A DNA stretch of 16,567 nt from the NCBI GenBank assembly GCA_021031555.1, contig GCA_021031555.1_4954.2; one strand, 5' to 3'. How positions within the stretch are numbered: the first letter of the stretch is position 1; each line of letters opens with the position of its first letter. The position numbers and the translations under genes are program-made. The notes under the pieces were generated by a model. The model was not told where the DNA came from. It was given only the letters and a program-made list of their open reading frames with translations, and did not search any database. Origin of the DNA: a phage. This document shows, piece by piece, positions 1-16,567 of the stretch.

Positions 1-39
1 AAGAAGAAGTAGTATAGAAAGATAGAGATAGTGCATATA

Positions 40-55
40 GTGTATTAGCTGTAAA
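40..55. repeat. 16-bp repeat GTGYAYTARCTGTAMA, copy 1 (gtgtattagctgtaaa)
   Basis: Direct match to copies at 176..191 and 16470..16485; lies in AT-rich non-coding leader upstream of terS. Confidence 0.6.
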
Positions 56-175
56 TAGAGCTAAAATAAAAGTCTGGGAGATACCTATTGTAATCTATGT
101 TTTTATGCAAGTCTTTGAAATGATTGTGATTATGGGTTACGTATTTATGTATGTGATCGAAAATTAGTACATGTT

Positions 176-191
176 GTGCACTAACTGTAAA
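176..191. repeat. 16-bp repeat GTGYAYTARCTGTAMA, copy 2 (gtgcactaactgtaaa)
   Basis: Same motif as 40..55; about 85-100 bp upstream of the terS start candidates at 273/288. Confidence 0.6.
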
Positions 192-206
192 CTTAATACT
201 AACCTT

Positions 207-220
207 GCATTAGCTGTAAA
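207..220. repeat. Partial copy of the same repeat (gcattagctgtaaa)
   Basis: Shares the TARCTGTAAA half with copies 1 and 2 but lacks the GTG prefix. Confidence 0.45.
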
Positions 221-287
221 ACAGGGCGTGTGGACAACCAGTGGGTATCTGTGGGAAACTAATTTAAAATTTATGGGAGACAAATTT

Positions 288-923
288 ATGAAAATTTCAG
301 ACCGGGCTAAAAGGGCTGCTCTGGAGTTGTCGCCGGAACAGCTCAAATTCGCCAACCTGTGGTTAGATCGTGTCAATAACGGTTACAGCAATACGCGATG
401 CGTTTTAGAGGCTTATCCGGGTCACACGTCTGATGCAGCGGCTGCAACGACCGCACACCGCCTCCTGTCGAATACAAAGGTGTTGAACTATCTGGACGCG
501 ATGGGGAGTCATGCGCTTGAGTCTGTCGGGGAATCGTTAACGAGTCGTGTCGAGTGGTGGAAGCGCGCGGCAAGCACGGCTGAAGAGTTACTGGAACCGT
601 ATTGCCAGCGTGTCATCGTTCCTGGTGAAGACGACACGGAAGCGAAACACCTGTGGGTGAACAGTACCGACGATATCCCAAGCCATCTGCAACAGTACGT
701 AGTTTGCTACAAACGTTACATGCTGGGCGGATACATTCTGGTGACGCGTGAACTGTTCGACCCGAAAACTCGTGCAAAAGCGTCTGAACAACTGGATAAG
801 ATCACCGGGAACAGTATCGACCGTGTGGAACTGTCTGGTGTGGTTGGTAACGTGGTTCAGAGTGTTCCTGAAGGTGCAACTATCGACGACATCGCGCAAC
901 TGTATCAGAAGGCACTTAAATAG
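288..923 (+). CDS. terS: Terminase small subunit (Terminase_2-like N-terminal HTH)
   Basis: ORF 171..923 trimmed to the ATG at 288, which has GGGAGA 7 nt upstream; the 171..272 extension overlaps the repeat region. N-terminus LSPEQLKFANLWL..NGYSNTRCVLEAYPG..AAATTAHRLLSNTKVLNYLDAM fits the small-terminase DNA-binding pattern (LTPKQ..F...YL..N...AA..AGYS....A...SRLL.N..V). Upstream of terL. Confidence 0.7.
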   Translation: MKISDRAKRAALELSPEQLKFANLWLDRVNNGYSNTRCVLEAYPGHTSDAAAATTAHRLLSNTKVLNYLDAMGSHALESVGESLTSRVEWWKRAASTAEELLEPYCQRVIVPGEDDTEAKHLWVNSTDDIPSHLQQYVVCYKRYMLGGYILVTRELFDPKTRAKASEQLDKITGNSIDRVELSGVVGNVVQSVPEGATIDDIAQLYQKALK

Positions 924-930
924 GCGGTTG

Positions 931-968
931 TTCCGGTTTAAATCGTGCCGGAAACCGTTTGCTTTTTC
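931..968 (+). terminator. Putative intrinsic terminator after terS (weak)
   Basis: Hairpin TTCCGG-tttaaatcgtg-CCGGAA followed within 8 nt by the T-rich tract gctttttcg. Confidence 0.3.
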
Positions 969-1019
969 GATAAACAGGGTTAGGTGGTGTTAGGGTGCCG
1001 GATGACATAAGAAAGCCCC

Positions 1020-1220
1020 TTACGAGGCAATCAGCGAGTTTCCAGTAATCAGGTTGAAATTCATGACTCGGTCGTAACACTCTATGTTAACCTTTGCCAT
1101 TACTGTTTCTGAAAGTGAACGATAAACTTTTTCTCTATCGTCAATATTAATGCGCTCCGCTTTTAACAGAGCGCAAATTGCTTCAAATCTTAAAACATCG
1201 CGGCTAAAGTTTTCACACAT
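1020..1220 (-). CDS. Hypothetical protein (66 aa); may be the C-terminal part of a frameshifted gene
   Basis: ORF track. Frame is open upstream to 1250 and overlaps the 3' end of ORF 1190..1402. Confidence 0.4.
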   Translation of the reverse strand: MCENFSRDVLRFEAICALLKAERINIDDREKVYRSLSETVMAKVNIECYDRVMNFNLITGNSLIAS

Positions 1221-1402
1221 GCTCTTAATTTCTCCAGAGTGCTTAAACCATCAGTTTTTGTCTGATTCATGATTTCCAGACGGTCAGCGGGTGTTAAGTA
1301 ACCATTCCAGATATCGTTAGCAATTTCGAGTTTCCCAGCAACATAACCAAATTCAGCGTTTTCTTTTACGATTTTTTCAGCAGTTTCGATTACATTAATC
1401 AT
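1190..1402 (-). CDS. Hypothetical protein (70 aa)
   Basis: ORF 1190..1417 trimmed to the ATG at 1402, preceded by GAGGAACAGGAAA; promoter element 1438..1479 lies directly upstream. Confidence 0.55.
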   Translation of the reverse strand: MINVIETAEKIVKENAEFGYVAGKLEIANDIWNGYLTPADRLEIMNQTKTDGLSTLEKLRACVKTLAAMF

Positions 1403-1437
1403 TTTCCTGTTCCTCACAATTCGTTGTCTATGTGAGT

Positions 1438-1479
1438 AATTTACACGGTCTTGTGTAATCCGTCAAGAATTATTTTAAA
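1438..1479 (-). promoter_or_regulatory. Conserved promoter element copy 1 (minus strand: UP-like AT tract, -35 TTGACG, 17-bp spacer, -10 TAAATT)
   Basis: Minus-strand reading TTTAAAATAATTCTTGACG-GATTACACAAGACCGTG-TAAATT; RBS and ATG (1402) about 30 nt downstream. Confidence 0.6.
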
Positions 1480-1502
1480 TAAAACCCCGGTTAGTTCCGG
1501 GG
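1471..1502 (-). terminator. Putative minus-strand intrinsic terminator abutting promoter copy 1
   Basis: Hairpin CCCCGG-ttagtt-CCGGGG (1485..1502) followed on the minus strand by UUUUAUUUAAAAUA; sits just after the stop of ORF 1512..1847. Confidence 0.45.
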
Positions 1503-1511
1503 TAATGTTCG

Positions 1512-1847
1512 TTATTCGCCCAACGCTTCTTTCAGTAACCGATACGTTTCAGGACATTTACCGGATCCGCGTTCATGTTCATAAGCTGCACTAATAACAT
1601 CCCAGTTTTCGATCACACCTTTAAACGCCGGACACTTTTCAGCAATCAATGGAAAACTGTTTCTGATTTCCGGTACAGCTTCAACCAGGAACCAGCAACG
1701 GCGAAAATCGGAAACGTCCCGTGGTGCACGAAATCCCCATTCGCCACCCATTTCATTACCCGTGTGAATGCAGACCATCGTTTTAGAGCTTAGTCCGGTT
1801 TCACCAGAGCATAACCACTGAATAATACGTTCCTGTTCTGTTTTCAT
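1512..1847 (-). CDS. Hypothetical protein (111 aa)
   Basis: ORF track; GGAGG RBS; start overlaps the stop of the upstream gene (ATGA). Confidence 0.6.
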   Translation of the reverse strand: MKTEQERIIQWLCSGETGLSSKTMVCIHTGNEMGGEWGFRAPRDVSDFRRCWFLVEAVPEIRNSFPLIAEKCPAFKGVIENWDVISAAYEHERGSGKCPETYRLLKEALGE

Positions 1848-2101
1848 TTGTTTCTAGCCTCCATCATTGCATCAGCCAGGATATAAGCACGGGTTGCGTA
1901 TAGTTCTTCATCCGTTTCATCGGGAAATTGTCCACTTAACATTCCCTGTAAAGCAGCAATTGCAAACTGGTCACGAACGGTTAGCGTTTTCTGGTTGATT
2001 TCTTCCAGGGTTTCCGCTGTCTGGAAATGTGACAGGGAATTTTGACCCTCAATTGATTTATAACCTGTATTGTGGTTACGTTCGGCATCGCTACGTGTCA
2101 T
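1844..2101 (-). CDS. Hypothetical protein (85 aa)
   Basis: ORF track; start overlaps the rdgC stop. Confidence 0.6.
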
Positions 2102-3012
2102 CGTTTCGCTTCCCCACCCAAAGCAGTGATAAGTTGTTTGATCAGCGATGCAAGTTCACCTGTCATTAGTACAAAATCAGCGTCGAATCGTGCCAGACTG
2201 TCTTCAAGGTCAATATCGTCGTTCTGGTCGAGCAACTCATCGCAGAATTTCACACGGTTTAACGTCATGCCGTCAGTTAGCGTAAACGTTACCCGCTGCT
2301 GCCAGTCCAGAGCCAGTTTTGTAACGACTTTTCCGGCTTCGATGTGCGTTGCGATTTCATCACTGGTTAAATCCTGTTTTTTAACGCGTGCAACACCGCC
2401 ATCAGTCAGGATCGCTTTCAGTTCAGCAGAATCACCCATTGTGAAACCTGCTGGCGCGTTTCCTGAACGTACCCACTCCGTTGTTGTCAGTTCAACAGGG
2501 TTTTCAGTTGTCAGTGGGACTACAGGCAGACTACCCAGGGATTTACGCAACAGTGCTAACGCATCTTCAGCTCGTTTAGCACTGGACGCATCAACCACGA
2601 CCAACCCGTTAGTGATATCAATCCACAACTGTGTACGACTGTTTTTAACGAATGCGCGTGGTAACAGGCTGTGCAATACTTCATCTTTCAGGCTGTCTTT
2701 CTCTGTTTTCTTCAGTTTACGCGCCTGTTCCGCTTCCAGTTTGGCGATTCGCGCGTTCAGATGCTGTTTAATGACCGGACCAGGAATAATCTTTTCCTGT
2801 TTCTGGATGGTCAGCAGATATTGCCCGTTAGCCTGGTGAACCAGCGTATGATGTTGTTCAGTTGCCGGAATCCATCCAGTACGCGCCATATCCTGTGAAC
2901 CACATGGGGTAAACCGGAAAGGTAGCAACTGTTGTTCGATGGTTGCCAGTTGTGCCATCAGCGACATAGGATTACTGATGCGGTAGATAATTGCATTTTT
3001 GAAGAAGTTCAT
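2098..3012 (-). CDS. rdgC: Recombination-associated protein RdgC family
   Basis: 304 aa, the length of bacterial RdgC; N-terminal [26 protein letters not shown] and the internal [30 protein letters not shown] block match RdgC as I recall it. AGGTG RBS. Confidence 0.85.
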
Positions 3013-3036
3013 GTTTACACCTGTTTAAAGTTGTGA

Positions 3037-3071
3037 TTCAGATAGTCAACCAAAACGATTGACTATCTGAA
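3037..3071. promoter_or_regulatory. Perfect 13-bp inverted repeat TTCAGATAGTCAA-N9-TTGACTATCTGAA
   Basis: Seen directly in the sequence between ORF 3088..3510 and the rdgC start; no U-tract on either side, so operator or RNA-processing hairpin rather than a classic terminator. Confidence 0.45.
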
Positions 3072-3087
3072 AAGTAAACCAATCTGG

Positions 3088-3510
3088 TTAGGCATCACGT
3101 TCAACCGTAATCCCATCAAAGTTCAGTTTTTCACCGATTTTCATTTCTGAAATTTTATCAAATTGATCATCTGTCCAATCTGTCATGTGATATACACCAA
3201 CTAACGACAAACCTTTGTCCTCTGCTGAAATATAACCAGCACTTTCATCACGGGTCGTATAGCGTTTCATAATCTTTTCCTGTTCGTTAAAAGTAGCGAC
3301 AATACGCGGTAAATGGTTTTGAATTTCCAGTGACCAAACACCACGCACTTTGGTTAATTTCCACGTTACACCGTCTTTTTCGTCGTCCGGGATAAATACA
3401 CCGTCGTCTTTATAGATAGCGTTGTACGTCTCACCTACCGTGAACCACGGGCAAGCTTTATGCACCGTTAAACAGGTGAATCCAGTCGGTAAAGTTTTCA
3501 CGATAGCCAA
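3088..3510 (-). CDS. Hypothetical protein (140 aa)
   Basis: ORF track. Confidence 0.6.
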   Translation of the reverse strand: MAIVKTLPTGFTCLTVHKACPWFTVGETYNAIYKDDGVFIPDDEKDGVTWKLTKVRGVWSLEIQNHLPRIVATFNEQEKIMKRYTTRDESAGYISAEDKGLSLVGVYHMTDWTDDQFDKISEMKIGEKLNFDGITVERDA

Positions 3511-3647
3511 TACCTCACTAATTCATTTGTCAGGTCTATAAGAGTCATCAAAAAGCTAATGACAAATATTAAACCGCCGATACCAACTACCCACGGTAAA
3601 ACAGCGATAACCCATGATGGTAGTTTTGAAATCAGCCAGAAAATCAT
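3498..3647 (-). CDS. Small hydrophobic membrane protein (49 aa, MIFWLISKLPSWVIAVLPWVVGIGGLIFVISF...)
   Basis: Hand translation; RBS AAGGAACAGGAA before the ATG; below the ORF-track size cutoff. Confidence 0.35.
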   Translation of the reverse strand: MIFWLISKLPSWVIAVLPWVVGIGGLIFVISFLMTLIDLTNELVRYWLS

Positions 3648-3784
3648 TTCCTGTTCCTTCTTTTCTTCGCCTCGCGTTTGGCTTTTGCAATACCTGTTTT
3701 ACGATGTGGTTGTTTACGGTCAGTAATAAGTCGTTGTGGTGGAATACCCCACAACGTGTTAGTGGAACCTAATAATTTAATCAT
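3644..3784 (-). CDS. Small basic protein (46 aa, lysine/arginine-rich C-terminus)
   Basis: Hand translation; stop overlaps the next ATG; no clear RBS. Confidence 0.25.
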   Translation of the reverse strand: MIKLLGSTNTLWGIPPQRLITDRKQPHRKTGIAKAKREAKKRRNRK

Positions 3785-3795
3785 GTAATCTAAGA

Positions 3796-4062
3796 TCATA
3801 CGTTCACCACTTTTAAATCAGGTGTCAGGCTACGATGGTCGTGATGACCGTTCATAGTAAATGAGAAAGTGTAATCGCACTGCTCACCGTCGAATGTGAA
3901 GGGGATTTGAAACCCTGTATCGTCAGTGATGCGAACTTTAACCGGGTATTCAGTTTGCGGATCGACCGCTACAACAGTGCCGAATGGTTTAGATTTGCGA
4001 CGTGCGAGAATTTCTAACAGTCGTGGACTGGTGATTTCTACGTGTTGACCAGTTTTAAACAT
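3796..4062 (-). CDS. Hypothetical protein (88 aa)
   Basis: ORF 3796..4089 trimmed to the ATG at 4062 with GGAG 8 nt upstream; the ATG at 4089 falls inside the promoter. Confidence 0.55.
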   Translation of the reverse strand: MFKTGQHVEITSPRLLEILARRKSKPFGTVVAVDPQTEYPVKVRITDDTGFQIPFTFDGEQCDYTFSFTMNGHHDHRSLTPDLKVVNV

Positions 4063-4094
4063 GGTGATAACTCCAGTTGTTTTACACAAACTGA

Positions 4095-4136
4095 AGTCTA
4101 TCTAATAATGTGTAAACCGTCAAGAATTATTTTAAA
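4095..4136 (-). promoter_or_regulatory. Conserved promoter element copy 2 (-35 TTGACG, -10 TAGACT)
   Basis: Minus-strand TTTAAAATAATTCTTGACG-GTTTACACATTATTAGA-TAGACT; overlaps the 3' end of ORF 4098..4313. Confidence 0.55.
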
Positions 4137-4313
4137 TTGTCCGTCACTGTCTGCAGCGTAACAAATACCGTGACTGTAGATTGTCGCAGTTCGTGTAATG
4201 CGTTGATAGTCTGAGCATTGGTTACGAATACGCAGGTCGTAACCGGACTGTATGATAAGCCAGGTTGCAATGATGGCGAGTAATTTTAAAACGTATCTGA
4301 ACATGTTCCACAC
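4098..4313 (-). CDS. Small signal-anchored or secreted protein (71 aa)
   Basis: ORF track; hydrophobic N-terminus MFRYVLKLLAIIATWLII then a polar region with two Cys; AGGAG RBS. Confidence 0.5.
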   Translation of the reverse strand: MWNMFRYVLKLLAIIATWLIIQSGYDLRIRNQCSDYQRITRTATIYSHGICYAADSDGQFKIILDGLHIIR

Positions 4314-4430
4314 TCCTGTTTGATAGTTTCAGGGTAGTGTGGAACTGGCGAAGATGGTATAGGATTTACGATAATTTAACAGGGGTTTCGACTGGTAAGT
4401 TGTTTATGACTGACTTTTCACCTTTCCCAA

Positions 4431-4526
4431 CTAAGTTCGCATTGCCAGTGCAACAATCAACACCATTAACATTACTCCAACTACCACACCGACTACAAAT
4501 GCACTAACTAAACCAATCAAACTCAT
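4431..4526 (-). CDS. Small hydrophobic peptide (31 aa, MSLIGLVSAFVVGVVVGVMLMVLIVALAMRT)
   Basis: Hand translation; GGAGA RBS 7 nt upstream; ATG overlaps the stop of the upstream ORF. Confidence 0.35.
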   Translation of the reverse strand: MSLIGLVSAFVVGVVVGVMLMVLIVALAMRT

Positions 4527-4810
4527 TTCAATGTCTCCACATGTAACTGCCAGTTTTTAGTAGCATCCTTGCGACGTTTAATCTTTCTACCTAATCCGTG
4601 AGTACCCATTTTTAAAATCGCATGGTTATTTTGTACATCAACCACTTTGTAGAAATAACCACGAGGTGACAACCAAGTCTAACCTACTTCAAAATGTTTA
4701 TCCACTTTTTCAACCCTCCACCCATATTTGGCACGATTCATAGCAGTCCGTTCATCATTCGTTGTGAACAGTACACGCCCGGATTTATGACAAATGTTCC
4801 AAGTCGTCAT
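4523..4810 (-). pseudogene. ORF interrupted by a single in-frame amber codon (TAG at 4679..4681): 43 codons, TAG, 51 codons
   Basis: Hand translation MTTWNICHKSGRVLFTTNDERTAMNRAKYGWRVEKVDKHFEVG*TWLSPRGYFYKVVDVQNNHAILKMGTHGLGRKIKRRKDATKNWQLHVETLK. This falls in an approximately 550-bp stretch (4314..4861) with no ORF of 60 aa or more in the track. Confidence 0.3.
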
Positions 4811-4861
4811 TTTGCTAATACACCATTAATGAAAATTAGCATGTAGAATAAACATTACGGG

Positions 4862-5020
4862 TCATAATTCATAAACCTTAAAACTACTGCCTGAATAGCG
4901 ATGTTTACCACACAACTTACAACGGTGTTCCTGAGTGGCATAGTTACGTTCATCCCCGTGGATAGTACGATATAAATACCATTCGTGTTTGCAGAATAAT
5001 CGTTTGAAAAATATCTTCAT
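4862..5020 (-). CDS. Small Cys/His-rich protein (52 aa, FCKHEW...HRCKLCGKH)
   Basis: Hand translation; ATG overlaps the stop of gene 5020..5214 (TGATG). Confidence 0.35.
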   Translation of the reverse strand: MKIFFKRLFCKHEWYLYRTIHGDERNYATQEHRCKLCGKHRYSGSSFKVYEL

Positions 5021-5214
5021 CAATAACCCCTCCTCGACTGGTAATCAATTTTCTTCAGTGATTGTTGCACAATCTGCCAGGACGATAACATGAATAATTG
5101 CGCATACTGCCCCAGCGCTAAATTTCGTGGTTTATCCTGATAGGCGTAAATGGTCGCAACGTCATCAGCTTCCAGACGGATCCGCCACGGTGTCAGAGTT
5201 GGTTTATCACCCAT
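5020..5214 (-). CDS. Hypothetical protein (64 aa)
   Basis: ORF 5020..5250 begins at a TTG with no RBS; the internal ATG at 5214 has GGAGA about 10 nt upstream. Confidence 0.5.
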   Translation of the reverse strand: MGDKPTLTPWRIRLEADDVATIYAYQDKPRNLALGQYAQLFMLSSWQIVQQSLKKIDYQSRRGY

Positions 5215-5428
5215 GTTCGATGCTCTCCAGTAGTTCACGAATGTTTTCAATTACACATTGTTTTGTCTGAGTAGTGACACACACCCCATCAGTGCGACCA
5301 AACGTATTCAGGACTGTTTGAAGCATATAAGTCGTAAGTTCAGTATTATAAAGTTTTACGAATATTGAAAGGTCACCACCAATTTCAACAGTGTCTACAT
5401 TATCTTCAAAATATGAAAATGTAGTGTC

Positions 5429-5539
5429 TTAAAAATGAACACAGTAAACGGCATTTTGCCCGTATTCAGGTTGTGCATTACGTTCAAGACGAACGGCAAG
5501 AACTTCTTTAAATAATTCGTTGTGGTCTTTAATTTTCAT
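5429..5539 (-). CDS. Small protein (36 aa, MKIKDHNELFKEVLAVRLERNAQPEYGQNAVYCVHF)
   Basis: Hand translation; AGGAG RBS; first ORF downstream of promoter copy 3. Confidence 0.4.
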   Translation of the reverse strand: MKIKDHNELFKEVLAVRLERNAQPEYGQNAVYCVHF

Positions 5540-5571
5540 ACCCGTGTTACTCCTGTTCAATTGATGATCAG

Positions 5572-5613
5572 AGTCTGACACCACCTCTGTAATCTGTCAA
5601 GAATTATTTTAAA
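5572..5613 (-). promoter_or_regulatory. Conserved promoter element copy 3 (-35 TTGACA, -10 CAGACT; weakest -10 of the set)
   Basis: Minus-strand TTTAAAATAATTCTTGACA-GATTACAGAGGTGGTGT-CAGACT, in the divergent region between the minus cassette and terL. Confidence 0.5.
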
Positions 5614-5676
5614 TCTCTGTCACCACCAATCACCCATGGTAAACTGTACAGAACAGTTACAAACGGACCGATAATC

Positions 5677-7440
5677 ATGAATAAGTTTACTGGAAATATT
5701 CATAATTACCCGCGCTGGCGTGATGCCTACGCAAATGACGAACGTATCTGGCGAAAAGGTCAGCCACGACCAGATTACAAACAGTGTTACATTGACCGTA
5801 TTAACCTGTTAAATCGTATGCGCACGGATCGGGCAATTGTCCCGGTACTGAAAAAGTATTACGAAACAAACCCGGTAGCGTTTATCCTCGACTGGGCGTT
5901 TACTTATGACCCACGTAACGTTGGTACTGAATATCCGCCAAACATGCCTTTCTGCCTTTTCGAACGTCAAATCGACATGGTTCAGTTTGTTTACGAAGCG
6001 CTTGAAGACAAAGAAAAAGGGCTTTGGGAAAAATCGCGAGACTATGGTGCGACCTGGGTAGCCTGTGGTTTGTCCGTGTGGGCGTGGCTGTATCGTCCTG
6101 GTTCGTCAGTCGGCTGGGGTTCACGTAAAGAACAGCTTGTCGATAAACTGGGCGACCCTGATAGTATTTTTGAAAAGATTCGCCAGATTATCCGTGCATT
6201 ACCGCCGGAATTACGCCCTGTTGGTCTGCGTGAAAAAGACCATCTGGTTTATATGAAATGTATCAACCCAGAAAACGGTGCAACAATTACTGGTGAAGCT
6301 GGCGATAACATCGGTCGTGGTGGTCGTAAATCTGTTTACTTTCTCGATGAGGCAGCACACGTAGATCGTCCTGAACTGATTGAAGCGTCGTTGTCAGCTA
6401 ACACCAACGTCCGTATTGACATCAGTTCAGTCAATGGCGTTGGTAACGTTTTTTATCGTAACCGTAAAGCGGGTCTGGAATGGGAACCGGGTAAGAAATT
6501 ACCTCGTGGTAAATTGCGTGTTATGGTTCTGGACTGGCGTGATCACCCGGCTAAAGATGACGAATGGTATAAACGTGAAAAACAATCGTTCGCCGAAAAA
6601 GGTTTACAGCATATTTTCGCACAGGAAGTTGACCGCGATTATGCCGCTGCTGTTCAGGGTGTACTGATTAAAGCTGAATGGGTACGCGCTGCTTTTGACG
6701 CGTTCCGTGACACAGAATGGCGCAAAGCTAATGGACTACTTACACCAACAGGTCAGCGTATCGCCGGACAGGATGCCGCAGACGGTGGTGAAGACGCAAG
6801 CGCACTGGTAATTGCTCACGGTGTATTCCTGACACATCTGCAACTTGACCACAGGGGCGCTGAACTGGCTGCACCAGGGATGTTGACGATGGCTAATATG
6901 CTGGGTGTTGATGAATACTGGTACGAAGTTAACGGTGTTGGTACAGGCGTTAAAGTAGCGGCAAATGACCGGAAAGATACTCTACGCTTCCGTGTGCGTC
7001 CGTGGTTACCGAACGGAAAAGTGGTGGATCCTGGTGGTGATATTATCGGCGGTACGAAACCTGGCGATAAAGACCGTAAATCAAACAAAGATTATTTCTC
7101 AAATTATAAAGCACAGGCATCGTGGGCGTTACGTTTGCGTTGCCAGCGAATTTATAAATGGTATGTGGAAGGTCAACCACAGGATCCAGACGAAATTATT
7201 CTGATTGACCCGTCACTGGAAAACGCACAACGGTTAGAAGCTGAGTTAAGTCAGCCAACGTATACCAGTAACGGTGCCGGGAAGATTGCGATCGACAAGA
7301 AACCAAACGGTAGTAAGTCACCAAACTTTTTCGATGCTGCGGTTATTGCACTATCACCAAAACGTACCGAATTCGTTGAAGAACCATTTACTGGTGGTGT
7401 GAATCCTGTTGGTACTCCTGAATACGGTGACATTTTTTAA
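5677..7440 (+). CDS. terL: Terminase large subunit
   Basis: 587 aa; deviant Walker-A-like KSRDYGAT, Walker-B-like VYFLDEAAH, then an acidic C-terminal domain consistent with the terminase nuclease domain; sits between terS and the putative portal. Confidence 0.8.
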   Translation: MNKFTGNIHNYPRWRDAYANDERIWRKGQPRPDYKQCYIDRINLLNRMRTDRAIVPVLKKYYETNPVAFILDWAFTYDPRNVGTEYPPNMPFCLFERQIDMVQFVYEALEDKEKGLWEKSRDYGATWVACGLSVWAWLYRPGSSVGWGSRKEQLVDKLGDPDSIFEKIRQIIRALPPELRPVGLREKDHLVYMKCINPENGATITGEAGDNIGRGGRKSVYFLDEAAHVDRPELIEASLSANTNVRIDISSVNGVGNVFYRNRKAGLEWEPGKKLPRGKLRVMVLDWRDHPAKDDEWYKREKQSFAEKGLQHIFAQEVDRDYAAAVQGVLIKAEWVRAAFDAFRDTEWRKANGLLTPTGQRIAGQDAADGGEDASALVIAHGVFLTHLQLDHRGAELAAPGMLTMANMLGVDEYWYEVNGVGTGVKVAANDRKDTLRFRVRPWLPNGKVVDPGGDIIGGTKPGDKDRKSNKDYFSNYKAQASWALRLRCQRIYKWYVEGQPQDPDEIILIDPSLENAQRLEAELSQPTYTSNGAGKIAIDKKPNGSKSPNFFDAAVIALSPKRTEFVEEPFTGGVNPVGTPEYGDIF

Positions 7441-7447
7441 ACAGTGT

Positions 7448-7472
7448 GGCGGGATTATTCCCGCCCGTTTTC
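7448..7472 (+). terminator. Intrinsic terminator candidate
   Basis: GGCGGGA-ttat-TCCCGCC followed by CGTTTTC, 8 nt after the terL stop. Confidence 0.5.
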
Positions 7473-7540
7473 AGAGGGTTTACCAGTCCGTTCATAGTAC
7501 CATTACAGTTTTCCGCGTTCACGTTTTACTGATCGACTTC

Positions 7541-7566
7541 GCCCCGGAACTGTCCGGGGCTTTTTT
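7541..7566 (+). terminator. Intrinsic terminator
   Basis: GCCCCGGA-actg-TCCGGGGC followed by TTTTTT; preceded by an A-tract, so weak activity on the minus strand is possible. Confidence 0.7.
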
Positions 7567-7841
7567 CAACGTCTGAAAGATGAAAGAACAGCGAGGCTAA
7601 CAGAACCTAAACCGAATATGACAGCGTATGTTAGCTGATGTTGAAGTTTCACAAAACCGTAATAATCGCTTTGTAATTCTACGATGTCAAAAGCAATTGA
7701 AAAACTGGTTACCAGCAACATGATTGAAAGAACACGAATCAGAGCAACTGCTAATCCTATCACCGCTTGTTCTTTTTTCTCAGTTGTAATAACGACAACA
7801 ATCATTAACAGAAGTGAAAAAGCAATGTACATGTATTCCAT
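7566..7841 (-). CDS. Small membrane protein with three predicted TM segments (91 aa)
   Basis: ORF track; three hydrophobic stretches and a short basic C-terminus (SFRR). Confidence 0.55.
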   Translation of the reverse strand: MEYMYIAFSLLLMIVVVITTEKKEQAVIGLAVALIRVLSIMLLVTSFSIAFDIVELQSDYYGFVKLQHQLTYAVIFGLGSVSLAVLSSFRR

Positions 7842-7846
7842 AATGA

Positions 7847-7939
7847 TTAGTCCCGATAAACTTCAGCACACCCATAAACTTTATCAGGGTTGTAAACCTG
7901 TTCAGCTTGTAACGCACCCTGACACTGTTCGAACGTCAT
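7847..7939 (-). CDS. Possible small ORF (30 aa)
   Basis: Hand translation; no convincing RBS; fills the gap between two cassette genes. Confidence 0.2.
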   Translation of the reverse strand: MTFEQCQGALQAEQVYNPDKVYGCAEVYRD

Positions 7940-8001
7940 AATACGTTCTGTCACAGGTTCAATAGCCACACTATGCAGAACAAGCACCAGTACGTAACCA
8001 A

Positions 8002-8331
8002 TTAACATTTTCTTAGAGTCTCCCGCCAGTTCAGCCCGTGTAGGTTTACTTTACATATATGAATAAACGGAATATCAGGATCACACCATGAGCTACCGCT
8101 AATGTATGGGTCGTGTTCCCACGCGTAAACTTCACCATCAGCATCAGTAGTAATAACTGTATAGTTTTCTGGTATAGTTACTGACAATCCAAAATACATT
8201 ACAGTTTTATAAAGACCCATTTCAACCAGTGTCATTTTACAATCTGGTGCTTCTTCGTGGATATCCCACGATTTACCACAGTGTGAACACTGATATTCAT
8301 CGTTACAGCGAATAGCGTTTACATGATTCAT
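8002..8331 (-). CDS. Cys-rich hypothetical protein (109 aa; CNDEYQCSHCGK...APDC)
   Basis: ORF track; GAGGAAGA RBS. Confidence 0.6.
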   Translation of the reverse strand: MNHVNAIRCNDEYQCSHCGKSWDIHEEAPDCKMTLVEMGLYKTVMYFGLSVTIPENYTVITTDADGEVYAWEHDPYISGSSWCDPDIPFIHICKVNLHGLNWRETLRKC

Positions 8332-8343
8332 GATTATTCTTCC

Positions 8344-8679
8344 TCAGTTACGGATGATACCGTTGACGGAATGTGAATTAGTACATGACTTTGTAGTAAT
8401 ATTTCCATTAACTGTTTCGATATTACCACTATCCCCAGTAACAGAAACATTACCATTAACCGTTTTGATATTTCCACTGTTTCCTGAAATGTTAACGTCA
8501 CCGTTAGTCGTTTCAATGGATTCAACATCACCATAAACACTGATCGATATGTTACCAACCAGATTACCATCAACCTGTATGCCATCAACAATTACTTTAT
8601 CACCGTTAATTTCAAATTTACGTCCTGTAAATTCCCTACCGTCAATTATTACTTTACCGTTTCTCATATTTATTTTCAT
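8344..8679 (-). CDS. Beta-solenoid-like repeat protein (111 aa)
   Basis: ORF track; tandem degenerate repeats GNIKTVNGNVSVTGDSGNIETVNGNITT rich in G, N, V, I, T; start overlaps the upstream stop (ATGA). Confidence 0.6.
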   Translation of the reverse strand: MKINMRNGKVIIDGREFTGRKFEINGDKVIVDGIQVDGNLVGNISISVYGDVESIETTNGDVNISGNSGNIKTVNGNVSVTGDSGNIETVNGNITTKSCTNSHSVNGIIRN

Positions 8680-8987
8680 TTAACTGTCTCCGGTACAAAC
8701 CACATTGACGCGAGATACGCACACCCGGCAATTTTATGTTCGTGTTTAGGTTCGAAACTACCCAGAATTACATTGATGTGTGCATGGGCCTGTTTAAAGT
8801 TCACACCGTTAACAGCAACTGCGTATTCTTTCAGACCATTGAAAAACCATTTGCTAACCCACTGATTCCACGGGTTAGAATTTTCAAAAAATTCTTTCGG
8901 AATACTACCCATCGCCGGGAGAAATTCAGCAATGTTTTTAGGTCCAAAAGCAATATCCAGTTGTGTAATATTTTCATTCGGTTTCAT
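8676..8987 (-). CDS. Hypothetical protein (103 aa)
   Basis: ORF 8676..9011 trimmed to the ATG at 8987 with AAGGGTGA RBS; the ATG at 9011 falls at the predicted transcription start. Confidence 0.6.
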   Translation of the reverse strand: MKPNENITQLDIAFGPKNIAEFLPAMGSIPKEFFENSNPWNQWVSKWFFNGLKEYAVAVNGVNFKQAHAHINVILGSFEPKHEHKIAGCAYLASMWFVPETVK

Positions 8988-9018
8988 AGTTATCACCCTT
9001 TGTTCATTCAATGACTAA

Positions 9019-9059
9019 AGCATAATCGCACGTTTGCAATTCGTCAAGAATTATTTTAA
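9019..9059 (-). promoter_or_regulatory. Conserved promoter element copy 4 (-35 TTGACG, -10 TATGCT)
   Basis: Minus-strand TTAAAATAATTCTTGACG-AATTGCAAACGTGCGAT-TATGCT. Confidence 0.6.
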
Positions 9060-9081
9060 CACCGTGCAAAAAAACCATCAC

Positions 9082-9090
9082 TGATATAAC
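9082..9090 (+). promoter_or_regulatory. Candidate extended -10 (TGATATAAC) upstream of the portal gene
   Basis: TGnTATAAC about 40 nt upstream of the ATG at 9130; a near-identical TGATATAAT precedes the head-morphogenesis gene. Confidence 0.3.
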
Positions 9091-9129
9091 ATACGTTAAG
9101 AACCGTAAACCGTATGGAGCCTGTAGAAC

Positions 9130-10485
9130 ATGGCTGATCAACAATTCGAACAACTAGCCGTTGCCGGGTACAGTCGAACAGGCAACCAGGTAAACGACGA
9201 TTTTCTTCCTAAACTAAACGGTAAACAAGGCCGTCGTATTCTTCGTCAGATGGCTGAGAACGACGAAACTATTGGCGGTGTGTTATTCGCCATGAGTAGC
9301 GTTTATCGTTCTGTACAGTGGATTTTTGACCCGTCTGACAAAGATGATCCAGAAGCTATTCGTTATTCAGAATGGTTGCAGGACGCTATTGAAAATAAAA
9401 TGGGTGATCCGCGTGGTGCACTCCCGGACGATACCTGGTCCGCGTTCGTTCAGACATGGACAGACGTTGATGTATTCGGCTGGGGTTGGTATGACATCTG
9501 GGTCAAAGACCTTGATGATGGTACGGTGGGTATTGCCCGTCTGGTTCCTGTAGCACCTGAAACGCTTGCTGGTTGGGATATTGAAGAACCGACAGGTTAT
9601 GTTCGTGGTATTTATCAACGTTCACCTAACCAGGGTACAACGACGTTAATCACGCGTGATCGTTCGCTTCATTTGATTTCAAGTCCGAATAAAGGTAACC
9701 CGGAAGGTTTATCACTGCTGCGCACAGCTTATCGTCCGTGGTACTACAAAAAAGTGAATATGGAAATCGAATCCATACTTGCCGAACGTGGTACAGGGTT
9801 CCCGGTAATTACTGTTAACGCAGATATTAAAAAAGCGGCTAATGATCCTAATGTTCCTGAACAACAGCGTCAGGCAGCACAGGCGATGATTGATAACTAT
9901 GAAAACATCGTCGCTAATATCAAACGCAATGAACAATCAGGACTGGTGATTTATTCTAAACCGTATATCACGGGTTATGATAACGAAACAGGTGTTACCA
10001 CATATGGTGGTGAACAACAGGTGAAACTGGAATTTGTTACACCTAACCAGACCAGTTCTGTGGATATTGACCGGACGATTAAACGCCTGGATACCAGTAT
10101 TGCTCGCGCATTACTGGCAGATTTCATGTTTTTCGGAACGGGTGGTAATACCGGGAATAACGCTAACCTGGGTAGTCGTACTGAACTGTGGATCCGCGCA
10201 ATGCAATCACGTATTGATAGCATTGTAGAATGTGTTAATCGTCAGTTGATACCGCAGTTATGGTCGTTAAACGCATTTCCTGATGAATACCGCCCGTCGA
10301 TTCGCGCCGGGTCAATCAGTAAAGATAGTATTGAAACATTGACTACGGCACTTGCTCGTTTAGCACAAGCTGGCGCACCTGTATTCCCAGATCCAGACCT
10401 TCAGGAATACGTATATAAAGAGGCGGGTCTACCTATTACGGGAATTGATAAAGCAGGGGACGGATTACCGTCTATTGACGACTGA
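9130..10485 (+). CDS. Putative portal protein
   Basis: 451 aa ORF with GGAG RBS, placed between terL and the head-morphogenesis gene; assignment rests on size and position only. Confidence 0.5.
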   Translation: MADQQFEQLAVAGYSRTGNQVNDDFLPKLNGKQGRRILRQMAENDETIGGVLFAMSSVYRSVQWIFDPSDKDDPEAIRYSEWLQDAIENKMGDPRGALPDDTWSAFVQTWTDVDVFGWGWYDIWVKDLDDGTVGIARLVPVAPETLAGWDIEEPTGYVRGIYQRSPNQGTTTLITRDRSLHLISSPNKGNPEGLSLLRTAYRPWYYKKVNMEIESILAERGTGFPVITVNADIKKAANDPNVPEQQRQAAQAMIDNYENIVANIKRNEQSGLVIYSKPYITGYDNETGVTTYGGEQQVKLEFVTPNQTSSVDIDRTIKRLDTSIARALLADFMFFGTGGNTGNNANLGSRTELWIRAMQSRIDSIVECVNRQLIPQLWSLNAFPDEYRPSIRAGSISKDSIETLTTALARLAQAGAPVFPDPDLQEYVYKEAGLPITGIDKAGDGLPSIDD

Positions 10486-10488
10486 ATG

Positions 10489-10520
10489 AAAAAGGGACCA
10501 GTAACGGTCCCTTAATTTTA
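10489..10520. terminator. Bidirectional intrinsic terminator between convergent genes
   Basis: aaaaaGGGACC-agtaac-GGTCCCttaatttt: A-tract, 6-bp GC stem, T-tract, so U-rich on both strands; between the portal stop (10485) and the stop of the minus gene (10518). Confidence 0.65.
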
Positions 10521-10850
10521 CTTAGTTTCAGGTTGCACGATTGACAGTAATTTACTCGCTTCATCAACCGCAGTCTGAATACGAGTCTGTAACGGATAAC
10601 TGTTGTTGATCGCACGTTCCAGCGTTTTATCAAGCAGTTGCAGTTTGACTTCATCATCGCCAGTGAACGCGTACATATCAGCAACGACCTCCTTAAACTG
10701 TGATGCTTGCTCAACAATAGTCGTGGTTACAATGTATTTCCAGACTTTGTTAAGTAGTTTAAATTTCACTTCGTTGTCAGCAACTGCATCAACCAGAATT
10801 TCAGCAGCAGTCTTGTCATATTTAACAAGCTCAAGAATTTCAAAACGCAT
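10518..10850 (-). CDS. Hypothetical protein with an internal duplication (110 aa)
   Basis: ORF track; AGGAGA RBS; internal repeat DNEVKFKLLNKV / DDEVKLQLLDKT. Confidence 0.6.
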   Translation of the reverse strand: MRFEILELVKYDKTAAEILVDAVADNEVKFKLLNKVWKYIVTTTIVEQASQFKEVVADMYAFTGDDEVKLQLLDKTLERAINNSYPLQTRIQTAVDEASKLLSIVQPETK

Positions 10851-10865
10851 TTAAGTCTTCTCCTG

Positions 10866-11210
10866 TCAGTTAACATACTTCGCGATCAGTTTATCACAGT
10901 CCTCGCGACAGGTAGCATACTTAAACAGGTCACTTGCTGCTTCTGCCCGGTAGTCAGTATCAATGGTGTAATGTTCATTGACATAGTTATAGGCTGCAAG
11001 ATAATTGCTGAACATCCCCGTGGTTACCACTTTCGGTTGTTCCCTTACGACCTTACCGTTAAACAGATATGCGATTAACAGAATCAGACCACCGATCACA
11101 GGACTTGTGAGAAATGCGATAAAGAACCATACACCAGGGTTACGACCTGTTTGTTTGGCAACACCCGCGACAACCAGAGAGAAAAGAACCCATAAAATAG
11201 CGAATGACAT
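10866..11210 (-). CDS. Membrane protein, two N-terminal TM helices plus soluble C-terminal domain (114 aa)
   Basis: ORF track; AAGGAGG RBS; first gene after promoter copy 5. Confidence 0.6.
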   Translation of the reverse strand: MSFAILWVLFSLVVAGVAKQTGRNPGVWFFIAFLTSPVIGGLILLIAYLFNGKVVREQPKVVTTGMFSNYLAAYNYVNEHYTIDTDYRAEAASDLFKYATCREDCDKLIAKYVN

Positions 11211-11240
11211 GATTGTGTCCTCCTTTGTTTTGATGTTTGT

Positions 11241-11282
11241 AGGTTACACGTCCTTGTGTAATCCGTCAAGAATTATTTTAAA
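11241..11282 (-). promoter_or_regulatory. Conserved promoter element copy 5 (-35 TTGACG, -10 TAACCT)
   Basis: Minus-strand TTTAAAATAATTCTTGACG-GATTACACAAGGACGTG-TAACCT; overlaps the stop codon of ORF 11273..11521. Confidence 0.55.
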
Positions 11283-11521
11283 TTATCGTAGACCGGCGGT
11301 AAGCCCATTGCGACCTGTACAGACCGTTTTTCATATTCCTCCCGAAGTTTCTGAAGCTGTTCAATACCGATGTCACAACCACGCATAATATCAGCGCACA
11401 GGTCGTTGTAGGTCGCTTCAGATTGCTTGCTGTGTGGGTAATCAACACAGGATGGATCTGCAATAATGACTTTCGGCAGATATGCGACAGTATCGCCCAT
11501 TGCGTTCTTAAATATCGTCAT
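11273..11521 (-). CDS. Hypothetical protein (about 82 aa)
   Basis: ORF 11273..11530 begins at a GTG; the ATG at 11521 follows the upstream stop by 2 nt. Confidence 0.5.
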   Translation of the reverse strand: MTIFKNAMGDTVAYLPKVIIADPSCVDYPHSKQSEATYNDLCADIMRGCDIGIEQLQKLREEYEKRSVQVAMGLPPVYDNLK

Positions 11522-11523
11522 AG

Positions 11524-11985
11524 TTAGCACCCGTGATTAAGTTCCTGACCTGGTTGAACACGAGTACCACAATATTTACAAACATAGCGCCACTCAAAAC
11601 CGGGCATTGCTAACACTTTACGATAACCAGCATCATAAATTTGTTTTGCAGAATTAAGAGGATCTACACCATTGTGATCGATGATTTGCAAAATTTCATC
11701 AATAGCCTTTTCACGTTCTTTCGGAATAGGTCTGAAGTTTTCCGCGTTACCTACAATAAACGATTGTGTACCGTCATCAGGCTTTAACCATATATCATCA
11801 CCATGGTAACCTAATACCGTCACCTTCACCCAATCGTGATCAACGCTTGCTAACCACTCGCATACTGTACCGACAGGTGGTAAACCTTCACCATCCCATT
11901 GTTGTTTTTCATTCACACAGTCAGGACAAATACCATATTTTTGGTCACTGTTATCACGCGTGTGTTTTTCACAAAAACTTTTCAT
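11524..11985 (-). CDS. Zinc-ribbon-like protein with a WDG-LPPVG domain (153 aa)
   Basis: ORF track; N-terminal CEKH..CPDC and C-terminal CKYCG Cys pairs; central WDGEGLPPVGTVCEWLASVDHDWVKVTVLGY resembles the protein at 15158..15388. Confidence 0.6.
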   Translation of the reverse strand: MKSFCEKHTRDNSDQKYGICPDCVNEKQQWDGEGLPPVGTVCEWLASVDHDWVKVTVLGYHGDDIWLKPDDGTQSFIVGNAENFRPIPKEREKAIDEILQIIDHNGVDPLNSAKQIYDAGYRKVLAMPGFEWRYVCKYCGTRVQPGQELNHGC

Positions 11986-12311
11986 AAATACGACCCTATG
12001 ATTGCTGCACAGTTGACGATTGCTAAACGCGTTGCTTTTTCACGGTCTTCCCCGTGGCTAACTGGTTGCTTATAACTAACGCCAGTGTCAGGGTTATTAA
12101 CCGTCACTTCGTTGTCACGAATATCCAGATCCATGTACATGTTAACCATCAGACTGAAAGCATCCTCATTACGTGTAAGAGGGTTCCACAGACGACCATT
12201 GCCTATATCAATACCTTCGTTTATGTAACGTTCGTCGTACGCGACGTAATATTTACCATGGATTTCAGCAGCCCGTGCTGCGTTGACTAATAAATCACGA
12301 TTGTTCATCAT
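11982..12311 (-). CDS. Hypothetical protein (109 aa)
   Basis: ORF track; start overlaps the dut stop. Confidence 0.6.
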   Translation of the reverse strand: MMNNRDLLVNAARAAEIHGKYYVAYDERYINEGIDIGNGRLWNPLTRNEDAFSLMVNMYMDLDIRDNEVTVNNPDTGVSYKQPVSHGEDREKATRLAIVNCAAIIGSYL

Positions 12312-12811
12312 ACCCGTCCTGTTGATCCAAACCCGCCATTACGCTGACTATCAACATCTGGTAATTCTTCCACTTCAACCAAGTTAACAGGTTCAACACG
12401 TTCAACCATAAGCTGACAAACACGTTCACCGTCTGCGATGGTCTGTAATTTCTGCCCGTGGTTAGTCAGCGTAACGTAGTATTCTTCTTTGTAATCACGA
12501 TCACCGATACCCACGCAGTTGATCAGTGACAAACCGTGTTTAAGACTCATGCCGGAACGTGGATAGAATTTAATGCAATATCCGCTATCAACTGACATTT
12601 TCAGACCAGTGGGGATCATAGCGCGGTCGCCGGGCCATAATGCGATTGTTCCTGCAACAACCGGACGTTCCACTTTAGCGCCTGATTCTGTGAATATAGT
12701 TACCGATTCTTCCCACAGGCAAGCACGAACGTCTAACCCTGCGCTGTCTGGTGTTGCACGTGTCGGAAGTTCAGCGTGGGGTGTTAGTTTTTTTATATAC
12801 AGGTTAGTCAT
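12308..12811 (-). CDS. dut: dUTP pyrophosphatase (dUTPase)
   Basis: 167 aa with the five dUTPase motifs in order: SAGLDVRA, PRSGMSLKHGL, GIGDRDYKEEY, RVCQLMV, RNGGFGSTG; GAGGA RBS. Confidence 0.9.
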   Translation of the reverse strand: MTNLYIKKLTPHAELPTRATPDSAGLDVRACLWEESVTIFTESGAKVERPVVAGTIALWPGDRAMIPTGLKMSVDSGYCIKFYPRSGMSLKHGLSLINCVGIGDRDYKEEYYVTLTNHGQKLQTIADGERVCQLMVERVEPVNLVEVEELPDVDSQRNGGFGSTGRV

Positions 12812-12845
12812 TGTTTGATTCCTCAGTGTGTTTCGTTCGTGACAA

Positions 12846-12888
12846 ATGTTAGTGTGGTCGCTTGCAATGTATCAAGAATTATTTTAAA
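12846..12888 (-). promoter_or_regulatory. Conserved promoter element copy 6 (-35 TTGATA, -10 TAACAT with 18-bp spacer)
   Basis: Minus-strand TTTAAAATAATTCTTGATA-CATTGCAAGCGACCACAC-TAACAT; drives dut. Confidence 0.5.
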
Positions 12889-12918
12889 CTTCTGTCAACG
12901 TTAACCAATGAGGAATAA

Positions 12919-13662
12919 ATGATGTTTGAACAACCGTGGAACATACCTGTATATGATGCTGAAAGTGAAAAACAATCACTTGACTATCGAATGAAAACAC
13001 AACAAGTAGACTGGAGTGAAGCGCCAGACTGGGCTACATGTGTTGTTCTTAATAAAACAACAAACACTTTTGCATGGTCTGACGGTTCAATGTACGCACC
13101 AATTTTAAGAAATCCACCACAAATTATGGAGAATGCTGATGACTTTGAAATCTTTGAAAAACGCTCTTGTGGTCCAGCAACACCTATCAAAACAAAACTG
13201 TTAATGACACCGAAAGCCCGTGGTAACACTTATGAAGAATTCATCGCAACCGGGTGGAACGACGACCAGTTAGTCGAACATGGTTATGCTGTTCGCACCA
13301 ATGATGAAATAACAAAATATGAACAACAGTCATTGGCAGACTTACACCTGGCACATCTATTCACACCTGTTCAACAACCGTCAACAGCGTCTGATTTACT
13401 GAAACAGGCTGAACAGTTACTGACAGAACGTGGTAAGCAGTATGACACGTCTGGTCAGGAACGTTCGTCAGCTAAAATCGTTGCTGCGTTTAACACAATT
13501 ACCGGGCGTGACTTAACACCAGGTGAAGGGTGGTTGTTTCTGATGTTGTTAAAAGCGGTTCGTTTCTATTCCAATACTGAAACACCACATCGTGACAGTC
13601 TGGAAGACCTGATCAGCTACGCTGCATTACACGCAGAGGAATATCTTAACGATGAACGGTGA
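12919..13662 (+). CDS. Hypothetical protein (247 aa)
   Basis: ORF track; GAGGAATAA RBS. C-terminal third (GKQYDTSG...LFLMLLKAVRF...DSLEDLISYAALHAEEY) loosely resembles small all-alpha nucleotide-pyrophosphohydrolase-type domains; unverified. Confidence 0.55.
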   Translation: MMFEQPWNIPVYDAESEKQSLDYRMKTQQVDWSEAPDWATCVVLNKTTNTFAWSDGSMYAPILRNPPQIMENADDFEIFEKRSCGPATPIKTKLLMTPKARGNTYEEFIATGWNDDQLVEHGYAVRTNDEITKYEQQSLADLHLAHLFTPVQQPSTASDLLKQAEQLLTERGKQYDTSGQERSSAKIVAAFNTITGRDLTPGEGWLFLMLLKAVRFYSNTETPHRDSLEDLISYAALHAEEYLNDER

Positions 13663-13834
13663 ACAAGCATTCGACCTTCTGGTCAAATACGACATTATTG
13701 TTATTCACTGTGACCGTGAACAGATCGTTTTTACAGATAATCTTCGTTATGAAGAACCTTATGACGGTGATAAACGGTCTGCCACGATTCGGTTAATCGA
13801 ACGTGTGGCACGTGACAGAGGGGAACTATTATAA
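13652..13834 (+). CDS. Hypothetical protein (60 aa)
   Basis: ORF track; GAGGAA about 12 nt upstream; overlaps the upstream gene end. Confidence 0.45.
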   Translation: MNGEQAFDLLVKYDIIVIHCDREQIVFTDNLRYEEPYDGDKRSATIRLIERVARDRGELL

Positions 13835-14028
13835 TGGTTCAAACTATTTCTGAATTACTACCCACCGTTTATGGCAACGTAACAGAACTTGCCAGGCGGA
13901 TTGGGTGTAACAAAGCGACAGTTTATAAATATATGGATGACACCAACGGTGAATTTCACGCAGTAGTGAATGGTAAGTTGATGGTCAGACCCGGTTTTAA
14001 AGGACGTTATACTCGTGACAAAAGATGA
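13834..14028 (+). CDS. Small helix-turn-helix DNA-binding protein (64 aa)
   Basis: ORF track; HTH-like TELARRIGCNKATVYKYM; GAGGGGAA RBS; start overlaps the upstream stop (TAATG). Confidence 0.55.
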   Translation: MVQTISELLPTVYGNVTELARRIGCNKATVYKYMDDTNGEFHAVVNGKLMVRPGFKGRYTRDKR

Positions 14029-14158
14029 AAAATTATTACGTGAACTTGAAATAGACTACGAACGAGCACAAAAAGCGTTACAGTTTCTGGAAGAACAGAT
14101 CCGCGAAGTTAAGAACCGCATTCAGGGAACTGAAAAACGTAATCTTCCACGCCCGTAA
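14015..14158 (+). CDS. Possible small coiled-coil ORF (47 aa, GTG start)
   Basis: Hand translation VTKDEKLLRELEIDYERAQKALQFLEEQIREVKNRIQGTEKRNLPRP; overlaps the 3' end of the HTH gene in another frame; weak RBS. Confidence 0.25.
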   Translation: MTKDEKLLRELEIDYERAQKALQFLEEQIREVKNRIQGTEKRNLPRP

Positions 14159-14162
14159 CACG

Positions 14163-14171
14163 TGATATAAT
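14163..14171 (+). promoter_or_regulatory. Candidate extended -10 promoter TGATATAAT
   Basis: Exact TGnTATAAT; predicted start site falls inside the left arm of the terminator hairpin at 14174..14201. Confidence 0.35.
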
Positions 14172-14173
14172 CG

Positions 14174-14201
14174 GCCTCAGTGTGTTAACTGAGGCTTTTT
14201 T
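14174..14201 (+). terminator. Intrinsic terminator whose 3' arm contains the RBS of the next gene
   Basis: GCCTCAGT-gtgtta-ACTGAGGC followed by TTTTTT and then ATG at 14202; the GAGG Shine-Dalgarno is part of the 3' stem arm. Confidence 0.65.
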
Positions 14202-15161
14202 ATGGCTACTAAAGACCCATACCCAGATATTTCAGACAAATATGATGCTCGCATTCGTGAAGCACTTGATGTTGTGTGGGAAAACGTGCGTCGTAGTGAG
14301 TCGTTAGCTAACCTGGAATACATCATTGAAACTCAGGGTATTACCGGATTACTCCCAATTCTTGAAACACTCCCTGATGAACTTAGTGCACAGTTGCGTC
14401 CGGTTATTGAAGATGCGATCGCCGAATCAGGTCGTGTAGTCGTTCAGGTTCTACCGAAAGCGGCTGTGACAGGTCCGGTTGTGTTCAGTCTGGTCACCCC
14501 ACAGGTCAGTACATACATCAACAACTATGTCGGACAACTGATCCGTGAAGTCAGTGATGAAACAGTCAAAGCTGTTCAGATTGCTGTTAACCAGGGTGTG
14601 GTAACCGGACGAAATCCGCGTCAGATAGCCCGTGATTTTCGATCGTCAATAGGGTTAACCACACGGCAGGAAATGACGGTTCAACGTCTGCGATCAGCAC
14701 TGGAAAAAGGTGAAGCAGGTTATATAAACAGTCTGACCACTGTTACAGACAGTGCGAAGAACGCTGTAAGTGCCGGGAAACTATCACAGGCGAAGATTGA
14801 CCAGATAATCGAACAGACACGTTTACGTTACGTAAAACAGCGCACAGAAACAATAGCGCGTACTGAATCACTTCGTGCTGTATCCGTTGGTCAGGACCAG
14901 GCAATACGTCAGGGACAGATTACCGGGACTATTAGTAATGAATTGCTGAAGCGCTGGTTATATAGAAAGGATGGTCGGACACGTGATGCGCATATTTCCA
15001 CAGGTGAAACGAACGGCTGGATACCAATGGACAGACCGTTTTCAACGCCGTTAGGACCACTTATGTTCCCTCGTGATCCTAACGGTAGTGCCGCGAACGT
15101 GATTAATTGCCGTTGCAGGGTACAGTACAGTTTACCGGAAGATATAGGTTCGTTGGGTTAA
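14202..15161 (+). CDS. Head morphogenesis protein, Mu F / SPP1 gp7 family
   Basis: 319 aa; C-terminal region RTESLRAVSVGQ...W..RKDGRTRDAH...NVINCRCRVQY fits the Mu-F-like signature (R.TE...W...D.RTR..H...NCRC). Confidence 0.75.
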   Translation: MATKDPYPDISDKYDARIREALDVVWENVRRSESLANLEYIIETQGITGLLPILETLPDELSAQLRPVIEDAIAESGRVVVQVLPKAAVTGPVVFSLVTPQVSTYINNYVGQLIREVSDETVKAVQIAVNQGVVTGRNPRQIARDFRSSIGLTTRQEMTVQRLRSALEKGEAGYINSLTTVTDSAKNAVSAGKLSQAKIDQIIEQTRLRYVKQRTETIARTESLRAVSVGQDQAIRQGQITGTISNELLKRWLYRKDGRTRDAHISTGETNGWIPMDRPFSTPLGPLMFPRDPNGSAANVINCRCRVQYSLPEDIGSLG

Positions 15162-15388
15162 TCAGGTTCACGCCAGTCAAGAGGTCGCACATCACATAAC
15201 AGACGAACATTATCTTCAAATTTTATGTTTATCCTGTGATGTGCCGTATCATTTTCATAAACAGAAGGCCATATTTCATAACCCTGAACAGTTCGTACCA
15301 CCCACTTGTTAATGCTTGCCAGATGGATCAACACTTCACAACCAACGGGAGGAAGGTTTTTACCATCCCAAATCTGTTTCATTCCCAT
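15158..15388 (-). CDS. Small protein with a WDG-LPPVG domain (76 aa)
   Basis: ORF track; WDGKNLPPVGCEVLIHLASINKWVVRTVQGYEIW resembles 11524..11985; stop overlaps the head-morphogenesis stop (convergent). Confidence 0.55.
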   Translation of the reverse strand: MGMKQIWDGKNLPPVGCEVLIHLASINKWVVRTVQGYEIWPSVYENDTAHHRINIKFEDNVRLLCDVRPLDWREPD

Positions 15389-15399
15389 AGCGGTTACTC

Positions 15400-15579
15400 C
15401 TATTTCTCCTGATTTACAGCATGTTCAATATCAGCCAGTGCTTTCAATTCATGTTCCCAATATTCGTGATTTTCAAAATCTTCATCACGTTGTTTTTGAA
15501 GTAAGTCACGATAAACATGAATATGAGTGCTGATCATATCAGCAAGATTTGAATGACCTTTGTAATCTATATTTTTCAT
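15400..15579 (-). CDS. Hypothetical protein (59 aa)
   Basis: ORF 15400..15627 trimmed to the ATG at 15579 with AAGGAA RBS. Confidence 0.45.
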   Translation of the reverse strand: MKNIDYKGHSNLADMISTHIHVYRDLLQKQRDEDFENHEYWEHELKALADIEHAVNQEK

Positions 15580-15790
15580 TATTTTCAGATTCCTTAATTT
15601 CCTGCAGAAGTTTGAAACTGTAGTCACCTATTTTTCGATCGAACCACGGTTTCTGTGTTTTTGCATAATGATATGCTTTTTTACCGTAAACAGAGTGTGC
15701 ACCATAACTACCGAACTGACATTTCGGACACCCGACACCGTTGTTAAATATCCATTCACAGGAAGCACACACTCGTAGTTTAGCGATCAT
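15539..15790 (-). CDS. Zinc-ribbon-like small protein (83 aa; CASCEW...CPKC)
   Basis: ORF track; AGGAG RBS. Confidence 0.5.
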   Translation of the reverse strand: MIAKLRVCASCEWIFNNGVGCPKCQFGSYGAHSVYGKKAYHYAKTQKPWFDRKIGDYSFKLLQEIKESENNEKYRLQRSFKSC

Positions 15791-15796
15791 GGTAAC

Positions 15797-16072
15797 TTAC
15801 TCCTGTTTCTCCCCGCAGAACGGGCAATAAGACATTTTGATGTTGGTTTCCAGGCGTGTGAAGTTCTTCGCCAGTTCACCGTTTTTCTTTTTAGCACGGT
15901 ATGCAAGACGATATTTCAACATAACGTGAGTTTTACCTGATTCAAGTCCAAAACACTGATTATCCCAGCCAACTTTATCAAACAGGTTAGTGCTGACTTC
16001 CGAACCTACTGGTACTTTTTCCATCAGACGTTTTTGAAGTTCGTCACCAACTTTTTTCATGCAATCACACAT
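15797..16072 (-). CDS. Cys-rich small protein (91 aa; MCDC...CPFCGEK)
   Basis: ORF track; GAGG RBS; ATG overlaps the upstream stop (TAATG). Confidence 0.55.
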   Translation of the reverse strand: MCDCMKKVGDELQKRLMEKVPVGSEVSTNLFDKVGWDNQCFGLESGKTHVMLKYRLAYRAKKKNGELAKNFTRLETNIKMSYCPFCGEKQE

Positions 16073-16233
16073 TATGCATACCTCGATAGGCGTTTTAATT
16101 TAACGATCAACCTTGTGACTTTACTCCAGTCAGATTCAGTAAAATCGTCCACATCTTTAGCCCATAACTCATTAACATGTCGTGGGTTATATGGTTCTTT
16201 CTTGACAGGCTGTTTCCGTTTCTTTTTACCCAT
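16072..16233 (-). CDS. Small basic protein (53 aa, MGKKKRKQPVKKEPYNPRH...)
   Basis: Hand translation; coupled to the downstream gene; weak GGGGAA RBS. Confidence 0.35.
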   Translation of the reverse strand: MGKKKRKQPVKKEPYNPRHVNELWAKDVDDFTESDWSKVTRLIVKLKRLSRYA

Positions 16234-16236
16234 AGG

Positions 16237-16365
16237 TTATTCCCCAGGGTGACGGATGTTTAGATCCGGGAGAATTTGCATCATCGCCACACGAGGCATC
16301 ACAAGAAATGCCGAATATGACAACCCGAACCACGTATGTAGGTCTTTTCGATAACTATTGTCCAT
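16237..16365 (-). CDS. Possible small ORF (42 aa), first after promoter copy 7
   Basis: Hand translation; weak AAAGG RBS; about 40 nt downstream of the predicted -10. Confidence 0.25.
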   Translation of the reverse strand: MDNSYRKDLHTWFGLSYSAFLVMPRVAMMQILPDLNIRHPGE

Positions 16366-16408
16366 CGCCTTTACCTTTTTGAGTTATGCCCGATATTGGG
16401 TTGAGTTA

Positions 16409-16450
16409 AAGATACCCCACCGCTTGCAATCCGTCAAGAATTATTTTAAA
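16409..16450 (-). promoter_or_regulatory. Conserved promoter element copy 7 (-35 TTGACG, -10 TATCTT)
   Basis: Minus-strand TTTAAAATAATTCTTGACG-GATTGCAAGCGGTGGGG-TATCTT. Confidence 0.6.
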
Positions 16451-16455
16451 GATAC

Positions 16456-16479
16456 AGTTAATACAGAACGTGTACTAAC
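16456..16479. repeat. 24-bp direct repeat copy 1 with internal palindrome (cagttaatacagaacgtgtactaa)
   Basis: Repeated at 16518..16541 with 2-3 mismatches; its 3' half overlaps a copy of the 16-bp repeat family. Confidence 0.6.
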
Positions 16480-16485
16480 TGTACA
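16470..16485. repeat. 16-bp repeat GTGYAYTARCTGTAMA, copy near window end (gtgtactaactgtaca)
   Basis: Matches the copies at 40..55 and 176..191. Confidence 0.55.
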
Positions 16486-16517
16486 TGGTTTTACATAGGT
16501 TTCATGATTTTGAGTTG

Positions 16518-16541
16518 CAGCTAATACAGAACGTGTATTAG
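16518..16541. repeat. 24-bp direct repeat copy 2 with perfect palindrome AATACA-gaacg-TGTATT
   Basis: cagctaatacagaacgtgtattag; operator-like dyad. Confidence 0.6.
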
Positions 16542-16567
16542 TAGATCATAGATTCATAGATCACGTC

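Follow-up and report, generated by a model that had tools for sequence, protein, structure and literature searches.

The lineage of Salmonella phage 9NA is virulent, and 9NA itself packages a circularly permuted chromosome by a pac-site headful mechanism and carries many small novel genes scattered among its assembly genes (Casjens et al., 2014). Morons are insertions separating genes that lie side by side in relatives; they bring a promoter and a terminator of their own and differ in GC content (PMC3594210). Antisense transcription units over structural genes occur in the virulent Pseudomonas phages LUZ19, PAK_P3 and phiKZ (PMC10914365). We analyzed a 16 567-nt stretch of phage DNA (the window) which its sequence identifies as the left arm of a 9NA-like siphophage of E. 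coli/Salmonella (Nonanavirus/Sashavirus). Megablast aligned it to E. coli phage PJ16 (95.2% identity over 73% of the window) and to 9NA (82.3% over 64%). The window has the order terS-terL-portal-MuF with interspersed small genes seen in 9NA-like phages, and its proteins, from less than 30% of the genome, include no integrase or repressor. The same alternation of strands is annotated in PJ16, AVIO78A, Solent, Sasha, 9NA, Klebsiella phage Carvaje and Proteus phage PmiS-Isfahan (the most distant, portal 61% identical at the amino acid level) and recurs in 11 IMG/VR contigs, that is, in every relative examined. The interleaved layout is thus already known, common to the whole group and partly described in 2014, so that inside the lineage it is no surprise; visible in every annotated 9NA-like genome, it leaves little matter for discovery. 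We consider it probable (roughly 0.8) that rightward virion genes are here interleaved with leftward accessory and DNA-metabolism operons that are repeat-driven and moron-like, and that the late genes are separately promoted.

Virion genes and the cassettes between them

The late genes lie on the plus strand, 4753 nt (terS-terL), 1689 nt (terL-portal) and 3716 nt (portal-MuF) apart, and these distances agree with the original prediction (about 4.7, 1.7 and 3.7 kb). Its assignment of these ORFs to morphogenesis is supported by PHROG, Pfam and solved-structure matches (Table 1). TerL matches the solved nuclease domains of Sf6/P22-type large terminases (E about 1e-10), and MuF is assigned by Pfam Phage_Mu_F (E=1.2e-10, above the cut-off) together with phrog_2468 (E=1.8e-70). 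The least secure of the four calls is terS, a probable small terminase subunit identified by one PHROG match and by orthologues annotated as terS in Sasha, Solent, PJ16 and Carvaje; Pfam, NCBIfam and PDB gave no match, nor did an AlphaFold model built from the single sequence yield a usable fold match.

Four minus-strand cassettes comprising about 30 small genes lie between and after the late genes. Their ORFs are real genes: 26/30 have a PHROG or Pfam family match, dN/dS against 9NA and Carvaje orthologues ranges from 0.03 to 0.37, and the sign of the GC skew flips with each block. The window ORF list contains no long plus-strand ORFs spanning the gaps. GC content is 41.4% in the cassettes vs 47.3% in the late genes. 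Cassette 1 includes an RdgC gene (2098-3012, minus strand; Pfam E=1.7e-116, also an NCBIfam match) and is predicted to form three units (promoters at 5597, 4120 and 1463); cassette 3 is predicted to form two (12872 and 11266). The portal-MuF gap is only about 60% minus-strand; a block of non-structural genes there (12919-14158) runs rightward. Cassette 4 lies almost wholly beyond the end coordinate of the original prediction.

Table 1. Genes, cassettes and putative regulatory elements in the window
Feature	Coordinates	Strand	Evidence or properties
terS, probable small terminase subunit, 211 aa	288..923	+	phrog_51 E=4.5e-11; orthologue annotation
terL, large terminase subunit, 587 aa	5677..7440	+	PHROG E=6e-17; solved structures
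Portal protein, 451 aa	9130..10485	+	Pfam Portal_Mu E=6.6e-24; phrog_113 E=5.5e-66
MuF, Mu-F-like head morphogenesis protein, 319 aa	14202..15161	+	Phage_Mu_F, phrog_2468
Cassette 1, about 14 small genes incl. RdgC	1020..5539	-	ORFs, PHROG matches
Cassette 2, 5 small genes of unknown function	7566..8987	-	ORFs
Cassette 3, 6 genes incl. dUTPase (12308-12811)	10518..12811	-	ORFs
Cassette 4, 5 small genes, converging on MuF	15158..16233	-	ORFs
Rightward non-structural block: DUF6378 protein, 60-aa ORF, NinH, 47-aa ORF	12919..14158	+	
Promoter repeat copy 1	1438..1478	-	A/T tract, TTGACG, 17 nt spacer, TAAATT
Promoter repeat copy 2	4095..4135	-	TTGACG, 17 nt spacer, TAGACT
Promoter repeat copy 3, heads cassette 1	5572..5612	-	TTGACA, 17 nt spacer, CAGACT
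Promoter repeat copy 4, heads cassette 2	9019..9059	-	TTGACG, 17 nt spacer, TATGCT
Promoter repeat copy 5	11241..11281	-	TTGACG, 17 nt spacer, TAACCT
Promoter repeat copy 6, heads cassette 3	12846..12887	-	TTGATA, 18 nt spacer, TAACAT
Promoter repeat copy 7, heads cassette 4	16409..16449	-	TTGACG, 17 nt spacer, TATCTT
Candidate extended -10 for terL	5637..5645	+	TGGTAAACT, 32 nt before ATG
Candidate extended -10-like element for portal	9082..9090	+	TGATATAAC, conserved in all enterobacterial relatives
Candidate extended -10 for MuF	14163..14171	+	TGATATAAT, conserved
Weak terminator-like hairpin, 3' end of cassette 1, facing terS	1015..1028	-	-10.5 kcal/mol
Terminator-like hairpin inside cassette 1	1484..1503	-	-13.5 kcal/mol, U-rich tail
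First hairpin after terL	7448..7466	+	GGCGGGATTATTCCCGCC then CGTTTTC, -14.7 kcal/mol
Strong intrinsic terminator after terL	7541..7560	+	-17.5 kcal/mol, U6 tail; minus without U tail
Bidirectional terminator, portal/cassette 3	10492..10513	both	-14.1 and -13.6 kcal/mol, tails on both strands (minus tail U5)
Hairpin between plus-strand block and MuF	14173..14196	+ only	-15.9 kcal/mol, z=-5.2, U6 tail

Promoter repeats, extended -10 boxes and terminators

That the minus-strand genes have their own promoter element was confirmed: seven exact copies of the 16-mer TCAAGAATTATTTTAA, all in minus sense (0.41 expected by chance), head seven leftward units. Each copy has the layout of a sigma70-type promoter, with an A/T tract (TTTAAAATAATTC), a -35 TTGAC(G/A), GATT(A/G)CA within a spacer of 17 nt in total, and a -10 TAnnnT. 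TTGAC(G/A) or TTGATA, a 17-18 nt spacer and TAnnnT are found in 6/7 copies, and the seventh has CAGACT as its -10. The tract upstream of the -35 is A/T at 12/13 bases and invariant across copies. UP elements are A/T-rich tracts just upstream of the -35 that stimulate transcription via the RNA polymerase alpha subunit. Copy 6 overlaps a possible plus-strand promoter (TTGCAA 12862-12867, 17 nt spacer, TAAACT 12885-12890). Over the whole window, generic promoter and terminator counts were not above shuffled expectation, so the evidence rests on the specific repeat and its position. Across 17 related loci, 101/113 copies are antisense to late genes. Elsewhere in the PJ16 genome, copies also stand ahead of the helicase/DNA-polymerase operon and of non-structural genes read rightward, so the repeat probably marks a non-structural, likely early, class. 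A single plus-strand copy in PJ16 sits immediately before the block of rightward head genes, and this class is therefore not purely antisense and early; in PmiS-Isfahan a plus-strand copy precedes the equivalent of block 12919-14158.

Extended -10 promoters carry TGn immediately 5' of a TATAAT-like hexamer and require no -35. Conserved candidate boxes of this kind (TGnTAWAMT) occur 31-40 nt upstream of terL, portal and MuF, with others ahead of the PJ16 tape-measure and holin genes, which suggests separate rightward promoters for terL, portal and MuF. The terL box is conserved in PJ16, AVIO78A, Solent, Sasha, 9NA and Carvaje, and the same CCCGTGnTAAACTGT box occurs 45 nt before the PJ16 tape-measure gene. 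The portal box is weaker evidence because it has no -7 T. The box before MuF is kept in Escherichia/Salmonella, Klebsiella, Proteus and Vibrio relatives as TGATATAAT, TGATACAAT, TGGTAAACT, TGTTATACT or TGCTACAAT. As the window holds two TGnTAWAMT matches on the plus and three on the minus strand, about chance level, the case rests on position and conservation, much of the latter among close relatives.

The hairpins proposed to bound the cassettes (7541-7560, 10492-10513 and 14173-14196) are real, as is the convergent overlap of 4 nt, without a terminator, between MuF and the first gene of cassette 4. The hairpin at 14173-14196 bounds no antisense cassette, since it separates the plus-strand block from MuF. 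Its stem is invariant among relatives and its loop variable, and the MuF Shine-Dalgarno (GAGG) sits in its 3' arm. Leftward, cassette 3 ends in the bidirectional terminator (annotated as such in AVIO78A), which shields portal, and cassette 1 in a weak minus-strand terminator; the only two without one on the minus strand are cassettes 2 and 4, which read towards terL and MuF, respectively. Hairpin 1484-1503 lies directly upstream of promoter copy 1, where a terminator is annotated in Solent and AVIO78A.

Cassette turnover and competing explanations

The comparison with related phages proposed for the original prediction supported variable inserts at fixed sites: position and orientation are fixed and content is mosaic. 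Gaps range among relatives from 0.9 to 5.5 kb (terS-terL; 3 genes in Sasha, about 16 in Solent), 1.6 to 5.7 kb (terL-portal) and 3.0 to 4.9 kb (portal-MuF), with patchy presence and absence of cassette genes. A 2.5-kb plus-strand cassette follows terL in 9NA, PJ16, Solent and Sasha and is missing from the window; phages whose portal proteins are at least 98% identical differ in whether they carry it. No equivalent of ORF 3088-3510, 3498-3647 or 8344-8679 was seen in the eight annotated relatives used for comparison; the last recurs in an IMG/VR contig. Fixed junctions and leftward orientation with content turning over indicate that the cassettes behave as moron-like accessory modules placed at permissive module boundaries.

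In the favored organization, terS, terL, portal and MuF would not form one operon in the 9NA-like lineage. Each leftward unit is headed by a copy of the one conserved sigma70-type element, presumably a strong promoter for the host RNA polymerase that belongs to the non-structural (probably early) class, and ends at an intrinsic terminator (1484-1503, 1015-1028 or 10492-10513) or otherwise converges on the preceding late gene (cassette 2 on terL, cassette 4 on MuF). Transcription of each late gene would start anew at a weak extended -10 promoter of its own, located between the divergent units, and plus-strand terminators after terL, portal and the NinH block would keep rightward transcripts out of neighboring units. 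We infer the early and late classes from gene content and the repeat preceding PJ16 replication operons only. Heavy antisense traffic across the late genes, as originally predicted, is only partly plausible, since just cassettes 2 and 4 lack a minus-strand terminator. Untranslated antisense RNA is also a classic target of Rho in E. coli, and any read-through could therefore be brief.

The leftward orientation might itself be a regulatory device, with strong early promoters opposing the weak terL and MuF promoters by interference or antisense RNA. Even at 61% portal identity the cassettes keep their orientation and position although their content changes; no minus-strand terminator protects terL or MuF; the rightward promoters look weak (extended -10 only, without a -35); and the promoter pair at 12846-12890 physically overlaps. 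We nevertheless regard this as unlikely, because portal is shielded and terS weakly so, leaving only some late genes affected, and Rho is expected to shorten the antisense RNA. Orientation is also not obligatory: a plus-strand cassette headed by the same type of promoter separates terL from cassette 2 in 9NA, PJ16 and Solent, and Vibrio relatives have terL-portal inserts on the plus strand. It is similarly doubtful that orientation was selected as a timer, with the terL and MuF promoters suppressed until early transcription stops. The MuF leader could then be a second layer: as the MuF promoter abuts the hairpin holding the Shine-Dalgarno, transcripts from upstream would terminate, and those initiated at this promoter would start inside the stem and escape. 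If true, this would be a clean natural case of transcriptional interference organizing a virulent phage's program, and KarinMuster (Bas82), in which it could be studied directly, grows on a K-12 derivative of E. coli.

Less probable still is one long rightward late transcript from a single promoter with lambda-Q-like antitermination, the extended -10 boxes being fortuitous. Plus-strand terminators after terL, after portal and immediately before MuF would fit antitermination, and a master late promoter could lie in the non-coding, repeat-rich stretches, several hundred nt long, that precede terS and the head block. The boxes, however, recur at the same distance from five late genes, and the one before MuF is retained in Proteus and Vibrio relatives; no Q-like antiterminator was found among the window proteins or in the PJ16 annotation, and a 16-kb RNA would face seven opposing promoters. 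An artefact, either a misassembled or inverted contig or spurious minus-strand ORFs over a continuous plus-strand operon, is extremely improbable. Such contigs can be scrambled, as a metagenomic relative shows in which terS and cassette 1 are inverted and fused inside terL. Against this, more than 17 isolates and contigs, each sequenced independently, share the order and orientation, which excludes misassembly; these relatives show the genes set apart, not the contiguous single-strand order that the misassembly alternative raised with the original prediction would imply. The minus-strand ORFs moreover show purifying selection and fall into protein families known from phages, and skew flips per block with no long plus-strand ORFs across the gaps.

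The cassette sites evidently tolerate gain and loss and so lend themselves to carrying payloads when phages of this group are engineered; as a compact part, the invariant promoter repeat is a candidate strong promoter.

Relation to known systems

T4 interleaves early and late units on opposite strands. The window resembles T4, LUZ19, PAK_P3 and phiKZ in that non-structural and structural units alternate on opposite strands, but its units are small and lie inside the packaging/head module itself, and no phage sigma factor, RNA polymerase or T4-type late promoter (TATAAATA) was recognized here. Of convergent-promoter interference of the coliphage 186 pR/pL type, in which a strong promoter reduces output from a weaker one facing it, the geometry alone is present.

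The cassettes share with lambdoid morons (e.g. HK97 gene 15) insertion between genes adjacent in related phages, their own predicted promoter and terminator (though cassettes 2 and 4 have no terminator) and a GC content unlike that of flanking genes. PJ16 also has an antisense cassette between its tail assembly chaperone and tape-measure genes, the site of HK97 gp15. Unlike single-gene morons, they are multi-gene operons; they belong to a virulent phage that has no prophage state, and they occupy ancient fixed sites with one phage-wide promoter type instead of individually foreign promoters. Classical morons are expressed from a repressed prophage to the benefit of the host; as the lineage is virulent and no lysogeny genes were seen in the window, the cassettes are moron-like only.

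The original premise that these late genes are usually contiguous holds for distant relatives, with portal and MuF adjacent (58-550 nt apart, against 3.0-8 kb in this clade) in 44 contigs, and fails within this lineage; on this comparison, the separated portal and MuF of the 9NA-like clade is the derived state. Vibrio phages of the 1.282.A type (portal 41-43% identical) look like an intermediate: small genes also spread terL, portal and MuF, with a minus-strand cassette after portal and an extended -10 box before MuF, but the terL-portal inserts are on the plus strand and the 9NA-type promoter repeat is absent. The closest systems are the 9NA-like phages themselves (Nonanavirus, Sashavirus and Carvajevirus, with Gorganvirus PmiS-Isfahan farther off), which share with the window gene order and orientation, the four cassette sites, the promoter repeat and the terminator positions, and differ from it in cassette content only.

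Late genes and leftward cassettes in the window

Megablast against phage records matched the window to 27 related genomes, the best being E. coli phage vB_EcoS_PJ16 (95.2% identity over 73% of the window), with 9NA at 82.3% identity over 64%. Further relatives were AVIO78A, KarinMuster/Bas82, the Salmonella phages Solent, Sergei and Sasha, and Klebsiella phages near 80% identity. These matches identify the window as the leftmost 16.5 kb of a virulent, 9NA-like siphophage (Nonanavirus/Sashavirus). It contained no Rfam match at gathering thresholds, and no tRNAs were found.

Packaging and head genes are separated by leftward gene blocks, as originally predicted: the terS–terL, terL–portal and portal–MuF gaps measure 4753, 1689 and 3716 nt and contain minus-strand ORFs. 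The further claim that antisense genes fill every gap was accurate only in part for the portal–MuF gap, which also holds a rightward block of non-structural genes, and all four cassettes placed within 288–15161 are present, the fourth lying almost wholly beyond that end. The first late gene is a probable terS; Pfam, NCBIfam and PDB sequence searches returned nothing for it, and its single-sequence AlphaFold model (mean pLDDT 59) gave only noise in Foldseek against PDB.

Coordinates of late genes, cassettes and regulatory features (window positions unless PJ16 is named)
Feature	Position	Strand	Evidence or content
Probable terS	288–923	+	phrog_51, E=4.5e-11
terL	5677–7440	+	PHROG terL; nuclease domain similar to solved Sf6/P22-type large terminases, E about 1e-10
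Portal gene	9130–10485	+	Pfam Portal_Mu, E=6.6e-24
MuF (Mu-F head morphogenesis gene)	14202–15161	+	Pfam Phage_Mu_F, E=1.2e-10
Cassette 1	1020–5539	-	14 ORFs, terS–terL gap
Cassette 2	7566–8987	-	5 ORFs, terL–portal gap
Cassette 3	10518–12811	-	6 ORFs, portal–MuF gap
Cassette 4	15158–16233	-	5 ORFs, after MuF
Rightward non-structural block	12919–14158	+	DUF6378, NinH, two small ORFs
Promoter repeat TCAAGAATTATTTTAA, copies 1–7	1463, 4120, 5597, 9044, 11266, 12872, 16434	-	minus-strand sense
Weak hairpin facing terS	1015–1028	-
Terminator directly before repeat copy 1	1484–1503	-
Further hairpin after terL	7448–7466	+
Terminator hairpin	7541–7560	+	-17.5 kcal/mol; U6 tail, + strand only
Terminator hairpin	10492–10513	both	tails on both strands
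Hairpin before MuF	14173–14196	+ only	-15.9 kcal/mol, z=-5.2
Iteron-like repeats	15–53, 164–225, 16445–16540
Repeat-rich region upstream of terS	PJ16 57470–57756 plus 1–323
Repeat-rich region upstream of head-gene block	PJ16 17444–17956

The minus-strand ORFs are real genes. A PHROG or Pfam family was matched by 26 of the 30, dN/dS ranged from 0.03 to 0.37 against 9NA and Carvaje orthologues, and the sign of GC skew flips block by block along the window. Known functions among cassette genes are confined to RdgC (2098–3012) and a dUTPase (12308–12811), and the cassettes have a GC content of 41.4% vs 47.3% in the four late genes. Genes in cassettes 3 (11524–11985, minus strand) and 4 (15158–15388, minus strand) share a paralogous N-terminal domain (KQxWDGxxLPPVG...; 54% identity over 41 aa, E=2e-7) and both match phrog_3483 and phrog_7798, a similarity that suggests duplication or exchange between cassettes.

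Conservation of the layout among relatives

This alternation also appears in the annotations of PJ16, AVIO78A, Solent, Sasha, 9NA, Klebsiella phage Carvaje and, with a 61% identical portal, Proteus phage PmiS-Isfahan. It recurs in eleven IMG/VR contigs too, and misassembly is thereby excluded. The proposed synteny comparison shows that the cassettes are inserted at fixed sites and vary between genomes, with mosaic content. Gap lengths among relatives span 0.9–5.5, 1.6–5.7 and 3.0–4.9 kb, the terS–terL gap holds 3 genes in Sasha vs about 16 in Solent, and three window ORFs had no counterpart among the eight annotated relatives compared. A 2.5-kb rightward cassette with its own repeat copy follows terL in most relatives, among them 9NA, PJ16, Solent and Sasha, not in the window, and its presence varies among phages with portal proteins at least 98% identical. 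It was located at 5829–6940 in 9NA (record L002) and about 6540–8536 in PJ16 (record L001), and is missing from window positions 7441–7565 and from comparison records L013–L015.

In Vibrio phages (portals 41–43% identical), the genes are still spread apart and the terL–portal inserts lie on the plus strand. In 44 metagenomic contigs with portals 28–32% identical, MuF begins 58–550 nt after the portal gene; thus the split state is derived. It is old in the enterobacterial clade, where site and orientation are fixed and content is fluid. The apparent terS–terL adjacency of one IMG/VR contig (IMGVR_UViG_3300022758_000167) was rejected as a sign of a contiguous ancestor, the contig being inverted and truncated. 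At its positions 2800–8400, terS and cassette 1 are inverted and joined within terL at residue 191, an arrangement that either arose through metagenome misassembly or is genuine, in which case terL would be destroyed.

Predicted promoters, terminators and antisense exposure

The strongest feature of the window is the promoter repeat, with seven exact copies of TCAAGAATTATTTTAA in one sense vs 0.41 expected by chance, a result that upholds the proposal of a promoter element belonging to each cassette. Aligned on the minus strand, the copies read TTTAAAATAATTC-TTGAC(G/A)-GATT(A/G)CA, with a 17-nt spacer in total and TAnnnT, giving an A/T tract adjoining a consensus -35, plus a plausible -10. Each of the four cassettes is headed by one copy, placed in a divergent intergenic region; the other three copies are internal, and seven leftward units are thus predicted. 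Start codons after the copies match the starts of PHROG and tblastn alignments. The repeat is retained in PJ16, 9NA and Carvaje and degenerate in PmiS-Isfahan. Across 17 related loci, 101/113 copies oppose late genes, these copies not being phylogenetically independent. Over the full PJ16 genome, copies also stand before the helicase/DNA-polymerase operon, which reads leftward, before two sets of non-structural genes read rightward, and before an antisense cassette that separates the tail chaperone gene from the tape-measure gene. We infer a strong host-polymerase promoter of a non-structural, probably early, class. A strict 'antisense early' label is disfavoured because one plus-strand copy lies just upstream of the rightward head-gene block of PJ16. 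Full-text literature search found no paper on the promoter core AATAATTCTTGAC. Generic sigma70 and terminator scans of the window showed no enrichment over shuffles, and raw promoter and terminator counts were therefore left unused.

Copy 2 of the repeat (4098–4135) falls within the coding sequence upstream of it, at the 3' end (ORF 4098–4313); there the invariant 16-mer must double as coding sequence and predicted promoter. At 12846–12890, a possible rightward promoter for the DUF6378/NinH block (TTGCAA, 17 nt spacer, TAAACT) lies back to back with the cassette 3 promoter and overlaps it, and both would contend for one 45-bp stretch. The TAAACT of the rightward promoter is kept in Solent, Sasha, 9NA and PJ16.

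Boxes resembling extended -10 promoters without a -35 precede the late genes and are kept in all enterobacterial relatives: CCCGTGGTAAACTGT upstream of terL (window form TGGTAAACT, 5637–5645), CACTGATATAAC upstream of the portal gene (9082–9090) and GTGATATAAT upstream of MuF (14163–14171). Among Klebsiella relatives the pre-MuF box reads TGATACAAT, among Proteus relatives TGGTAAACT, and Vibrio relatives have TGTTATACT or TGCTACAAT. The same two types of box recur in PJ16 at the same distance before the tape-measure (CCCGTGTTAAACTGT) and holin (CACTGATATAAT) genes. Each late gene therefore probably restarts on its own. Matches to the boxes are no more numerous in the window than by chance, and support for them is therefore positional and phylogenetic only.

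The hairpin before MuF had been proposed as a boundary of a minus-strand cassette; instead, it divides the rightward NinH block from MuF. The candidate MuF promoter (TGATATAAT) directly adjoins it (14163–14204), and its 3' arm holds the MuF Shine-Dalgarno GAGG. MuF transcription would start about 7 nt downstream of the box, inside the left arm, such that transcripts from the NinH block would terminate at the hairpin and those initiated at the MuF promoter would be unable to form the stem. Across relatives, the stem varies in a single G-U pair only, the loop being variable; a search for covariation therefore gave no compensatory evidence either way. Comparison record L020 (15598–15655) keeps the hairpin without the T run, and termination may therefore not be its only role.

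With the terminators listed above, the portal gene would be protected against transcription from cassette 3, and terS would have partial protection against that from cassette 1. MuF and the last cassette 4 gene overlap tail to tail by 4 nt without a hairpin, and antisense transcription from cassettes 2 and 4 is predicted to be able to run on into terL and MuF. In E. coli, Rho usually cuts short antisense RNA that is not translated. It is possible but unlikely that the conserved orientation times terL and MuF through transcriptional interference.

Iteron-like 16-mers (TA[AG]T[AG]CA-N4-GTGNA) are almost confined to two long non-coding regions of the 57.7-kb PJ16 genome, which also have the exact 26-mer CATAGATTTCGTCATGTTTATTTTTT in common. 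Two copies of a repeat-rich element thus flank the 16-kb packaging/portal/MuF segment; possible identities for the element are a pac site, an origin or regulator binding sites.

Relation to known systems

The cassette layout is an already known hallmark of the 9NA-like group, described in essence in the 2014 9NA genome paper (Casjens et al.), which reported many small novel genes among those for virion assembly. Gene orientations are visible in every GenBank annotation of the group, and the AVIO78A, Solent and Sasha records annotate several of these terminators and promoters. The original interpretation is reasonable, its timing and antisense-load parts being hypothetical. Zeng et al. 2019 (J Virol 93:e00848-19), the main 9NA-like comparative paper, reportedly described shared synteny and mosaicism.

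The cassettes are like lambdoid morons in position, autonomy and GC content, but they do not fit the definition in respect of prophage expression, and they are units of several genes whose promoter is shared phage-wide; we therefore call them moron-like. [quoted passage not shown] One of the two genes carries a superinfection immunity protein annotation, and the cassette occupies the site of the original HK97 moron, gene 15. Opposite-strand interleaving and antisense units over structural genes are also found in T4 and, likewise, in several Pseudomonas phages.

Follow-up and report, generated by a model that had tools for sequence, protein, structure and literature searches.

A nearly invariant 26-bp block as the probable front half of promoters heading small non-structural gene blocks in 9NA-like phages

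Why does one short element recur, in a single orientation, in front of the leftward genes of a phage? We investigated this question in a stretch of 16,567 nucleotides of phage DNA (the window), in which rightward virion genes alternate with leftward cassettes of small ORFs. Its source is a 9NA-like siphophage (Nonanavirus/Sashavirus); E. coli phage PJ16 matches 73% of the window at 95% identity. The sequence-only reading had reported seven copies of the element, one at the head of every minus-strand cassette. When GTCAAGAATTATTTTAAA was searched with at most one mismatch, seven matches on one strand were indeed detected, five exact and two with one mismatch, against a chance expectation of 0.06 (mean of 200 shuffles, none of which reached seven). 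These 18-mers start, all on the plus strand, at 1462, 4119, 5596, 9043, 11265, 12871 and 16433; copy 4 lies one base off its earlier coordinates (18-mer at 9043-9060). The motif TTGA[CGT]NN[AT]TT[AG]C alone recovered exactly these seven sites in a scan of the window. Furthermore, all seven minus-strand gene runs of the window start with exactly one copy, and two copies run into the 3' ends of ORFs, as had been described (Table 1).

Aligning the copies and searching relatives, as the earlier reading had proposed, yielded one invariant block and located the element in related phages. The seven-copy alignment contains 20 invariant columns in a single block, composed of TTAAAATAATTCTTGA, TT and CA. 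The two 5' flanks described as conserved, TTGTGTAATCC and TTGCAATCC, are exact in only three copies, but their TGYAAT core on the plus strand, which is ATTRCA on the minus strand, is conserved. Judged from sequence, the seven repeats quite probably all represent one promoter front half of 26 bp, almost without variation, that precedes blocks of small non-structural genes in 9NA-like phages.

Read leftward, the copies show TTTAAAATAATTC-TTGAC(G/A)-n-ATTRCA, a spacer of 17-18 bp, TAnnnT in six of seven cases, a leader of 24-37 nt, a Shine-Dalgarno sequence and ATG. The -35 box, previously given as TTGACG, has this form in most copies, with TTGACA in copy 3 and TTGATA in copy 6. The predicted spacing was confirmed (17 bp in all copies but one, which has 18 bp), as was TAnnnT in six of the seven -10 boxes, the exception being CAGACT in copy 3. 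By our own estimate, TAnnnT occurs at one of three spacings with a chance of ~0.07 per site, and its presence in six of seven copies is therefore not due to chance. Beyond each copy a Shine-Dalgarno sequence and an ATG follow, 24-37 nt past the predicted start, in agreement with the ribosome-binding sites and minus-strand gene starts noted before; the ORFs thus opened encode 36-167 aa. Scanned for generic sigma-70 promoters, the window gave 34 sites versus 35.1 in shuffles, with no excess; five of the copies were listed, each scoring only 9 of 12. It is thus the extended repeat and its setting, and not the quality of the hexamers, that carry the promoter call. As for individual copies, copy 3 has no counterpart at the equivalent place in PJ16, the promoter and leader of copy 5 match a non-orthologous PJ16 copy (27425-27488) at 94% identity, and the ortholog of copy 6 in phage AVIO78A (GenBank MZ726797) is annotated as a generic sigma-70 promoter. 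Among the cassette genes, the RdgC ORF (2098-3012, cassette B) was matched by Pfam with E = 1.7e-116; a Pfam search of the six small ORFs of cassette C gave no match.

Table 1. Predicted promoters, cassettes and terminator-like hairpins of the window (promoter assignments and transcript starts are sequence predictions).
Feature	Position	Strand	Details
Promoter copy 1	1438..1479	-	TTTAAAATAATTC; -35 TTGACG 1466-1461; 17-bp spacer GATTACACAAGACCGTG; -10 TAAATT 1443-1438; predicted start ~1431
Promoter copy 2	4095..4136	-	-35 TTGACG 4123-4118; 17-bp spacer; -10 TAGACT 4100-4095; overlaps 3' end of ORF 4098..4313
Promoter copy 3	5572..5613	-	-35 TTGACA 5600-5595; 17-bp spacer; weak -10 CAGACT 5577-5572; divergent from terL
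Promoter copy 4	9019..9060	-	GTTAAAATAATTC; -35 TTGACG 9047-9042; 17-bp spacer; -10 TATGCT 9024-9019; divergent from portal gene
Promoter copy 5	11241..11282	-	-35 TTGACG 11269-11264; 17-bp spacer with dyad TTACAC-N6-GTGTAA; -10 TAACCT 11246-11241; overlaps 3' end of ORF 11273..11530
Promoter copy 6	12846..12888	-	-35 TTGATA 12875-12870; 18-bp spacer; -10 TAACAT 12851-12846; heads dUTPase cassette
Promoter copy 7	16409..16450	-	-35 TTGACG 16437-16432; 17-bp spacer; -10 TATCTT 16414-16409
Predicted leftward transcript starts, copies 1-7	1431, 4088, 5565, 9012, 11234, 12839, 16402	-	
Cassette A (copy 1)	1020..1402	-	70-aa ORF 1190-1402, ATG at 1402; ORF 1020-1220; convergent with terS
Terminator-like hairpin of cassette A	1028-1015	-	
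Cassette B (copy 2)	1512..4062	-	seven ORFs including RdgC; first ATG 4062; terminator 1503-1484 at end
Intrinsic-terminator-like hairpin	1484..1503	-	ACCCCGGAACTAACCGGGGT then TTTTATTT; ends cassette B, five bases before copy 1
Cassette C (copy 3)	4098..5539	-	six small ORFs; first ATG 5539
terL terminator	7541-7560	+	faces cassette D
Cassette D (copy 4)	7566..8987	-	five small ORFs; first ATG 8987; convergent with terL
Cassette E (copy 5)	10518..11210	-	114-aa hydrophobic ORF, ATG 11210; DUF2560 ORF; two-way hairpin 10492-10513 at end
Cassette F (copy 6)	11273..12811	-	dUTPase 12308-12811 and three ORFs
Cassette G (copy 7)	15158..16365	-	five small ORFs; first ATG 16365; convergent with head-morphogenesis gene

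We then examined the relatives. PJ16, 9NA, Carvaje and e270.2 carry about 9-12 copies per genome on both strands, so that the single orientation reported earlier holds within the window but not genome-wide, where copies instead point the same way as the gene downstream (34-37 of 41 copies, four genomes). The link to gene starts is present as well: 34 of the 41 copies have a Shine-Dalgarno sequence, a start codon and an ORF of 35 aa or longer, 18-39 nt past the predicted transcript start, compared with 8.6% of random positions. Besides RdgC and dUTPase, the genes served include DNA polymerase, helicase/primase and methylase operons. In the genomes examined, no copy directly heads terS, terL, portal, capsid, tail or lysis genes. 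In the PJ16 group, one copy heads an ORF leading into the capsid operon. Each genome also contains two degenerate copies, with TATACG or TAAACA as the -35, antisense to flanking replication genes. The element is conserved in Escherichia, Salmonella and Klebsiella phages and takes a variant form in a Proteus phage, PM-CJR, whose copies uniformly have TATGGCTTGAC in place of TAATTCTTGAC at -39..-37. This uniformity, despite a very similar host polymerase, may reflect lineage-specific reading or homogenisation between copies. Apart from re-use in prophage morons, the element is restricted to the 9NA-like clade.

The re-use was seen in E. coli and Klebsiella prophages with no other DNA in common with 9NA-like phages. 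There the exact 26-mer heads a DUF1902(HicB-like)/HicA module, and a version with one mismatch heads a YafO module; homology to the E. coli copies starts ~9 nt upstream of the 26-mer. These morons place the block, including GGATTGCA, before toxin-antitoxin genes and have a separate dyad, TTACC-N5-GGTAA, after the -10. The 26-mer also occurs as a Yersinia CRISPR spacer. The presence of the same block before prophage morons argues that no 9NA-specific activator is needed, and the promoters likely work with host polymerase alone.

At single-base level, positions outside the search pattern were strongly conserved in the 41-copy alignment: A-28 (39/41), T-27 and T-26 (41/41 each), R-25, C-24 (40/41) and A-23 (37/41), followed in the -10 region by T-12 (25/41), A-11 (30/41) and T-7 (29/41), with C/A around +1. 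Fourteen positions are invariant across all 41 copies. When the portal-side ortholog of copy 4 was aligned in nine genomes, -47..-31, -28..-26, -24 and -23 were invariant, and changes occurred at -30, -29, -25 and -22..-13. Since invariant positions are flanked by varying neighbours at orthologous sites, ATTRCA (-28..-23) in the spacer is under base-specific selection. To our knowledge, the sigma-70 holoenzyme makes no base-specific contacts at -28..-23 of E. coli promoters, and the fourteen invariant positions together with ATTRCA exceed what UP and -35 recognition demand there. The block may thus have another reader.

Such a reader had been anticipated in the sequence-only reading as an operator or phage-specific factor superimposed on the promoter. 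The promoter half of that proposal agrees with the geometry, co-orientation, conservation and re-use seen in sequence; the operator half fared less well. We regard it as possible, though doubtful, that the block, especially ATTRCA, is also bound by a phage or host regulator switching all ~12 promoters jointly off or on, for example from early to late; this would add to the promoter reading and not replace it. Beyond the conservation of ATTRCA among the 41 copies and at orthologous sites, and the lack of holoenzyme contacts mentioned above, this idea draws on the retention of ATTRCA in the Proteus phage variant (TTGACAnATTACA), on the uniformity of that variant at -39..-37, as expected of a lineage-specific reader protein, and on the dyad TTACAC-N6-GTGTAA across the spacer and -10 of copies 1 and 5. 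However, the invariant block is asymmetric, with neither the dyad nor the direct repeat typical for dimeric regulators, and the TTACAC/GTGTAA dyad is limited to those two of seven copies and tied to one paralogous promoter-leader subfamily. Moreover, no HTH or other DNA-binding Pfam domain was found among 30 minus-strand ORFs of the window, no candidate protein emerged, and a 9NA-specific factor is absent from the unrelated prophages in which the block precedes morons. Two other views of who reads the element fit poorly. It is very unlikely that the element acts on the plus strand, whether as a two-way promoter or as a signal for the rightward virion genes, such as a promoter or terminator: copies 3, 4, 6 and 7 do lie in divergent gaps 31-70 nt before plus-strand genes, the block can be read by us as TTGCAA-17 bp-TAAAnn (TAAACT at copy 6), and its plus strand includes AATTATTTTAAA, which matches part of the UP element of rrnB P1 exactly, but the -10 so read lacks its final T in copies 3, 4 and 7 (TAAATC, TAACAC and TAAAGA), the -35 becomes GTGTAA in copies 1 and 5, and copies 1, 2 and 5 have no downstream plus-strand gene. 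Genome-wide, orientation tracks the adjacent non-structural gene on either strand, the block contains no hairpin, and between element and ATG the virion genes show conserved extended -10-like sites of their own, without -35. We give hardly any credence to the idea that an RNA polymerase or alternative sigma factor encoded by the phage, instead of host sigma-70, reads the block, as with the 23-bp promoters of T7-like phages. The block's length of 26 bp, ~12 copies and invariance resemble promoters of single-subunit phage polymerases; against this, the annotations of four complete genomes (PJ16, 9NA, Carvaje and PM-CJR) list neither an RNA polymerase nor a sigma gene, the block holds a consensus -35 and TAnnnT follows at the proper distance, prophage morons use the block as well, and its conserved part lies upstream of -23 with a variable start region, the reverse of T7-type promoters.

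A role in recombination also had to be weighed, in which the block is mainly a short homology for cassette swaps between phages and promoter activity keeps it conserved. Such a role has been proposed for PeSL (promoter-early stem-loop) elements of T4-type phages, in which a terminator stem-loop is fused to an early promoter (Arbiol et al. 2010, PMC2839356; Comeau et al. 2014, PMC4122927). Both PeSL and the present element are short repeated promoter modules bounding variable, mostly ORFan genes at insertion, deletion or replacement borders of close relatives. Cassette content is indeed mosaic, with relatives covering 60-73% of the window at 82-96% identity, and homology breakpoints fall at block edges (1479, 4110, 5585-5591, 5620, 11284 and 16425). 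In nine genomes, 87 breakpoints lie in module zones versus 21 expected; owing to relatedness among the genomes, these counts lack independence. In addition, promoter-leader modules of ~65 nt are common to non-orthologous sites at 80-94% identity, and 9NA-like phages share the bare 26-mer with unrelated prophages, as described above. However, BLAST segments are expected to cross a universally conserved block and end at its far edge, and in controls within the window breakpoints amounted to 0.71 per 31-nt zone at internal starts versus 0.29 at first-gene starts, and to 0.92 versus 1.14 per 111-nt zone. Internal gene boundaries thus collect breakpoints at least as often, and the element is not demonstrably a better crossover point than any gene junction. 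Furthermore, the terminator-promoter composite that defines PeSL occurs in one of seven copies only, copy 1, which directly follows a terminator hairpin, and the carriers are siphoviruses of ~55 kb, unlike the T4-like myoviruses that host PeSL. We therefore consider a primary role in recombination unlikely.

Our preferred explanation, which we hold with good though not full confidence, is that host sigma-70 reads a family of promoters for non-structural and probably early genes, whose portable front half is driven by the UP-like tract and the -35. The A-tract TTTAAAATAATTC at -45..-39 would offer the alpha C-terminal domain a proximal UP-like site, and CTTGAC would be a near-consensus -35 for sigma region 4, followed after a 17-bp spacer by a variable, mostly weak -10 (TAnnnT without TG extension). 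Since the upstream half is invariant and the -10 weak and variable, heavy dependence on UP-like tract and -35 contacts is expected. Transcripts would start ~7 nt past the -10, often at CA, with a leader bearing the first gene's Shine-Dalgarno sequence. In the window, seven such promoters would each drive one accessory cassette (RdgC, dUTPase and many ORFans) located between, and antisense to, rightward virion genes, and several cassettes would end at hairpin terminators. We infer promoter identity itself, UP function, early timing and the switch from sequence, early timing from gene content only. The literature searched contained no transcript 5' ends, in vitro transcription or reporter data for any 9NA-like phage.

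Strong sigma-70 early promoters, such as those of T4, T5 (P_N25, P_25 and P_26) and T7 (A1-A3), are present in multiple copies, are used by unmodified host polymerase, have an A/T-rich tract before the -35 and conserved features beyond the two hexamers, and head blocks of small genes for host takeover and nucleotide metabolism. The 9NA-like element is likewise multicopy, probably read by unmodified host polymerase, furnished with an A/T-rich tract before the -35, conserved beyond the hexamers and placed at the head of small-gene blocks, but it combines a nearly invariant block (-48..-23) with a weak, variable -10 in place of their near-consensus -10, and is scattered among and antisense to virion genes rather than grouped in an early region. 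We know of no counterpart of ATTRCA in the T4, T5 or T7 early promoters. With the rrnB P1 UP element it has in common an A/T tract just before the -35 and the 12-mer AATTATTTTAAA; however, the phage tract is inverted relative to the -35, ~6 bp closer to it, and corresponds to no more than the proximal half of a complete UP element. In lambdoid phages and prophages, morons consist of a promoter, a gene and a terminator inserted between late genes. Our cassettes are similarly self-contained units between virion genes, several with their own terminator, and the same block heads the Klebsiella and E. coli prophage morons; in contrast to classical morons, which are single genes with unrelated promoters, expressed from a repressed prophage, they number about a dozen in a virulent phage, are multi-gene, include replication operons and use one standard promoter. 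Mycobacteriophage stoperators are asymmetric repressor sites within or between genes, away from promoters, that block elongation. Like these and other phage operators, the element is short, asymmetric, repeated many times per genome and oriented with transcription, but every good copy belongs to a promoter-like unit before a gene start, and we know of no cognate repressor.

The repeat is thus a real and conserved, yet fairly ordinary, type of phage signal, with a conserved spacer motif on top. With element promoters on the one hand and a different signal before virion genes on the other, the 9NA-like genome would have two promoter classes, whose timing could be set apart by a factor that targets sigma region 4 or the alpha C-terminal domain.

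Seven matches to the 18-mer GTCAAGAATTATTTTAAA, five of them exact and two with one mismatch, are present in the 16,567-bp window, against a mean of 0.06 copies in dinucleotide-preserving shuffles, none of which reached seven. When the copies were aligned on the minus strand, 20 invariant columns formed one block, TTAAAATAATTCTTGA, followed a few bases on by TT and CA. The sequence-only reading had placed the copies correctly to within one base; the two exact 5' flanks that it gave turned out to be a looser TGYAAT, that is, ATTRCA on the minus strand. The window belongs with the 9NA-like siphophages, to which it is related as a mosaic: its identity is 95% to the E. coli phage vB_EcoS_PJ16 (across 73% of the window), 96% to Bas82, 82-88% to the Salmonella phages 9NA, Sasha, Sergei and Solent, and about 80% to the Klebsiella phage Carvaje. 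Seven leftward runs of small ORFs are interleaved with its rightward virion genes, and exactly one copy stands at the head of each run, so that the element indeed heads every minus-strand cassette, as had been proposed. Copies 3, 4, 6 and 7 lie in divergent gaps, and copies 1, 2 and 5 sit within longer leftward stretches, copies 2 and 5 being the pair already noticed to overlap, by its last codons, the preceding ORF. Pfam matches among the 30 leftward ORFs were limited to RdgC, dUTPase and DUF2560. The cassettes are of the moron type, each with its own predicted promoter, between the terS, terL, portal and head-morphogenesis genes, and a recognisable hairpin terminator closes some of them, not all.

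Coordinates of the element copies and associated features
Feature	Record	Position	Strand	Remark
Element copies 1-7, 18-mer start	window	1462, 4119, 5596, 9043, 11265, 12871, 16433	+	promoter reads on the minus strand
terS	window	171-923	+	rightward virion gene
terL	window	5677-7440	+	rightward virion gene
portal	window	9130-10485	+	rightward virion gene
head morphogenesis	window	14202-15161	+	rightward virion gene
Hairpin terminator	window	1015-1028		closes a cassette
Hairpin terminator	window	1484-1503		fused upstream of promoter copy 1
Hairpin terminator	window	10492-10513		two-way
Extended -10-like site, terL	window	5637-5645	+	TGGTAAACT
Extended -10-like site, portal	window	9082-9090	+	TGATATAAC
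Extended -10-like site, head morphogenesis	window	14163-14171	+	TGATATAAT
Extended -10-like site, portal				CACTGATATAAC, example
Extended -10-like site, head morphogenesis				GTGATATAAT, example
Extended -10-like site, holin				CACTGATATAAT, example
Extended -10-like site, terL				CCCGTGGTAAACT, example
Extended -10-like site, tape measure				CCCGTGTTAAACT, example
Dyad before terL	window	5620-5676	+	AACTGT-ACAGA-ACAGTT
Head-morphogenesis leader	window	14163-14204	+	with hairpin
Promoter copy with hairpin leader	PJ16	52293		hairpin in opposite orientation
Degenerate copies	9NA	38216 (+), 45049 (-)		-35 is TATACG or TAAACA
Degenerate copies	Carvaje	37905 (+), 44702 (-)		-35 is TATACG or TAAACA
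Degenerate copies	PJ16	39767 (+), 47365 (-)		-35 is TATACG or TAAACA
Inverted promoter pair	PJ16	17572-17589 (-), 17885-17902 (+)
terL-side copy	9NA	4007	-
terL-side copy	e270.2	6164	-
Iterated-motif regions	window	1-170, 16451-16567
Iterated-motif regions	PJ16	17590-17885, 57480-57756 plus 1-324
26-bp exact repeat	PJ16	17694, 57700		CATAGATTTCGTCATGTTTATTTTTT
Prophage block locus	E. coli EC25	2505-3037
Prophage block locus	E. coli A16	2001-2716
Prophage block locus	IMG/VR L026	4737		plus nine similar loci
CRISPR spacer	NZ_CQAZ01000023.1	~6797-6856	-	element -47 to -16

On the minus strand, each copy reads TTTAAAATAATTC, a -35 box, one variable base, ATTRCA, about ten variable bases and a -10 box; its repeated 26-bp front half (-48 to -23) is called the block here. 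The spacer is 17 bp in six copies and 18 bp in copy 6. TTGACG, previously given as the -35 of all seven copies, was found in five of them, with TTGACA in one and TTGATA in one, and TTGAC is kept in 38 of 41 copies across four genomes. A -10 box of the form TAnnnT is present in six copies, as had been counted (TAAATT, TAGACT, TATGCT, TAACCT, TAACAT and TATCTT), and copy 3 has CAGACT. With the seventh base after the -10 box taken as the predicted transcript start, at 1431, 4088, 5565, 9012, 11234, 12839 and 16402 for copies 1 to 7, all seven copies precede a Shine-Dalgarno sequence and an ATG with predicted leaders of 24-37 nt, which agrees with their proposed position upstream of a ribosome-binding site and gene start. 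The ORFs opened by these ATGs are 36-167 aa long; mechanical ORF calls put some starts further upstream, at GTG or TTG, and the ATG starts are the credible ones. Folding of the seven predicted leaders gave RNA structure not beyond that of shuffles (z -0.24 to +0.58), and an Rfam search of the whole window gave no match at gathering thresholds.

A generic sigma-70 consensus scan found 34 sites in the window and 35.1 in shuffles, and recovered five of the seven copies, each with merely 9 of 12 matches. The evidence for promoters therefore lies in the extended repeat and its context, not in hexamer quality. In the 41-copy alignment, the UP-like tract is conserved only at -48 to -37 (TTTAAAATAATT) and positions -59 to -49 are not conserved; the AAAA at -45 to -42 would agree with the proximal UP subsite (AAAAAARNR). 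Since the -10 boxes are weak (3-4 of 6 consensus matches), variable and without a TG extension, these promoters should rely heavily on upstream contacts, with AAAA as a putative proximal UP-like site for the alpha C-terminal domain and CTTGAC as a near-consensus -35. The plus-strand 12-mer AATTATTTTAAA recurs exactly within the rrnB P1 UP element, which in E. coli lies between murI and the 16S gene; because the phage tract is inverted and lies about 6 bp nearer the -35, we regard this match as a curiosity. The ortholog upstream of the dUTPase gene in phage AVIO78A is annotated in GenBank as a generic sigma-70 promoter, and the GenBank records of 9NA, PJ16, Sasha, Solent and Carvaje contain no annotated promoters. 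Judged from sequence and gene context, the element is most likely a family of host sigma-70 promoters for non-structural genes.

We scanned the 9NA-like relatives PJ16 (57.8 kb), 9NA (52.9 kb), Carvaje (56.9 kb) and e270.2 (first 50 kb), each of which carries about 9-12 good copies, on both strands. The single orientation reported earlier thus holds for the window and is a property of the window only. Plus-strand copies in the relatives head rightward non-structural gene blocks, the leftward DNA polymerase operon is headed by tandem copies, and no copy in these genomes immediately precedes a terS, terL, portal, capsid, tail or lysis gene. The 41 pooled copies, defined by at most two mismatches to the 18-mer, are conserved outside the search pattern at A-28 (39 of 41), T-27 and T-26 (41 of 41 each), R-25, C-24 (40) and A-23 (37), with a moderate -10 signal (T-12 in 25, A-11 in 30, T-7 in 29) and C/A around +1. 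The link to gene starts extended to this set: 34 of the 41 copies are followed by a Shine-Dalgarno sequence, a start codon 18-39 nt after the predicted transcript start and an ORF of at least 35 aa, compared with 8.6% at random positions. Copies that failed this test are mostly degenerate, with TAAAC or TTGAG as the -35. In the replication module, each genome has two degenerate copies that are conserved in intergenic gaps and run antisense to the genes on either side; they may have decayed, may be antisense promoters or may be something else. The genes served include those for RdgC, dUTPase, polymerase, helicase/primase and methylases, a superinfection-immunity-like ORF and many ORFans, and this gene content suggests early or middle expression.

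Downstream of the terL-side copies of 9NA and e270.2, no gene is annotated for about 250-270 nt; this interval may be a long leader, or may hold an unannotated small ORF or a non-coding RNA. In PJ16, two promoter copies about 300 bp apart form, together with about 50 nt of identical downstream sequence, a large inverted repeat flanking a repeat-rich region before the capsid operon; an additional ORF, inserted ahead of the prohead protease gene, has the rightward copy at its head, and the inverted pair is also found in AVIO78A, BDX09P1 and 536P12. The short motifs TAATACAGAACGTGTA, TTAGCTGTAAA/TTAACTGTAAA and TAGTGCA are iterated upstream of terS and beyond copy 7 in the window and in the corresponding regions of PJ16, which contain in addition a 26-bp exact repeat. 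At the equivalent places, upstream of terS and of the prohead protease gene, the Proteus phage PM-CJR shows two duplicated ~300-bp regions that carry 13 copies of AAAGTGAAACA. Such iterated-motif regions are possibly late regulatory regions, an origin, or pac-related.

When the orthologous portal-side copy was aligned across nine genomes, positions -47 to -31, -28 to -26, -24 and -23 were invariant, and -30, -29, -25 and -22 to -13 varied. Invariant bases beside variable ones thus indicate that the block is under base-specific constraint, beyond shared ancestry. PM-CJR, whose TerL is 60% identical and whose genome architecture is the same, carries its own version, TTTAAAATATGGCTTGACAnATTACA, in about ten places, and this differs lineage-wide from the 9NA-like elements at -39 to -37; thus, TTTAAAATA, CTTGAC and ATTACA are kept across genera. 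The Vibrio phage 1.089.O (TerL 49% identical) lacks the element.

The multi-copy pattern, with 7-13 places per record, was confined to the 9NA-like clade in a set of 50,697 phage records. A set of IMG/VR prophage contigs that have no other DNA in common with 9NA-like phages also contains the exact 26-mer TTTAAAATAATTCTTGACGGATTGCA, once per contig. In annotated E. coli genomes, the block lies 35-40 nt before a DUF1902 (HicB-like) and HicA pair, beside a BRO-N gene, and a one-mismatch variant precedes a module of a small unannotated ORF and YafO that adjoins an integrase. The hicAB-like copy has the dyad TTACC-N5-GGTAA after its -10, and homology between a Klebsiella prophage contig and the E. 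coli copies starts about 9 nt upstream of the block. We rejected a 9NA-like phage as the source of the toxin-antitoxin cassette, since the DUF1902 protein is encoded in no 9NA-like record, so the promoter block alone is shared. Because the block is present in only 8 of 5,426 complete E. coli genomes, and there in prophages, a host origin was rejected. The host polymerase alone should be enough to express toxin-antitoxin morons from a repressed prophage, and the presence of the block at their head would argue against the need for a 9NA-specific activator. A search of 185,579 species-representative genomes yielded four matches, three of them probably chance and the fourth, the only one in Enterobacterales, a CRISPR spacer. 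The Yersinia pekkanenii array has 27 repeats (GTTCACTGCCGTACAGGCAGCTTAGAAA) and 32-nt spacers, one of which is TTAAAATAATTCTTGACGTATTGCACTGATGT; its best match among the compared phage genomes has four mismatches, all in the variable part. The spacer matches the element from -47 to -16, and thus an unsampled relative carries the same block.

The virion gene blocks of PJ16, 9NA and Carvaje have a second signal, (c)cGTGnTAnAnT, 30-45 nt before the ATG and with no recognisable -35. These extended -10-like sites are kept at orthologous positions and also precede capsid and terS genes in the relatives. The pattern TGNTAWAMY is not enriched in the window overall (11 matches against 6.8), but three of its four plus-strand matches are exactly the virion-gene sites before terL, portal and head morphogenesis. 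The rightward motif ACAGAACNGT, tried as a late promoter, was matched by the terL site alone and was replaced by this pattern. From their sequence, the virion-gene sites look like an extended -10 class of candidate late promoters; if so, the non-structural promoters would be -35/UP-dependent and the virion promoters -35-independent. In the head-morphogenesis leader, the site is followed by a hairpin (GGCCTCAGTGTGTTAACTGAGGCT), TTTTT and the ATG. The hairpin is terminator-like, holds the sole Shine-Dalgarno sequence (GAGG) within its 3' arm and is conserved in 9NA and Carvaje with different loops; it may serve as an attenuator or in translational control. One PJ16 promoter copy has as its leader a similar hairpin, oriented the opposite way. 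Before terL, a conserved dyad overlaps the extended -10-like site in the window and its orthologs, and the terL ATG has no clear Shine-Dalgarno sequence upstream.

We considered what else the element might be. A plus-strand or two-way promoter (TTGCAA-17-TAAAnn) was rejected, as the last -10 T is absent from three of the four copies in divergent gaps, and no plus-strand gene follows in the case of three copies. T7-like promoters are conserved mainly around -17 to +6, the reverse of the present case, in which conservation spans -48 to -23 and the start region is variable, and a promoter for a T7-like single-subunit polymerase was likewise rejected; the annotations of four complete genomes of the group, PJ16, 9NA, Carvaje and PM-CJR, list neither a phage RNA polymerase nor a sigma gene. 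As for recombination, the PeSL of T4-type phages combines a terminator stem-loop with an early promoter, bounds variable genes and is thought to mediate their shuffling (PMC2839356, PMC4122927), whereas here a stem-loop is fused upstream of the promoter only at copy 1, the one terminator-promoter composite. Cassette content is mosaic among the relatives, several homology breakpoints lie at block edges (1479, 4110, 5585-5591, 5620, 11284 and 16425), promoter-leader modules of about 65 nt are common to non-orthologous sites, and in nine genomes 87 breakpoints fell in the module zone against 21 expected under uniformity, about four-fold. However, BLAST segments tend to end at the far edge of any universally conserved block, and breakpoint density is the same or higher at element-free internal gene boundaries of the window, so we make no claim for a special recombination hotspot. 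The element does mark cassette boundaries.

A regulator site superimposed on the promoter block would account for the selection on ATTRCA at -28 to -23, which is retained in the Proteus variant; the sigma-70 holoenzyme is not known to make base-specific contacts there. However, the block (TTTAAAATAATTCTTGACGGATTRCA) is asymmetric, lacking the dyad or direct repeats of a dimeric regulator's operator, the dyad TTACAC-N6-GTGTAA occurs only in copies 1 and 5 and in their paralogous promoter-leader subfamily, and the block presumably functions in prophages that lack 9NA genes; such a site is thus possible, though on balance doubtful. None of the IHF, CRP, Fis, ArgR and Fur sites fitted the block when their consensus sequences were compared with it by eye. 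A broader scheme, which we think unlikely, is that a dedicated factor reads ATTRCA and the lineage-specific -39 to -37, that the block and the -35-less virion sites make up a two-class switch, in which a single protein, through sigma region 4, the alpha C-terminal domain or the block itself, would shut off about a dozen early units together and release polymerase for late genes, and that the front half moves as a unit between virulent phages and prophage toxin-antitoxin morons. A factor that acts on sigma region 4 or on the alpha subunit might make use of two such promoter classes, as AsiA does in T4, but for the present phages this step is speculation; no AsiA-like Pfam match was found among the window ORFs.

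Repeated conserved early promoters are familiar in virulent phages, and the element leaves the general understanding of phage promoters unchanged. The invariant 26-bp front half, the ATTRCA spacer motif, the re-use before prophage toxin-antitoxin genes, the CRISPR spacer and the contrast with the extended -10-like sites seem to be undescribed in the literature searched. A full-text search for the block sequence gave no match; the group's main genomics paper (Zeng et al. 2019) may already list these promoters. The 9NA-like phages (Nonanavirus, Sashavirus and Carvajevirus) are being isolated for therapy and biocontrol, and Bas82 belongs to the BASEL reference collection. For these phages, the probable sigma-70 promoters described here offer a guide to the dozen or so transcription units of each genome, a marker for spotting relatives in metagenomes and CRISPR spacers, and, in the 26-bp block, a compact candidate strong promoter part for Enterobacteriaceae. 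The element would account for the expression of the small genes wedged between virion genes and, together with the extended -10-like virion sites, provides a concrete two-class model of the early-to-late switch.

What the first reader, a model, noticed from the sequence alone, without database searches (positions are those of the whole stretch)
4523..4810. ORF interrupted by a single in-frame amber codon
On the minus strand an ATG-initiated frame runs 43 codons, hits TAG at 4679..4681, then continues in the same frame for 51 more codons to a TGA that overlaps the next gene's ATG. The flanking peptides read as one continuous sequence. This could be a nonsense mutation (for example an amber-mutant stock or a recently inactivated gene), stop-codon readthrough, or two short genes that happen to be in frame.
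Basis: seen in the sequence. Interest (0 to 1): 0.5.

Follow-up and report, generated by a model that had tools for sequence, protein, structure and literature searches.

The report
Recent amber mutation in phage accessory gene
A small gene of unknown function in this 9NA-like coliphage carries a single-base change that turns a conserved glutamate/glutamine codon into a stop codon, which is an ordinary, recent knockout of part of a dispensable gene and not a recoding signal.

Summary
On the minus strand, ATG 4810 opens 43 codons, then TAG (4681..4679), then 51 in-frame codons, then a TGA that overlaps the next ATG.

The window is the left arm of a 9NA-like (Nonanavirus/Sashavirus) E. coli siphophage. 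Every relative that has this gene reads through the position as one 95-97-aa protein. The codon is GAG in 9NA and in contigs L009, L011 and L018, and CAG in L010. The closest intact allele (P0001) is 99% identical.

The TAG is not at a gene boundary. It lies inside a conserved small beta-barrel domain, between the near-invariant residues F40, G43 and W46. In 41 family members the column is Glu 30, Gln 8, Asp 2, Ala 1.

Downstream of the TAG, the window differs from the intact allele by one synonymous change in 51 codons, so the mutation is recent. An independent assembly of run ERR5751948 carries the same TAG.

TAG is an ordinary terminator elsewhere in the window. No tRNA gene is found in the window or in the closest complete genome.

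Best reading: a spontaneous nonsense allele that leaves the 36-aa N-terminal module and removes the C-terminal barrel. The closest E. coli relatives lack that barrel altogether. This is ordinary and of low interest.

The parts
4679..4810 (-). Upstream piece: ATG plus 42 codons, ending at the premature TAG. It encodes the complete N-terminal module (residues 1-36) plus 7 residues of the C-terminal module.
   Evidence: The N-module is fused to other C-terminal modules in AVIO78A, PJ16, BDX09P1 and Skate. The AlphaFold2 model gives it a beta-beta-alpha-beta fold over residues 3-36.
4679..4681 (-). Premature amber codon TAG (codon 44). The derived base is the minus-strand T at 4681. Relatives have G (GAG, Glu) or C (CAG, Gln) there.
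   Evidence: DNA alignments. The family column is E 30, Q 8, D 2, A 1.
4523..4678 (-). Downstream in-frame piece: 51 codons plus TGA. It encodes the rest of the small beta-barrel C-module and is now cut off from the start codon.
   Evidence: phrog_24287 matches residues 35-92 of the read-through product. There is one synonymous and no non-synonymous difference from the intact allele L009 in codons 45-95.
4526..4702 (-). Extent of the C-terminal module (residues 37-95). It is a Tudor/KOW/SH3-like five-stranded barrel, and the TAG falls just before its first strand.
4523..4672 (-). Possible re-initiation ORF. It starts at a TTG 6 nt after the TAG, encodes 49 aa, and is preceded by the SD-like sequence GAAGTAGGT (4690..4682). 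Its product would lack the invariant F40, G43 and W46.
   Evidence: One search lists the ORF. Pairing to the anti-SD is -5.5 kcal/mol, within the range of real genes in the window. Use of this start is an inference and is not shown.
4431..4526 (-). Downstream 31-aa hydrophobic peptide gene. Its ATG overlaps the TGA of the interrupted gene. It has its own GGAG Shine-Dalgarno sequence and ends in TAG.
   Evidence: It is called as a 31-aa gene in L009, L010 and L015, and its TAG stop is conserved.

Best explanation
The window carries a recent, spontaneous nonsense allele of a two-module accessory gene. The gene is the homolog of 9NA gp6 (PHROG 30984) and lies in the leftward early-region operon of a 9NA-like coliphage.

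One base substitution changed a conserved Glu or Gln codon into TAG: GAG>TAG by a G>T transversion, or CAG>TAG by a C>T transition. In a non-suppressing host, RF1 terminates translation at codon 44. The product is then a 43-aa peptide holding the intact N-terminal module (beta-beta-alpha-beta, residues 1-36) plus a 7-residue tail. The C-terminal Tudor/KOW-like barrel is lost.

At best the barrel is made as a defective 49-aa fragment by re-initiation at the TTG 6 nt downstream. That fragment would lack the first strand and three invariant residues.

The barrel module is naturally absent or replaced in the closest E. coli relatives, so its loss is tolerated.

Shown here: the stop, its derived state, its position inside a conserved domain, its recency, and its presence in an independent assembly. 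Inferred: the consequences for the protein, and the dispensability of the barrel in this particular phage.
For: 1. Uninterrupted homologs. 9NA gp6 is 95 aa with Glu at the position. Sergei and Solent match over residues 1-92 at the same identity as 9NA. P0001 (99% identical), P0003 (93%) and P0004 (83%) have Glu, and P0002 (94%) has Gln.

2. The codon in DNA. It is GAG in 9NA, L009, L011 and L018, CAG in L010, and TAG only in the window.

3. The TAG lies inside a domain. phrog_24287, the stand-alone barrel family, aligns to residues 35-92. Stand-alone homologs such as HK639_34, SenTO17_35 and Eta_24 carry F-x-V-G-E-[IV]-W-x-S-P-R-G spanning the site. In 42 aligned sequences the column is E30/Q8/D2/A1, flanked by F40 (41/41), G43 (39/41) and W46 (41/41).

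4. The gene is under long-term purifying selection. Against 9NA, pN/pS is 0.19 overall and 0.10 downstream of the stop.

5. The mutation is recent. Codons 45-95 differ from the intact L009 allele by one synonymous and no non-synonymous change.

6. The TAG is in a second assembly. Logan contig ERR5751948_354 is 100% identical to window 1931..9940, TAG included.

7. The barrel is dispensable. AVIO78A and PJ16 (about 95% identical genomes) fuse the N-module directly to a different module, and BDX09P1 fuses it to a third one. A pig-gut lineage carries two frameshifts in the same gene.
Against: Read-level support could not be examined. The Logan contig probably comes from the same sequencing run as the window, so it is an independent assembly but not an independent sample.

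The host's suppressor status is unknown. Only 16.5 kb of the roughly 57-kb genome was available to scan for tRNA genes, although the closest complete genome, PJ16, has none.

The amber allele was found in no other sample, so it rests on a single source.
Confidence: 0.85

Rival explanations
1. Sequencing or consensus error: the real genome has GAG or CAG, and the TAG is an artefact.
For: The amber allele is seen only in this source. No gene with either half as its exact product is on record. No other contig matching the surrounding sequence carries T at that base.
Against: An independently built Logan assembly of run ERR5751948 is 100% identical over 8 kb, including the TAG. The change is a clean substitution in non-repetitive sequence, not a homopolymer indel.
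Confidence: 0.05
2. Functional readthrough or suppression: the full-length protein is still made, because the propagation host carries an amber suppressor such as supE/glnV44, or because of programmed readthrough.
For: Gln occurs naturally at this position in P0002/L010 and in 8 of 41 family members, so a supE-suppressed product would be a natural variant. The stop is followed by A (TAG-A). From general knowledge, not tested here, that is a comparatively leaky and suppressible context in E. coli.
Against: No relative conserves a stop here, which argues against a programmed signal. TAG terminates other genes in the window at positions conserved in relatives, for example the 31-aa peptide gene and ORF 171..923. 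No tRNA gene is found in the window or in the complete genome of the closest relative, PJ16. Large genes carry no in-frame TAG.
Confidence: 0.05
3. Two genuine short genes that happen to be in frame: a 43-aa N-module protein and a separately initiated ~49-aa barrel protein.
For: Both modules exist independently elsewhere. The barrel is a 58-66-aa stand-alone protein in HK639, SenTO17, Eta and Mulvp2, and the N-module is joined to other partners. A TTG with SD-like pairing of -5.5 kcal/mol lies 6 nt after the stop.
Against: The stop is 7 residues inside the barrel module, not at the module junction (V36|D37). Stand-alone barrels always include the F-x-x-G-E-x-W segment, which a TTG-initiated product would lack. 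The SD-like sequence is equally present in intact alleles, so it is not an adaptation. The nearest alleles are single 95-aa ORFs.
Confidence: 0.03
4. A deliberately isolated laboratory amber mutant (conditional-lethal stock).
For: An amber codon derived by a single base change is what such a stock would show.
Against: The affected module is absent from the closest relatives and is frameshifted in another lineage. It is therefore not essential and would not be selected as a conditional lethal. The literature searches turned up no paper on amber-mutant stocks of this phage type.
Confidence: 0.02

Closest known systems
Salmonella phage 9NA gp6 (AIB07009.1) and its Sergei/Solent homologs; PHROG 30984
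   Same: Same position in the leftward operon between the large terminase gene and rdgC. Same two-module architecture and same length (95 aa). Identity is 78% at the protein level and 81% at the DNA level.
   Different: Those genes are uninterrupted, with GAG at codon 44 (window numbering). The window has TAG there.
Metagenomic alleles P0001 (L009), P0002 (L010), P0003 and L018
   Same: 93-99% identical proteins in the same gene neighbourhood, including the overlapping 31-aa peptide gene.
   Different: All are intact, with Glu or Gln at the site.
HK639 gp34-like stand-alone proteins (phrog_24287; also SenTO17_35 and Serratia phage Eta_0024, plus copies in enterobacterial genome records that may be prophage-borne)
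   Same: Homologous to the C-terminal module (40-62% identity), with the same conserved F-x-V-G-E-x-W-x-S-P-R-G...G-x-G-R-K motif.
   Different: They are 58-66-aa proteins with no N-module, and their own start codon lies upstream of the motif that the window's TAG interrupts.
Tudor/KOW/SH3-like small beta-barrels (Spt5 KOW, UvrD/PcrA C-terminal Tudor, CarD RNAP-interacting domain)
   Different: There is no detectable sequence relationship: no Pfam hit and no PDB sequence hit. The fold is very common, so no function can be transferred.
TAG-recoded phages (genetic code 15) and programmed stop-codon readthrough
   Same: Both show an in-frame TAG inside a coding sequence.
   Different: Here there is a single in-frame TAG in one gene, it is not conserved in any relative, TAG is used as a terminator elsewhere, and there is no suppressor tRNA.

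Membership tests
9NA gp6-like two-module protein (PHROG 30984) | Full-length sequence match covering both modules | tested here: met
   The read-through translation matches phrog_30984 over residues 2-92 (E=3.8e-53) and 9NA gp6 over residues 1-92 (E=3e-46).
9NA gp6-like two-module protein (PHROG 30984) | A single uninterrupted ORF of about 95 aa | tested here: not met
   TAG at codon 44. The locus is a nonsense allele (pseudogene-like) of the family, not an intact member.
9NA gp6-like two-module protein (PHROG 30984) | Conserved position in the leftward operon between the large terminase gene and rdgC | tested here: met
   The gene order matches 9NA, L009 and L010.
HK639 gp34-like small barrel (phrog_24287) | Conserved N-terminal motif F-x-x-G-[EQ]-x-W-x-S-P-R-G | tested here: not met
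   The motif is present in the DNA (F40, G43, W46, S48, P49, R50, G51), but the [EQ] codon is TAG, so no single translation product contains the motif.
Programmed stop-codon readthrough | The stop codon is conserved at the same position in homologs | tested here: not met
   Homologs have GAG or CAG. In the 41 sequences with a residue at the position, the column is E/Q/D/A and never a stop.
TAG-reassigned genetic code (code 15-type phages) | In-frame TAGs in many genes, with TAG not used as a terminator | tested here: not met
   The terminase (587 aa), portal (451 aa) and RdgC (304 aa) ORFs are intact. The 31-aa peptide gene and ORF 171..923 end in TAG, and the former stop is conserved in L009, L010 and L011.
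TAG-reassigned genetic code (code 15-type phages) | A phage-encoded suppressor tRNA | tested here: not met
   ARAGORN finds no tRNA gene in the window or in the complete genome of the closest relative, PJ16. The remainder of this phage's own genome was not available.
Laboratory amber (conditional-lethal) mutant | The mutation lies in an essential gene | tested here: not met
   The C-module is absent from AVIO78A, PJ16 and BDX09P1 and is frameshifted in L011-L013.
Tudor/KOW/SH3-like small beta-barrel fold | A five-stranded barrel that superposes on known members | tested here: met
Tudor/KOW/SH3-like small beta-barrel fold | Shared function, such as RNA polymerase or nucleic-acid binding | not testable with these tools
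   There are no sequence-level relatives of known function.

The most novel reading that the evidence does not exclude
The amber allele is adaptive rather than neutral decay. One version is that loss of the Tudor-like C-module lets the phage escape a host defence that senses this protein. Another is that the allele separates a still-useful N-module from the barrel, with low-level readthrough or re-initiation tuning the ratio of the two products. The same gene is independently remodelled in relatives by module swaps, and by two frameshifts in a widespread pig-gut lineage. That pattern would fit a locus under diversifying, host-driven selection.
Probability: 0.08. Interest if true: 0.35.

Novelty: new member of a known kind. 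Interest (0 to 1): 0.12.

Why it matters
The main value is for annotation. The two halves should be recorded as one disrupted gene (a pseudogene or nonsense allele of the 9NA gp6 family), not as two hypothetical proteins and not as evidence of recoding.

It also flags this early-region locus as a hotspot of module exchange and inactivation. One conserved 36-aa N-terminal module is paired with at least four different C-terminal partners. That makes the locus a reasonable candidate for a host-interaction or anti-defence gene, but the amber codon itself is an everyday mutation.

Tried and rejected
1. Searches for the amber allele elsewhere. Exact look-ups of the 43-aa and 49-aa products found nothing. 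A degenerate DNA pattern across the site found nothing in IMG/VR and one intact GAG allele in metagenomes.

2. New promoter. I checked whether the G>T change creates a sigma-70 promoter (TAGACT as a -10 element). The scan reports no site on the minus strand at that position, and promoter-like hits overall are at background level: 7 found against 5.3 +/- 2.2 expected. Rejected.

3. Function by sequence. Pfam gave no hit for the protein or for the stand-alone barrel. The PHROG families are 'unknown function'. The PDB sequence profile search found nothing. Foldseek against the PDB gave no match with E<=0.001.

4. Literature. A search for the run accession found nothing. A search on 9NA/Nonanavirus/Sashavirus returned no paper whose title or abstract concerns this gene.

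5. 'MarR family regulator' annotations listed beside N-module hits in Klebsiella phages. In the one record inspected, VLCpiS13e, the MarR gene is a neighbouring gene that overlaps the match by only 10 nt, and the N-module ORF itself is unannotated.

6. Pyrrolysine or selenocysteine-type recoding. I considered and dismissed this without a dedicated test, from general knowledge: the phage infects enterobacteria, which have no such machinery, and no tRNA gene was found.

Full report
OBSERVATION

The minus strand of window 4523..4810 translates as MTTWNICHKSGRVLFTTNDERTAMNRAKYGWRVEKVDKHFEVG*TWLSPRGYFYKVVDVQNNHAILKMGTHGLGRKIKRRKDATKNWQLHVETLK*. That is 43 sense codons, TAG at 4681..4679, 51 sense codons, and TGA at 4525..4523. 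The TGA overlaps the ATG of a 31-aa hydrophobic ORF (4526..4431) as ATGA.

Two neighbouring ORFs share a frame one time in three, so the layout alone says little. The question is settled by comparison with relatives.

CONTEXT

The window is the left end of a 9NA-like siphophage genome (Nonanavirus/Sashavirus). Over its 16.5 kb it is about 95% identical, in 60-73% of its length, to Escherichia phages PJ16, BDX09P1, AVIO78A, 536P12 and Bas82. It is 82-88% identical to Salmonella phages 9NA, Sergei, Solent and Sasha.

The interrupted ORF lies in a leftward operon of small genes, between the rightward large-terminase gene (5677..7440) and rdgC (3012..2098).

ONE GENE IN RELATIVES

- 9NA gp6 is a single 95-aa protein that aligns across the stop...WRVEKVNKEFQINEIWLSPRGYFYKV....
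- Sergei and Solent match the read-through product over residues 1-92 at the same identity as 9NA.
- The large protein collection holds four uninterrupted proteins of 95-97 aa: P0001 at 99%, P0002 at 94%, P0003 at 93% and P0004 at 83% identity.
- At the DNA level the codon is GAG in 9NA, L009 (P0001), L011 and L018, CAG in L010 (P0002), and TAG only in the window.

The TAG is therefore derived by one substitution, either G>T from GAG or C>T from CAG.

THE STOP IS INSIDE A DOMAIN, NOT AT A GENE JUNCTION

The protein has two modules.

The N-module covers residues 1-36. It recurs fused to at least three other C-terminal sequences:
- a DUF5490-like module in AVIO78A_011 and PJ16_012, which in 9NA is the separate gene gp5;
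- an 'SREQFEA...' module in BDX09P1 and Skate_032;
- a 'DDLKCILNEM...' module in P0013 and P0020.

The junction always follows ...VE(K/S)V|D.

The C-module covers residues 37-95. It exists as a stand-alone 58-66-aa protein (phrog_24287) in HK639, SenTO17, Serratia phage Eta and Mulvp2, and in records from Enterobacter, Serratia, Citrobacter, Cronobacter and Atlantibacter genomes.

Those stand-alone proteins begin 7-12 residues upstream of the position that corresponds to the TAG. They carry the motif F-x-V-G-E-[IV]-W-x-S-P-R-G across it. In a 42-sequence alignment the column is Glu 30, Gln 8, Asp 2, Ala 1. It is flanked by F40 (41/41), G43 (39/41) and W46 (41/41).

This refutes the 'two genes that happen to be in frame' reading. 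A gene boundary would sit at V36|D37, and no functional barrel protein could start after W46.

SELECTION AND AGE

Against 9NA the gene shows purifying selection. pN/pS is 0.19 overall and 0.10 for the part downstream of the stop.

Against the nearest intact allele (L009), the 51 codons downstream of the TAG carry one synonymous change and no non-synonymous change. No decay has accumulated since the stop arose, so the mutation is recent.

IS IT REAL?

A Logan assembly of run ERR5751948 (contig 354) is 100% identical to window 1931..9940, including the TAG. The gene caller used there called nothing in the 336-nt gap.

This is an independent assembly, but very probably of the same sample. It excludes an assembler artefact. 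It does not replace a read pile-up, which I could not make.

RECODING AND READTHROUGH

TAG serves as an ordinary terminator in this genome. The 31-aa peptide gene ends in TAG at a position conserved in L009, L010 and L011, and ORF 171..923 also ends in TAG.

The long genes carry no in-frame TAG. ARAGORN finds no tRNA gene in the window or in the whole genome of the closest relative, PJ16. No relative conserves a stop at the site. Programmed readthrough and code reassignment are therefore not supported.

One point remains open. If the phage was propagated on a supE host, Gln would be inserted, and Gln is a natural residue here (P0002 and 8 of 41 family members). I cannot test the host genotype.

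CONSEQUENCES (INFERRED)

An AlphaFold2 model of the intact allele P0001, built on a 42-sequence alignment, has mean pLDDT 87.9. It shows a beta-beta-alpha-beta N-module (strands 3-7, 13-17 and 32-36, helix 20-28). It also shows a five-stranded barrel (strands 45-47, 53-60, 63-68, 76-80 and 88-90), with mean pLDDT 91-96 per ten-residue block over residues 41-90.

Termination at codon 44 leaves the whole N-module plus seven residues and removes the whole barrel.

A TTG 6 nt after the stop is preceded by GAAGTAGGT, which pairs with the anti-SD at -5.5 kcal/mol. That is within the range of real genes in the window, so termination-reinitiation is physically plausible. Its 49-aa product would lack strand 1 and the invariant F40, G43 and W46. 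The same SD-like sequence is present in intact alleles, so it is not an adaptation.

The downstream 31-aa gene has its own GGAG. It should still be translated, though coupling to the upstream gene is lost.

The barrel is absent from the closest E. coli relatives. The same gene also carries two frameshifts in a pig-gut lineage seen on 16 contigs. The loss is therefore evidently tolerable.

FUNCTION

Function remains unknown. There is no Pfam hit, the PHROG families are of unknown function, and there is no sequence relative in the PDB.

VERDICT

It is a recent single-base nonsense mutation in a non-essential two-module accessory gene.

It is not a recoding event, not two genes, and very unlikely to be a laboratory amber stock. 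It should be annotated as one disrupted gene. Interest is low.

The only mildly interesting aspect is the locus itself: a constant N-module combined with interchangeable C-modules and repeatedly disrupted. That pattern is typical of host-interaction genes.

Noticed in passing
window 4700..4810 (-); L002:1577-1972, L003:1577-1966, L004 ~1240-1640, L017:795-1172, L001:1182-1764: The 36-aa N-module (WNICHKSGRVLFTT..ERTA.NRAK.GWRVEKV) is fused to at least four unrelated C-terminal modules in different phages, always with the junction after 'VEKV|D'. In 9NA the DUF5490-like module is a separate downstream gene (gp5). In AVIO78A and PJ16 it is fused directly to the N-module, as if the barrel module had been deleted in frame between two short TGGAT repeats.
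   Followed up: partly
L011:2900-3280 (also L012, L013); protein P0005: A pig-gut metagenome lineage, seen on 16 contigs from at least 3 samples, carries two changes in this gene. One is a 1-nt deletion (GTTGAAAAAG>GTTAAAAAG) and the other a 1-nt insertion (ACTAAAAAC>ACTAAAAAAC), both in A-runs. The barrel is called from a GTG start and is fused to the 31-aa membrane peptide. The deletion creates U-AAA-AAG, which resembles the dnaX slippery site. A -1 slip there would restore the ancestral reading (..WRVKKVDKHF..). Whether this is decay, homopolymer error or frameshifting was not tested.
   Followed up: no
window 4431..4526 (-): A 31-aa, almost entirely hydrophobic ORF (MSLIGLVSAFVVGVVVGVMLMVLIVALAMRT). 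It is conserved in L009, L010, L011 and L018, has its own GGAG SD, and is coupled by an ATGA overlap to the interrupted gene. It is absent from 9NA, AVIO78A and PJ16 at this position. It is probably a single-pass membrane peptide, and its function is unknown.
   Followed up: partly
L016:~800-960 (Klebsiella phage VLCpiS13e) and other Klebsiella-phage records listed: In VLCpiS13e the N-module homolog falls in a stretch with no annotated gene, next to a gene labelled 'MarR family regulator'. It is a short ORF of about 65 aa that the record's annotation has missed. Other Klebsiella-phage hits list the same neighbouring label but were not inspected.
   Followed up: partly
L008:~1000-1160 (Enterobacter phage Mulvp2): A stand-alone barrel homolog (MNVPQLCFMPGQLWISPRGFYYRV...NWQLQ) lies in an unannotated gap between Mulvp2_15 and Mulvp2_16.
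   Followed up: no
window 3012..5677 compared with PJ16, AVIO78A, BDX09P1 and L009-L011: The stretch between rdgC and the large terminase gene is a mosaic. Megablast covers only 25-62% of window 4300..5100 in the closest genomes. Gene content there differs between phages that are about 95% identical elsewhere.
   Followed up: partly

What the first reader, a model, noticed from the sequence alone, without database searches (positions are those of the whole stretch)
14163..14204. Terminator hairpin that sequesters the head-morphogenesis RBS, with a promoter that would start inside it
The hairpin GCCTCAGT-gtgtta-ACTGAGGC plus TTTTTT ends 1 nt before the ATG at 14202, and the gene's GAGG Shine-Dalgarno is part of the 3' arm. 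Read-through transcripts would therefore terminate or have the RBS masked. An exact TGATATAAT sits just upstream, so transcripts starting from it would begin inside the 5' arm, could not form the hairpin, and would expose the RBS. A similar TGATATAAC precedes the portal gene.
Basis: partly seen in the sequence, partly recalled or inferred. Interest (0 to 1): 0.45.

Follow-up and report, generated by a model that had tools for sequence, protein, structure and literature searches.

The report
Promoter nested in RBS-masking terminator hairpin
In this 9NA-like E. coli phage, the 43-base gap before the head-morphogenesis gene packs a promoter, a terminator-like hairpin and the ribosome-binding site on top of one another, so only RNAs started at that promoter should be well translated; phage T4 is already known to use the same trick.

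Summary
An exact extended -10 (TGATATAAT, 14163-14171) lies 1 nt before a 9-bp hairpin (14173-14196, -15.4 kcal/mol). The hairpin is followed by T6 and then directly by the ATG at 14202. The GAGG Shine-Dalgarno (14191-14194) is in the 3' arm.

The window is a 9NA/Sasha-like siphovirus. Across six E. coli, Salmonella and Klebsiella phage lineages, mean pairwise identity is 96% for the -10 and 90% for the stem, but 33% for the loop and 51% for the T tract. One stem pair runs C-G, U.G, U-A. Two lineages lost the U tract yet lengthened the stem. Pairing, not termination, is therefore the conserved property.

More distant relatives keep a TGnTAnAnT element before this gene without the hairpin. The same element precedes the portal, terminase and lysis genes.

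Folding gives about 16 kcal/mol to open the ribosome site in read-through RNA, against 7-8 kcal/mol in RNA started at 14177-14181.

It duplicates the T4 gene e/soc/49/I-TevI logic with a different promoter class, so I file it as a new member of a known kind, of modest interest.

The parts
12862..12890 (+). Tentative sigma-70 promoter of the upstream + strand operon (TTGCAA, 17 nt, TAAACT). It overlaps a divergent early-promoter module.
   Evidence: Read. It matches only 8 of 12 consensus positions, so the scan does not list it. The equivalent TTGTAA-17-TAAACT is present in 9NA. This is an inference.
12919..14158 (+). Upstream co-oriented four-gene block: a DUF6378 protein, a 60-aa protein, NinH and a 47-aa coiled-coil ORF (14015-14158). 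Its transcripts run into the hairpin.
   Evidence: ORFs; Pfam and PHROG hits; matching annotation in Bas82, AVIO78A and 9NA. No + strand terminator lies inside the block.
14163..14171 (+). Extended -10 promoter element TGATATAAT (TGn + consensus TATAAT), with no usable -35.
   Evidence: Mean pairwise identity across six lineages is 96%, although the upstream gene differs in the Klebsiella phages. The only variants are at the free N position (TGGTATAAT in L016) and TACAAT in Klebsiella phages.
14177..14180 (+). Predicted transcription start window, most likely A14179 after C14178. It lies inside the 5' arm.
   Evidence: Inferred from the usual 6-9 nt distance between the -10 and the start, and the preference for a purine after a pyrimidine (established knowledge). 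The C-A step is conserved in all variants.
14173..14181 (+). 5' arm of the hairpin (GGCCTCAGT).
   Evidence: Mean pairwise identity of this arm is 87%.
14182..14187 (+). Loop (GTGTTA).
   Evidence: Loop sequence and length (6-8 nt) vary freely; mean pairwise identity is 33%.
14188..14196 (+). 3' arm of the hairpin (ACTGAGGCT).
   Evidence: Pair C14178-G14191 is U.G in 9NA and U-A in L108.
14191..14194 (+). Shine-Dalgarno GAGG of the head-morphogenesis gene, 7 nt before the ATG and inside the 3' arm.
   Evidence: P(unpaired) is 0.0 in read-through RNA. It is AAGG in L108, where the pairing partner also changed.
14196..14201 (+). T6 tract: the terminator U tract and, at the same time, the spacer between SD and ATG.
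   Evidence: It is TTTTTT or TTTTCT in four lineages but TGAATC or TGATTC in L011 and L108. Mean pairwise identity is 51%.
14202..15161 (+). Head-morphogenesis gene (319 aa; Phage_Mu_F / SPP1 gp7-like).
   Evidence: Pfam PF04233 at 1.2e-10; phrog_2468 at 1.8e-70; annotations in relatives. The ATG keeps its distance from the hairpin even where the N-terminus differs.
9082..9090 (+). Sister element TGATATAAC, 39 nt before the portal ATG (9130).
   Evidence: It is conserved in 9NA and in Klebsiella phage Carvaje while the bases just upstream diverge.
5637..5645 (+). Sister element TGGTAAACT, 31 nt before the large-terminase ATG (5677).
   Evidence: It is identical in 9NA. The same TGTGGTAAACT is the only promoter-like element before the head-morphogenesis gene of Proteus phage RS10pmA.

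Best explanation
The 43-nt gap between the upstream operon and the head-morphogenesis gene holds three overlapping signals.

1. A host sigma-70 extended -10 promoter (TGATATAAT) that needs no -35. It belongs to a set of similar elements in front of the phage's head, tail and lysis genes.

2. A 9-bp G+C-rich hairpin followed by U6. In RNA coming from the upstream NinH-containing operon it acts as an intrinsic terminator. In molecules that escape termination it locks the GAGG Shine-Dalgarno in its 3' arm.

3. The ribosome-binding site and ATG of the head-morphogenesis gene.

The promoter's start point (about A14179) lies inside the 5' arm. RNAs made from this promoter therefore lack that arm, cannot form the hairpin, are not terminated, and carry a much more open ribosome site. 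The gene's expression is thereby tied to its own promoter and uncoupled from upstream transcription.

Shown here: the sequence geometry, the folding energies, conservation of the -10 and of the pairing, and recurrence of the promoter type. Inferred: promoter activity, the start point, termination efficiency, the timing of the two transcript classes, and the size of the translational effect. A difference of 8-9 kcal/mol would give a few tens of fold under standard thermodynamic models of initiation.
For: Geometry.

Folding:
- The hairpin alone is -15.4 kcal/mol.
- In read-through RNA the SD is fully paired. Opening SD-2..AUG+12 costs 16.0-16.1 kcal/mol.
- In RNA starting at 14177-14181 the same opening costs 7.4-8.4 kcal/mol.

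Conservation across six lineages:
- Mean pairwise identity is 0.96 for the -10, 0.90 for the stem, 0.33 for the loop and 0.51 for the tail.
- Third codon positions of the adjoining gene are 0.52-0.72 identical between lineages.

Pairing:
- 93% of pair cells are standard pairs in register, against 18-51% when the 3' partner is slid.
- Pair 14178-14191 is C-G in 7 of the 9 aligned variants, U.G in 9NA and U-A in L108.
- L011 and L108 have no U tract but gain an extra C-G pair, with hairpins of -17.8 and -16.4 kcal/mol. The hairpin is therefore kept without termination.

Promoter:
- In Klebsiella phages the upstream gene is unrelated, yet the module starting at the stop codon is kept.
- In Proteus and Morganella relatives the gene follows a divergent gene and so must have its own promoter. 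The only candidates are TGTGGTAAACT and TGTGCTAAGAT.
- L024 has terminator, then TGGTATACT, then the RBS in series.
- In 9NA all three TGATATAAY sites in the 50 kb examined (of 52.9 kb), both strands, lie 31-45 nt upstream, in sense, of the portal, head-morphogenesis and lysis-cassette starts. The lysis-gene copy is also present in Bas82.

Precedent: the same logic has been demonstrated for T4 gene e (PMC3014915).
Against: - There are no transcript 5' or 3' ends, and no expression data, for any 9NA-like phage. The main genomics paper is not held in the paper library.
- Diversity is limited to 9 distinct variants. In the covariation test 26-42 of 500 shuffles do as well.
- The 3' arm could be conserved simply because it holds the SD. 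The 5' arm could be conserved as the promoter's discriminator and initial transcribed region.
- The loose extended -10 pattern is not enriched in the window.
- The RBS opening cost of the 9NA orthologue (16.2 kcal/mol) ranks only 6th of 76 genes (mean 8.8, sd 4.05). It is high but not unique.
- The promoter-started RNA still pays 7-8 kcal/mol.
- The AVIO78A record, which has the identical sequence, was annotated with TransTermHP and WebGeSTer and lists no terminator here. The Sasha record does.
- Whether the upstream operon is expressed earlier than the head gene is unknown.
Confidence: 0.6

Rival explanations
1. The hairpin is an ordinary intrinsic terminator of the upstream operon, squeezed against the next gene by genome compaction. 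The overlap with the SD and the nearby -10 has no regulatory meaning. The head gene is expressed from its promoter (or by leak-through), and the masking of read-through RNA is an unselected by-product.
For: The stem and U6 are of good quality. The orthologous site is annotated simply as a terminator in the Sasha record. These phages have very short intergenic gaps. A relative, L024, carries the same signals in series without overlap.
Against: L011 and L108 have lost the U tract but kept and lengthened the hairpin, with a two-sided change that preserves a pair. The tail is the least conserved part of the module after the loop, at 0.51 against 0.90 for the stem.
Confidence: 0.2
2. The conserved SD-containing hairpin is a target for a trans-acting factor: a translational repressor or operator-binding protein, an RNase III-type processing enzyme, or a 3'-end stabiliser for the upstream mRNA. 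In this view it is not a self-contained switch between transcript isoforms.
For: The stem sequence is almost invariant rather than merely complementary; 5 of 10 pairs never vary. That pattern is also what a sequence-specific binding site would show. The hairpin persists where termination is lost.
Against: No candidate factor is known. The loop, usually part of a protein operator, is unconserved in both sequence and length. A 9-bp stem is short for RNase III. No Rfam family matches.
Confidence: 0.12
3. The combination is a chance juxtaposition. TGATATAAT is not an active promoter, and the gene is read only from upstream transcripts that pass a leaky terminator.
For: Counts of extended -10-like motifs in the window match random expectation. 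No -35 element is present.
Against: The nonamer is 96% conserved across genera, next to loop and tail sequence at 33-51%. The same element type sits before the orthologous gene in Proteus, Morganella, Vibrio and Enterobacter phages, and before other late genes. Read-through RNA would have a fully masked SD.
Confidence: 0.05

Closest known systems
T4 gene e (lysozyme), soc, 49 and I-TevI, and the Aeh1 mobE hairpin: translational control by transcript isoform (McPheeters et al. 1986; reviewed in PMC3014915)
   Same: Long transcripts from upstream promoters carry the gene, but the SD and/or AUG is locked in a helix. A promoter sits so that its transcripts start within or after the 5' strand of that helix, and these are translated. 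The arrangement serves a late gene lying downstream of differently timed genes.
   Different: T4 uses gp55-dependent late promoters (TATAAATA). Here the element is a host sigma-70 extended -10 (TGnTATAAT). In most lineages the helix here also has the U tract of an intrinsic terminator. The regulated gene is a Mu F / SPP1 gp7-like head protein in an unrelated siphovirus. There is no sequence homology, so this is an analogue and not a family member. The T4 cases are experimentally proven; this one is not.
Rho-independent (intrinsic) terminators between phage transcription units
   Same: A G+C-rich 9-bp stem, a 6-nt loop and U6, placed 15 nt after the stop codon of a co-oriented gene. The orthologous site is annotated as a terminator in the phage Sasha record.
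   Different: The U tract runs directly into the next gene's ATG, and the 3' arm is that gene's SD. A promoter -10 lies 1 nt upstream. Two related lineages keep the hairpin without the U tract.
Extended -10 (TGn) sigma-70 promoters, such as E. coli galP1, which work without a -35 (from established knowledge)
   Same: TG at -15/-14, one free base, then consensus TATAAT, with no recognisable -35. The free base does vary among relatives (TGG in L016).
   Different: Here the element forms a phage-specific set in front of head, tail and lysis genes. It contrasts with a stereotyped A/T-rich + TTGAC promoter module used for the opposite-strand gene blocks. Its activity and timing have not been measured.

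Membership tests
Intrinsic (Rho-independent) terminator | Stable G+C-rich stem-loop | tested here: met
   9 pairs, 5 of them G-C, loop of 6, -15.4 kcal/mol.
Intrinsic (Rho-independent) terminator | U-rich tract immediately 3' of the stem | tested here: met
   T6 at 14196-14201 in the window. Among relatives it is TTTTTT or TTTTCT in four lineages and absent in L011 and L108.
Intrinsic (Rho-independent) terminator | RNA 3' ends produced at the U tract | not testable with these tools
   No Term-seq or in vitro data. Annotated as a terminator in the Sasha record but not in AVIO78A.
Sigma-70 extended -10 promoter | TG at -15/-14 plus a -10 hexamer close to TATAAT | tested here: met
   TGATATAAT is an exact match.
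Sigma-70 extended -10 promoter | Placed upstream of a gene and conserved beyond the neutral background | tested here: met
   It lies 30 nt before the ATG. Mean pairwise identity is 0.96, against 0.33 for the loop and 0.52-0.72 for third codon positions. Equivalent elements are present in distant relatives.
Sigma-70 extended -10 promoter | Mapped transcription start 6-9 nt downstream | not testable with these tools
   The start at 14177-14180 is predicted only.
T4 gene e-type isoform-dependent translational control | SD and/or AUG sequestered in a stable helix in the long transcript | tested here: met
   P(unpaired) of the SD is 0.0 and the opening cost is 16 kcal/mol. This is a computation only.
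T4 gene e-type isoform-dependent translational control | Internal promoter whose transcripts lack the 5' strand of the helix | tested here: met
   The -10 ends 1 nt before the 5' arm, so every plausible start lies inside it. The opening cost drops to 7.4-8.4 kcal/mol. This rests on geometry; the start point is inferred.
T4 gene e-type isoform-dependent translational control | Upstream co-oriented transcription that enters the gene at a different time | tested here: inconclusive
   A co-oriented four-gene block without an internal terminator lies upstream. Its timing and read-through are unknown.
T4 gene e-type isoform-dependent translational control | T4-type late promoter (TATAAATA, gp55-dependent) and homology to T4 leaders | tested here: not met
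   The promoter is TGATATAAT in a 9NA-like siphovirus. It therefore works like the T4 cases but is not a member by descent.

The most novel reading that the evidence does not exclude
The element may be one instance of a general design in 9NA-like phages. Late transcription units would be delimited by modules in which an extended -10 sits immediately upstream of a hairpin, so that the new transcript starts inside the hairpin and escapes it. A second candidate follows the major capsid gene: TGTGGTATTAT or TGTGGTAACAT lies 3 nt before a terminator. The split between -35-dependent early promoters with an A/T-rich upstream stretch and -35-independent late promoters hints at an AsiA-like switch acting on sigma region 4. 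In that picture the hairpin's selected role is the translational lock. Termination would be an optional add-on that lineages gain and lose (U tract versus G-extended stem).
Probability: 0.25. Interest if true: 0.5.

Novelty: new member of a known kind. Interest (0 to 1): 0.3.

Why it matters
If confirmed, this shows that a small siphovirus relying on the host polymerase reached the same solution as T4 for uncoupling a structural gene from upstream transcription. It does so within 43 bases and with one hairpin serving as terminator, translational lock and 5' leader. That would be useful for annotating transcription units in 9NA-like phages, whose head genes are scattered among opposite-strand blocks. 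It would also offer a compact natural insulator part for synthetic biology. It does not open a new class of mechanism.

Tried and rejected
- Rfam, whole window at gathering thresholds and 14080-14280 at E up to 10: only sub-threshold Spot 42 and NsiR1 matches, driven by the terminator shape. Rejected.
- Motif enrichment in the window. TGNTATAAY (2 against 1.5 expected) and TGNTANAMY (13 against 12.7) are not enriched. The promoter case therefore rests on position and conservation only. I chose the loose pattern after seeing the sites, so any positional statistic built on it is circular.
- Is the RBS masking unique? No. The 9NA orthologue ranks 6th of 76 genes for opening cost.
- Is an extended -10 typical just before terminators? 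A home-made scan of the window and 9NA flagged only the head-gene site and a weak TGGTAGTTT before the terminator after the major tail gene. The post-capsid case was seen by eye. This is too few to generalise.
- More diversity. An IMG/VR scan with a protein profile gave mostly relatives at or below 53% identity, which lack the module. The metagenome scan added L108 and L111. No lineage lies between 56% and 87% protein identity.
- Literature. No transcriptome or start-site map for Nonanavirus or Sashavirus was found. Zeng et al. 2019 (J Virol) is not held. The BASEL paper says nothing on transcription.
- Translational coupling with the upstream ORF was considered and rejected. Its stop codon lies 15 nt before the stem, too far for a terminating ribosome to open it.
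- A terminator on the opposite strand was rejected. On the - strand the hairpin is followed by CGATTATATCA, not a T run.

Full report
**What the window is.** The region is 95-97% identical to the E. coli phages KarinMuster_Bas82, AVIO78A and PJ16. It is about 81% identical to the Salmonella phages 9NA, SP069 and Sasha, and about 79% to Klebsiella phage Carvaje. These are 9NA-like siphoviruses (Nonanavirus / Sashavirus). The gene at 14202-15161 is the Mu F / SPP1 gp7-like head-morphogenesis protein (PF04233 at 1.2e-10, phrog_2468 at 1.8e-70). In this phage group the large terminase (5677), portal (9130) and head-morphogenesis (14202) genes are on the + strand, each separated by blocks of small - strand genes. 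Four small co-oriented genes (12919-14158) directly precede the head gene: a DUF6378 protein, a 60-aa protein, NinH and a 47-aa coiled-coil ORF.

**The observation.**
- TAA stop of the upstream ORF at 14156-14158.
- TGATATAAT at 14163-14171.
- 5' arm GGCCTCAGT at 14173-14181.
- Loop GTGTTA at 14182-14187.
- 3' arm ACTGAGGCT at 14188-14196.
- T run to 14201, then ATG at 14202.
- GAGG at 14191-14194, inside the 3' arm and 7 nt before the ATG.

The consensus scan lists the hairpin among the better terminator-like sites. It folds at -15.4 kcal/mol, and its 91-nt context folds with z = -2.6. TGATATAAC lies 39 nt before the portal ATG. Motif counts alone are at chance level.

**Comparative evidence for the hairpin.** I collected the orthologous region from GenBank phages, IMG/VR and metagenome contigs. 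Ten distinct versions of the module were found, and nine were aligned.
- Across six lineages, mean pairwise identity is 0.96 for the nonamer, 0.90 for the stem, 0.33 for the loop and 0.51 for the tail.
- Third codon positions of the adjoining gene are 0.52-0.72 identical between lineages.
- Loops differ in sequence and length (6-8 nt). Hairpin stability stays between -13.8 and -17.8 kcal/mol.
- In register, 93% of pair cells are standard pairs, against 18-51% when the 3' partner is slid.
- Pair C14178-G14191 is C-G in seven variants, U.G in 9NA and U-A in L108. L108 is otherwise 96% identical to Sasha in the head gene.
- Two further one-sided changes keep pairing through G.U.

With so few variants the covariation statistics are only moderate; 26-42 of 500 shuffles do as well.

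**Termination is not the conserved property.** L011 and L108 have TGAATC and TGATTC in place of the T tract. The new G pairs with the C that follows TATAAT, giving a 10-11 bp stem of -17.8 and -16.4 kcal/mol. These lineages keep and strengthen an SD-containing hairpin that can no longer be an intrinsic terminator. In the window itself the U6 tract is intact, so termination of the upstream operon is likely there. The Sasha record annotates the orthologous site as a terminator overlapping the RBS. The AVIO78A record, with identical sequence, does not.

**Comparative evidence for the promoter.**
- In Klebsiella phages the gene upstream is unrelated, yet the module is conserved from that gene's stop codon onward.
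- In Proteus and Morganella relatives (about 55% protein identity) the head gene follows a divergent gene and must have its own promoter. The only promoter-like elements are TGTGGTAAACT and TGTGCTAAGAT.
- Vibrio and Enterobacter relatives have TGATATAAC / TGCTATACT and GCGATATAAT.
- L024 (53% identity) has a separate terminator, then TGGTATACT, then the RBS in series.
- Within the genome, the same type of element precedes the terminase (TGGTAAACT, 5637-5645) and portal (TGATATAAC, 9082-9090). In 9NA and Bas82 it also precedes the lysis cassette (TGATATAAT), and, one or other of the two lacking the TG, the major tail and tape-measure genes.
- In 9NA all three TGATATAAY sites in the 50 kb examined (of 52.9 kb), both strands, lie 31-45 nt upstream, in sense, of the portal, head-morphogenesis and lysis-cassette starts.
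- In contrast, the - strand blocks use a stereotyped module, AAAATAATTCTTGAY. It occurs seven times in the window, always on the - strand, against 0.01 expected.

**Mechanism.** The -10 hexamer ends at 14171 and the 5' arm starts at 14173. Starts normally fall 6-9 nt downstream of the hexamer (established knowledge). That gives 14177-14180, most likely A14179 after C14178, a step conserved in all variants. Folding gives the following.
- RNAs that contain the 5' arm have the SD fully paired. Opening SD-2..AUG+12 costs 16.0-16.1 kcal/mol.
- RNAs starting at 14177-14181 pay 7.4-8.4 kcal/mol.

Under standard thermodynamic models of initiation, 8-9 kcal/mol would mean a few tens of fold; this is an inference. 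Transcripts from the upstream operon should therefore either stop at the U tract or carry a locked ribosome site. Transcripts from the nested promoter escape both. The opening cost is high but not unique: the 9NA orthologue ranks 6th of 76 genes.

**Comparison with what is known.** This is the logic established for T4 genes e, soc, 49 and I-TevI. There, early read-through RNAs have the ribosome site in a helix, and late promoters lie in the DNA encoding the 5' strand of that helix (PMC3014915). The present case differs in three ways.
- The promoter class is a sigma-70 extended -10, not a gp55-dependent one.
- The helix doubles as an intrinsic terminator in most lineages.
- The phage group and the regulated gene are different.

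It is an analogue, not a homologue. No Rfam family covers it, and no transcript data exist for these phages.

**Verdict.** I file it as a new member of a known kind of control, of modest interest (0.3). Confidence in the proposed mechanism is about 0.6. The main rival is a plain terminator whose masking of the RBS is incidental (0.2).

Noticed in passing
window 1462-1476, 4119-4133, 5596-5610, 9043-9057, 11265-11279, 12871-12885, 16433-16447 (all - strand): There are seven copies of AAAATAATTCTTGAY against 0.01 expected. Each is an A/T-rich upstream stretch plus a TTGAC -35 at the head of a - strand block of small genes. This looks like a stereotyped strong, probably early, promoter. 9NA also has + strand copies.
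   Followed up: partly
L002 13655-13735; L003 11407-11488 (9NA record 19301-19365); L005 13172-13252: Just after the major capsid gene, TGTGGTATTAT (E. coli phages) or TGTGGTAACAT (9NA) lies 3 nt before a terminator hairpin, GGGGTGGC-ttat-GCTGCCCC-T6. This is a possible second promoter whose start falls inside a terminator stem. The TG is absent in Klebsiella phage Carvaje.
   Followed up: partly
L024 about 1400-1500: In a relative with 53% protein identity, the head-morphogenesis gene is preceded by the same three signals in series: terminator GCCCGC-ctcgt-GCGGGC-T5, then TGGTATACT, then the RBS. This may be the non-overlapping ancestral layout.
   Followed up: no
L022 (9NA) about 25200-25262: The tape-measure gene start has a high predicted RBS opening cost of 18.7 kcal/mol. 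An inverted repeat GGTTAA...TTAACC has its 5' half overlapping a -10-like GTTAAACT. This could be another isoform-dependent lock.
   Followed up: no
L022 (9NA) 1425-1634 (-) and 6174-6524 (+): These two genes have the highest predicted RBS opening costs in 9NA, at 23.6 and 20.8 kcal/mol. They could be structured leaders or mis-annotated starts.
   Followed up: no
window 10492-10513, both strands: A bidirectional terminator-like hairpin (AAGGGACC...GGTCCCTT) lies between the portal gene and the convergent - strand block. It is annotated on both strands in AVIO78A.
   Followed up: no
window 7541-7560 (+): A strong terminator-like hairpin, GCCCCGG-aact-GTCCGGGGC followed by T6, lies 100 nt after the large terminase gene. 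The orthologous hairpin in 9NA (6948-6967) lies after gp15, four small + strand genes downstream of the terminase gene.
   Followed up: no
window 15158-15161: The head-morphogenesis stop codon overlaps by 4 nt the end of a convergent - strand ORF (15158-15388) (annotated likewise in Bas82). No strong terminator separates the converging units.
   Followed up: no
L011 and L108, module upstream of the head gene: The U tract is replaced by TGAATC or TGATTC, and the stem gains a C-G pair. L108 is 96% identical to Sasha in the head gene but carries a different hairpin version. This suggests rapid turnover or recombination of the module.
   Followed up: partly
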